Assembly (NCBI GenBank): GCA_030390025.1
Contig: CM059431.1
Location: forward strand, 158,536,001-158,600,000
Source: Squalus acanthias
Lineage: Eukaryota
Reading direction: 5' to 3'
Length of the DNA stretch: 64,000 bases
Shown here: positions 1 to 64,000 of the stretch, piece by piece
Position numbering within the stretch: position 1 is the stretch's first letter
How the letters are laid out: every line of letters begins with the position of its first letter
Translations under genes and position numbers: made by a program
Notes under the pieces: model-generated
The model's database searches: none
What the model was told of the DNA's origin: nothing
The model's input: only the letters and a program-made list of their open reading frames with translations

Positions 1-629
1 GTCCCTGTTGTCGACAATCGCTTTGCCCGATTAAAGCGAGTCTGATTATCTCATTCGAGACTACAATATTTATACCCTTTTTCAGTTGTATTTCATAAGG
101 CTTCTGTTGATCCAAGTTAGTTATCACTAATCATCTTTATGCTAACCCCTGCACATCCTACTGCCACATCATCAATAGCAGTTGGGAGCTTACCATTTAT
201 TATCATCGGGCAGATGTCCTTTACCTCATTTGTCATCCATAAGAGGATTAATGAAGATCATTTATCCAGGGTTGACCATTGTCCTGTTTTAATAAGTTTT
301 CCCATTCGAGGCCAACAGTTCTGCTGTTTTAATAAGGTTACTTATTCAGGGTCAACAACTGTCCTGTTCCAATAGCCAGAATTCTTTCATAGCTAGGATT
401 TCCAAATTTCCAAATCCAGCGTTTTATGTTTTGAAGCATGTATAAGGTAGTATTCCTTATTAGGTATTATTCAGGGTCAACACCTGTCCTGTCTCAACAA
501 GGCCATAATTATTTCATAGTTACAATTTCCAAATCCAAATTGTCATGTTTTTAAAGAAGCTATAAGGTAAAAATTCTTATAAGGTATTGTATTCGTCCAA
601 AGAAATTATAAGTTAGAATTTCTTCATTT
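1..629 (-). mobile_element. Solo-LTR-like element, copy A (window starts inside it; last piece 5146-5184 lies beyond the Gypsy insertion)
   Basis: Homologous to 15993-16037 + 18381-18962; internal ~120-bp tandem repeats at ~330-560; ends ...TTCA at 5184. Confidence 0.6.
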
Positions 630-634
630 GGTTG

Positions 635-849
635 TGACGTAATAAAGACTCACTACGCACTTGAACATAAAGCAAGGCTTCAATCAACTTGTAACAAAAC
701 ATGGAGGTCTAGTTAGCAGTCACCAGCTTCCTGTTTCCAGATTGTCTCGGCCCAAAGTGGGCCCATGCCTGAGTATTTATACTCCCTGGACGACGCCCCA
801 GCTGACCGCCCAGTAGTACTTCCTGAGTTGTTACTTGTGATTTATGACA
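635..849 (-). repeat. 3' LTR of the Gypsy element
   Basis: Copy of 4926-5140, preceded on the minus strand by the PPT AGGGAGGAAGAA. Confidence 0.96.
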
Positions 850-887
850 TTCTTCCTCCCTAAAAGGTTTGGAAGTCCAGTCTTCCT

Positions 888-3296
888 TTAATGGACTAGG
901 CGGACCAGAAATAACCGTAGACGTTTAGCTCTCTGCTTGTGACCGGAAGGCACGTCTCCCCGGTCCGTGTCCTGGTCCCTGGGTCGCTTGGCCCGTACCG
1001 GTAAGTCAGTAGAGTCCGCGTCATCTTGATCATCCTGTGGAGGACTGGGAATATCATGACTCCGGGTGCGGGTCCCCACAGGTGCTGAGCTGGCCTCATC
1101 CCGGGTCGTGGCTGGAGATTGTCCGGTGTCCTGGTTTCGGGTGGCCATCCTACGGGGAGCGTCCAGCTCCCTGAGTTGATCCGGTAGCGTTGCCGGCAGA
1201 TCCCCCGATGTCCCAGGCGGGGCGTCATTTTCATAGGGGTGCGGAGTGTTGATATCATTGTCGGGGGATCCTTCATCATTCGGGCCCGTGTGACCGGTTG
1301 GGCAGTGAGCCAGATCTCGGAGCGAGACGGTGGTCTCCCGGCCATCAGGGTACCGTACGTGCGCATACGTGGGGTTTACCTCCGTTAACTCCACCTCGTC
1401 AACGAGAGGTTCGTTTTTGGCATACCGGACGAACCTCCGGAGTAGTACTGGGCCTGGAGCCACCAACCATGACGGTAGAGACGTCCCATGTGTAGAGCGA
1501 CGCCGGAATTTGAAGAATCGCTCATGAGGCGTGACATTAGTAGATGTGGAGAGAAGAGACCTGATAGAGTGTAACGCGTCGGGGAGCACCGTTTCCCACT
1601 GCTGGTCCGGCAGGTTGCGTGACCTTAGTGCCAGACGGACAGCGTTCCAGATGATGGCATTGTATCGTTCAACCTGTCCGATATCGATTGGGTGATATGG
1701 TGTCGTCCTACTTGAGGCGATTCCCCGTTGCGAGAGATAACTTTTAAGTTCACTCGACATAAAGGAGGGACCCCGATCAGTGTGGATAAAATTGGCCGTC
1801 CCGCAAAGGGAAAAGACCTGATCGAGGCATTTAATTACCGTAGAGGTAAGCATATTAGGGCAGGGGAAGGCGAAGGGAAAGCGTGAATACTCGTCCACCA
1901 TCGTAAGTAGGTAGGTGTTCCTTGTCGACGAAGGCAATGGCCCTTTAAATCTATGCTGAGCCTCTGCATAGGCTGCATTGCATGTATGAGTAAGCCATCT
2001 TATGGGCGAAAGAATTGTGGTTTCAATTCTGCACAAATCCTACAGGAGGAGCATGTTTTCTTTATGTCCTCGGTTGAAATGGCAGATTTTTGGAGCGCAC
2101 AAAGTGCAACATGCGGGTCACACCAGGATGGCATAAGTCCATATGCAAATCCGCCAGAGTCGACGTTGACATTGAGGAGCAAAATGCCCGTGTGAAGGTA
2201 TCTGGGGCCACGTTCTGTTTGCCGGGTCGGTAACAGATAGATCATCCAAAGGCAGCCAGCTCCGTCCTCCAGTGTTGAATTTTATTATTTTTGATTTTCG
2301 TGCGCCTCCGGTTATCCAACATGAAGGCCACAGAGCGCTGGTCAGTTATAAGCGTAAAATGACGGCGAGCAAGAAAATGACCCCACTGGCGTACAGCCTC
2401 GATGATGGCCGTAGCCTCCTTCTCGACGGGGGGGTAATGGAGCTCGCTACCCTGCAAGGTTCTGGATAGGAATGCCACGGGTCGGCAACCTTGATTCAAG
2501 GTAGCGGAGATGGCCACCTCCGATGCATCGCATTCGACCACAAAAGGAAGATTTTCTTCAATGGAGCGAAGCGTGGCTTTCTCCAGCTGTCGTTTGAGGA
2601 GGTTGAAGGCAGAAATAGCCGTAGCTTCCAATGGAAAAGACTTCCATGGAGCAGTGGCTGTATTTTATCGGAGAAGTGTGGTATCCATTTTGCGTAATAA
2701 GCAAACATGCCAAGTGCCCGACGAAGAGAGCCGAGGTTCGTCGGGGGAGGGAGCTCCTGAATTGGACGAAGTCGCTCTGGGTCCGGTTTAATAACACCGT
2801 TGCCCACCCAGTAGCCCAGAATGTTCACCGATCGCACCGACTTCACCAATTTGGATTCGTTTAACGTTAAGTGGCGACGGCGGAGTACGTCAAAAAATCT
2901 CTGAAGATTGGCGTCATGCTCCTTTTGATCATGGCCGGCAATAGTGATATTGTCTAAATACGGAAAGGTATCCGTCAAGTTCTCTTGCTGGACTAGGCCA
3001 TCCATGGCCCGTTGGAAGACGGCCACCCCATTGGTGACCCCGAATGGAAGGCGGCGAAACTGGAATAGCCGACCAGTGGCCTCAAATGCAGTATACTACT
3101 TGTCGGAGTCTTGCAGTGGCAGCTGATGGTACGCGCTTTTTAAATCGAAGGTCCAGAATACCTTGTATTTGGCAAGGTTGTTGTCCATGTCATCTATGCG
3201 TGGCAGCGGGTAGGCATCCAGATCGGTATATATATTAATAGTCTGCGAATAATCGATACACAGACGTTTTTTATGTTGTTTTAAGGGATTCCTCAC
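888..3296 (-). pseudogene. pol: Fragmented pol: RT, RNase H, integrase
   Basis: RT: LCIDYSQTIN..YPLPRIDD, FDLKSAYHQ, YLDNI. RNase H: CDASEVAI, EKEATAI, TDQRS. Integrase: CSSCRIC, VDEYSRF, IHTDRG, QVERYN. Split across frames and stops. Confidence 0.93.
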
Positions 3297-4825
3297 GATG
3301 ACGACCTGAGCCCGCCAGGGAGATGAACATGGCTCGTAATACCGTCGACTAAAAGGCGAGAGATTTCCGCCTCAATAAACGCTCGATCATCTTGGCTAAA
3401 GCGCCGCGATTTGGTCGCTATGGGTTTACAGCGGGGGGGAAGATTGGCAAACAGGGAGGGTTCACCGAGTATGGCAGCCGAGAGTGCACAAAACGGCACC
3501 TTAGAAATGGTAAGAACCGGCCTTGACCCTCCAAACTCAAAAGTGATCTTCTTGTGCTGCTTCTGGAAGTCCTGTCCCAGAAGCACATCGCTGCATAAGT
3601 TTGCGAGTACTCCGAGCCGGGTTGAGAGATAAGTGCGGCCGTTGAGGATGAGGTTGACCAGACAGAAGCCAGAAGAATTGGTGGTCAGAGTCGTGAGAGC
3701 CATTGCAATCTCCCTGTCCGAGGGATAAATGTGCAGTTTTAACCTGTTGACAGCCCGCTTACTAATGAAACTGTCAGAGCTGCAGGAGTCGATTAGCGCG
3801 CTTAGAGTGTGCCCATTTACTGAAACCTTTGTGGCTGCATGGGACAAACTTTGGGGAAAAACAGCCGTGATGGGAGGAGGGGCAATTTTCCCTTCGGCAA
3901 CTGTAGCCTTAACAGTAGTTATTGGGGGAGGAGCAGCTCCATAGATAGCAGCTGTGAAGCTAACAGGAGCTCTCGACCGGTATACTTTAGAGGAGCGGCC
4001 TTTCTTGTTAGCAAAGGCCCGTGACTGGCATACCTTGGAAAAGTGTCCTTTCTTGCTGCAATGATTGCAGGTCACATTACGAGCCGGGCAAAATTTTCTG
4101 TGATGGCACGCCCCTCCACAAAAGAAACACTTTCTTCCTGATTGCCAGGATGCTGCTAGGGCGGGGTCGTCATCAGCGAAGGCCTCTAGGGTAGGGTCGT
4201 CGTCTGTTAGAGTAGAGTCAACATCAGTGGGGGTATCCGCCCGAGAACTAACGAAAGACTCATTAAAGGAGATAGCCGCCGACCGTGCACGTGGTGGGAG
4301 ATAAGTGTCTGCATTTATCTTGGCCAAGTCCAAGGAACACGCCTGGTCATAAGCAGCCCTTAAATTGAGGGTTTTATTTTCCAGCAGGCGCTGACATATA
4401 AAAGGGGACGCGATTACATTGATAAAGGATTCGCGGATTAGTTCCTCTTGATACTGTTCAGCTGAAACTGCTTTAAGGTTACAATCCTTGCTGAGCCTGC
4501 GAAGTTTCTGGAGAAATTCATCGAGTGATTCCCCAGGCTGCTGCCGAGTTGTGGCCAGTAGGTGTCGAGCAAAGATTTCATTTGGGGACTTGACATATAG
4601 CTGCTGTAAGATTTCGATAGCAGTGTCATAGTCTATACAGTCCTCAATACAATCATACACATGAGGAGACACGTAGTTGATAAGCATTCGTAACTTATTA
4701 GGGACATCCGCCCCACATTCTTCAAGAAAGTTGCTAAAGGTACGAAACCAATGCTTCCATTCCTTTGCTGCCGCAGGTGCATTCGGGTCCAGGTCGAAAC
4801 GAGCGGGTCTAAGGAGTTTTTCCAT
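3293..4825 (-). CDS. gag: Gag plus aspartic protease of the Gypsy element (open 510 aa, then frameshift into RT)
   Basis: Zinc knuckles CFFCGGACHHRKFC and CNHCSKKGHFSKVC; protease motif ALIDSCSSDSF and LLGQDF. Confidence 0.93.
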   Translation of the reverse strand: MEKLLRPARFDLDPNAPAAAKEWKHWFRTFSNFLEECGADVPNKLRMLINYVSPHVYDCIEDCIDYDTAIEILQQLYVKSPNEIFARHLLATTRQQPGESLDEFLQKLRRLSKDCNLKAVSAEQYQEELIRESFINVIASPFICQRLLENKTLNLRAAYDQACSLDLAKINADTYLPPRARSAAISFNESFVSSRADTPTDVDSTLTDDDPTLEAFADDDPALAASWQSGRKCFFCGGACHHRKFCPARNVTCNHCSKKGHFSKVCQSRAFANKKGRSSKVYRSRAPVSFTAAIYGAAPPPITTVKATVAEGKIAPPPITAVFPQSLSHAATKVSVNGHTLSALIDSCSSDSFISKRAVNRLKLHIYPSDREIAMALTTLTTNSSGFCLVNLILNGRTYLSTRLGVLANLCSDVLLGQDFQKQHKKITFEFGGSRPVLTISKVPFCALSAAILGEPSLFANLPPRCKPIATKSRRFSQDDRAFIEAEISRLLVDGITSHVHLPGGLRSSS

Positions 4826-4925
4826 GATGGATCAGTTTCTTGCCCAAGTTCTCTTCTGTGGTTCGAGTTGCAGCTGGTTGTTCCGAATCACCCAAAGCGT
4901 GGAGACGATATCAAGTTGATTAAAT

Positions 4926-5140
4926 TGACGTAATAAAGACTCACTACGCACTTGAACATAAAGCAAGGCTTTAATCAACTTGTAACAAAACATGGAGGTC
5001 TAGTTAGCAGTCACGAGCTTCCTGTTTCCAGATTGTCTCTGCCCAAGGTGGGCCCATGCCTGAGTATTTATACTCCCTGGACGGCGCCCCAGCTGGCCGC
5101 CCAGTAGAACTTCCTGAGTTGTTACTTGCGATTTATGACA
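4926..5140 (-). repeat. 5' LTR of the Gypsy element
   Basis: Minus strand reads TGTCATAAAT...TTACGTCA; TATAAATA near 5065-5072; 8 substitutions versus the 3' LTR by manual comparison. Confidence 0.96.
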
Positions 5141-5184
5141 GGTTGTGTATTTTTCTGCAAATGTTATAAGGTAGAATTCCTTCA

Positions 5185-6998
5185 CAAGAGTAGCAAAAGT
5201 AAACGTTGTTCCATTAGAGGCTGAGACAGGAGAAATTATTATTGCGAATATGGAACTGACAGAAAAGTTAAACAAATATTTTGTATCTGTCGTCACAGTA
5301 GAAGACACAAAAAAAATACCGAAAATGGCATGGAACCAAGGGTCTAATGAGGGTGAGGATCTTAACGTAATTAATAGAAGTAGAGATAATTTACGAGAGA
5401 AACTAATGGGACTAAAAGCCGCGAATTCACCTGGAACTGAAGGCCTACCACCTAGGGTTCTAAAAGAGGTAGCTGGAGAGATAGTGGATGCATTGGTTTT
5501 GATCTGGCCAAATTCCCTCGATTCTAGAATGGTCCCATTGGATAGGAAGATCGGAAATGTAACACCGCTATTCAAGAAAGGAGGCAGAGAAAGAAAACAG
5601 TGAACTACTTGGCACTCAGCCTAATATCAGACGTCGGGAAAATGCTGGGATCCATTGTTAAGTAAGTTTTATCAAGTCACTTTGAAAATCATAACATGAT
5701 TAGGCAGAGTCAACATGGTTTTATCAAAGAGAAATCGAGCTTGACAAATGTATGAGTTTTTTGAAGATATAAGTAGCAGGGTAGATAATGGGGAACGCGT
5801 AGATGTAGTATATTTGGATTTCCAAAATATATTCGATAAGTTGCAACATAAAAAGATGATTACACAAGATTAGGCCTCATGGGGTTGGGGCCAATAAAGT
5901 AGTATGGATAGAGGATTCGTTAACGGACATAAAATTGAGAGTAGGGAAAAATTGATGCTTTTCAGGTTGGCCGAGTGTAACTAGAGGGTACAGGAAGGAT
6001 CAATGTTGGAGCCTCAGATATTTACAATCTATATTAATGACCTAGATGTAGGAACCGAGTGTAATGATTCAAAGTTTGCTGATAATACAAAGCTAGGTGG
6101 GAAAGTAAGCTGTGAGGAGAACAAAAAGAGTTTGGAACGGGATATAGATAGACTGAGTGAGTGGGCAGTAAGGTGGGAAATGGAGTAAAATGTAGGGGAA
6201 TGTGAGGTTATTCACTTTGTTATGAAGAATAGAGGAACAGATTTTTTAAATGGTGAGAATCTTTGAAATGTTGCTGTTCACAAGATTTGGGGTTCCTCGT
6301 GCAAGAACCACAAAAAAATAGTATCCAGGTACAACAAGCAATAAGGAAGTTAATTGGTAAGTTGGCCTTTATTGCAATGGGGGATGGAGTATAAGTGTAA
6401 GGAGGTATTGCTATAATTGTACAGGACCTTGATGAGACCACACCTGGAGTGCTGTGCACATGTTTGGTCTCCTTATGTAAGAAAGGATATACTTGCCTTG
6501 GAGGCTGTGCAACAAATGTTCACTTGATTGATTGCTGGGATGAGAGGGCTGTAATATGTTGACAGATTGTGTAGAATGGGCCTATACTCTCTGGAGTGCA
6601 GTAGAATAATAGGTGATCTCATTGAAACATACACGATTCTGAAGGGCTTGGACAGGGTAGATGCTGAGAGGTTGTTTCCCCCGGCTGGAGTGTCTATAAC
6701 TAGGGGGTACAGTTTCAGGATAAGTGGTAGACAATTTAAGACTGAGATGAGGAGGAATTTCTTCACTCAGACGGTTGTGAATCTTTGGAATTCTCAGCCC
6801 CAGAGGGCTCTGAATGCTGAGTCTTTGAGTTTATTCAAGGCTAAGATAGATAGATTTTTGGACGCTTGGGGAATCAAGGGTTTAGCAGATGGGCTGTGAA
6901 AGTGGAATTGCAGTCGATGATCAGGCATAACTTAATTGAATGTCGGAGCATGCCAAAGGTGCCGTATGGCCTAATCCTGCTCTTGTTTCGTATGTACT
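5185..6998 (+). mobile_element. CR1 LINE, degraded ORF2 and 3' UTR (copy A of the duplicated host LINE)
   Basis: Peptides NKYFVSV, SPG..PRVLKE, SKFADNTKLGG, RRNFFTQ; CR1 3' hairpin and tail. Confidence 0.92.
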
Positions 6999-7001
6999 TT
7001 T

Positions 7002-8190
7002 TAGACAGGGGTAATGTACTAGATGTAATATATCTATATTTATAAAATGCCTTTGATATGGTATCACATAATAATCTAATGAATATGGTGAGAGCATGAG
7101 GATTCGGGGGACAAGTAGCAGAATGGATAACGAGGTGGCTGCAAGACAGAAATCAGAGAGTTAGGGGTAAACGATAGCTATTCAGAGTGGCAGAAGGTGG
7201 ATAGTGGGGTTCCACAAGGATCACTGCTTGGACCACTGTTGTTCATAATTTACTTTAACGATTTAGACTTTGGAATCAGAATCACATTTTCTAAATTTGT
7301 GGACAACATTAAATTTAGAGGGAAAGTCAGTACTGAGGAGGACTTCATGAATTTAGAAGAAGACATTAATAAACTTGCGGAATGGGCATATATTTGGCAA
7401 ATTAATTTCAACATAGATAAGTGTGATACATTACATTTTGGTCAGAAAAGTAAGAATGTCAAATATGACTTAGAAAATAAGAATCTATATTTGGTAGATG
7501 AGCAATGGGGTATTGCAGTACAAATACGCAAATCATTAAAAGTTACGATGTAGATCAATAAGGCCATAACAGAAGCAAACCAAGCAAAATGGTTTATTTG
7601 TAGAGGGATATCATTGAAAAGTGGAGAAGTTATGCTAAACTTGTATCGAACGTTGGTTAGATCACACTTGGAGTACTGTTCATAGTTATGGCCATGTTGT
7701 GGAAAAAGCACATAGAGGCACTGAAGTCGGCGCAAAATTTTTTTACATGGAAAATACCAAAACTGCGAGGTTATACATATCTGGAAAGGTTGATCAGCCT
7801 GGGTCTCATTTCTCCTGAAAAGAGAGGGCTAAGGGCTGACCTAATAGAAGTCTTTTAAATTATGATAGGTTTTGATACAGTATAAAGAGTTTTCCCACTT
7901 GTTGGGGAGAGCAAAACTACAGGCCATCAATATAAGGTAGTCACCAAGAACTCAAATAGGGAATTCAGAAGAAACATTTTTAGCCAGAGAGTGGTGAGAA
8001 TGTGGAACTCGCTACAACAGGGAGAGGTTGAAGCGAATAGTACAGATGCATTTAAGGGTTGGCTTGTTATAGGCTTTGTTGGAGAAGGGAACTGAGGGTT
8101 ATGCTGATAGTTAGATCAGGGAGGTTGTGAGGAAGCTCGAGTGAGCCAAATGTCTTTTTCTGTGCTGTATATTTGTAATTAAAGGTAATC
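7002..8190 (+). mobile_element. CR1 LINE 3' fragment (second subfamily)
   Basis: SGVPQGSLLGPLLF, SKFVDN; copy at 23389-24190. Confidence 0.85.
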
Positions 8191-8914
8191 CATATGTTCA
8201 CAATTTAACAATAAGAGGGGAGATAGCAATATTCGCTCTAATTATTTTTTGGATGCGGCTCCCTTTAACGGGCTGCGGGGCTCATTCAAAATTTCGCGCA
8301 TGTGCGAAAACTAGCATAGAAAAGCCGGTAATCGGCCTGCGCGGTATCTCTAGATAGCAGCGCAGACTTGAAGCTTAGCGGGAACGTTCCAGTGGAGGTT
8401 AGATAGAGGGGGAACTGGGGGAAACTCGTGTAGAGTGAAGGTTTGGGGAGGTACAAAATAATTACTTTGTAGGTGTAAGTGAACATGTTGATGCACTAAA
8501 GGAGGATGTGGGTCCATAGTTAGAGTTCACTTTAGAGAAGGTTTGGATCTGACTAATATAGCCGCGCTGGGTAAGTCACTGGGCCCAGAGATAATGCACC
8601 CCAGGCTGTTACAGGCAATCAGAGAGGAGATAAAAGTGACTCTGACCACAATTTTTCAATCCTCATATAATATCAGAAATGCGCAGGTGGACTGAAAGAG
8701 CACAAACAATGCCTCTGTTAAAATGGGGAGAGAGGGTCAGCCTGGTAACTGGAGACCAATTAGCTTGTTATTTGGGAGCAAGCTGTTCGAATCTGTAATT
8801 CCAGGTTGAATTAGTGAACATTTACAGATAAAGGGGAGGCTGCACCAGATTAGATGTAGACAAGTTCTATTTGACGAATTTGATGCAGCTTTTCTCAGAC
8901 GTGCCTGCATAGAT

Positions 8915-9340
8915 CTGATGCAGAAAGCACCCATCACCCCTCTGCATTCTGACCCACATTGGCTCCCGATCCGGCAACACCTCAATTTAAAAAATCTCAT
9001 CATTGTTTTCAAATCCCTCCATGGCCGCGCCCCTGCCTATCTCTGTCACCTCCGCCAACACTAAACCCTCGAGATCTCTGTGATCCTCTAATTCTGGCCT
9101 ATTGCGCAGCACGATTTTAATTACTCCGCCATTGGCGGCCATGCCTTCTACTGCACCAAAGTCTGAATATCACTCTCTCTTCTTTAAGATGCTTCTCATA
9201 ACCTACCTCTTTGAACAAGCATTTCGTCACCTGTCCTAATATCTGGCTTGGAGTCAAATTGTGTTTGATAACGCTCCTGCGAAGTGCCTTGGAACATCAT
9301 ATTACGTTAAAAAAGCTATATAAATGAAAGTTGATTTTGT
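8915..9340 (+). mobile_element. L2-type LINE 3' end fragment
   Basis: cccatcacccc...cattggctccc (PITP..LHWLP region) through the tail aagctatataaatgaaagttg. Confidence 0.7.
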
Positions 9341-9621
9341 AGAGACTGTAATCTTGCTCATCCACCCGGTAAGTCGGCTATTTGGCGATTCTAGACAGCC
9401 AGGATCTTTGCTGTACGCCATGTCATTCGGAGTCAGTTCCTGCATCCTGCAGAAACTTAGCAGGACATTCAGCTTGTCCACAATATTCTGCCAGGCTAGT
9501 TACAGTGACATCCTGTTAGACCCCGGCCCTCGGGTACGGTGCTCACCCTCTTGTGCCAGACACGTGGCACTGCAATCCTTTGGGAATGGCTGGGTTCGAG
9601 GATTGTCAGTTCCCAGCTGGA

Positions 9622-10680
9622 TAAGTGGGGCTGTGTCAGTGAGGTTTCGATGTGGGGCTGGATCAGTGGGGTGTCGAGGTGGGGCTGGATCATTGAGGTG
9701 TCTGTGTGGGGCTGTGTCAGTGGGGTGTCGATGTGGGGCTGGGTCAGCGGGGTGTCGGTATTGGGCTTTGTCAGTGGGGTGTCGGTGTGGGGCTGGGTCA
9801 GTGAGGTGTCGGTGTTAGGCTTGGTCAGCGGGGTGTCGATATTGGGCTAGGTAAGTGTAGTGTCGGTGTGGGGCTGTGTCAGTGAGCTGTCGGTGTGGGG
9901 CTGTGTCAGTGGGGTGTCGGTGTGGGGCTGTGTCAGTGGGGTGTCAGTGTGCAGCTTTGTCAGTGGGGTGTCGATGTGGGGATGGGTCAGTGGTGTGTCG
10001 GTCCTGGGCTGTGTCAGTGAGGTGTCGGTGTGGGGCTGGGTCAGTGGGGTGTCGATGTGGGGCTTGGTCAGTGAGGTGTCGGTGTGGGGCTGGGACAGTG
10101 GGGTGTCGTTTTGGGGCTGCGTCAGTGAGGTTTCGGTGTGGGGCTGTGTCAGTGGTCTGTCGGTTTTGGATTTGGGTCAGTGGGGTTTCGGTATGGGGCT
10201 GTGTCATTGTGGTGTCGGTGTGGGGCTGGGAAAGTGAGGTGTCGGTGTGGGGCTGGGTCAGTGAGGTGTCGGCTTGGGGTTGTGTAAGTGGGGACTCTGT
10301 GTAGGGCTGGGTCAGTGGGGTGTCGGTGTAGGGGGGGGGCAGTGGGGGTGTCGATGTGGGAACTGATCAGTGGAATGTCGGTGTGGGGCTTTGTCAGTGG
10401 CGTGTCGGTGTGGTGCTTGGTCAGTAGGGTGTGTTTCTGGGTCAGTGGGGTGTGGGTGTGGGGCTGGGTCAGTGGGTAGTCGGTGTGGGGCTGGGTCAGT
10501 GGGGTTTCGGTGTGGGGCTGGTCAGTGGGGTGTGGGTGTGGGGCTGTGTCAGTGGGGTGTCTGGGTGGGGATGGCTTTGTGGGGTGTCGATGTGGGGCTG
10601 GGACAGTCGAGTTTCGGTATGAGGCTTGGTCAGTGGGGTGACGGTGTATGGCAGGGTCAGTGGCATGTCGGTTTGAGGTT
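9622..10680 (+). repeat. G-rich minisatellite, ~27-bp unit GTGGGGCTGGGTCAGTGGGGTGTCGGT
   Basis: Direct tandem repetition; 9-codon periodicity (VSVWGWVSG) in spurious ORFs. Confidence 0.93.
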
Positions 10681-10749
10681 ATCTGTGGGTTGTGGGGGCG
10701 TATTCAGGGGGTGTGGGTCCTTTCTTTAGTAGTGTGAGAGTCTGGTACA

Positions 10750-12180
10750 AGGGGAGCGGAGCTGGGTAAGTGGGGGGCGGTGCTAGTCTGTGGGGTTTGG
10801 ATAAGTGGACTGGGGAGCGGGGCTGGGTCTGTGGGTGGTGTTTCTGTGGAGTGGGGGTGGGGCTGGGTCGGTGGGGTCTGTGCTGTGTCGCTGAGGGTGC
10901 GGGGCTGGTTTGGTTGGGTTTGGGGTTGGATTTCTGAGGGGGCGCGGATGGGTCGGTGGGTAGACGGGGCTTGGTCGGTCGGGGGTGTTGATGCATTGCT
11001 GAGTGCTCATTGGGGTTCGGTGAAGGTGTGGGGCTGGGTCGGTGGTGTTTGGTTATCGATTGCCGAGAGGGCGGGGCTGGGTCGTTGGGTAGACGGGGCT
11101 GGGAAGGTGAAGTGTGGGGATGCATTGCTGTGGGGGCGAGGCTGCTTCGTTGGGGGGGCGGGGCTGTGTCGGTGGGGATGGATTGCTGAGGTGCGAGGCA
11201 TCTCGTTGGGGGGGCGGGGCTGGGTTGGTGGGGGTGGGAATGGATTGCTGAGGGGGCGGGGCTGTTTCACTGGGGGGCGGGGCTGGTTCGGTGGGGTGTG
11301 GGGATGATTTGCTGAGGGGGCGCGTCTGGATCGGTGTTGGGGAGGGGCAGGGTCGCTGGTGGGTGGGGATGGATTGGTGAGGGGGCAAGGCTTGGTCTGT
11401 AGAGTGGTGGGATCGATTGCTGAGGGGTGGGGCTGGGTCGCTGTGGGGGTGGGGATGGTTCGTTGGGGGTTGGGGATTAATTGCTGAGGGGCCGGAGCTT
11501 GGTCCGTGGGGAAACGGGGCTGGGTTGGTGCGTGTGGTAATGGATCAATGGGGGGTGGGGATGGATTGCTGAGTGGGCAGTGCTGGATCGGTGTTTAGAC
11601 GGGGCTGGGTTGCTGGGGTGTGGGGATGGATTGCTGAGGGGGCGTGGCTGGTTCGGTGAGTGGTGTAGATGGATTGCTGATGGAGCGGGTTTGGGTCAGT
11701 GGGTAGACGGGGCTGTGACCTTGGGGACCTGGGATGATTTGCTCTGTGGGCGGGCCTGGGGCGGTGGGGGTGAGGATGGATTGCTGAGGAGGCGAGGCTG
11801 GGTCGGTCGGTAGATGGGCTGGGTCGCTGGGGTATGGGGCTTGATTGCTGAGGGTGCGGGGCTGCGTCGCTGAGTAGACGGTGATTGGATGGTTTGGGGT
11901 GGTGATGATTTGTCGAGGGGGTGAGGCTGGGTCAGTGGGTAGACGGTGCTGGGTCGGTGGGGGGTGAGGATGATTTGTCGAGGGGGTGGAGCTGGGTCGA
12001 TGTGGGGTGGGGATGGGGCGGTGGTGGGTGGGGATGGATTGCTGAGGGAGCGTGGCAGTTTCGGTCGGGGGTCGGTGATGGGTCGTTGGGCGGTGGGGAT
12101 GGATTGCTGACGGGACGGGGCAGGACTGGTTTTGTGGGTAGCAGCGGCTGTGTCGGTGGGGGGTGGGACAGTGGGGTGCT
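10750..12180 (+). repeat. Degenerate G-rich satellite built from GGATGGATTGCTGAGGGGGCGGGGCTGGGTCGGTGGG(TAGAC)
   Basis: Recurrent motif visible throughout the block. Confidence 0.9.
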
Positions 12181-12184
12181 TTTA

Positions 12185-12515
12185 TATTCCGTGCTTTTTA
12201 AAAGAAAATTGGGAAGATGTACTCTTACACTAATTCAGTAATTCGTTCGAAAAAGGTGACACGCCAGAGGACTAGCAGATGGCTAACGTTATATTCATAT
12301 TTAAGAACGGAGATAAAACATATCTGGGAAGCTAGAAACCAGTCAGCTTAACATCGGTAGTAAGAAAAATATTGGAATCCGTTCTAAAAGAGAAAATAGA
12401 AATAAAAAAATCTAGAAACATAAAATTTCATCATGAATTGTCCAAATAAATTTCAAACGAGAAAGTCTTACTTGACCAGCTTCATTGAATTCAATGAAGA
12501 GGGAACAGAGAGAGT
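12185..12515 (+). mobile_element. Old CR1 ORF2 fragment
   Basis: Degenerate match to the DW+.ANV..IFK..D...GNY.PVSLTSVV region. Confidence 0.6.
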
Positions 12516-12617
12516 TTCAATTCATGGGGCTCTGGCACCAGTACTGCGGAAAGCGGCAGCTGTTCCGTCGGGACGGGCTCCACTTAATCCGGGCTGGGAC
12601 CATAATTCTGGAGAATC

Positions 12618-14125
12618 ATAAGAATATATGAACATAAGAAATAGGAGCAGGAGTTGGTGATTCGGCCCTTCGAGCATGCTCTGCCATTCAATGAGATCAT
12701 GGCTGATCTTCTGCCTCAACTCCATTCACCGGCACTATCGCCTTATCGCTTGATGCCCTTACAATCAGAAATCCAGCAAATTCTGTTTTGAATATACGCA
12801 AAAACTGAGCCTCCAAAGCCCTCTGGGTTACAGAATTCCAAATATTCACCATCCTCTGTGAGAAGAAATGTCTTCTCATCTCAGTCCTGAATGGCCTACA
12901 CTTTATCTTGAGGTTGTGGCACCTGGTTCCAGACTCGCCATCCAAGGGAAACATTATCCCAGCATCCATCCTATCAAGCACTGTAATAATTTTGTATGCT
13001 TCAATGAGATTCCCTCTCATTCTTCTGAATTCAAGAGAATACAGACCGAGTTTACTCAATCTCTTCTAAGACGACTGACCCGCCATCCGAGGAATCAATT
13101 TCTTGAACCTTCATTGCACTCCCTCTATGGCAAGCATATACTTCCTTAGGTAAGGAGACCAAAATGGTACACAGTACTCCAGCTTTGGTCTCACCAACGC
13201 CCTGTGTATTTGGAGTAAGACTTTTTTATTCCTGTTCTCAAATCCAGTTGTAATGAAGGCCAGCATACCATTTGCCTTCCGAATGGCTTGCTGCACCTGC
13301 ACATTCACTTTCAGTGACTCATGTATAAGGAGACCCAGGACCCTTTGAGCATCTGCATTCCCCAAACTTTCACCATTTAGGAAATACTATGCCTTTCTGT
13401 TTTTTTCTACCAAAGCGGATAAATTCACATTTATCCACAATATATTCCATCTGCCATGTTCCAGCCCACTCACTGAGCATGTCGATAATCCCCTTGAAGC
13501 CTCTTCACATTCTCTTCGCAACTGACACTGCCACCCAGCTTTGTATCATCAGCAAATTTGGAAATGTTACATTTAATCCCCTCATCCAAATCATTGATAT
13601 AGATTTTGAATAGCTGGGGCCCAAGCACCGATCCTGGCGATACCCCACTAGCCACAGCCTGCCATCCTGAAAAAGACCCGTTTATCCCTGATCTTTGTTT
13701 TCTGTCTGTTAACCGAATCTCAATTCATGCCAGTATATTACCACCAATTCCATGTGCCCTAATTTTGTTCACCATCCTTTTGTGTGGGACATTATCAAAT
13801 GCCTTCTGAAAATCTAGATATACCACATCTACCGATTCCCCTTTGTCTACTCCATTAACTACATCCTCAAAGAACTCCAATAGGTTTGTCAAACAGGTTT
13901 TCCCTCTCATAAATCCATGTGGACTTTGCCAAATCTTACCATTAGTTTCTAAGACACCATTTATTGCATCCTTTATAATAGATTCCAGGATTTTCCCAAC
14001 TACTGATGTGAGAAAAACAGGTGTGTAGTTCCCCGTTTTCTCTTTCCTTCCTTTCTTAAGTAGCGGGGTTATATTTGCTATTCACTAATCTGCAGGAACC
14101 GTTACAGAATCTATAGAATTTTGTA
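12618..14125 (-). mobile_element. 5'-truncated CR1 LINE inserted antisense into the host CR1
   Basis: TSD AGAATC at 12612-12617 and 14126-14131; RT motifs YLDFQKAFD and FADDTKLGG on the minus strand; tail at 12618. Confidence 0.92.
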
Positions 14126-16037
14126 AGAATCGAATAACTCGGGCTGTAAATAAGGCTTTAAACTAAAAAAAGTGTTGAGCGTTCAGGTGAGGGGAAATTT
14201 AAAATTCCAAGGAGAAAGGTCAAGGCTATTTTGGTAAAGATAAAGATATTGTGAAAGGAAGGGACAGAGAGTTTAATTGTAGCAGTGCAGCAGAGAATAT
14301 GGACAAAGCAGGGAATAATGTTAAAATAAATTAAATTAAAGGTTTTTTATCTGATTGCACGAAGATTTGTAACATGATAGACAAACTAGAGTCACAAATA
14401 GAGATAGATGGGTTTGATCTAATAGCCATTACAGAGACATGGATACAAGGTGGCCAAGGTTGGGAGCTAAATATTCCAGCGTATTTGACGTTTCGAAAAG
14501 ACGGCTAGAATAGAAAAGGAGGGGGAGTAACCCTGATAATGAAGGATGATATAAGCACAGGAGCTAGAAAGGATCTCGGTTCGGAAGATCAGGAAGCAGC
14601 ATCAGTGTGGATGTAGATTTGGAATAACATGGGATAGAAAACACTGTTAGGAGTAGTATACAGATCCCATACATTAGCTATACTGCTGAACAGAATATTA
14701 ATCAAAAAATAGGAGCTTGCAACAAAGGTAATGCAATAATATTGGGCTGACTTTAAACTTCATATAGACTGGACAAATCAAATTTGCAAAGGTCGTCTGG
14801 AAGACGAGTTCATGGAATGCATTTGGGACAGTTTCCGTGAACAAGATGTCATGGAACCAAACAGGGAACATGCTATTTTAGATTTTGTATTGTGTAATGA
14901 GGCAGGGTTAATTAGCAGTCTCATAGTAAAGGATCTTCTGTGCCAGAGTGATCATAATATGATAGAATTTCACGTTAATTTTGAGAGTGAATTGCCTAAG
15001 TCCGAAACGAGAATCTTAAACCTAACTAACGCCAATTACATAGGTATGAAGGGCGAGTTGGTTAAGGTAGATTAGCAAAATAGATTAAAAGGTATGGTGC
15101 TTTATAAGCAGTGGTTAGCATTTAAAGAGATATTTCATGATTCTCAATAAAAATACATTCCATTGATAAAGAAAATCTCCACGGGAAATGTAATCCAACC
15201 GTGGCTAACTAAAGAAGTTAAGGATATCATAAGATTAACAGAAGAAGCTAATAATGTTGCAAAGAATAATTGTAAGACTGAGGATTGGGAGAATTTCAGC
15301 AACCAGGAAAGGTTGATGAACAAATTGATAAAAAGGGAAAAAATAGAATATGATAGAAAACTAGCAAGAAATATCAAAGCAGATTCTAGGATTTTCTACA
15401 CGTATGTAAAATAGAAAAGAATGAAATGATTGTTACCTGTCCTAGCCCCTTTGGGACTATCCCGGAACAGGTGTACTTTCCAGATGTTCACTTTCAACTG
15501 AAGGTTGAGGTCGCCGAATCCTAAAGACACTTAACTGGGTCTAAATGTCCGGTCTATCTCTCCTGAAAGGAAAGGAGTAACCCGAGAATGTTACCGTGCT
15601 CCATGTAGCACTTTTATTAAATTTAGATTGACTGTACCGTCCCGGATATCATGGGAGACCGGAGATCACCCGTCAGAAATGTACCTGTTCACCACAGGGT
15701 TCGCGAAATATTGATAGTGATGACTTATGTCAGACAATTCTAAAAATATATAGAGACTTATTAAAATAACCAACACGCTGTTTACATTTGGTGAATCAAT
15801 CAGTCGCACCGTTAACAGATCTAAAAAGAGAAAAAATACAATTTTATTTTTAACACAGAATCTTATATTTAAATCTAAACTTCGCTACAGATTTGCAGTT
15901 CTTCAAACATTCTATAAGGATGTCCATGAAACTATCAAGGTAGCAATTACCTTCAATCCCCGAGGTACAAAAGAGTAAAGGACTACAGAGCCGCCCCTGT
16001 AGCCGAGAATCGTTTTGCCCCATTAAGGTGAGTCTAA

Positions 16038-18380
16038 CTGGGTACTGTTCAATGAGAAGGGACTAATTAGTAATCTTGTTGTACGGGGACCCTTGGGTCA
16101 GAGCGATCATAACATGATCGATTTCTCACTCGAAATGGAGAGCGAAGAAATTGACTCAGAGACTAAGGTCCTGAATTTAAACAAGGGGAATTATGTTGCC
16201 ATTAGACGGGAACTGAGTCGGTCTGATTGGACAACGTTCCTGGGAGGACTGGAGGTAGATAAACAATGGCAAGCATTTAAAGATAGAATGACAACATTGC
16301 AAAAATTGTTTATACCAATCTGGCATAAAAGGAAATCTAAAAAGGTGACTCAACCGTGGATAACAGGGGAAATTAGAGACAGCATAAAATCCAAAGATAG
16401 GTCGTATAAAATAGCCAAAAAAAGCGCCAGAGCGGAAGATTGGGAACAGTTTAAGATAGAGCAAAGGAGGACAAAGGGCTTAATCAAGAGGGGCAAAATA
16501 GCTTACGAAAGCAAGCTGGCGGAATATATAAAAACTAACTCCAAAAGCTTTTATAAGAATATCAAGAGGAAAAGACTGGTGAAAAAAAAAGTTGTTCCAT
16601 TGCAGTCAGATACGGGGGAATATATAACAGGAAATAAGGAAATGGCAGACCAACTAAATGCATACTTTGGGTCAGTCTTTACGAAGGAAGACACAAAAAA
16701 CCTCCCTGGGATATCGGGAAAAATAGGGACATTGGCAAAGGAGGAACTGACGCAAGTCAATATCTCTAAGGATTTGGTGTTAAGGAAGCTAAAGGGATTG
16801 AAGGCGGACAAATCCCCAGGGCCTGATAACATGCATCCTAGGGTACTGAAGGAGGTGGCCCTAGAGATAGCGGATGCACTAAGTATGATTTTTCAGAATT
16901 CATTAGACTCGGGAACAGTGCCCATGGATTGGAGGGTAGCTAACGTTACCCCACTATTCAAAAAGGGGGGTAGGGAAAAAGCAGGTAATTACAGACCTGT
17001 AAGCCTTACATCAGTTGTGGGCAAAATGCTGGAGTCCATCATTAAGGATGAAATAGCGGAGCACTTAGCAAATGGCGACAGGATAGGACAGAGTCAACAT
17101 GGATTTACAAAGGGTAAATCGTGCTTGACTAATCTATTGGAATTTTTTGAGGGAGTAACTGGTAAAATAGATTGGGGAGAGCCAGTAGATGTGGTGTACC
17201 TGGACTTCCAAAAGGCCTTCGATAAGGTCCCACATAAAAGATTAGCATGGAAAATTGAAGCTCATGGGATAAAGGGGAAAGTATTGACGTGGATAGAGAA
17301 CTGGCTGTCAGATAGAAAACAGAGAGTTGGAATAAACGGCTCATTTTCTGAATGGCAGGCAGTAACAAGTGGGGTACCACAGGGATCTGTCCTGGGTCCC
17401 CAGCTGTTCACAATTTACATTAATGACCTGGATCAGGGAGTCGGATGCAGCATTTCCAAATTTGCAGACGACACTAAACTAGGAGGGAGGGTGGGCTCAG
17501 AGGAGGAGACCAGGAAGCTCCAGAGCGATTTGGACAGACTGGGTGATTGGGCGGATAAATGGCAGATGCACTATAATGTGGACAAGTGCGAAGTTATCCA
17601 CCTTGGGTGCAGGAACGGGAGGGCAAATTATTATTTAAATGGCAATAAATTGGGAGAGGGGGAAGTACAGAGAGACCTGGGTGTTCTTGTACACCAGTCA
17701 CTGAAGGCGAGCATGCAGGTGCAACAGGCGGTCAAGAAGGCAAACGGTATGCTGGCCTTCATAGCAAAAGGGTTGTAATACAGGAACAGGGATACCTTGC
17801 TGCAGCTGTACAGGGCACTGGTGAGACCACACCTCGAGTACTGTGTACAGTTTTGGTCGCCTCATCTGAGGAAAGATGTTCTTTCCATGGAGGGGGTGCA
17901 GCGGCGATTCACCAGGCTGATACCAGGAATGGCGGGATTGACCTATGAGGAGAGACTATGTAGTTTAGGGATGTACACACTGGAGTTTAGAAGATTGAGA
18001 GGGGACCTCACAGAAGTGTATAAAATTCTGACAGGTCTAGACAGACTAGATGCAGAAGGAATGTTTCCCTTGGCGGGTGAGAACAGAACTAGAGGACATA
18101 ATTTAAGGATAAGGGCTAAACCATTTAGGACAGAAATGAGGGGGAATTTCTTCACTCAGAGGGTGGTGAACCTGTGGAACTCATTGCCACAGAGGGCAGT
18201 GTACGCCAGCTCATTAAATATATTTAAGAGAGAATTAGATATATTTCTACAGGCAAAAGGGGTTAAGGGACGGGATACTGAATTGGAGGATCAGCCATGA
18301 TCTCATTAAATGCCGGAGCAGGCTCGAAGGGCCGGTGGCCTACTCCTGCTCCTATCTTCTATGTAATCTATGTAATCTAA
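16038..18380 (+). mobile_element. Young 5'-truncated CR1 LINE
   Basis: ORF2 16093-17778 continues in frame to 18300 past one TAA; (TCTATGTAA)n tail; empty site visible at window position ~45. Confidence 0.96.
16093..18300 (+). pseudogene. CR1 ORF2 reverse transcriptase, N-terminally truncated, one premature stop (17776-17778)
   Basis: NYRPVSLTS, QHGF, YLDFQKAFDKV, GVPQGSVLGP, FADD, LVRPHLEYC. Confidence 0.93.
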
Positions 18381-19505
18381 TTATCTCATTCGAGACTTCA
18401 ATATTTATATACTTTTTTCAGTTTTATTTCATAAGGCTTCTGTTGATCCAAGTTATTTATCACTAATAATCTTTATGCTGACCACTGCACTTCTTACTAC
18501 CACGTCATCAATAGCTTTTGGGAGCTTACCATTTATGTTCATAGGGCAGATATCCTTTACCTCATGTGTCATCCTTAAGAGGATTAATCAAGATCATGTA
18601 TCCAGGGTTGACAATTGTTCTGTTTTAATAAGCTTACCCATGCGGGGCCAACAGTTCTCCTCTTTTAATAAGGTTACTTATTCTGGGCCAACAACTGTCC
18701 TGTTCCAACAGCCAGAATTCTTTCATAGCTTGTTTTCCCAAATTTCCAAATCCAGCTTTTTATGTTTGAAAGAAGTTAAAAGAAAATATTACTTATTAGG
18801 TAGTATTCAGGGGCAACAACTGTCCTATCTCAACAAGGCCATAACTCTTTCATAGCTAGAATTTCCAAATCCAACTTGTCATGTTTTTAAAGAAGCTATA
18901 AGGTAAAATTTCTTATAAGGTACTGGATTTTTCTGAAAATTTTATAACGTAGAATAACTTCACAAGAGTAGCAAAATAAAACGTTGGTCCATTAGAGGCT
19001 GAGACAGGAGAAATGATTATGGGCAATATGGAAATGACAGAAACGTTAAATAACTATTTTGTATATGTCTTCACATTAGAAGACACAAAAAGCATACCGA
19101 AAATGGTGGGGAACCAAGTGTCTAATGAGGGTGAGAAACTTAACGTAATTATTATAAGTAGAGAAAAAGAACTAGAGAAACTAATGGGACTAAAAGACCA
19201 CAAATCCCCTGGACCTGACGGCCTACATCCTTGGGTTCTAAAAGAGTTGGCTGGAGAGATAGTGGATGCATTGGTTTTGATCTGCCCAAATTCGCAAGAT
19301 TCTGGATTGATCCCATTGGATTGGAAGGTCGCAAATGTAACAACGCTATTCAAGGAAGGAGGAAGAGAGGAAAACAAGGAACTTCAGGGCAGTTAGTCTG
19401 ATATCAGTCGTCGGGAAAATGCTGTGATCCATTGTTAAGTCAGTGGTATCAAGTCACTTAGAAAATCATAACATGATCAGTCAGAGTCAACAGGGTTTTA
19501 TGAAA

Positions 19506-22119
19506 TACCAAGGGGCAGAAAACGTTAGTGTGAGTGGTATAGACACTCCAAACAGTAATGCGGAGGTTGGGGATGGCATTAAAAGAGAAATTAGAGAAGC
19601 GTACAATAAGGGCACAGCAGTCATCATGGGTAAATTAATTTACATATAGATTGGACTAACCAAATTAGTAACAATACTGTGGAGTAGGAATTCCTGGAGT
19701 GTTTACGGGATGGTTTCCTGGATCAATATGTCGAGGAACCAACCAGAGAGCAGGCCATCTTAGACTGGGTATTATGCAATAAGAAAGGATTAATTAGCAA
19801 TCTTGTTGTGCGAGGCCCCTAGGGTCGGAGCGATCATGATATGATAGAATTCTTCATTAAGATGGAGAGTGAAGTAGTTGACTCAGAGACTCGGGTCCTG
19901 AATTTAAATAAAGAATAGTACGATGGTATGAGGCGCGAGTTGGGTAGGATTGATTAGGGAATGTCAATGATAGGGTTGACGGTGGATAGGGAATGGCAAA
20001 CATTCAAAGACCACATGGATGAACTACAGAATTTGTTCATCCCAGTTTGGCATAAGAATTAAACAAAAAAGTTGACGCAATGGTGGCTAACAAACGAAAT
20101 TGGGGTTAGCTTAATATCCAAGGAGAGGACATATAAATTGGCCAGAAAAAGCAGTAAACCTGAGGATGGGAGCAGTTTAGGATACAACAAAGGAGGACAA
20201 AGGGATTAATTAAGAAGGGGAAAATAGAATATGGGAGGAAGCTTTCAGGGAACATAAAAACTGACTGTAAAAGCTTTTATAGATAGTGAAAAGAAAAAGA
20301 TTGGTGAAGTCAAGCGTAGGCCCCATGCAGTCAGAATCAGGGGAACTTATAATGGGGAACAAAGAAATGGCAGACCAATTAAATACATATTTTGGTTCTT
20401 TCTTCACAAAGGAGGACACAAATAAACTCCCAGAGATGTCGGGGAACATAGGGTCTGATGAAAGGGAGGAACTGAAATAAATCAGTATTTGTAGGGAAAT
20501 GGTGTTAGGGAAATTGGCGGGATTGAATGCCGATAAATCCCCAGGGCCTGATAATCTACATCCTAGGATACTTAAGGAAGTGGCCCTAGAAATAGCAGAT
20601 GCATTGCTGATCATCTTCCAACATTCGATGGAGGCTGGAACAATACCCATAGATTGGAGGGTAGATAACGACCCTACTATTCAAAAAAGTTGGCAGAGAG
20701 AAAACGGGGAACTACAGACGGGTAAGCCTGACATCGGTAGTGGGGAAAATGCTAGAGTCCATTGTAAAATATGTAATAGCTGCGCACTTGGAAAACAGTG
20801 GCAGGATCGGACAAAGTCAACATGGATTTACAAAAGGTAAATCGTGCTTGAGTAATCTACTTGAATTTTTAGAGGATGTAACTGGTAAAATAGATAAGGG
20901 AGAACCAGTGGATGTGGTGTATTTGGACTTTCAAAAGGCTTTCGATGAGGTCCCGCATAAGAGATTAGCATGTAATGTTAAGGCACATGGGATTGGGGGT
21001 AAGGTATTGACTTGGATAGAGAACTGGTTGGCAGACAGAAAGCAAAGATTTGAAATAAACGGGCCTTTTTACGAGTGGCAGGCAGTGACTAGTGGGGTAC
21101 CGCAGGGATCGGTCCTTGGACCCCAGCTATTCACAATATATATTAATGATCTAGAGAAGGGAACTAGATGTAATATCTCCAAGTTTGCAGACGACACAAA
21201 GCTGGGTGGGCGTGTGTGCTGTGAGGAGGATGCCGAGAAACTCCAGGATGATTTGGACAGGTTGGGTGACTGGGCAGAAGCATGGCAGATGCAATATAAC
21301 GTGGATAAATGCGAGGTTATCCACTTTGGTGTCAAAAACAGGAAGGCAGATTATTATCTGAATGGCAATATATTGGGAGAAGGGGAAGTGCAACGAGACC
21401 TGGGTGTCCTTGTGCACCAGTCGCTGAAGGAAAGCATGCAGGGGCAGCAGATGGTTAAGAAGGCAAATGGTATGTTGGCCTTCGTAGCGAGAGGGTTTGA
21501 GTACAGGAACAAGTGTGTCTTGCTGCAGTTATACAGGGCCTTGGTGAGACCACATCCTGAGTATTGTGTGCAGTTTTGGTCGCCTTATCTGAGGAAGGAG
21601 GTTCTTGCCATGGAAGGAGATGAGCGAAGATTCACCAGGCAGACACCTGGGATGGCAGGAATGACGTATGAGGAGAGATTAGGTCGATTGGGCTTATACT
21701 CGCTGGAGTTTAGAAGAATGAGAGGGGATCTCATTGAAATATATAAAATTCTGAAAGGACTGGGCAGACTAGATGCAGGAAGGATGTTCCGGATGTTCGG
21801 GGAGTCCAGAACCAGGGGTCACAGTCTGAGGATAAGGGGTAAGCCATTTAAGACAGAGATGAGGAGGAATTTATTCACCAAGAGACTGGTGAACCATTGG
21901 AATTCGCTACCACAGAAGGTAGTAGCGGCAAATTAATTAATATATTCAAGAAGGAGTTGGATATATTTCTTAAGGCTAAAGGGCTCAAGGGATATGGGAG
22001 AAAGCAGGGACACGGTTATGAATTTGGATGACCAGCTATGATCGCATTGAATGGCGGAGCAGGTTTGAGGTGCCGAATGGCCTACTCCTTCTCCTAGCTT
22101 CTATGTTTCTATGTTTCTA
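19506..22119 (+). mobile_element. 5'-truncated CR1 LINE inserted into the host CR1
   Basis: 398-aa RT ORF 20740-21936; (TTCTATGT)n tail; host resumes at aaagggaaatcg; empty site at ~5720-5735. Confidence 0.93.
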
Positions 22120-23388
22120 TTAAAGGGAAATCGTACTTGACAAAATTATGAGAGTTTTTTTGAGGATGTAACTAGCAGGATAGATAAAGGGGAACCAGTA
22201 GATGTGGTTTATTTTGTTTCAAAAAATATTCGAAAAGGTGCAACCTAAAAACTTTATTACATAAGATTAGGGCTCATGGGGTTGTGGGTGGTACAGTAGC
22301 ATGGATAGAGGATTGTATATCGGACAAAAAACTGAAAGTAGGGATAAATGGATCCTTTTCATGTTGGCAGGCTGTAACTAGTGGGGTGCCGCTAGGATCA
22401 ATGTTGGGGCGTCAGCTATTTACAAGCTATATTAATGACCTAGATGAAGGGGCCGAGTGTAATGTATCCACGTTTGCGGATGATACAAAACTAGGTTGGA
22501 CAGTAAGTTGTGAGGAGAACAAAAAGAGGCTGCAAAGTGATATAGATCGACTGATTGAGTGAGCAGTAGGGTGGCAATTGGAGTATAATGGAGGGAAATG
22601 TGAGGTTATTCACTTTGTTATGAAGAATAGAAACATAGATTTTTTTTTAATTTGAGGGAAACTTTCAAATGTTGGTGTTCAGAGAGATTTGGGGTTCCTC
22701 GTGCAAGAAACACAGAAAACTAGCATGCAGGTACACAAGCAGTAAGGAAGGTAAATGATTTGTTGGCCTTTATTGCAATGGGGGATGGAGTATAAGTGTA
22801 GGGAAGTCTTGCTACAATTGTACAGATCCTTGATTAGACCACACCTGGAGTACTGTGCACAGTTTTGATCTCCTTCTCTAAGAAAGGATATACTTGCCTT
22901 GGACGCTGTGCATTGAAGGTTCACCAGATTGATTCCTGGGATGGGAGGGCTGTCCAATGATGACAGATTGTGTCGAATGGTCCTGTAATGTCTGGAGTTC
23001 AGAAGAATGAGAGGTGATCTCATTCAAACATACAATATCTAAAGGGGATGGACAGAGTAGATGCTGACATTTTGTTTCCCCCGCTTGGAGTGGCTCGAAG
23101 TATGGGGCACAGTATAAGGATAAGTGGTAGGCCATTTAAGACTGACATGACGACAAACTTCTTCACTCAGAGGGTTGTGAATCTTTGGAACTTTCTGCCC
23201 CAGAGGGCTCTGAATGCTGAGTCTTTGAGTATATTCAAGGCTAAGATGCATAGATATTTGGATTCTTGGGGAATCAAGGGATAAGGAGATGGGGTGGGAA
23301 AGTGAAACAGCGGTCGATGATCAGGCATGACTTAATTGAATGTCTGAGCATGTCAATAGGGCCGTATGGCTTGTTTCTTGTGTACTTA

Positions 23389-24190
23389 GTAGACACGGGT
23401 AATGTAGTAGTAGTAATATATCTATATTTATAAAATACCTTTGATAAGGTACCACATAATAATTCAATGAATAAGGTGAGTGCATGCGGAGTCGGGGGAC
23501 ATGCAGCAGAATGGATAGCGAGGAGGCTGAAAGACAGAAATCAGAGAGTAAGGGTAAAGGGTAGCTCTTCAGAGTGGCATGAGATGGATAGTGGGGTTCC
23601 ACAAGGATCAATGCTGGGACCACTGTTGTTCACTATTTATTTCACGATTTAGACTTTGGAATCAAAAACACATTTTCTTAATTTGTCGACAACATCAAAT
23701 TGAGAGGGAAAGTCAATACTGAGGAGGACTTCTAGAAATTACAAGCAGACATCAATAAACTTGCAGAATGGGCATATATTTGGCAAATGAATTTCAACAT
23801 AGATGCGTGTGATGTATTATATTTAGGTAAGAAAAGTAAGAGGTCACATATTTTTTCAAAAATAAGAATCGATATGGATCAGAGGAGGAAAGGGATATCG
23901 GAGTACAAATACACAAATCATTAAAAGTTATGATGCAGGTCAATAAGGCCATAACAAAAGCAACCAATCACAAGGGTTTATTTGTAGAGGCATTGAATTG
24001 GAAAGTAGAGAAGTTAAGCTAAACTTTTATCGAACCTTGATAGATCACACTTGGAGTACTGTGTATAGTTCTGGCCATATCATTGAAAAAGCATATAGAG
24101 GCACTGGAGTAGGTGCAAGAAAGATTTACAAATATGCTACCAAAACTGCGAGGTTATACCAAACTGGAAAGGTAGAACAGGCAGGATCTC
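23389..24190 (+). mobile_element. CR1 fragment, duplicate of 7002-7810
   Basis: Collinear with copy A including the junction to the preceding LINE tail. Confidence 0.85.
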
Positions 24191-24204
24191 TTACCGTTAA
24201 CGTG

Positions 24205-26940
24205 TCATTGCTGAGGGGGTGGGGCTGGGTCGGTGGGTAGACGGGCTGGGTCGGTGTTGGGGCGGGGTTGGATTTTTGAGAGGGCGGGGCTGGGTCGGTG
24301 GGGGGGCAGGGATTGTTTTCTGAGGGGGCGGGCCTGGTCGGTGGGTAGAAGCATCTGAGTCGGTTGGGCGTGGAGATGGATAACTGTGGTGTCGGTGAGT
24401 AGACGGGACTGGGTCGGTGGTGGGTGGGGATGGATGGCTGAGGGGTAGGTTGGGGCGTCAGTGGGGAATCGGACTCAGTCGGTGGGGGGCGGGGCTGTGT
24501 CGTTGCGGGGTGGGGATTGATTGCTGATGGATCCGGACTGGGTCGGTGGGGGTTGGGGTTGGATTGCTAAGGAGGTGTGGCTGGTTCGGTGCGGGGGCGG
24601 GGTTGTGTCGGTGGGTGTTGGGGATGGATTGCTGAGGGGGCGGGGCTAGGTCGGTGGGTTGCAGGGTTGGATTGCTGAGGAGGCGTGATTGGTTCGGTGG
24701 GGGGTGGGGGAGGATTGCTGAAGGGGCGGGGCTGGTTTCGGTGTGGGGCCGTGGTTTGTTTTGCTCAGGGGGCGAGCCTGGGTCTTTTGGGGGGGCGGGG
24801 CTGGGTCGGTAGGTGTTGGGAAGGATTGCTCAGGTGGTGGGGCTGGGTCATAAGGGGGCGGGGCTGGGTCGGTGGGGCGTGTGGATGAATTGCTGACGGA
24901 GTGGGGCTGGGTGGGGATGGATTGCTTAGTGGGCATGTCTGGATCGGTGAGGTGGGGCGTGGTAGGTGGGGGGGCAGATTGTTCATTGGGGGTGGTGATA
25001 GATTACTGCGGGGGCGGGCTGGGTCGGTGGGGCGTGGTGATGAATTACTGAGGGGGCAATCATGTGTCGGTGAGGTCCCGGGGCTGGGTCATTATGGGGT
25101 GTGGATGGATTGCGGAGGGGGCGGGGCTGGGTCCTTGGGGGGGTGGGGCGGCATTGCTTAGTGGGTGGGTCTGGATCGGTGAGTGGCGGCTGGGTAGGTG
25201 AGGGGGTGGATGAGTCAGTGTGGTGTGGGGATGGATTGCTGAGGGGGCATTGCAGGGTTGGTGGGGTGTGGGGATGAGTTGCTGAGGGGGCAAGGCTGCG
25301 TCGGTGGGGGTGGTGATGGTTTGCAGAGGGGGCGAGTCTATGTCTGTGGGGGGCGGGGCTGGGGCGCTGGGGGGCAGGAATGGATTGCTGAGGGGGCGGG
25401 GCTTTGTCGGTATGGGAGGCGGGGCTGTGTTGGTTGGTGATGTGGATGGGTTGCTGACGGGGTTGGGCTGCTACGGTAGGTGACGGGGTTCGGTCGGGAG
25501 TGGGTGGGGAGTGTTTGCCCGCAGTGCGTCTGTGTCGGCGGGGGGGCGCGGATGGGTCGGAGGGAGGAGGGAATGGAAGCGCTGAGGGGCGGGGCTGTGT
25601 CGTGGAGTAGACGGGGATGGTTCGGTGGGGTTTGGGGATGGATTTCTGAGGGGGCAGTGCTGGGTCGGTTGGGGAGCGTGGCTGGGTCGGTGGGGGTGGG
25701 AATGGATAGCTGAGAGGGCATGGCTGGGTCAGTGAGGGGGCGGGTCTGGTTCGTTGGGGCTTTGGGATGGATTGCGGAAGTGGCGGGCCTGGGTCGTTGG
25801 GGGGACGGGGCTGGAACGGTGGGGGATGTGGATGGGTTATTGAGGGTCCGGGGCTGGGTCGGTGAGGGGGCAGGGCTGGGTCGGTGGGTGGTGTGGATGG
25901 GTTGCTGAGGTGGTCGGGCTGGGACAGTGAGGGGGGGTGCTGGGTCGGCGCAGTGTAGGGAGGCATTGCTTAGTGGGTGTGTCTCGATCGGTGACGGGGT
26001 GCTGGGTAGGTGAGGGGTGCGGATGTCAGTGGGGGTGGTGATGGATTACTAAGGGGGTGGGGCTAGGTCGGGTGGGTGTGGGGATGATTTGCTGAGGAGG
26101 CGGGGCTGGGTGGGTTGGGGCGGGGATGGTTTGCAGAGAGGGCGGGGATCGGTCTGTGGGGGAGCGGGGCTGGGGCAGTTGGGGGTGGGAATGGATTGCT
26201 GAGGGGGTGGGTCTTTGTCGGTGTGGGAGGCAGGCTGTGTCGGTGGGTGGTATGGATGGGTTGCTGTCGGGGCGGGGCTGGTACGGTAGGGGGCGGGGCT
26301 GGATCTGGGGAGGTGGGCAGAGTTTGCCCATTGTGCGTCTGTGTCAGTGGGGGGGCGGGGATAGGTTGGTGGGGGGAGTGAATGGAATCGCTGAGGGGGC
26401 GGGGCTGTGTCGTGGAGTAGACGGGAATGGTTCGGTGAGGCTTGGTGTTGGATTTCTGAGCAGGCGGTGCTGGGTCGGTGGGGGGCGGGGCTGGGTCGGT
26501 GGGGGGTGGGGATGGATTTCTGAGGGGGCGGTGCTCGGTCTGTGGGTAGACGGGGCTGGATCGGTGGGTGTTGGGGTTGAATTGCTGAGGGGGCGGGGCT
26601 GGGTTGGTGGGTTGTGCGGATCGATTGCTGAGGGGGCGGGGCTGAGTCGGTGGTGTGGCGTGTGTGTTTCGGGCGGGGGCTGGGATGGATTGCTGAGGTT
26701 GAGAGGCTGGTTCGGTTGGTAGACGGGGTTGGGTTGGTGGGGGTGTTGCAATGAATTGCTCAGGGGGCGAGGCTGGGTCGGTGGGAAGACGGGGCTGCGT
26801 TGGTGGGGGTTGGGGATGATTTGATGAGGTTGCGGAGCTGAGTCGGTTGGGTGGCTGGGTCGGTTGGAGGTGGGGATGGATTGCATGATGGGCGGGGCTA
26901 GTTCGCAGTGTAGACGGGGCTGGGTCGGTCGGGGTTGGGG
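24205..26940 (+). repeat. Second degenerate G-rich satellite block (same motif as 10750-12180)
   Basis: GGATTGCTGAGGGGGCGGGGCTGGGTCGGTGGG repeats with a higher-order internal duplication. Confidence 0.92.
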
Positions 26941-26959
26941 AAGGTTCACTGGAGTGGCA

Positions 26960-27130
26960 GTGTTATTCTGGTTCAGTGGTTTGTGGGGTCTTTATCAGTG
27001 GTGTGCGGGGCTTGGTCAGGGGGTGTGGGGCTTGGTCAGTGGGGTGTGGGGCTGTGTCAGTGGGGTGTGGGTTGGCTAGTGGGGCTTGGTGTTGGATCAG
27101 TGGGGTTTCGATGTTTGGCTGTGTCAGTGG
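26960..27130 (+). repeat. Short tract related to the 27-bp G-rich minisatellite
   Basis: GGGGCT(T)GGTCAGTGGGGTGT units. Confidence 0.8.
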
Positions 27131-27618
27131 GAAGGATGAACAAAAGCACTTGAACTGCAAAGGGTCAATGACAGGGCAAGCTCGTGGTTACCGAACCTCA
27201 CTGCAAAGAAAAGATGTATTTGAGGGTATGCTAGTTAAACAAGAGGAAGAATGGAATTGGAAGATTCTGCTGATAGGGTTAGATAAAGAGCGATGAGAGG
27301 AGTTTCATGTGGAGTATAAACACAGGCATGGACCAGTTGAGACGAATGGACTGTTTCTGAGCTGTACATTCTATGTAATTCTCTGTATTAAAAAAGGAAA
27401 GTGACGGCGCTGCATTTTCTGAAGCAGTTTTGTGAAAGGAGAATTTCGGAAGCTTTGCTCTAATTCTGAAACCTGCGACAAACAAACCCCTCCGCTGGAA
27501 CTGGGAGATTCCAGTCACACAGCCAGGGCACGTGGAATGTTTTGTAAAAGTACAATTATTTTAACAATGGCTGTACCATTAAACGCCAAATGAGACTCGT
27601 GTATTTCCGAGGAGAGTT

Positions 27619-28754
27619 CAAGAACGTGAAAGCCCATGGGATCCAGGGAAACTTGGCACGTTGGATCCAAAAATTGGCTTCGTGGCAGGAGGCAGAGGGT
27701 GATGGTCGAATGTGGTTTTTGTGACTGGAAGCCTGTGTCCAGTGGTGTACAGCAGTGATCGGTGCTGGGTCCATTGCTGTTTGTACTGTAACATTAATGA
27801 TTTATATATGAATGTAGGAGGTATGATCAGTAAGTTTGCAGATGACACGAAAATTGGTGGCGTGGTAAATAGCGAGGAGGGAAGCCTCAGCCTACAGGAC
27901 GATATAGACGGGTCGGTTAGAGGGGCAGAACAGTGGCAAATGGAATTTAACCCAGAAAATTGTGAGGTGATGCATTTTGGGAGGACTAACATGGCAAGGG
28001 AATACACAATGAATGGTACGACCCTAGGAAGAACAGAGGATCAGAGGGACCTTGGTGTGCGTGTTCACAGATCCCTGAAGGCAGCAGAAAAGGTAGATGA
28101 GGTGGTTAAAAATGCATATGGTATACTTGACTTTATTAACCGAGGCTTAGAATATAAGAGCAGGGAGGTTATGATGGAGCTTTACAAAACGCTAGTTAGG
28201 CCACAGCTGGAATACTGTATGCAGTTCTGGTCGCCACACTATAGCAAGGATGTGATTCCATTGGAGAGGGTGCAGAGGAGATTCACCAGGATGTTACCTG
28301 AGCTGCAGTGCTTCAGCTATGAAGAGAGACTGGACAGGCTGGGGTTGTTTTCCTTAGAGCAGAGAAGGCTGAGGGTGGACCTGATTGAGGTGTATAAAAT
28401 ACTGAGGGGCATATATAGGGTTGATTGAAAGGAACTGTTCCCCTTAGTAGAGGGTCAATAACTAGGGGGCATAGTTTCAAAGTAAGGTGCAGGAGGTTTA
28501 GAAGGGATTTGATTAAAAAAAAATTTCACCCAGAGGGTTGTTGGAATCTGGAACTCACTGCCTGAAAGGATGGCAAACGGAGGAACCCTCACAGCATTCA
28601 AGAAGCATTTAGATGAGCACTTGAAACGCCATAGCTTACAAGGCTACGGACCAAGTTCTGACAAATGGGATTAAAATAGACAGGGCTTGATGGCCGCACG
28701 GACACGATGGGCCGAAGGGCCTCTTTCTGTGCTGAATAACTCTATGACTCTGTT
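27619..28754 (+). mobile_element. 5'-truncated CR1 LINE
   Basis: SKFADDTKIGG, LVRPQLEYC; tail aactctatgactct; candidate TSD AGAGTT at 27613-27618 and 28755-28760. Confidence 0.9.
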
Positions 28755-28819
28755 AGAGTTTGATCCAAGAGATGCACACAGTTTGCCACGTGGTTGTAGA
28801 GGTAGACAAGTGTATCTCC

Positions 28820-29730
28820 ATCTCCAGCCTCCCTTTCCCCTCAATGTTTTGTCGCCTCACGTCACGAACCTCTGCCCTGCTTTCTCACAACTTCATGTTT
28901 GAATCTCTCCAATCGGGTTTCCGCTCCTGACACAGCACTGAAATGACAATCATCAAAGTCACAAATGAAACGTTCTCTGACTCCGAAAGTGGTAAATTAT
29001 CCTCCCTCATTTTTCTTGACCACTGCAGCCTTTACACGGTCCAGCACAACATCCTCCACCGCCTCTCCTCCGTTGTCCAGCTCAGTGGGACTGCCCTCGC
29101 TTGGCTCCACTTTTACCCATCCATTCGTACCCAGAGAATATTCATCAAGGGCTTCTCTTCCCTCTCCCGCACTGTTACCCTGGAGTCCCCCATAGATCCA
29201 CTCACACCCGCTCCTATTTCTCATCTACATGATGCCCATTGGAGACATTATCCGAAGATAAGTGGTCAGCTTTCACATGTACGCCAACAATTCTCTGCTC
29301 CACCTCTCCACCACCTCTCCCGTCATCTCAAATGAATCTGCTTTCTCACACTGTTTGTCCGACAGCCAGTCTGAGATATGCTACACGTTTCTCCTACTCA
29401 TCTACAATTCCCTTTACGGTCTCGAGCGTCTTAACTCTACAGTCTTCTTCAGAAAACCTCTTTTATTTCTTGGCCATCCTCTCCTTTTGCTGTGTTCCGC
29501 AGATTATTGGTTCCTCTGCTCCGGTCTTCAACAAAGTCGACAGCACCACTGGCTGGACTCCGTTGCTATGGCCCTCCACACTTTAATTCTTACTTATTTA
29601 AACAACCTCCACATGTTGCAAGATCTATGTCGTTTCGCTTAACTCTACGAAAAAGAGGCAGCTTTAACTCTAAATTCCTGCTCTGTGAGGCGCCATTGGC
29701 CGCCTCACTGCTTGAAAGGCTCTAAGGAAA
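28820..29730 (+). mobile_element. Degraded L2 LINE fragments
   Basis: GFR..HSTE...KVTN and SGTALAW-like RT segments; L2-type 3' end near 29680-29730. Confidence 0.65.
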
Positions 29731-29816
29731 GGCTGCTGCTCTAAAAGTTAGTTCAAATTATTCACTGCTCACCGCAAACATAGTATTGTAACCTGTTCTC
29801 ATTTACACTTTTACAG

Positions 29817-29986
29817 AAAATTCAGATACTAAAATATTACTAATGTTGGCGAGCTGCACGGATATCCAGCTTGGAAGAATTATCGAATGCTACCGTCAGA
29901 GACTAGAACCGGCAATTGAAGAATTCGTGGAAGCTGTTAGTCAGTCGCTCTTGGATGCAAACGTGTTTACTGAATCAATACATAAG
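29817..29986 (+). CDS. Exon A1 of tandem death-fold/CARD-like module (NLR N-terminal-like)
   Basis: Acceptor ttttacag, donor AAG|gtatgc, 170 nt, phase 1 to 0; ENSDTKILLMLASCTDIQLGRIIECYRQRLEPAIEEFVEAVSQSLLDANVFTESIHK, open. Confidence 0.8.
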
Positions 29987-32430
29987 GTATGCTACATATA
30001 TGTTGGAATTGTCCAAATGGCCTCCTAAATTTGAGACGGGTTGGTGGTAGATTGTTCAAGTCGGTCTGGAACGGCATGTCTTTGCTGTTGTAACGGTTGT
30101 ATTCTCTGGCGACAGAATATTCCCCGCGTAGGTGTGATGTTGCGAGGACTTGATAGCCATGGGGTGGATGATAACAGCCTTCTCACGGCCCACCCTTTTA
30201 CGTGCTCTTAGATTACTAGTAATGTCGTCTCAAAGGACACATAACTTGTCGTTTTTAATGCATTAATTAATAAGAGAGCAGCATCTCATGGTATAACCAT
30301 GAGTTCATCGTGGAAGAATCCTCGACCCAAATATCGCCAGCTGCTTCATCAATTAACTTCCCTCATAAGGTCAGAATTTGGGCTGTACGCTGATGATTGC
30401 AGTGTTCAATTCCATTCCCAATTCCTCAGGTAACTAAGCAGTCCATGCCCGTATGCTACAAGAACTGGTCAACATGCCAGTTTTGGTGGATAATTGGCAA
30501 GTAACATTTGTGCCGCATAAGTGACAGGCAATAACCATCTGCAGAAAGAGACTCTCTAATCAACTGATAATTCACTGACAAACGTCTTGCAGTTAAGGTA
30601 ATTACCTTGGCCGTATTTCTGCTGGGATTCGGGTTACTGTTGTTTCTGTAATCGGACATAAATGGCATCCTATCTATTGAGCAATTAATCAAAATTTCAG
30701 GATTGCAAGGAACACGCCAAGACACATTGTAATGAATAATTGAATAAAACACCAGTAGCAGCGCAAGCATCACGCGTCCTCGGCACAGTCCCAATGGAAA
30801 TCCTGGACCTGGACAAAAAGTGTAATAGCCACATATAAATAATCTCAGGTGAAGAAATTAATTGACAAAACAAAATAAACTGTCGATCACGGCCAAGAGT
30901 TTCTTTCCATTCTTTATTGAAGCAATCCATTAAATTATACGATTCGTTTGAGTAACTGTCGGTGGCACGAATTTCTAGAACTTTCTACTGAACATATCCA
31001 AGTCGTTGCCTCCAGTTCTCTTTTGCTTCCAACTCCACTGCATACCTGCTACTCCCTGCATTTCTATCATCTTCCCTTTCACAGTTATTACTTTTAATTT
31101 ACAAGCTCACACAATCTGCATTATTCCACGTATCGCCAAGCACTTCACAAAATTCATCCAGCCCATGGTTTACGCAACCTTCTGCCTTGAGTCCAGGACA
31201 GCTCAGGTCATGCCCCATTTTCGGCACAATGTTCAGAGACATCAACAATACCAGCCTCATATTTCAAGTTTCCCATAATGTCCCATTTACATTTACAGGA
31301 ACCTAACCAATTTCAACAAAGCACAAATACACTAGCCCACATACATTGCGACGGAAATTACAGACAAATCCGTCGGGAAGTAATAGGAAGGTACCAATTT
31401 GGAAATGATTGCGATTTACTTGATATCAAAAAGCGTGCAACACATCCAAGTACTGTTTTGACGTGCATAGGAAACGTAATAAAAATGAGATTTTAGAATT
31501 GAATGTAGGGAGTGCATGGTTAATTATATAAAAGTAATCAAGGAAGCGTAGTTGATAACGAGCAGAAGGTAAAACGTTGTCAGTTTAAGAATTTGGTGAT
31601 TGGCAGGTGGCAGAATTCGAGACAGTGATCACATTTCATAAACACTTCAAATAAAGTAGTAATTCATAAGACAGGGTTGCTCAAATATAGAAAGGCAATG
31701 GTTCATATCGATGATGAATGATTGACTGATAAGCATTTGCTACTGTTTCGATGAACGATATTTGGAATAAACAAATGTCTCATTGCAGTCAATGGTAATG
31801 AAATTCGGACGCATGTTTAATGGGGCGCCCATTCGCTATCAGTAACTTTCCTGCGACTGGCCGATTCCAATTTCATCCGCATTGTTTTTCAATCTGTGCA
31901 ATTTGAGTTGCAGAAAGCAAGTGATGAGCTTTCCAAAATATTACTGTAACTAACAACCAATAATAATGCTTGATTGGACGAATCATATTCTTGCAATCGG
32001 AAGTTATTCCCTTTTCTGTCACTTCATTCTTATTTCATCTATCAGTTGAGAATATCCAGTTTCCCTCGGTAACTCAAAGCTGGTCCGCTCTATGTCTCCA
32101 AATTCCTCCAGGCCTTCAACCCCCCGTGATCTCTGTGCTCATCCAATTCTGGCCTTTTGCGAATCCCCGATTTTCTGCACGCCACAATTGGTAGCCGTGC
32201 CTTGAGCTTTCTCGGCCCGAAGATCTGGAAATCACTTCCTAATCCTCTGCGGCTCTCTGCCATTATCTCCTTCTTTAAGGCGCTCCTTAATACTTAGCTC
32301 GTAGACGAAGATTTTTTTCACCGTATTGTTAGCATTTCTGTACGTTCCTCTCATAAAGAGTGGGAGAAAAAAAAACAGACGCTTCTTGTCTAAATTACTT
32401 GATTGAATATGATTGCAATATATTTTTTAG

Positions 32431-32602
32431 GAAATCAGAACACTTGCTGAAAGTCAGCGCAGAAATGATGCTTCCCAACTCATTTTCGATACTGTGCTGG
32501 AAAAGGGAGCTCGGGGAGAAAGAACAATCTGGAACATATTTCTTCAACTGCAGAATTCAAAACCCACCGTGAAAGCGACATTGCTAAAGATACAGAAGAG
32601 AG
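32431..32602 (+). CDS. Exon B1 of the module
   Basis: Acceptor ttttttag, donor AGAG|gtacag, 172 nt, phase 0 to 1; EIRTLAESQRRNDASQLIFDTVLEKGARGERTIWNIFLQLQNSKPTVKATLLKIQKR, open. Confidence 0.8.
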
Positions 32603-32628
32603 GTACAGGGCTAGAAAATGATCTAGAA

Positions 32629-32889
32629 CATAGAACATAGAAACATAGAACAGTACAGCACAGTCCAGGCCCTTCGGCCCTCGATGTTGTGCCGAGCATT
32701 GTCCGAAACCAAGATCAAGCTATCCCACTCCCTATCATTCTGGTGTGCTCCATGTGCTTATCCAATAACCGCTTGAAAGTTACTAAAGTGTCCGACTCCA
32801 CTATCACAGCAGGCAGTCCATTCCACACCCCAACCACTCTCTGAGTAAAGAATCTACCTCGGACATCCCTTCTATATCTCACCCCATGC
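32629..32889 (-). mobile_element. Short CR1 3'-end insertion specific to unit 1
   Basis: TSD ATCTAGAA (32621-32628, 32890-32897); (AACATAG)n tail; absent from the other units. Confidence 0.88.
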
Positions 32890-32990
32890 ATCTAGAAGGT
32901 AGGTGGCGTCCAATTCGAATTGCAAAAGATCTTGTTTAATTTCAGAGTAACAGAGTTCATTGATTAAGCTGAGGAAGCTTTTTAAAGTTA

Positions 32991-33754
32991 TTGGCCCTGA
33001 AATTAGCCTCTCCAGCTTGCTGTGGGGGTAAGGATCACGCGCGCACTTACCTACCGCGCCTGCCGTTGACCTCTGGGCCCACAGGAACATCAGCTCCTGG
33101 GCCTGCTCCAAGTGCCGGCAAGCAGTGCTTGCGTGTCCCAGGTGCGCAGTTAGTGCGCTGCGTCCCTTGGGATCACGTGGTCTATGATGAGCAAATGGCA
33201 GCAGACCATCTTCCATTCATAAATTTGACAGGAAGACCTGTCAAATCTATGAATTGAAATCGGACCCAAAAGAACTGCTAAACGAAAATATTTTTTTAAT
33301 AAAACATCACATTTATAAAATAGCTATAAGTTAAATAAATTAACAACATTATACAAAAATTTAATTTTTTTAAAAAATTAAAATAATTTTTAACAGTGCT
33401 AAAAATAAACTTACCTTTCTTTAAAGTATCTAAAAAAGATAAACCTGTTGAAATGTTTTTAAATTATAATTAATTAACTACTTACCTTGTTGAAAACGGG
33501 TCCAGCGACTCCTTTTTAAAAGCGCATGTTCTTCAATACTTATCCTCCGGTAGAAACCTGAAAAAACGCTAAGTTTGCTGCGTGTGCGCAGCCTCTACCG
33601 CGCACGCGTTTCACCTTTGAACCGCTCCCTTCACCAGACCGGAAGTTATGTTTCCCGCGCATGCGCAGTGCATGTAGGAAACCGGCACTTCAGGACGCCT
33701 TAAGGCTAAGTGCACAGTGCGTTCTCACCCGCAAGGCCGATTTTTTTGTCCCAA
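32991..33754. mobile_element. Non-autonomous DNA transposon (MITE-like, Harbinger-style ends) specific to unit 1
   Basis: Empty site aaagttatgtccg in unit 3 (~54818-54830); imperfect inverted ends ttggccctgaaattagcc / ggccgatttttttgtcccaa. Confidence 0.7.
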
Positions 33755-33762
33755 TGTCCGTA

Positions 33763-34408
33763 AGGGTGAAATTCTAATTGAGCCGGGACACACAACATGC
33801 GGAATCGCATTTGCCGACAGTTACAACACACGCCCGATATTCAGTTCAATTCAAGTGTATTCGGGCGCAATATATAACACGTGATGGATGCGATACGGCC
33901 GAAATTACTTCTGCTGCCCGTTGTGCGCTCGGTCGGATATTCCCTTCCTTTGACTCCAATAGAACTGCAGAGGCTGCGCTGTGCCCTCCCAGAGGTGGCA
34001 ATCAGGGACATCTCTCAAATCAGGGAAACTGCTGAAATCTTCAGCTCTTCACAGTAATTGTGCTCTTAAATTCCCCATTATAAGGGATTGGGTGTAATTG
34101 GGTTTCAACAGCGTTTTGACTTCTACACAAATTTTTGTGCCTGAAAATCTAATTTTAACTTTGTGCAGTGTCAACTTTCTTCATTTTCTTACTCACTTCC
34201 TTGTTCGTTGCCTGTGAGAAATCTGAGTATTAATTATCTGCTTAGACAACCTGTCGACGTCACCGCATCTTGCACGAGAGGATCCCCATGATACTCCGTT
34301 GATTTGAATTTCAGTTCGTAAAACCTCAACTTCTCCACACTGTGATTGCGAGATCTTTTTGTAAATTAAACTTTGGGGCTAACAGCAAACGCCTTTGCTT
34401 CGTCGCTG
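33763..34408. mobile_element. Older MITE-like element shared by units 1-3 (copies ~48265-48957, ~54833-55523)
   Basis: gggtgaaatt...aaattccggg(c/a)c ends; CpG-rich; non-coding. Confidence 0.45.
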
Positions 34409-34446
34409 ACCTCAAATTCCGGATCATTATTTAATAGTGGTATCCT

Positions 34447-35731
34447 GGGAACGGTAGCATAGTGGCTAGTCATCCAGAGGCCTTTACTGATGATCCAGGG
34501 ACGTGAGTACTAAATCTCACCAGAGCAGTTGGGGAATTTAAATTTGTATAATTTAATGAATCTGGAATAAAAAGCTAGAATCTGCCGTCCTTACCTGGTC
34601 TGATCTATATGTAACTCCAGACCCACAGCAATGTAGTTGACTCTTAAGTGCCATCTGAAGTGGCATAGCAAGCCACTCAGTTGCTACGAAACACAATAAT
34701 AAGAATGAAACCACCATGCATCGAACTCGGCACCGGCTTCGGACATGGCAACGGCACTCCTAGCCCAATTCAACCTGCAAACCACCATCTGGGGACGGGT
34801 GGCAACATTTTGGAGCTGTCCCACAGGCTAGGCAAGCAAAAGCCTGACATAGTCATACTCACCGAATCATATATTTCAGTTAATGTCCCAAAATTCTCCA
34901 TCACCATCCCTGTGTGGAGGCACAGAGGTATACAGTATGCAAGGAGTGGCCCTGGTTGTCTTTAACATTGACTCCGGATTCCATGAAGTCTAATGGCTTC
35001 AGGTGAAGCATGCACGCAAGGAAACCTCCTGTTTATTACCACAGTCTGCCCTTCCTCCGTTGATGAATCAATATTCCTCCATGTTAAACACCACTTGTAA
35101 GAAGCACTGAGAGCAGCAAGGGCACATAATATTCGCTGATTGGGGGACTTCAATGTCCACAAAGAGTGACTCGGTAGCACCACTACTGACCGAGCTGGCC
35201 GAGTCCTGAAGGACATAGCTGCCAGTCTGGTCCTGCGAAAGGTGGTGTGAGATTCAGAACAATTCCAGCAGCTTAGAACTGGGCATCCATGAGGCGCTGT
35301 GGTCCATCAGCAGCAGCAGAATTGTATTACACCACAACCTGTAACCTCATGGCCCGGCATATCCCTCACTCTAAGATTACCATCAAGCCATCGTACCAAA
35401 CCTGGTACAATCAGGAGTGCAGAAGAGCATGAAAGGAGCAGCACCAGGACTAACTAAAAATGAGGTGCTAACCTGGGTAAGCTGCACCACATGCATGCTA
35501 AAAAGCGGAAGCAGCATGATATAGGGCGAAGTGATGCCACAAACAACGGATGAGATCAAAGCTCTGCAGCCCTGCCACATCCAGTCGTGAATGGAGGTGG
35601 ACCATTAAACATCAAACGGGAACAGAGAATATCCCCATCCTCAATGATGGTGGAGCCCAGTACGTGAGTACCAAAGACAAGGCTGAAGCGTTTTCAACCA
35701 TCGAGAGCCAGTGTGCTGAGTAGATGATCCA
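34447..35731 (+). mobile_element. tRNA-like head followed by the endonuclease region of a second CR1-group LINE, truncated by the ERV LTR (copies 48981-50308, 55548-56215)
   Basis: Box A TAGCATAGTGG, degenerate box B; then PDIVILTESY and GDFNVH endonuclease motifs. Confidence 0.75.
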
Positions 35732-36909
35732 CTCTTAATGATCTCTGAGTTCTTGGACAAGACACCAATAGGCAGTAGCCAGCGTGTTTGAGCAATAGAT
35801 CAAGATGTATTAAGCATACAGTTTAATATACTTAATATTAGGCGACAGTTTAACGAGTAGCTCGCAGCCATTGGCCTCTGGAACGTCTCGGAGACAGATG
35901 ACGTCGTCTTAAGTCTGTTCCTTTCTTCTCGCAGTAGGTCTGTGTAAAGCTGTTCTTTGAGTATCGCAGTTTTAACCCTTTTCTTATCAACAGTTCGTTT
36001 GGCCACTGTCCATATATGGTCTTTAACAAAATCACCTTTTATAATTGGTTCTAATGGTCTAAATACCATTGGCACTCAGACTAAGGGACTAGCCCGCCTT
36101 TCCAATATTTTTTCCACCAACTTTTCCACGTTCAGTGTTATCTAGTTTATAGTTTTTCACTCCATTAGAATTGACTTTATCTCTTTCGTTTGTAGATTCC
36201 CTGGTACAAGGCCTTTATAACATGGGCCCATATCAGCGCTCTTTCAATAGTCTTGAGTTACCCAGGAGTGATTATGGGTATTATTATTTGTTCAATGGCT
36301 ACACTTGAAGTTATACATATATGATTCTCGTCTACTAAATATCTCTAAATATCAGCCTTTTGTAGAAGTCCCCACATCGAGGATGAAATGTTTTAAACTT
36401 TGATTCCTCGACTGCTTCAATCTTTTCTCTGACTAGCGTTGCTGCAATTCAGAGTCCTCGAATTAAGGGGAACGCAGCGCTTCTCAAATGAGGTTTTATC
36501 CACCTTTTCATTATTGGTCTGGGTGCTAACTATAACACTCACAGGGGCCGACCGCCTATTCTCTTGGCTGGGAGAGATCCCGGGGTCTCCTCAACCATCA
36601 TGTCGGTCGTGCTGATATGTCTTGCCTTCTAGTGCATCCCACTCTATCCTTTCTCCACCGCCCGCTGCCCCTACTGCTGCATCATATGATCTGGCAGTAT
36701 CGGCCCTGATCTCACCCCTTACTCAAATTCAATTCACTGTTCCGGTGTTCAAATTCTGCCCCGTCTGGGGTATCCTCTGTTTCTTCTATCTTTCCTGATG
36801 TTACCCCGCCTGGGGTCTCCTCCACATTGGTTTGGATCTTCTCTTTCGGTGAGCTCAATTATTTTGTTGATGCTGGTTAGTCATAGGCATACAATTGACT
36901 TATGTATCA

Positions 36910-37240
36910 AAGTCTTACTACATACGTTACATATATGAAATACACTATCATTACAAGTTGGAGAACTACCAGAGCGTGTGAAATAAAATGAACCTAAGGG
37001 CGTGCTCATAAATGAAGCCCAATATCCCACCAGTGTGAGTTGTCCTCTATGCTGTCAATTTTCATGTCCATTCTAGAGTTGTCTTTCTCGAAAACATAAA
37101 AATACTTTAGGGAGTAGTTCACTCGCATCATGAGCTCACTGAAGCCTTTTGACAACAGCGGGATGTCGTATCTGAATTGTGCCACATAATTGTGCAGCTC
37201 ATCCTTAAAAACGTGTTGGGTGATGGGAAGGTCCTGTTAG
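36910..37240 (-). pseudogene. Envelope-like glycoprotein C-terminus (degraded)
   Basis: Manual translation: DELHNYVAQFRYDIPLLSKGFSELMMRVNYSLKYFYVFEKDNSRMDMKIDSIEDNSHWWDIGLHL*ARP*VHFISHALVVLQLVMIVYFIYVTYVVRL (heptad-like stretch, WW, TM helix). Confidence 0.5.
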
Positions 37241-38813
37241 ACCAGTAAAGCATGGTAGTTGCGGCAGTAGTGGCACAGGACGCACCACCAAAACCACCTC
37301 ATACTGGCTTCGTACTGGTTTTTCCCACGCTCTATTTCCTACAAAACTCAATTATTACAGTTACAAGTTAAATTCAGTCTTGAATCATTTCATGTGACAT
37401 TGCAGTTTAACATCTAATCAACAAATCATGGACTTAAAAGTTTCTCCAGATCTTTCTTAATTGTATTCTTCTTGTGGATAATTCTAACTAATCATGATTT
37501 CTCCTTGGCCCAGAATTGTCCCAATCCAATTTCCATATAACTCTCCACTTCAACTTCAATGTCAATCCTTCTAACAGGTACCAGTGTGTTTAAATCTATT
37601 CTGATTGTTTCATTAATTAGATAGTTTCTCGATGGAGTGTGTGTCGATGCTTTAAAAGTTGTCTCACTCTCCTGAGCCACATTAACCATTTCATGTCTTG
37701 CTGCTGTCAAGTAAATGAGCCTGTCTGATACCTGTCCATCAGTGCAAATTAAACATACATTCCCGGATGGTAAATGCCTCATACGTAACGAATCACATTA
37801 GCACACTCATATCGGTATCTCAATATCGTGCCACACGTGCCATCCGATACAAGACATTCTCGGGCTTTCAGGTAATCCTGCCAAAAGATTGTCTGGAGGT
37901 CTTTGTTCATCTTCCACAACATGGTCCCGATGTCTTGGATAGTGGCCGGACTATCAAATTCAGATTTCTTAAAAAGTTCATTATAGGCAGAGGCACAAAT
38001 GTCTCCAAGATAAAACTATCAATTTACTTTTCTAAACACTTTCCTGAATTTCACTAGAAAGTTTGGAAAATACCCATTTGTTGGTGTATTTCTACTGTTT
38101 ATACCTCACACCCTCAATCACCTCCTCTCTCCATTTTGCACATCCCATTAATTACCATTCATATCTCATTCTTGAGCCCTGGAGGAACTTTACTGTCCAG
38201 TACAATTTTTAAGATTGAAAACATAGATGAAACATTCTCACTTGGTACAAGTTATCAACACTTTTTATTATCATTATTTTAGAGGACCTTTTATTTTCCC
38301 AAAAGTAACCCAATATATAGTGCCTGAGTCCATTCTGTTATTACAAAATTATCCCAAAATGCAAACAGCAGCATTGTTGAACTGACAGGTTTTGTCAATG
38401 TTAAATTGCATTTCTTTCACTTTATCTTTCAATTTCCAACTTCAGAAACGAGTGATTCCCAGTGTAGGTGGTTTATACAGTGTTTTAACATTACAGACAG
38501 AAGTGCTGCAATTAGTTTATAAGGTAACTTCCATATAACAAAAGAAAGAAGATAATCCATTGTGACTCTGCTTAGAGCCCAAGGGGTTAATAATTTTCCT
38601 TCTGTCACTGTGGGAAAATATTAAGTTAAGTTAAGAAACTTAAATGTAATAAGGACCAATATCTTTAAATTTCATAATAAAGATGTTGCTTGGTGAACTT
38701 AAACAGCTGTCAGTGCAAAGGGTTAACTCCTTTGCATGTTTTTAAGATGGTGGAGCAAAATATTTTCAGGCGCACGTAATTGCGTCACTTCACGTAAATT
38801 TAAAAAAACTTTT

Positions 38814-38906
38814 TGATGAAAGGTCATCGACCTGAAACGTTAACTCTCTTTCTCTCTCCACGGATGCTGCCTGGCCTGCTGAGTTTTTCCAGCGTTTTCT
38901 GTTGTT
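38814..38906 (+). mobile_element. Penelope-type short repeat with a minimal hammerhead ribozyme motif
   Basis: TGATGA-a-AGGTC-atc-GACCT-GAAA-cgtt; flanked by a ~15-bp TSD atttaaaaaaa(a)cttt. Confidence 0.65.
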
Positions 38907-39949
38907 ATTTAAAAAAAACTTTCCCGATCGAAAAAGACAGTTGGTTTTCACACTTTAACTAAACACAAACAGAACAAAATAGCACATGCTTGCAGAAAAC
39001 TGAAAATAACGTCATATTTCTTATTGTTCTTTCTTCAGATGCCTTTCCAAAAAACTCTAAAAATATTGAATATAAGTGGAGAAAAATTACTTTTCCACAT
39101 TTAAACACATCAAATCAAATTGCTTTGGAAGATCACACCATAGCAATCGCAATTCCAAGGATAAATCTTAGACTGAAACGTAATCTTTGTTAAACAAACT
39201 TTTAGTTGTTCTTCTCAGAATTACACACCAGCTTAACTTAAACTGTAGTTCAAAGTTTTTTTTCAATTCTTGGGGCAAAATCTTATTCGCACATTCTTAA
39301 AACTTCCAAAATCCAAGACAAGACAAAAGTTTTAAAGGCTTTTAGCACAGAGAAGTGGGTGGAGCTAAAACACATAACAGACATTTTTTTTATAACAGAC
39401 TTTCAGACAAAATAAATACTTTAACTTCTTAAACATTCATAATGAGGAAATCTTTCACCTTTTTAACCTGCACTTTCACACAATCTAAAATTCCAGCATT
39501 TTTTTAAGCTTCCTTTCACTCAGCAAATCTTCTGTTTTATTTGTCTCAGCAAAGACGTTAATAACTTCCATGTCAGTAAAACTTTAAGAGGTAGAAATTA
39601 GATCGCGCCCCATTTGGGGCGCAAATATCGTCCGGACGCAAATATTAGCGCCTGGCACTAATTATCGGCACTGACTGGAAACTTCACTTTTACTGCCCCG
39701 GGAGGTGAGTGGAGCGCTAAAGCAGGCGCTGCACACCTGTCTTAAGGCGCAAAGGCCAAGGAGTGAGGCACTAACTCAGCGCGCGAGCGCAGCGCAGCTG
39801 CTGCCAGTTAGCGAGGGAACACAGACACACTGGCGCCGGACACTTCTTAAAGCGGGGGGGGGGGGGCACTTGCTCCCCAGCCACACCCTGCTCATTGCAG
39901 CCTTGAATCTCAGCCTGGAGAGACCTGTGAATCCATTTTGCTGCCAAGC

Positions 39950-41779
39950 ATGGAGAGGGTGAGAGAACGCGCTCATCGCTTCACCGAGCGGGCCTTGGAT
40001 GCTCTGGTTGGCGCAGTGGAGCGCAGACGATGTATGCTGTTCCCTGAGAGTGGCAGGAGGCCTTTGCCACGCAAGTTCAGAAGAGTTTGGAGGGAGGTGG
40101 CTCAGAGCATCTCCTCCAGGAGCATGGTGCCCAGGACCCATACTCAATGCCGCAAAAAGTTCAACGACCTCACTCGGGTCGTCAGGGTGAGTGGCTTTTT
40201 CTCAATACCTCTCCATCCCTCCATCTCAACCTCACTCTATGGCCAGAGGGTCTTAAAACCCCAATGCTCAACACTCATCCAACACCTATGGCCCTTTCAT
40301 CAAACACACACACACATTCCACACTTTGCATACAGTAAGGGCTATTCACCTATGGGAGGCACATCAGGCAACACCATGGCTGTATACAGTAAGGGCTATT
40401 CACCTATGGGAGGCACATCAGGCAAGACCATGGCTGTATATTTACTCAGATGCTGTCCTTTTTCTTGCAGGCTAAGCTGGCTCATAATAGGAGACAGCAG
40501 CAACGGACAGGTGGAGGGCGGCCTCAGCTGCAACCCCTCAGCGATCTGGAGGAGCGCGTCCACAGGATTGTGGCAAGCCGGGTGATCGGTCCCGTCGCCA
40601 CTGGAGACGCCAACCCCGTTCTGGACAGCAATGGTAAGGTCATCATCTTTTTGTCCTCTTTCCTTCCACTTGTCCCTCACAACACCAGCCTTTGACACTT
40701 TCAATCCAACTTGCTAACTCGCTGCACTTATTCCTCCCTTACTGCCACCCTGTCCTCACGCTAAAGCCACTCTTGTACCTCCCTGCTTTCAGATGGTGAT
40801 TCACCAGCTGAGGAGACGGGCCCTGAAGCTGCCACTGGGAGTGATGCTGCAGCTGAGGAGGAAGAGGAAGCCAGAGCATCAGTGCCACCCTCTCCCGAGG
40901 AAGCCCATGCCCACACTGGGAACACGCCTTCCCCGGAGGGGAGCAGGGGGGAAGGGGCTGATGAGGGTGAAGCTCCAGGACCCAGCGGGCTGCAGCAACG
41001 CCATGGGGGGGGGGGGGGGTAGGGAAGAACGGGGGCCTTCTCCCCAGAGGGAGAGTATGCCAGACACTCCTACTGCAATGGACGCAGAGGAGGAGCGGCT
41101 GATTGCAGAAATGAACACCCAGGCGGTGGGCATGCACACTGAGCTCATGGGTGCAGTGGGAAGGGTGCCCGAATGCATTGAGTCACTGGCAAGGAGTGTG
41201 GAGCACTTCGCTGTAGCACAGGCGGATGCCACACTAACGCTTAGTGCTGCAATTCAGTCACTGGCTGCCGTGATCCCACCTCTGACTGCTCTCATACAGA
41301 CTCAGATGGAGGCTACGCCAGCACAGACTGCTGCCAACCTCGATGGTGCGTGCACATGTCCCCGGGGCTGTCACCGCGCCGCAGCAGGCCAGCAATCTGT
41401 TCTCCGGCAGATTGCTCCTGATGCTGAAGTGCTGCCCCATGGGAGTGCCAGTGTGTCGGGCGAGCAGGGAGTTGCTGTCCTCTCGCACGATGACAGCATT
41501 CCTGCTGCCAACACTGTCACTTCTCCACTGCACTTGCCACCGCCTGTAGGACAGACTGCTGCCGCCCATGCAGAGTTGGTGCAGTCTGCAGCCGGGCCCT
41601 CGAGGCCCAGAAGTGGTCGAGGCCGTCCTTCAGGGGCATCTGCAGTGTCAGGGTCTGACGAGCAGCAGCCTTCCACCAGCGTTGCTGCAGCCACTGAGGT
41701 CCCATTACGGAGGAGCAGTAGGGTTAGAAGGGGGGAAGTGCGCAAGGGAAGGAGATCACCCTCGAAGGGCAAAAAGTAG
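39950..41779 (+). CDS. Harbinger Myb/SANT-like DNA-binding protein, 3 exons (39950-40186, 40471-40633, 40793-41779), one homopolymer frameshift
   Basis: RFTERALDALV..WREVAQ..RTHTQCRKKFNDL trihelix; RTGGG motif; GT-AG sites with matching phases; G15 run at 41005-41019 breaks the frame. Confidence 0.88.
40331..40438 (+). repeat. 54-bp tandem duplication in Myb intron 1
   Basis: tacagtaagggctattcacc...catggctgta twice, one mismatch. Confidence 0.9.
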
Positions 41780-42073
41780 GAGGTGTGACAAAATGCTGGT
41801 CATTTTTTTATTAAAGGCCGAGGTTCATGGTCCAACTTTTGTTTAGTGTTTTGGACATTATCTCCAGGTTGTGAGAACCAGTTATGTTATTGACTGTTTT
41901 TTTGTGTTTATTTCTATGAGTTTGTCATGACGATTTGACACACTCAGAGTTTGTAAAATAAATAAGTTTCTGTATTCAAAATATACATGGCTGGTGGTTG
42001 GAAGTATTGGTGCCTTGGCCGGCATAGGGGTTGCGTGCTGGGTTGCATAATGTTGGTAGCAATGGCAGGGGTC

Positions 42074-43234
42074 CTAGAAGCGGCTTGCTATTAGCCGTTG
42101 ACGGACGGCCCTTGCAGTTTGACCATTGTGGGCCGCCCTCCCGCCTTGGTGCTGCTGATGATCATCGTCCTCGTCCTCTTCCTCCTCTTCCTCCTCATCC
42201 TCTGGTGGTGCTACAAGGCCTGGTGGCATTGGCTGGGTCCTGAGGATTGCCATGTTGTGCAACATGCAGCACACGACTACGAAGTTCGATACTTGCTCAG
42301 GCGAGTACTGCAGGGCTCCTCCGGAATGGTCCAGACAGCGGAACCGTTGTTTCAGCATGCCGATTGTGCGCTCAATAATGTTCCTGGTTGCTTGATGGCT
42401 TTCATTGTACCGCAGCTCAGCAGGGGTGTTTGGCGTACGGAGCGGTGTCATCAACCAGGTGCTCAATGCGTACCCCTTGTCCCCGAGAAGCCAACCAACT
42501 GGCTGATGCGGTGCCTCGAAAACTTCTGCCACAGTAGTCTGGCGCAGGATGAAAGCATCGTGGCAGCTGCCAGGATAGTGGGCATTGACAGCGAGTATCA
42601 CCTGTCTGTGGTCACAGACCAACTGGACATTCAAGGAATGGAACCCCTTTCTGTTCCTGAATTCCTCTGCATTCTCACGTGGAGCACGCAAAGCCACATA
42701 TGTGCAGTCAAGGGCGCCCTGCACCATGGGGAAGCCCGCTACCCTCGCAAAGCCCAGAGCACGGTCACGCTGCTTGTCTGGGGTCATAGGGAAAGAGATG
42801 AACTCTCGTCTCCTTCTGAAGAGGGCATTGGTGACCTGCCGGATGCAGCGATGCACCGCGAACTGGAAGATATTGGCGAGGTCCCCAACAGCAGCTTGGA
42901 ATGAGCCAGTGGCGTAGAAGTTCAAAGCCACTGTGACCTTCACTGCCACCGACAGAGACGTCCGGGACCTCAGCTGAGGCTGCAGATCGGGCTGCAGCAG
43001 GTGGCAGAGCTCAGTGACCACCTCCTTGCTGAATTGCAGCCTTCGCAAACACAGCTCCTCGGACATATGGATGTAGGAGAGCTGTTCACGATATACCCTG
43101 GGAAGGTAAGCTCTCCTGTACATGCGCCTGATGGCCCTCCTCCGTCTGGCCATCATTGCCACTCTCTGTCTACGTCTCTGTATCCTCCGATTCAGCTGGA
43201 GCAGGACGACGCCCCCAATCAGTGCAGTCCCCAT
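42074..43234 (-). CDS. Harbinger DDE transposase (HARBI1-like family), intact single exon
   Basis: VALNFYATGSFQ, GALDCTYV, FRNRKGFHSLNVQLVCD, YPGSCHDAFIL, LLGDKGY, RNIIERTIGMLKQRFRCL, CCMLHN; first ATG at 43234. Confidence 0.96.
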   Translation of the reverse strand: MGTALIGGVVLLQLNRRIQRRRQRVAMMARRRRAIRRMYRRAYLPRVYREQLSYIHMSEELCLRRLQFSKEVVTELCHLLQPDLQPQLRSRTSLSVAVKVTVALNFYATGSFQAAVGDLANIFQFAVHRCIRQVTNALFRRRREFISFPMTPDKQRDRALGFARVAGFPMVQGALDCTYVALRAPRENAEEFRNRKGFHSLNVQLVCDHRQVILAVNAHYPGSCHDAFILRQTTVAEVFEAPHQPVGWLLGDKGYALSTWLMTPLRTPNTPAELRYNESHQATRNIIERTIGMLKQRFRCLDHSGGALQYSPEQVSNFVVVCCMLHNMAILRTQPMPPGLVAPPEDEEEEEEEDEDDDHQQHQGGRAAHNGQTARAVRQRLIASRF

Positions 43235-44539
43235 ATTCTCTTTGCCAGAAAAGTAATGAGGGACAGCAACTAAAGTAGCAACAAAGTTAGGATGAATAGG
43301 CAAAACTACCTCACAAAGCGTTGAGTCAATGTAGAAGTCTCTCTCTCTCTCTTTCCGAATCTCTCTCTCTTAGAACGAGTGGTGCATAAATGTCGACCAC
43401 AGAAAAAGATAGGAAGAGGCCCCCTTTAAATAGCGCCCCCCCCCAGCCCCACACCGATTGATAGCGTTCCAGTCTTCCGGTTGTTGGAAGCGCCAGGCGG
43501 TAAGGCAGGGGGCACCACTCAATTTCTGCTCCGGGGCGCCCCAAGGGCGTTGCACCATGGAATGACGTCACAATATGCGCGCGCAGGTGGTCGCAGCGGT
43601 AAGTTTTAGTGCCGCCGCACAATCTCAAGTTAAGTTCTCGAGCGGCGCAAACATCGCTGCGCCCGGGCGTTAGCGGCTTTGCGCCCCATTAGCGCCCTCT
43701 TAAGGCGCTAACGGGAGGCGCAACCAAGTGAATTTTTACCCCTAAATTTCTCTTTTTTTTCTCTTTTTAAATGGCGTCTCAGCAGCTTGTCCTTGCTTTC
43801 CAAATCCCAGTTTTTTCCTTTCATTTGCTGAGTTTTCAGATTGGTTAGCCTGCAAATTCGGTCTTTTTCTTTCTTTATCTCTCCCTCTCTCTCCTGCACT
43901 TTATGCTTAACCACCTGGCTATGTTTTTCTCTTAACCCGTTGTGTTTTTTCTGAGACAGTCTTTCCGGAATAAAGTTTATCATGACGTCGTCTTAAGTCT
44001 GTTCCTTTGTCCTGGCAGTACGTCTGTGTAAACTTGTTCTTTGAGTATCGCAGTTTTAACACTTTTCCTATCAACAGTTCGTTTGGACACTGTCCATATA
44101 GGGTCTTCAAAAAAATCACCTTTTATAATTGTTTCAAATGTTCAAAATACCATTGTCACTCAGACTAAATTAGCATCCCGCCTTTGAAGCATTTTTCCAC
44201 CAACTTTGCCATGTTCAGTGTTAGCTTGTTTATAGTTTGTCACCCCATTGGAATTTAAATTATCTCTTTCATTTTTTGCTTCCCTGGTACAAGGTCTTGA
44301 TACCAAGGGCTCATATCAGCGCTGTTTCAATATTCTTGAGTTTCCCAGGAGTAATTATGGGTAATATTATTTGGTCAATGGCTACACTTGACGCTATACA
44401 TATATGATTCTCGTCCACTAAATATCCCTAGATATCAGACTTTCGTACAAAAAGCTGCTGCTCTAAAAGTTTGTTAAAATCATTAATTGCTTCAAAGCGG
44501 ACACTGTAATTTAACCCGTGCTCTTTTACACTTTTGCAG

Positions 44540-44709
44540 ATAATTCAGACACTAAAATATTACTAATGTTGGCGAGCTACACGGATATCCAGCTGGGAAA
44601 AATTATCGGTTTCTTCCGTCAGAGACTAGAACAGTCAATTGAAGAATTCGTGGAAGCTGTTAGTTAGTCGCTCTTAGATGCAAACGTGTTTACTGAAACA
44701 ATTCATAAG
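44540..44709 (+). pseudogene. Exon A2 of the module, in-frame TAG at 44665-44667
   Basis: 170 nt, intact splice sites (ttttgcag, AAG|gtatgc); CAG in copies A1 and A4 is TAG here. Confidence 0.8.
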
Positions 44710-44744
44710 GTATGCTACATATATGTTTGAATTGTCCAAATGGT

Positions 44745-44960
44745 CCCCTAAATTTGAGACGGGTTGCTGGTAGATTGTTCCATCGGTCTGGAACGGCATG
44801 TCTTTGCTGGTGTAGCTGTTGTAATCTCTGGGGATAGTATATTCGCCGCATAGGTGTGGTGGTGTGATGTTTGCAAGCACAGGCAGCCAAGGTGCTGCTG
44901 TTGATAAAAGTGTACCCGTGATAATTCTCATAATAGAGTTCAGCTGCATATCAACGGTTT
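44745..44960 (-). mobile_element. Vingi/Ingi-type LINE fragment (copies at ~30025-30145 and ~51240-51460)
   Basis: QLNSIMRIITGTLLSTAAPWLPVLANITPPHL resembles the Ingi/Vingi post-RT motif. Confidence 0.65.
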
Positions 44961-47900
44961 AACATGCGGACTTGATAGCCATGGGGGTGATTATAAAAGC
45001 CTTCTCATGGCCTTATGTGGTCTTGATTACAATTAATATCGTCTCAAAGGACACAGAACTGGTCGTTTTCAATGCATTATATTACAAGAGAACAGCATCT
45101 CCTGGTATTATCCTGAGTTCATTGTGGAAGAATCCTCGACCCATTTATCATCAGCTGCTTCTTCAATGTACTTCCCTCTTAATGTCAGAATTTGGGCTGT
45201 ACGCTGATGAGTGCAGTGTTCAATTCCATTCCCAACTCCTCACATAACTAAGCAGTCCATGCCCTTATGCTTCAAGATCTGGTCCACATGCCAGTTTAGG
45301 TGGATAATTGGCAAGTAATTGACATTCAATGACATTACAATAGACAAATCCGTCAACATCAACAACCTGGGGACACCACTCGAAGCAGCTCTGATGATTC
45401 ACGTCCAAACGTCCTGCAGTTAAGGTGATTACCTTGGCCGGATTTCTGCAGGGATTCGGTTTACTGTAGTTTCAGAAATCGGATATATGTGTCAACATAT
45501 CGATGGAGCAATTAATCCAAATTTCAGGATTGCAGGGAACACGCCAAGACACATTGTAATGATTAATTGAATAAGACACCACTAACAGCGCAAGCATCAC
45601 GCGTCCTCGGCATATTCCCAATTGAAATCCTGGAACCTGACAAAACTTTTAATGGCCCCATATAACTAATCTCAGGTGAAGAAATTAATTGACGAAAAAA
45701 AATAAAACCGTCAGTCATGGCCGAGTGTATCTGACCGTTCTTTATTAAAGCAACCGTGCGTCCTCATTAAACTATACGATTCGTTTGAGTCACTGTCGGT
45801 GGCAGGAATTTCTTGAACTTTCTACTGAACATATCCGGTTAGTTGCTTCCAGTTCTCTTTTGCTTCCAACTTCATCGCATGACTGCTTCTCCCTGCATTA
45901 CTAACATCTTCCCTGGCACAGTTATTACTTCTAATTTACAACCTCAGACAATCTGCATTATTCCACGTATCGCCAATCATTCGCAAAATTTATCCAGCCC
46001 ATGTTTTACGCAACCTTCTGCCTTGACTCCAGGACAGCTCAGGACAAGCCCCTTCTTCGGCCCAATGTTCAGGGACATCAACAATTCCGGCCTCTTATGT
46101 CACGATTGCCATAATTACCCATTTAAAAACAATCCCTACTGTCATCTGTGATGTCTATCTCCACTCTTTTCTAATAATTCCTAGAGTTAAGTAACACACA
46201 TCTGAATAAAGTATTGTGAATAAAGCTGGTTAATCGAAAGCAACGATTGTCTGTTGATGCTTTAGGAAGTAATGATATGGAAACATTAACAGCTAAGTGG
46301 CTTATATAACGGCAGGGCTGGCAGCTAAGAGCTAAAATGTTTTTGTTACAAAAAAAGTAATACATTTTAAACAGAAAAAACGAAAGTTATTATTAACATA
46401 TTTAATTGCAGCACGGAAACTCAAGACTCATATAAGGAATGATTAACAATTCTAATTATATGCTTGGGATTATAGCATAATAATGGAACTCTTTATCAAA
46501 TAGGATTTGATTATCATGCACCAAGTGTTGGGATACTGATTGAGAAAGGGATATATTGAAAAATTGGAGAAATTTTAGCAAGGGTATCACTCTGATGAGT
46601 GATTTAAATATCTAAAGTGTAGAAGTGATGCACGGTTGGAAGAGAGAGTGAGCTATCTGCCAGGTGTCCAGGACGTTATATAGATGGGTACGGTTTCAGA
46701 ACAGCAATGAGGAATGACTATTGGATACTATCTGCAAACGGATAAGGGTAGTGGAATAACTCAGAAGCCATGATATCATTACAATTCATATGAACAGTAA
46801 ATCAAATCAATATAAATTTACAGGAACCTAACCAATTTCAACAAAGCAAAAACACACTAGCCCAGGTATATTGCGACGGAAATGACTGGTAATTCCATCG
46901 GGAAGCAATAGGAAGCTACCAAGTCGGAAATGATTGCCAAACGATATATATGGGATTTAATTGAAAATAAAAATTGTGCAACATATACAAGAATTGTTTG
47001 GACGTGCATAGAAAAGGCATTAAAAAGGAGATTTTAAAATTGAATGTAGGTAGTGTATGGTTAATTATATAAAATAAATCATAGAAGCGCAGATGATAAC
47101 GAGCAGAAGGTTAAACGTTGTCAGTTTAAGAATTTGGTGATTGGCAGATGGCAGAATTCGACACAATGATCACATTTCATAAACACTTCAAGTAAAGTAG
47201 TAATTTATCAGACAGGGCTGCTCAAATATAGAAATGCAATGGTTCATATAGAAGATGAAAGATTGACTCATAAGCTTTTGCTAGTGTTTCGATGAAAGAT
47301 ATTTGGAATAAACGAAAGTCTCTTTGCAGTCAATGTTAAAGAAATGCGGACGCATGTTAAATGGAGCGCTCATTCGCTTTCAGCACCTTTCATGCGACTG
47401 GCCGACTCCAATTTCATCCGCATTGTTTATCAGTCTGTGCAATCTGAGTTTCTGAAAGCAGGTTGTGAGCTTTCCAATATATTACTGTTACTAACAACTA
47501 ATAATGCTTGCTTGCACGAATCATATTCCTGCAATTGTACGTTTTTCCATTTTTTTGGCATTGTACCCTTATTTCATTTATCAGTTGAGAAACTCAAGTT
47601 TCCCTCGATGACTCAACGCTGGTCCTCTCTATCTTTGCAAAGTCCTCCAGCCCTTCAATCCTCCGTGATCTCTGTGCTATTCCAATTCTGGCCTATTGCG
47701 AATCCCCGATTTTCTGCACGCCACCATTGGTAGTCGTGCCTTGAGCTTTCTCGGCCCGAAGCTCTGGAATTCACTCTCTAATCCTCTCCGGCTCTCTGCC
47801 ATTCTCTCCTCCTTTAAGGCGCTCTTTAAAATTTCCCTCTTAGAAGAAGATTTTGTTCACCTTATTGTGAGCTTTTCTACTCGTTCTTCTCATAGAGAGG

Positions 47901-47965
47901 GAGAAAGAAAACAGACGTTTGTTATCTCAATTATTTGTTTTAATATGATTGCAATATATTTTTAG

Positions 47966-48137
47966 GTAATCAGATACCTTGCAAAAAGTCAGCGTAGAAA
48001 TGATGCTTCCAAACTCATTTTCGATACCGTGCTGGAAAAGGGAGCTCGGGGAGAAAGAACAATTTGGAACGTATTTCTTCAACTGCAGAACACAAAACCC
48101 AAACTGAAAGCGACATTGATAGAGATACAGACGAGAG
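47966..48137 (+). CDS. Exon B2 of the module
   Basis: 172 nt, tttttag and G|gtacag; VIRYLAKSQRRNDASKLIFDTVLEKGARGERTIWNVFLQLQNTKPKLKATLIEIQTR, open. Confidence 0.78.
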
Positions 48138-50308
48138 GTACAGGGGCAGAAAATGATCTAGAGGGTAGGTGGCGTCCAAATCTAATTGCAACTGATCTTG
48201 TTTACTTTCAGAATAACAGAGTTCATTGTTTATGCTGAGGAACTTATTTAAAGTTTTGTCCGTGAGGATTAATTTCTGATTGACGGGGACATACAACAGG
48301 CGAATTCGCATTTGCCGACAGTTACAACACACGCCCGATATTCAGTTCAATTCAAGTTTATTCGGGCGCAATATATAACAGGTGAAGGATGCGATATCGT
48401 CTTTAATGTGTCCTCGCCGAAAAACGGCCGAAATTACATCTGCTACCCGTTGTGCGCTCGGTCGGATATTCCCTTCCTTTGACGCCAATAGAACTGCAGA
48501 GGCTGCGCTGTGCCCGCCCAGAGGTGGCAATCAGGGACATCGCTCAAATCAGGGAAACTGCTGAAATCGTCGACTCTTCACAGTAACTCTCCTCTTAAAT
48601 TCCACACTAAAAAGGATTCGGTGTAACTGGATTTCAACAGCGTTTTGACTTCTAAACAAAAGTTATGAACTTGTAGATGTAGGTTTAATTTTGTGCAGTG
48701 TCAACTTTCTTCATTTTCTTACTCACTTACGTGTTCGCTGTCTGTGAAAATTCTGAGTTTTGATTGTCTGCTTAGACAACCTGTCGACGTCACAGCATCT
48801 TGCACGAGAGGATCTCCATGATACTCCGTTGATTTGAATTACAGTTCGGAAAATCTGAACTTCTCCACACTGTGATTGTGAGATCTTTGTGTGAAGCTAA
48901 CTTTGGGGCTAACAGCAAACGCCTTTGCTTCGTCGCTTACCGCAAATTCCGGGCCATTCTTTATTTAATAATGGTATTCTGGGAACGGTAGCATAGTGGT
49001 AATGTCACTGGCCTGGTAATCCAGCTAGGCCTGTACTTGATGATCCAGGGACGTGAGTGCAAATCCCAGCACAGCAACTGCGGAATTTAAATGCACTTAT
49101 TTAATTGAATCTGGAATAAAATAGCTAGTATCAGCTTTCCTTTCCTGGTCTTGCCTATATGTAACTCCAGACTCACAGCAATGTAGTTGAATCTTAAGTG
49201 CCCTTATTATTGTCTGGCTTAGCAAGCCACACAATAATAAGAATGAAACCGGGCAAACCACCAGTCATCGAACTCGGCATCGGCTACGGACATGGCAACG
49301 GCACACCTAGCCCAGTGGAACCTGCAAAGTCATCCTCACCAACATCTGGGGACTGGTGCCAAAATGGTGAGCTGTCCCACAGGCGAGTGAAGAAACTACC
49401 TGATATAGTCAAGTTCACAGAATCATACCTTTCAGACAATGTCCAAAACTCCTCCATCACCATCCCTGGGTGGCGGCACAGAGGTATACAGTCGGCAAGG
49501 AGTGGACCATAGGTGTCCTGAACATTGACTCCGGATCCCAAGAAGTCTCATGGCTTCAGGTGAAGCAGGGGCAAGGAAACCTCCTGCTGATTATCACCTG
49601 CTGCCCTTCCTCAGCTGATGAATCAGTCCTCCACCATGTTGAACATCACTTGTAAGAAGCACTGCGAGTAGCAAGGGCACAGAATGTACTCTGGGTGGGG
49701 GACTTCAATGTCCACCAAGAGTGGCTCGGTAGCACCACTACTGACCGAACTGGCCGAGTCCTGAAGGACATAACTGCCAGTCTGGTCCTGCGACAGGTGG
49801 TGAGAGATTCAGAACAATTCTAGCAGCTAAAAACTGGGCATCCATGAGACGCTGTCGTACATCAGCAGCAGCAGACTTGTATTACACCACTACCTGCAAC
49901 CTCATGGCCCGGCATATCACTCACTCTTAGATTACCATCAAGCCATCGGACTAACCCTGGTCCAATAAGGAGTGTAGAGAGCATTTAAGGAGCAGCACCA
50001 GGCGTAACTAAAAATGCGGTTCCAACCTGGGGAAGCTGCAACACAGGACTACATGCATGCTAAACAGCGGAAACAGCATGCTATAGACAGGGCTAAGATA
50101 TCCCACAATCAACGGACCAGAGCAAAGCTCTGCAGCCCTGCCACATCCAGTCGTGAATGGTGGTGAACCATTAAACATCTAACGGGAAGAGGATGCTCCA
50201 TGAATATCCCCATCCTCAATAATGGTGGAGCTCAGCACGTGAGTAGAAAAAGACAAGGCTGAAGCGTTTTCAACCATCTACAGCCAGAAGTGCCGAGTAG
50301 ATGATTCA

Positions 50309-50940
50309 CTCCTAATGATCTCTGAGTTCTTAGACAAGACACCAATAGGCACCAGCCAGTGTGTTTGAGCAATAGATCAAGATTTATTAATCTTACAGCG
50401 TAATATACTTTATATAAGGCGATAGTTTAACGAGTAGCTCGCAGCCCTTGTCCTCTGGAACCTCTCGGACACAGATGACGTCGTCTTAATTCTGTTGCTT
50501 TGTTCTCGCAGTGCGTCGTGGAACGTTGTTCTTGAGTATCGCAGTTTTAACCCTTTTCTTATCAGCAGCTCGTTTGGCCAGTGTCCATATATGGTCTTTA
50601 ACAAAATCACTTTTTATAATTCGTTCTAATGATCAAAATACCATTGTCACTCAGACTAAGGTAGCATCCCGCCTTTCCAGTATCTTTCCAGCAACTTTGC
50701 CATGTTCAGTGTTATCTTGTTTGTAGTTTTTCACCCCATTGGAATTTAATTTATCTCTCTCATTGTTAGGTTCCCTGTTACAATGACTTTATACCAATGG
50801 CCCATATCAGCGCTCTTTCACTTGTCTTGTGTTTCCCATGAGTAATTAATCGTAACAGTATTTGGTCAATGGCTACACTTGAAGTTATACATATATGATT
50901 CCCGTCTACTAAATATCTCTAAATATAAGCCTTTCGTACA
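50309..50940 (-). repeat. Solo LTR of the same ERV-like family
   Basis: Copy of 35732-36366; ends ...tttcgtaca; minus-strand AATAAA at 50383-50388. Confidence 0.65.
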
Positions 50941-51031
50941 AAAAGCTGCTGCTCTAAAATTTAGTTCAAATTATTCATTGCTTCAACGCGGACACTGTAA
51001 TTTAACCTGTTTCTCATTTGCACTTTTGCAG

Positions 51032-51201
51032 AAAGAGAAAATATTAGAATATTACTAACGTTGGCGAGCTACACGGATATCCAGCTGGGAAGAATTATCG
51101 CTTTCTACCGTCAGAGACTAGAACAGTCAATTGAAGAATTCGTGGAAGCTGTTAGTAATTCGCTCTTAGATGCAAATGTGATTACTGAAACAATTCATAC
51201 G
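51032..51201 (+). CDS. Exon A3 of the module
   Basis: 170 nt, ttttgcag acceptor, weaker donor ACG|gtacac; open frame ...LASYTDIQLGRIIAFYRQRLEQSIEEFVEAVSNSLLDANVITETIHT. Confidence 0.76.
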
Positions 51202-54200
51202 GTACACTGCATATATGTTGGAATTTTTCATAGGGCCTTCTAAATTTGAGACGCGTTGGTGGTAGATTGTTCAAGTCGGTATGGAACGGCCTGTCTTTGC
51301 TGGTGTTGCGGTTGTATTCTCTGGGGACTGTATATTCGCGGCGTAGGTGTGGTGGTGCGATGTTTGCAAGCACAGACAGCCAAGGTGCTGCTGTTGATAA
51401 AAGTGCACCGGAAATAATTTTGATAATAGATTTCAGCTGCACATCAACGGATTTAACATGCGGACTTGATAGCCATGGGGTTGATTAGAATAGCCTTCTC
51501 ATGCCCCACCCTTTTATGTGGTCTTCGATTACAACTAATATCGTCTCAAAGGACACGTAACTTGTCGTTTTTAATGCATTATATTATAAATGAACTGCAA
51601 CTCATGTTATAACCATGAGTTCATCGTGGAAGAATCATCAACCCAATTATCATCAGCAGCTTCTTTCAATGAACTTCCCTCTTAAGGTCAGAATTTGGGC
51701 TGTACGCTGATGATTGCAGTGTACAATTCCATTCCCAATTCCTCAGGTAACCAAACAGTCCACGCCCGTATGCATCAAGATCTGGTCAACATGCCAGTTT
51801 AGGTGGATAATTGGCAAGTAACATTTGTGCCGCATAAGTGACAGGCAATAACCATCTGCAGAAAGAGACTCTCTAATCAACTCCTCTTGACCTTCAATGA
51901 CATTATCGTGGACAAATCCATCACCATCAACAACCTGGGGACAACACTCGAACCAGCTCTAATAAGTCACTTCCAAACGTCTTGCAGTTTAGGTGATTAC
52001 GTTGGCCGGATTTCTGCAGGGATTCGGTTTACTGTTGTTTCTGAAATCGGGCATAAATGGCAACATATCCATGGAGCAATTAATCCAAATTTCAGGATTG
52101 CAGGGAACACGCCAAGACACATTGTAATGAATAATTGAATAAGACACCACTAACAGCGCAAGCATCACGCGTCATCGGCACAGACACAATGGAAGTTCTG
52201 GAGCCAGACAAAACTTGTAATAGCCCCATATAACTAATCCCAGGTGAAGAAATGAATTGACGAAAAAAATTAAACTGTCAGTCACGGCCGAGTGTATCTG
52301 ACCGTTCTTTAATGAAGCAACCGTGCGTCCCCATTAAACTATACGATTCCTTTGAGTCACTGTCGGTGGCACGGATTTCTAGAACCTTCTACTGAACTTA
52401 TCCAAGTAGTTGCTTCCAGTTCTCTTTTGCTTCCAACTTCATCGCATGACTGCTTCTCTCTGCATTACTAACATCTTCCCTGTCACAGTTATTACTTCCA
52501 ATTTACAGGCTCACACAATCTGCATTATTCCTTCTATCGCCAATCATTCGCAAAATTCATCCAGCCCATGTTTTACGAAACCTTCTGCCTTGACTCCAGG
52601 ACAGCTCAGATCACGCCCCTTCTTCGGCCCAATGTTCAGGGACATCAACAATTCCGGCCTCCTATGTCAAGATTGCCATAATTACCCATTTAAAAAACAA
52701 TCCCTGCTGTCATCTGTGATGTCTATCTCCTCTCTTTTAGAATAATTCCTAGAGTTAATTATCACACATCTTAATAAAGTATTGTGAATAAAGCTGGTTA
52801 GTCGAAAGCAACGATTGTCTGTTGATTCTTTAGGAAATAATGATATGGAAACATTAACAGCTAAGTGGCTTATATAACGTCAGGGCTGGGAGCTATGAGC
52901 TAAAATGTTTTTGGTGCAAAAATACTAATACATTTTAAACAGAAAAAACGAAAGTTATTATTAACATATTTAATTGCAGCACGGAAACTCAAGACTCATA
53001 TAAGGAATGATTAACAATTGCAATCTATACGCTTGGGATTATAGCATAATAATGGAACTCTTTATCAATTAGGATTTGATTATCATGCACCATGTGTTGG
53101 GATACGGATTTAAAAAGGGACATATTGAAAAATTGGTGACAATTTTTGCAAGGGTATCTGTCAGATGGGTGATTTTAAATAATTAAAGTATAGAAGTGTG
53201 CACGGTTGGAAGAGAGAGTGAGCTATCTGCCAGGTGTCCAGTACGTTATATAGATGGGTACGGTTTCAGAACAGCAATTAGGAATGACTATTGGATTCTA
53301 TCTGCAAACGGATAAGGGTAGTGGAATAACTCAGAAGCCATGATTTCATTACAATTCATATGGACAGTTATTTTAAACCAATTTAAATTTACAGGAACCT
53401 AACCAATTTCAACAAAGCAAAAACACACTAGCCCAGGTATATTGCGACGGAAATGACTGATAATTCCATCGGGAAGCAATAGGAAGCTACGAAGTCGGAA
53501 ATGATTGCCAAACAATATATGTGATTTAATTGAAAATAAAAAGGGTGAGTCATATAAAAGAATTGTTTCGACGTGCATAGAAAAGGCAATAAAAAGGAGA
53601 TTTTAAAATTGAATGTAGGTAGTGTATGGTTATTATATAAAATAAATCATAGAAGCGCAGATGATAACGAGTCGAAGCTTAAACGATTCATTTTAAGAAT
53701 TTGGTGATTTGCAGGTGGCAGAATTCGACACAATTATCACATTTCATAAACACTTCAAGTAAAGTAGTAATTCATAAGACAGGGCTGCTCAAATATAGAA
53801 ATGCAAAGGTTCATATAGAAGATGAAAGATTGACTCAAAAGCTTTTGCTACTGTTTCGATGAAAGATATTTGGAATAAACGAAATTATCTTTGCAGTCAA
53901 TGGTATAGAAATGCGGAGGCATTTTAAATTGGGCGCTCATTTCCTTTCAGCTCCTTTCATGCGACTGGCCGACTCCAATTTCACCCGCATTGTTTATCAA
54001 TCTGTGCAATCTGAGTTTCTGAAAGCAAGTTGTGAGCTTTCCAATATATTACTGTTACTAAAAACTAATAATGCTTGCTTGCACGAATCATATTCCTGCA
54101 ATCGGACGCTTTTCCATTTTTTTGGCATTGTACCCTTTTTTCATCTATCAGTTGAGAAACTCCAGTTTCCCTCGGTGACTTAACCCTGGTTCTCTCTATC

Positions 54201-54533
54201 TCCGCTAATTCCTCCAGCCCTTCAATATTCCGTGATCTCTGTGGTCTTCTAATTCTGGCCTATTGCGAATCCCCGATTTTCTGCACGCCACCATTGGTAG
54301 TCGTGCCTTGAGCTTTCTCGGCCCGAAGCTCTGGAATTCACTCCCTAATCCTCTCCGGCTCTCTGCCATTCTCTCCTCCTTGAAGGCGCTCCTTAAAGCT
54401 TACCTCGTAGACGAAGATTTTGTTCACCTAATTTTGAGCTTTTCTACTCGTTCTTCTCATAAAGAGAGGGAGAAAGAAAACAGACGTTTGTTATCTAAAT
54501 TACTTGGTTTAATATGATTGCAATTTTTTTTAG

Positions 54534-54705
54534 GAAATCAGATCCCTTGCTGAAAGTCAGCGCAGAAATGATGCTTCCAAACTCATTTTCGATACCGTGC
54601 TGGAAAAGGGAGCTCGGGGAGAAAGAACAATCTGGAACGTATTTCTTCAACTGCAGAATACAAAACCCAAACTGAAAGCGACATTGATAGAGATACAGAA
54701 GAGAG
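54534..54705 (+). CDS. Exon B3 of the module
   Basis: 172 nt, tttttag and G|gtacag; open, EIRSLAESQRRNDASKLIF...IEIQKR. Confidence 0.78.
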
Positions 54706-56215
54706 GTACAGGGGCAGAAAATGATCTAAAAGGTAGGTGGCGTCCAAATCTAATTGCAAAAGATCTTGTTTACTTTCAGAGAAACAGAGTTCATTGTTTA
54801 TGCTGAGGAACTTATTTAAAGTTATGTCCGTGAGGGTGTATTTCTGATTGAGCGGGGAGATACAGCAGGCGGAATCGCATTGCCGACAGTTACAACACAC
54901 GCCCGATATTCAGTTCAATTCAAGTTTATTTGGGCGCAATATATAACAGGTGATAGATGCGATACCGCCTGTATTATGTCCTCGCCGAAAAACGGCCGAA
55001 ATTACATCTGCTGCCCGTTGTGCGCGCGGTCGGACATTCCCTTCCATTGCATCCAATAGAACTGCAGAGGCTGCGCTGTGCCCTCCCAGAGGTGGCAATC
55101 AGGGAAATATATCAAATTAGGGAAACTGCTGAAATCTTCGACTCTTCACTGTAATTGTGCACTTAAATTCCCCATTGAAAGTGATTGGGTGTAACTGGGA
55201 TTCAACAGCGTTTTGACTTATAAACAAAAGTTATGAGCTTGAAAATTTAGTTTTAATTTTGTGCAGTGTCAACTTTCTTCATTTTTTACTCACTTCCTTG
55301 TTCGCTGTCTGTGAGAATTCTGAGTTTTGATTCTCTGCTTAGACAGCCTGTTGACGTCACAGCATATTGCACGAGAGGATCTCCATGATACTCCGTTGAT
55401 TTGAATAAAAGTTCGGAAAATCTGAAATTCTCCACACTGTGATTGCGAGATCTTTGTGTGAAGATAACTTTGGGGCTAACATCAAACGCATTTGTTTCGT
55501 CGCTGACCTTAAAGTCCGGGCCATTCTTTATTTAATAATAGTATCCAGGGAACGGTAGGATAGTAATAATATCACTGGGCTAGTAATCCAGCTAGGTCTG
55601 GACTTGATGATCCAGGGACGTGAGTGCAAATCCCACCACTGCAACTGCGGAATTTAAATGTACTTAATTAAATGAAACTGGAATAAAAAACCTAGTATCT
55701 GCCGTCCATTCCTGGTCGTGTAACTCCAGACTCCCAGCAATGTAGGTGAATCTTTACTGCCCTTATTTTTGTCTGGCTTAACAAGCCACACAACAGCAAA
55801 AATGAAACCGGGCAGACCACCAGTCATCGAACTCGGCATCGGCTACGGACATGGCAACGGCACACCTAGCCCAGTGGAATCTGCAAAAGTCATCCTCACC
55901 AACATCTGGGGACTGGTGCCAAAATTTGGGAGCTGTCACACAAGCGAGTGAAGAAACAGCCTGATATAGTCATACTCACAGAACCATACCTTTCAGACAA
56001 TGTCCCAAACTACTCCATCAACATCCCTGGGTGGCGGCACAGAGGTATGCAGTCGGAAAGGAGTGGTCCATAGGTGTCCTTAACAGTGACTCCGGATCCC
56101 ATGAAGTCTCACTGCTTCAGGTGAAGCAGGGGCAAGGAAACCTCCTGCTGATTACCACATAACGCCCTTCCTCAGCTGAAGAATCACTCCTCCACCTTGT
56201 TGAACACCACTTGTA

Positions 56216-57443
56216 ACTAGCAGAATAGATAAGGGGGACCCAATGGATGTGGTGCATTTGGATTTTCAGAAGGCTTTGGAAGAGGTGCCACAAAAGAGGT
56301 TGTTAAACAAAATTAGGGCTCATGGGATTGGGCGTAATATATTAGCATTATTCAGGATTGGTTAACTGACGGAAAACAGAGAGTTAGAATAAACGGTTCA
56401 TATTCGGGTTAGCATGCTGTTCCTAGTAGGTACGCAAGGATCAGTGCTTGGGCCTCAGCTTTTCACAATCTACATCAATGATTTGGATGAGAAGTCCAAA
56501 TGTAATTTATCCACGTTTGCTGATAATACAAAGCTGGGTGGGAATGTAATGTATGAGGGGGATGCAAGTAGTCTTCCAGCGGATATAGACAGGCTAAGTG
56601 AGTGGGCAAAACCATGGCAAATGGAATTTAATGTGGAGAAATGTGAAGTTATCCACGTTGGTAGGAACAATAACAAAGCAGAGCTTGTTTAAATGGTAAG
56701 TAATCGGGAAATGTTGGTGTTCAGAGGGACCTTGGTGCTCTTGTACACGAATCACTGAAAGCGAACATGCAGGTACAGCAAGCATTTAGGAAAGCAAATG
56801 TTATGTTGGCCTTTATTACAAGAGGATTTGAGTACAAGAGTAAAGACGTCTTACTGCAATTATATAGGGCCCTGGTGAGACAATACCTGGAGTATTGTGT
56901 ACAGTTTTGGTCTCCTTAATTAAAGAAGGTTTTACCTGCCATAGAGGGAGGGCAACGAATGTTCACCAGATTGATTCCTGGGATGGGGGATTGTCCTATG
57001 AGGAGAGATTAAGTAGACTAGGGCTATTTTCTCTAGAGTTGAGAAGAATGAGAGGTGACCTCATTAAAACATACAAAATTGTTACATGACTTGACGTGGT
57101 AGATGCAGGGAGGATGTTTCCCCTTGCTGGGGAGTCGAGAACCACGTGTCACAGTCTCAGAATCAGAGGTTGGCCATTTAGGACTGAGATGAGGCGAAAT
57201 TTCTTCACTCATCGGGTGGTGAATTTTTGGCATTCTGTACTCCACAGGTCTGTGCAAGGTCCGTCTTTGACTATACTCAATACAGAGATCGATAGATTTT
57301 TGAATATAAAGGGAATCAAGGGATATTAGCTAGTGCAGGAATGTTGATTTGAGCTAGAAGATCAGCAATGATCTTATTGAATGGCGGAGCAGGCTCGAAG
57401 GATCAAATGGCCTACTCCTGCTCCTATTTCTGATGTTCTTATA
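56216..57443 (+). mobile_element. 5'-truncated CR1 LINE at the unit 3/4 junction
   Basis: QGSVLGPQLFTIYINDLD, FADNTKLGG, RRNFFTHRVV; CR1 3' end. Confidence 0.9.
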
Positions 57444-57926
57444 TTATCCGTAATCCCCTGCATTAATGGCATACATTAACTTCTTATCCCAAACGGATCG
57501 TTTGTGAAAGCCTCCTCCTCATCTGCCAAACCCTCTCCGGTCTCTCCCACTTTTACTCTGCAGACTACTTCGCATACCTTCTATTACATTCCTAATACTA
57601 CTGTCCCTTTACTGTAGTAAACAGTGTATCGATTTTCTCTTCTGGACTACAGCTATAAACGTCAACCGAACTGGCTGGATATTCATTCCTATAGCCATCC
57701 ATCCCATTACTTCTTGCTTACTGTAAAAAGCCGGTAAATGTTGCAAGTTCTGGGCCATTTCGCATAAATCGACCAAAATTTGGCAGCGTTAATGCTGAGT
57801 CCTCCAATTGTGAAGCGCCACAGGCCCTGTCATTGCCCTAAATAAACGTTGTTGCTAGAGCAGTCAGTTCAGAGTATTCCTTGTCCTATAGAGGACACTA
57901 TATATTAATATTTTACATCCTGACAG

Positions 57927-58096
57927 AAAATGTTGATACTAAAATCTTACTAATGTTGGCGAGCTACACTGACATCCAGCTGCGCAGCATTATCAAGCGC
58001 TACCGTCAGAGACTAGAACATTCCATTGAAGAATTCTTGGAAGACGTTGGTCAGTCGCTCTTAGAAGCAAACGTGTTTACTGAAACAGCTCATAAG
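57927..58096 (+). CDS. Exon A4 of the module
   Basis: 170 nt, tgacag acceptor, AAG|gtatgc; open, ENVDTKILLMLASYTDIQLRSIIKRYRQRLEHSIEEFLEDVGQSLLEANVFTETAHK. Confidence 0.78.
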
Positions 58097-60591
58097 GTAT
58101 GCTGCATATATGTTGGAATTGTGGAGTGTTAAATGAGTCATACGATTACCTGTTTCGATTAACTGAATTCCATGCAGCCCAGCGCTATAAAAATACGCGA
58201 AGCTCCAGTGTTTTAACTTCAATACTGATGCTGAAAATGTTGTCCAGTATCATTAGAAAGTATACTTAAATTGCTCCTCTGAAATATAGCTCTGGTAAAT
58301 TAATTTGTCGTGAAATTGCCAATTTAACCATTAAATAATAAGAGAACAAAATCGCGTTGCATACCATGAGTTAATCATGGCAGTGTCCTTTGTCCAACTA
58401 TCGTCAGCTGCTTCATTTATGAACTCCTCTCAAAAGGGCAGAATTTTGGCTATTCGCTGATAATTGCACACTTCATCTCCATTCACTATTCCTCAAAAAA
58501 TTAAGCAATCCATACCCGCATACAGCAAGATCTAGACAACATGAAGGTTTGGGCGGATAAATGCAATTAACATTCACGTCACACAAGTACCATGCAATAA
58601 CTGTCTCCAAAAAGAGTTTATCTAATCACCTAACCTTGAACGTCACTGGCATTACAATCGACGAATCGGCCACCATCAACATCCGGGGGTCACCTCTAAA
58701 ATCAGTCCTGATAATTCACTGCCAAGCGTCTTTTAGTTAAGATTATTCCAGCTGCCGCAGTTCTGCAGGGGATAGGTTTACTGCAGTTTCTGACATCGGA
58801 CATAAATTGCATCCTATACATGGAGCAATTAATCCAAATTTCATGATTGCAAGGAACACCGCAAGGGACATTTCGATGAACAAGTAAATAATACACCACT
58901 AGCAGCACAAGCATTACGCGACCCCAGCTCGGTCCCAATGGAAATTTTGGAGCGAGATAAAACATGTAATAGCCCCATATATATAATCTCAGGTGAAGAA
59001 ATGTATTGTCATATTATAACTAAACTCTCGATCAAGGCCGAGAGTTCCAGTCCGTTCTTTATCGAAGCAGCCGTGCGTTCCCATTAAACTATACGATTGT
59101 TGCGAGTCACTGCCAGTGGCGCAAATTTCTAGAACTTTCTACTGACCATATCCAAATCGTTGCTTCCGTTTCTCTTCTTCCAAATTCACCGCATGGCTGC
59201 TTTGCTCTTCATTTCTAACACAACCCTTGCCATTGTAATTACTTCTAATTTACAACCTCACAGAATCTGCATTATTCCACGTATCGCCAAGCATTCGCAA
59301 AATTCATCCAGCCCATGGTTTACGCAACCTTCTCCCTTGACTCCAGGACAGCTCAGGAAACGCCCCTTATTTGGCCCTATGCTCAGGGACATCAACAATA
59401 CCTGCCTCTTATGTCAAGATTGCCATAATGTCACATTTAAAAAACAATCCATAGTATCATCTGTGATGTCTATCTCCTCTCTTTTCGAGTATTTCCAAGA
59501 GTTAAGTAACACATATGTTAATAAAGTATTGTGAATAAAGCTGGTTCGTCGAAAGCAACGATTGTCGGTTGATGATTCAGGGCTGGGAGCTAGGAGCTAA
59601 AATATCCTGTTCCAAAAAAATAATATTTTTTAAACAAAAAAACGGAAATAAAAAGGAGATTTTAAAATTGAATGTAGGTAATGTATGGTTAATTACATAA
59701 AATAAATCAAGGAAGCACAGATGATAAGGAGCTTAAGGTAAAACGTTGTCATTTTAAGAATTTGGTGATTGGCAGTTGGCAGAATTCGAGACAATAATCA
59801 CATTTCATAAAAACTTCAAATAAGTAATTCGTAGGACAGAGCTGCTCAAATATAGAAAGGCAATGGTTCATCTAGAAGATGAATGATTGACTGATAAGTT
59901 TTCGCTACTGTTTCGATGAACGATATTTGGAATAAACGAAAGTCGCATTGCAGTCATTGGTATAGAAATGCGGACGCATGTTTAATGGGCCCCCATTCGC
60001 TATCAGCATCTTTCATGAGACTGGCCGATTCCAATTTCATCCGCATTGTTTATCAATCTATGCAATTTGAGTTTCTGGAAGCAAGTTGTGAGCTTTCCAA
60101 AATATTGCTGTTACTAACAACTAATAATGCTTGATTGGACGAATCATATTCCTGGAATCGGAAGTTTTTCCCTTTTTTTGGCACTTTACCCTTATTTCCT
60201 CTCTCAGTTGAAAAAATCCGTTTCCCTCGGTGACTCAACGCTGGTCGTCTCTGTCTCTGCAAATTCCTCCAGCCCTACAGCCCCTCGTGATCTCTGCGCT
60301 CATCCAATTCTGGCCTTTTGCGAATCCCCGATTTTCTGCACGCCACCATTGGTAGCCTTGCCTTGAGCTTACACGGCCCGAAGCTCTGGAATTCTCTCCC
60401 TAATCCTCTCCGGCTCTCCGCCATTCTCTCCTCCTTCATGGCGCTCCTTATAAACTGTCCTCGTAGACGAAGATTTTAATCACCTTATTGTGTGCTTTTC
60501 TATTCGTTCCTCTCATAGAGAGAGGGAGATAGAAAACAGTCGTTTCTTGTCAAAATTACTTGATTGAATATGATTGCAATATATTTTTTAG

Positions 60592-60763
60592 GAAATCAGA
60601 ACACTTGCTGAAAGTCACCGCAGAAACGATGCTTCCCAACTTATTTTCGATACTGTGCTGGAAAAGGGAGAGAGGGGAGAAAGAACAATCTGGAACATAT
60701 TTCTTCAACTGCAGAATACAAAACTCAAACTGAAAGCGACATTGATAGAGATACGGAAGAGAG
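60592..60763 (+). CDS. Exon B4 of the module
   Basis: 172 nt, tttttag and G|gtacag; open, EIRTLAESHRRNDASQLIF...IEIRKR. Confidence 0.78.
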
Positions 60764-60834
60764 GTACAGGGGTAGAAAATGAACTAGAAGGTAGGCGGCG
60801 TCCAAATCTAATTGCAAAAGATCCTGTTTACTTT

Positions 60835-63270
60835 AAGGAATGGCCCTGGGTGCCGCTGCGTTGACTCCGGATCCCATGAATTTTCATGGCTTCAGGTGAA
60901 GCATGGGCAAGGAAAACTCCTGCTGATTACCACCTACCGCCCTTCCTCAGCTGATGAATCAGTACTCCTCCATGTTGAACACCACTTGTAAGAAGCCTTG
61001 CGAGTAGCAAGGGCACAGAATGTACTCTGAGTGGGGGACTTCAATGTCCACCAAGAGTGCCTCAGTTGCACCACTAGTGACCGAGCTGGCCGAGTCCTGA
61101 AGGACATAGCTGCCAGTCTGGTACTGCGACAGGTGGTGAGAGATTCAGAACAATTCTATCAGCTTAGAACTGGACATCCATGAGGTGCTGTGGGCCATCA
61201 GCAGAAGCAGACTTGTATTACACCACAACCTGTAACCTCATGGCCCGGCATATCCCTCACTCTAAGATTACCATCAAGACATCGGACCAACCGTGGTCCA
61301 ATAAGTGCAGAAGAGCATGCCAGGAGCAGCACCAGGCGTACATAAAAATTAGTTGCCTACCTGGGGAAGCTGCAACACATGCATGCTAAAAAGCGGAAGC
61401 AGCATGCTGTAGACAGGGCTAAGCGATCCCACAATCAACGGACCAGATCAAAGCTCTGCAGCCCTGCCACGTCCAGTCGTGAGTGGTGGTGGTCCATTAA
61501 ACATCTAACGGAGGAGGAGGCGCCATGAATATCCCCATCCTCAATGATGGTGGAGTCCAGCACGCGAGTGCAAAAGACAAGGCCGAAGCGTTTGCAACCA
61601 CCTACAGCCAGAAGTGCCGAGTGGATGATCCATATCGGCCGACTCCTGATCTCCCCACCATCACAGAAGCCAGTCTTCAGCCAATTCGATTCACTCCACG
61701 TGATATCAAGAAACGGCTGAGCGCACTGGATGCAGCAAAGGCTATGGGCCCCGACAACATCCCGGGTATCGTGCTGAAGACTTGTGCTCAAGAATTAGCT
61801 GCGCCTCTTGCTAAGCTGTTCCAGTACAGCTACAAAACTGTCTTCTGTCCGACAATGTGGAAAACTGCCCAAGTACGTCCTCTCCACAAAATACTGGACA
61901 AATTCAATCTGGCCAATTACCGCCCCATCAGTCTACTCTCAATCATCAGCAAATGATGGAAGGTGTCAGCAAAAGTACTTTCAAGCAGCACTTATTCATC
62001 AATAACCTGCTCTGCTGATGCCCAGTTTAGGTTCCTCCAAGATCTCTCGGCTCCCGACCTCATTACAGCTTTGGTACAAACATGGAGAAAGGAGCTGAAT
62101 CCAGAGGTGAGGTGAAAGTGATTGCCCTTGACATCAAGGCAACATTTGACCGAGTGTGGCATCAAGGAGCCCTTGTAAAACTGAAGTCAATGGGAATCAG
62201 GGGGAAAACTCTTCACTGGCTGTAGTCATACCTAGCACAAAGGCAGATAGTTGTGGTGATTGAAAATCAATCATCAGAGCCCCAGTACATTAATGCAAGA
62301 GTTCCTCAGGGCAGTGTCCCAGGCACAACTATCTTCAGCCGCTTCATCAATTAACTTCCCTCCATCATAAGGTCATAAATGGGGACGTTCGCTGATGACT
62401 GCACAGTGTTCAGCGTCATTCACAACTGCTCAGATAATGAAGCAATCCAAGCCCGAATGTAACAAGACCTGGACGTGGTTCCGGCTTGGGCTGATAAGTC
62501 GCAGTTAACATTCGCGCCACAGAAGTGCCAGGCAATGAATCTCTTCAACAAACTAGAGTCTAACCACCGCCCAATGACATTCAACGGCATTACCATTCTC
62601 GAATCCCCCATCATCAACATTCTGGAGGTCACCATTGACCAGAAACTTAACTGGACCAGCTACATAAATATTGTGGCAACAAGAGCAGGTCACAGCCTAG
62701 GTATTCTGCGGCGAGTGTCTCACCTCCTGACTCCCAAAAGCCTTTCCACCATCTACAAGGCACAAGTAAGGAGTGTGATGGAATACTCTCCTCTTGCCTG
62801 AATTAGTGCAGCTCCAACAACATTCAAGAAGGTCGACACCATCATGGAATTTGCTTGATTGGCAACCCATCCACCACCTTCAACATTCACTCGCTCCACC
62901 ACCGGCGTACCGTGGCTGCATGTGTACCATCTACAAGATGCACTGCAGCAACTCGCCAAGGCTTCTTCGGCAGCACATCCCAAACCACGACCTCTTCCAC
63001 CTTGAAGGACAAGGGCAGAAGGTGCATACGAACAGCGCCACCTCCAAGTGCCCCTCCAACTCACACACCATCCTGAGTTGCAAGTATATCGCCGATCCTT
63101 CATCCTCGCTGGGTCAAACTCCTGGAACTTCCTACCTAACAGCACTGTGGGAGTATCTTCACCACACGGACTGCAGTGGTTCAAGAAGGCAACTCACCAC
63201 CACCTTCTCAAGGGCAATACGGTATGGGCAATAAATGCTGGCATTGCCAGCGATGCCCACATCTCATAAT
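60835..63270 (+). mobile_element. Second CR1-group LINE, EN-RT-3' end (longest copy, degraded)
   Basis: KAMGPDNIP, NYRPISLLSIISK, LDIKATFDRVWH, FADD, YKAQVRSVMEYS; 3' end gggcaataaatgctggc...cccacatc. Confidence 0.88.
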
Positions 63271-64000
63271 CGAATTTAATTCATTTCTCAGGCCTTTCTA
63301 CTTCCATCCCACTGCATTTTAGAACCAGGTACATTCAATTATGAATCCTTAGGCATTGTCATGTTTCAGAAATGCTATTAGAGATTATTTTATTATTTTA
63401 ATTCGATATCAATAAATATTTTCCCAATGGTGTGTTCTTATAATTGGTGTTTTGATATCTATCAAAGTTATTTTGCGTACGTTTAGTTTCACAGTATTTT
63501 AATTTCTCGGTTCCATATCCTAGTTTATTTATCGAAGAAAGAAGGAAAGAACTTGCATTTACTGTTTCATTCTTTAAATGTATGTACATTATTTATTAGC
63601 TCTTTAGACAAACAAGCGAAAATCACGACTACTTCTAATTGCTCAGCAGCATCTGGTGATTCCATGCAATAAAATATGACTTGGAATCTCAGGTCTCTGT
63701 CCGCAACCATATATTGTTAATTTTCTGGATATATATTAAAATATGAATATTTGCTCCTGCTTTATTCCCGCTTCAGAGATTAAGACTCGATTCCTCAATG
63801 ATCTTTGTAATAGAAACTCCAGAGTGCGACTGCTTCAATTCAAAATTTCACATCATTTCCAGTTATCCGTAATCCCCTACGTCAATGACCTACATTCAAT
63901 TGTTATCCCAGTTCATTTGTGAAAACCTCCTATTCAACTACAATTCCCTTTACGATCCGGAGCGTCTTAGCTCCACAGTTTTCTTCAGATGCACTTCCAT

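Follow-up and report, generated by a model that had tools for sequence, protein, structure and literature searches.

The window, by which we mean the whole stretch of 64,000 nucleotides analysed, carries on its + strand four copies of an exon that we call A (170 nt each) and four of an exon that we call B (172 nt each). All eight are preceded by a pyrimidine-rich tract with AG and followed by GT. Their phases are 1-0 (A) and 0-1 (B), a spliced A+B pair amounts to 342 nt or 114 codons, and the junction codon between the B exon of one cassette and the A exon of the next is GAT or GAA. The reading frame is open in seven of the eight exons, the exception being A2, and no further copy of a cassette exon was found elsewhere in the 64-kb window or on its - strand. 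A preliminary description of this DNA had proposed an array of two-exon cassettes with these lengths, borders, phases and open frames, and the array proved real. The features of the window are as follows.

29431..29811, + strand: intron-like sequence before A1, 65-69% identical to B-to-A introns of the paralogous arrays L015 and L016
29817..29986, + strand: exon A1, 170 nt, phase 1-0, first half of predicted CARD cassette 1, open
32431..32602, + strand: exon B1, 172 nt, phase 0-1, second half of cassette 1, open
42077..43369, - strand: PIF/Harbinger-type DDE transposase ORF, 431 aa (Pfam DDE_Tnp_4, E = 2.8e-38)
44540..44709, + strand: exon A2, 170 nt, both splice sites kept, one in-frame stop
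44665-44667, + strand: nonsense TAG in A2, where A1, A4 and A5 have CAG
47966..48137, + strand: exon B2, 172 nt, open
51032..51201, + strand: exon A3, 170 nt, open
54534..54705, + strand: exon B3, 172 nt, open
57927..58096, + strand: exon A4, 170 nt, open
60592..60763, + strand: exon B4, 172 nt, open, the last cassette exon inside the window

A spliced A+B pair would encode one divergent CARD preceded by a short N-terminal helix; the phase-0 intron would interrupt the third helix of the CARD. Because the cassette is phase-symmetric, skipping of A2+B2 preserves the reading frame. Upstream of A1, the intron-like stretch 29431..29811 matches the 3′ part of the B-to-A intron in other cassette arrays, and no leader exon, first coding exon or promoter was found there.

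The introns, described beforehand as differing by large indels, are indeed very unequal in length, at 2444-3332 nt from A to B and 2894-11937 nt from B to A. The longest, the 11.9-kb B1-to-A2 intron, holds the Harbinger-type ORF, which is intron content and lies outside the gene product. Fragments of LINEs and DNA transposons are abundant throughout the units. These units of ~6.5 kb show 79-91% identity in alignments that cover 12-88% of their length, and conservation from unit to unit extends to the intron flanks. The growth of the array by cassette duplication, as first suggested, finds support in this pattern: whole units, introns included, were duplicated in tandem, and the introns later gathered transposon insertions and indels.

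A comparison of exon with intron divergence had been put forward earlier as a check on the coding nature of the cassettes. The exons of different cassettes are 85-93% identical as against 79-91% for the alignable whole units, and no exon indel occurs in any of the 10 cassette pairs (a fifth cassette, described below, included). In the introns of these units, the DNA that can be aligned shows 4.8-12.1 gap openings per kb, from which 1.6-4.2 indels would be expected per 342 nt per pair, the pairs not being independent of one another; judged from these alignments, exon conservation without indels exceeds chance expectation. However, dN/dS among the five local cassettes ranges from 0.44 to 2.12 with a mean of 0.85 (10 pairs), which points to weak amino-acid constraint on the local exons. 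Their openness may reflect youth alone.

The array had been thought to span 29817..60763. Four cassettes do lie there, but the array runs on past 60763, and a fifth cassette stands just beyond the window end. With it included, AG and GT are kept in all 10 cassette exons and nine of the 10 are open. The features beyond the window, in window-equivalent positions, are as follows.

64335-64504 (L001:335-504), + strand: exon A5, fifth cassette
69387-69558 (L001:5387-5558), + strand: exon B5, fifth cassette
about 75622-77351, + strand: NACHT/winged-helix/HD2 exon, 6 kb downstream of B5, acceptor in phase 1
75735-75737, + strand: nonsense TAA near the start of the NACHT exon; the codon specifies Y in paralogues and homologues (LDEKY...)
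78845-78846, + strand: acceptor of the first LRR exon, AG changed to CG relative to paralogues
79226-79228, + strand: TGT changed to TGA in the second LRR exon, relative to paralogues
near 79338, + strand: +1 nt insertion (frameshift) in the second LRR exon, relative to paralogues
near 79720, + strand: stop codon, after three short LRR exons

The + strand NACHT exon that the preliminary description had recommended seeking downstream was therefore found, and in a compatible phase. Its acceptor, ttcaag followed across the splice site by AGATAGAA, is kept in two intact paralogues. The NACHT ORF (L002:1738-3351) matches the Pfam families NACHT (115 bits, E = 4.1e-33), NOD2_WH (31.9 bits, E = 1.5e-7) and NLRC4_HD2 (35.5 bits, E = 1.6e-8), and the exon contains the Walker A motif GAAGIGKS, giving the NLR order of a NACHT with Walker A and then winged-helix and HD2 modules. 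The three short LRR exons that follow align to the LRR tails of the homologues P0009, P0011 and P0008 and to two paralogues, and provide the C-terminal LRR region of an NLR in a short form of roughly 120 residues. From the sequence we infer that the cassettes and the NACHT exon are joined in one gene, every splice junction of which is likewise predicted.

On profile matches and a predicted structure, the cassette is a divergent CARD-type death-fold domain. Pfam CARD was detected in P0009, a homologue with five cassette copies, at 40.4 bits (cut-off 23.9, E = 3.1e-10) over residues 641-711, inside the fifth cassette; P0009 was alone in this among the cassette-bearing homologues scanned, with no detection in P0011, P0086, P0040, P0068, P0122 or P0125. 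The window peptides were scanned as single exon halves: only A4 gave a weak match, at 15.9 bits (E = 0.013, below threshold) with residues 20-52 aligned in the right register to profile positions 2-33, and no exon B peptide matched. A profile of cassette alignment A1 matched 133 proteins at E <= 0.001 among 1.84 billion. Twenty of these matches, 17 weak or repetitive and three stronger, were scanned by Pfam; CARD was assigned to 12 at E <= 0.001, and in 10 of the 12 its score exceeds the cut-off. For P0229, P0230, P0233, P0238, P0246, P0247 and P0249, Pfam CARD (E = 1e-18 to 1e-5) lies under the very residues matched by the profile, at whole-library E-values of 2.9e-07 to 7.4e-04, and profile-level homology to bona fide CARD regions is found there. 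In a PDB sequence search, CARDs were four of the best six matches (ICEBERG, caspase-1 twice and RAIDD; E 0.13-0.25).

Structural comparison used an AlphaFold model of a homologue domain ~50% identical to the window cassettes, rather than the window's own spliced product (pLDDT 86.3, pTM 0.77, seven helices). The top five Foldseek matches are CARDs at probability >= 0.99, every E-value being > 0.1. In VIA-align, 43 entries score Z 7.7-12.8 with 82-102 residues aligned at rmsd 1.7-3.4 Å, and almost all of them have CARD or CARD-containing in their titles; the next entry falls to Z 3.5. Sequence identity of the modelled domain to solved CARDs is 6-18%; in this predicted structure of a homologue, a six-helix antiparallel bundle superposes on them. 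Source names such as 'NLRP3-like' imply a PYD, but none was found: no PYD family is listed at E <= 0.1 for P0009, P0011, P0086, P0040 or P0068, and no PYD structure is among the 50 VIA-align entries listed. Absence from these lists is not exclusion, and on the nature of the N-terminal domain the positive evidence for a CARD carries more weight. The original impression of a death-fold or CARD-like spliced peptide is supported by the profile and structural searches.

The 120 proteins listed as matches of the NACHT ORF are all chondrichthyan NLRs save two frog entries, with a best identity of 54%. A local HMM of the five spliced cassettes has matches in 110 of these 120 homologues, with one copy per protein in 98, two in 6, three in 5 and five in 1. 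The cassettes are 46-57% identical at the protein level to annotated NLR N-terminal domains from several shark and ray species, and both exon halves align to these domains gap-free. By these sequence matches, NLRs of cartilaginous fish usually carry the cassette as their N-terminal domain, in agreement with the assignment first made for it. No protein closer than about 57% was found, and this genome's copies are therefore absent from the protein sets searched. The cassette itself is not 'hidden', as had been claimed, in that public protein sets already include homologues with 2-5 cassettes in tandem. Two of them, both annotated chondrichthyan NLRs, are P0009 (Scyliorhinus torazame, 1405 aa, five copies) and P0011 (Mustelus asterias 'NLRP3-like', 1186 aa, three copies). 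Like the window gene, they have tandem cassettes, then NACHT-WH-HD2 and then a short LRR tail (NACHT exon identity 47-54%, cassette identity 46-57%); they differ in coming from other species and in that the window copy is broken.

Across the genome, arrays in which A and B alternate strictly, numbering from 1 to at least 17 cassettes, stand before NACHT exons, several of which are open, and single-cassette genes are common. Stops occur in 3 of 150 exon-B matches and 7 of 116 exon-A matches, leaving about 96% of the 266 genomic copies stop-free. Between arrays, exons are 80-86% identical as against 64-72% for alignable introns (stretches over 300 nt), and dN/dS has a median of 0.63 and is < 1 in 24 of 25 pairs. 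The notion that the 'exons' are chance open frames in noncoding, repeated transposon debris could draw on the wealth of LINE and DNA-transposon fragments in the units and on the conserved intron flanks. It is already contradicted by the homology to annotated shark and ray domains, the genome-wide A-B alternation ahead of NACHT exons, the lack of exon indels beside gap-rich introns and the scarcity of stops, and it merits next to no credence.

We consider it likely that the region is the 5′ coding part of a CARD-cassette NLR gene in a large, cartilaginous-fish-specific clade, and that this copy is now probably a recent pseudogene. This copy does not resemble a working innate immune gene, since it has five disabling changes, four of them base substitutions, relative to intact paralogues of the same genome (C7:153.80, 155.52 or 157.22 Mb). 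The NACHT-exon TAA sits upstream of the Walker A motif, and a 90%-identical paralogue has an open NACHT frame exactly 45 codons longer. Neither a continuous frame nor a full set of intact splice sites runs through all exons of the window copy, which on its sequence is probably young and recently inactivated. This call comes from one assembly, in which base errors or a segregating null allele are possible. A full-length functional gene, whose stops, frameshift and lost acceptor would be assembly errors or mark one null haplotype, would fit the 538 open codons after the TAA, 90% identical to the open paralogue, and the nine open cassette exons of 10. We regard it as highly improbable, given five independent lesions that were each checked against paralogues of the same assembly; such an accumulation of errors in 35 kb of a chromosome-scale contig is unlikely.

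CARD-only proteins derived from caspase-1 act as decoys or regulators of CARD signalling. The locus might similarly still be expressed as a CARD-only decoy or regulator of about four CARDs, with cassette 2 skipped and translation ending at the NACHT-exon TAA. Cassettes 1, 3, 4 and 5 are open, AG and GT persist in all 10 exons, skipping of A2+B2 would be in frame, and the TAA precedes the Walker A motif. At least three exon junctions follow this premature stop, however, a situation in which nonsense-mediated decay is expected; the three further downstream lesions suit overall decay rather than a selected truncation, and the local dN/dS is about 0.85. We think such a product improbable, and pseudogene status the better description of the window copy.

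For intact members of the family, a signalling mechanism can be proposed by analogy. NOD1, NOD2 and NLRC4 signal by an established oligomerisation mechanism, and NACHT-driven oligomerisation would likewise cluster the N-terminal CARDs, which could then seed CARD-CARD assembly with CARD adaptors or caspases that act downstream. NOD2 has two tandem N-terminal CARDs and NOD1 one, in each case directly before the NACHT, with LRRs after it in NOD2, as in the window gene, and solved NOD1 CARDs belong to the top structural matches of the homologue model (Z 11.1-12.4); we infer the same signalling logic. The window gene differs from NOD1/NOD2 in its five genomic cassettes (at least 17 in paralogous arrays), in a CARD split over two exons as a phase-1 symmetric cassette and in a very short LRR region. 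In the sequence search, its best NACHT matches are a separate chondrichthyan clade.

RIG-I and MDA5 also carry tandem CARDs in one chain, and their 2CARD tetramers seed MAVS CARD filaments. It is on this ground that we suggest that more CARDs per chain would increase the valency of CARD-CARD assembly. CARD structures of RIG-I and MDA5 match the homologue model at Z 9.1-10.6, the likeness shown being one of fold; their CARDs sit on a helicase rather than a NACHT, and in only two copies. As a tentative extension, the family may represent an NLR lineage of vertebrates whose CARD number per gene (1 to at least 17 before open NACHT exons in this genome) is determined by gain and loss of a phase-symmetric two-exon cassette, with long arrays expressed as poly-CARD receptors and skipping tuning the number. 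If so, one poly-CARD chain could provide one or more turns of CARD filament seed, and the discovery would be the family, not the dead window copy. No description of signalling valency set by CARD cassette number was found for vertebrate NLRs in the literature searched.

The cassettes could instead be alternative exons, one or few CARDs entering each transcript, such that arrays offer a choice of effector domain and not poly-CARD proteins. Single-cassette genes are common, and in paralogous arrays with open NACHT exons a defect affects four of the 13 exons examined (donor AT, donor TT, acceptor AT or first-codon stop), meaning that not all cassettes can be included. Yet each A has its own acceptor and each B its own donor in matching phases, which makes serial inclusion the default; public gene models of relatives hold 2-5 cassettes in tandem, and neither a conserved leader exon nor a docking-type element was seen in the B-to-A introns. 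We judge this use of the arrays unlikely.

Related expansions have been described elsewhere. In the sections consulted of the report by Howe et al. (2016, PMC4852459), the zebrafish NLR-B30.2 family shows massive lineage-specific expansion, with N-terminal repeats 'extensively duplicated' and death-fold domains in some groups; the repeats are a short family-specific peptide motif rather than entire death-fold domains. Fisna and B30.2 domains also belong to the zebrafish family, and neither was seen in Pfam scans of the NACHT ORF beyond the window and of homologues. Tan et al. (2021, PMC8455134) describe a new NLR family of jawed vertebrates, close to the NLRPs and greatly expanded in whale shark, which, as far as the sections consulted indicate, probably corresponds to the broad clade of the 'NLRP3-like' matches of the NACHT ORF; those sections are silent on the N-terminal domain, on whether it is a CARD and on cassettes in tandem. 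Serial CARDs resembling the cassette arrays occur also in two predicted proteins of public sets with weak but significant cassette-profile matches, a distant relationship: P0207 has eight CARD stretches and two Death domains, and P0231 seven CARD stretches with FIIND and UPA. Both differ from the window family in being without NACHT and in having canonical Pfam CARDs (E = 9e-93 and 1.5e-54, respectively).

The window holds a decaying member of a family of CARD-containing NLR genes in which the CARD is encoded by a duplicable cassette of two exons, whose splicing is predicted. With the first exon pair as a BLASTN query against the window, exactly four copies of each exon were recovered, all on the + strand, and extending the cassette search in the 3.7-Gb assembly by 40 kb on the upstream side and 100 kb on the downstream side added a fifth pair and no further copies.

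Exons of the window array (window-equivalent positions carry the window numbering past 64000)
29817-29986, + strand: exon A1
32431-32602, + strand: exon B1
44540-44709, + strand: exon A2
47966-48137, + strand: exon B2
51032-51201, + strand: exon A3
54534-54705, + strand: exon B3
57927-58096, + strand: exon A4
60592-60763, + strand: exon B4
64335-64504 (window-equivalent), + strand: exon A5
69387-69558 (window-equivalent), + strand: exon B5

A flank-inclusive alignment and boundary scan of the eight exons within the window gave uniform lengths of 170 nt for A and 172 nt for B, with a pyrimidine-rich tract and AG before, and GT after, every exon. The phases are 1-0 for A and 0-1 for B, the codons at the junctions between one B exon and the next A exon are GAT or GAA, and seven of the eight exons are open, the exception being A2. 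The preliminary description of the exons was accurate, since lengths, splice sites, phases and openness were all recovered. Intron lengths range from 2444 to 3332 nt between A and B, and from 2894 to 11937 nt between B and A.

It had also been proposed that the array forms the N-terminus of an NLR, with a large NACHT exon further along the + strand. Such an exon was found 6 kb past B5, as a 538-codon open frame on the + strand that carries the motif GAAGIGKS and is matched by the Pfam models NACHT (E = 4.1e-33), NOD2_WH and NLRC4_HD2. Homology to relatives begins upstream of this frame, at a phase-1 acceptor near window-equivalent 75622 ('ttcaag' directly before 'AGATAGAA'), a motif that also precedes the NACHT exon in two intact paralogues. 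Three short LRR exons and then a stop codon follow on the 3′ side. With the N-termini of eight homologues as queries, no leader exon was detected upstream of A1 on the + strand (E < 0.4); homologue N-termini are not conserved among one another, and the 380 nt preceding A1 are similar to B-to-A intron sequence in other arrays. The B-to-A introns contain no conserved island indicating a leader exon for each unit. Two homologous proteins, P0068 and P0123, begin MGNSGS and MGQGSS, respectively, which we take to resemble an N-myristoylation signal and which would suggest membrane anchoring of some members. About 40 kb downstream, a second, fragmentary NACHT-LRR pseudogene (window-equivalent 117439-119310, + strand; L006:3439-5310 in the DNA fetched downstream) shows several frame changes and has no cassettes before it in the fetched span.

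As a query, the NACHT frame matched 458 proteins at E <= 1e-20. The 120 matches listed were cartilaginous-fish NLRs except for two frog entries, mostly named 'NLRP3-like' or 'uncharacterized' at source, and the top identity to the NACHT frame among them was 54%. A local HMM built from the five cassettes of the array, spliced as predicted, matched 110 of these 120 proteins, which, together with the downstream NACHT exon, largely upholds the proposed membership of the NLR family. The cassette is present once in 98 proteins, usually near the N-terminus, twice in 6, three times in 5 and five times in 1. In some of the proteins with several copies, the cassettes lie ~1000 residues apart, evidently through fusion of gene models; tandem cassettes number five in P0009 (Scyliorhinus torazame, 1405 aa) and three each in P0011 (Mustelus asterias 'NLRP3-like'), P0086 and P0040. 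Window cassettes are 46-57% identical to the homologue domains, and the exon halves fit these domains in a gap-free alignment, A at columns 1-56 and B at columns 57-113. Exon B3, used as a word-based query against longer proteins, found no match.

The suggestion that the spliced peptide is a CARD-type domain also proved largely right, on the combined evidence of profile matches, a predicted structure and structural comparison. Pfam CARD scored 40.4 bits on P0009 (cut-off 23.9), within the fifth cassette, and was not reported on P0011, P0086, P0040, P0068, P0122 or P0125. Seven single window exon peptides gave sub-threshold matches only, the best CARD being that of A4, in the correct register (15.9 bits, E = 0.013). 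Because of these misses among homologues, and of single exon peptides that reach at most 15.9 bits, the Pfam evidence taken alone is marginal. A profile of the aligned homologue cassette domains, searched against 1.84 billion representatives, matched 133 proteins at E <= 0.001. Twenty of these matches (17 weak or repetitive and 3 stronger) were scanned with Pfam, which placed CARD at E <= 0.001 in 12 and above cut-off in 10; in seven it lay exactly beneath the matched residues, and most of these seven are TNFR-cysteine-rich proteins whose CARD is at the C-terminus. Outside the NLRs, the closest relatives of the profile are P0229, P0230, P0233, P0247 and P0249, in which a TNFR cysteine-rich ectodomain is joined to a CARD at the C-terminus, where a death domain would be expected.

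CARDs also made up four of the six best matches in a PDB sequence search, but at E values of 0.13-0.25. AlphaFold2, run on the alignment of homologue domains (first row, P0009 residues 178-290), returned a model of seven helices with pLDDT 86.3 and pTM 0.77. Foldseek against the PDB gave nothing at E <= 0.001; its top rows were the CARDs of ARC, zebrafish NLRP1, NLRC4, NOD1 and caspase-1, with a probability of 0.99-1.00 for the first five. When 102 chains were re-scored with VIA-align, 43 entries reached Z 7.7-12.8, covering model residues ~14-112, and the next entry stood at Z 3.5. Nearly all of the 43 are CARDs or CARD-containing, the exceptions by title being one unnamed and one designed protein. 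From this model of a homologue ~50% identical to the window cassettes, we conclude that the cassette is predicted to encode a short extra N-terminal helix and a divergent CARD. The phase-0 intron position falls, in the homologue model, within the helix at residues 52-63. No pyrin domain was detected in the shark and ray 'NLRP3-like' proteins examined; their examined domain is of the CARD-type fold, which bears on the wiring of inflammasome-like signalling in cartilaginous fishes.

Growth of the array by cassette duplication, as first proposed, is largely supported. The five units are homologous, with 79-91% identity across the 12-88% of their length that aligns, and because the introns are homologous as well as the exons, the pattern fits whole-unit tandem duplication. 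The youngest pair is formed by units 2 and 3 (91% over 5.1 kb). The introns later received insertions, among them LINE reverse-transcriptase fragments and, in the intron of 11.9 kb, a Harbinger-type transposase ORF. Exons and introns have not diverged equally: exon identity (85-93%) exceeds unit identity in 10 of 10 pairs, and there are no indels in exons versus 4.8-12.1 gap openings per kb in introns. The reading of the cassettes as non-coding debris was rejected, given exons free of indels and 46-57% identity to NLR domains. Within the array, dN/dS among the five cassettes ranges from 0.44 to 2.12, and the mean of 0.85 suggests little amino-acid constraint among these local copies. Between the window cassettes and two other arrays, coding identity is 80-86% and that of alignable introns 64-72% (stretches > 300 nt); the median dN/dS is 0.63, and 24 of 25 pairs have values below 1.

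The window copy carries five lesions, judged against paralogues at C7:153.80, 155.52 and 157.22 Mb (C7 is contig CM059431.1), the last of which has a NACHT exon 90% identical to that of the window.

Lesions of the window copy
44665-44667, + strand: nonsense TAG in exon A2; CAG in A1, A4 and A5
75735-75737 (window-equivalent), + strand: nonsense TAA in the NACHT exon, at the conserved 'LDEKY' motif; Y in paralogues and homologues
First LRR exon: acceptor CG; AG in both paralogues
Second LRR exon: TGT to TGA, by comparison with paralogues
Second LRR exon, later: 1-nt insertion, by comparison with paralogues

The open NACHT frame comprises 583 codons in the closest paralogue versus 538 here, a difference of exactly the 45 codons removed by the TAA. 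As the five defects are independent, a pseudogene is the best reading of the sequence, and the copy should be annotated as such; no functional receptor is expected from it, and the earlier proposal of an innate immune gene is not supported here in so far as this copy does not look like a working one. On the pseudogene reading, its mostly open cassettes reflect its youth.

The family is of interest chiefly for its long arrays at other places on chromosome C7. The exon-B peptide had at least 150 genome matches at E <= 1e-5 (150 of 432 first-look candidates scored), 3 of them with stops, and exon A had 116, 7 with stops; for the NACHT frame, 80 of 634 first-look candidates were scored. Matches on C7 were ordered by strand and joined under a 30-kb rule, so that the array counts are lower bounds.

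Cassette arrays on C7
153.72-153.80 Mb, + strand: at least 12 A and at least 13 B; NACHT exon open
154.57-154.71 Mb, + strand: at least 17 A and at least 17 B; NACHT exon open
155.45-155.52 Mb, + strand: at least 8 A and at least 8 B; NACHT exon open
Window array, + strand: 5 A and 5 B; NACHT exon broken
157.28-157.22 Mb, - strand: at least 3 A and at least 3 B; NACHT exon open

Alternation of A and B is almost strict on C7, and the BB or AA step seen in two arrays is expected because only part of the candidates was scored. Many of the C7 arrays terminate in a NACHT exon; a single A-B-NACHT arrangement occurs at about ten loci among the scored matches, and the matches listed include no NACHT for several arrays that have five to nine cassettes. 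When the arrays at C7:153.72-153.80 and 154.62-154.71 Mb are compared exon for exon, their match scores are nearly identical; the pair may have arisen by segmental duplication of ~90 kb in the very recent past, or may be an uncollapsed haplotype. In a 38-kb sample of two arrays with an open NACHT exon, 13 exons keep 170 or 172 nt, and four of them have defects (donor AT, donor TT, acceptor AT and a first-codon stop); therefore, not every genomic cassette can enter one mRNA.

NLRs with one or two CARDs, such as NOD1 and NOD2, are textbook innate immune sensors, and in signalling of the NOD1, NOD2 and NLRC4 type, ligand-induced NACHT oligomerisation clusters the CARDs and leads to CARD-CARD assembly. 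By analogy, oligomerisation of the NACHT domain upon ligand would cluster the cassette CARDs, and CARD-CARD assemblies with adaptors or caspases further downstream would nucleate on them. Having several CARDs in cis would increase valency, by analogy with RIG-I, whose two CARDs raise valency for MAVS. The Squalus acanthias genome holds an NLR clade with the CARD as a duplicable exon cassette, in arrays that reach at least 17 units; should the long arrays be expressed, effector-domain valency would be a tunable, fast-evolving trait, and the arrays a natural test of the number of CARDs in cis that the seeding of downstream filaments requires.

Among the open-access papers searched, none was found to describe NLRs of cartilaginous fishes with tandem CARD cassettes. 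The nearest known cases are shark and ray proteins, annotated automatically, that have two to five cassette copies; P0207 and P0231, from public sets, are poly-CARD proteins without NACHT. NOD2 shares the tandem CARD-NACHT-LRR logic, but its two CARDs are of single-exon type and it is not the closest NACHT relative. The N-terminal peptide repeats of zebrafish NLR-B30.2 genes are extensively duplicated, but consist of a short motif in the relevant passages (PMC4852459). An NLRP-related NLR family is expanded in the whale shark genome, with the N-terminal domain not described in the passages concerned (PMC8455134).

Repeats and transposable elements were also noted in the window. A G-rich minisatellite family with a GGGGCTGGGTCGGTGGGG-like core and periods of 21-129 nt is common to two blocks, 9625-12118 and 24243-27106 (GC ~0.63, GC skew ~+0.6), and similar sequence occurs ~20 kb upstream of the window. 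An LTR-retroelement-like coding region on the - strand (891-4831) has ORFs that match aspartyl protease, reverse transcriptase and, at E = 1e-15, integrase (rve). Long LINE-type reverse-transcriptase ORFs (RVT_1) lie on the + strand at 16027-18297 (E = 2e-31) and 20665-21933 (E = 5e-30), and many shorter LINE fragments lie within the cassette introns, for example at 56393-56692. The intron between B1 and A2 contains a PIF/Harbinger-type element (39779-43369) with an intact-looking 431-aa DDE_Tnp_4 ORF on the - strand (42077-43369) and, in divergent orientation, a 353-aa ORF without Pfam match on the + strand (40718-41776). The element also has 54 nt duplicated in tandem at 40330-40440.
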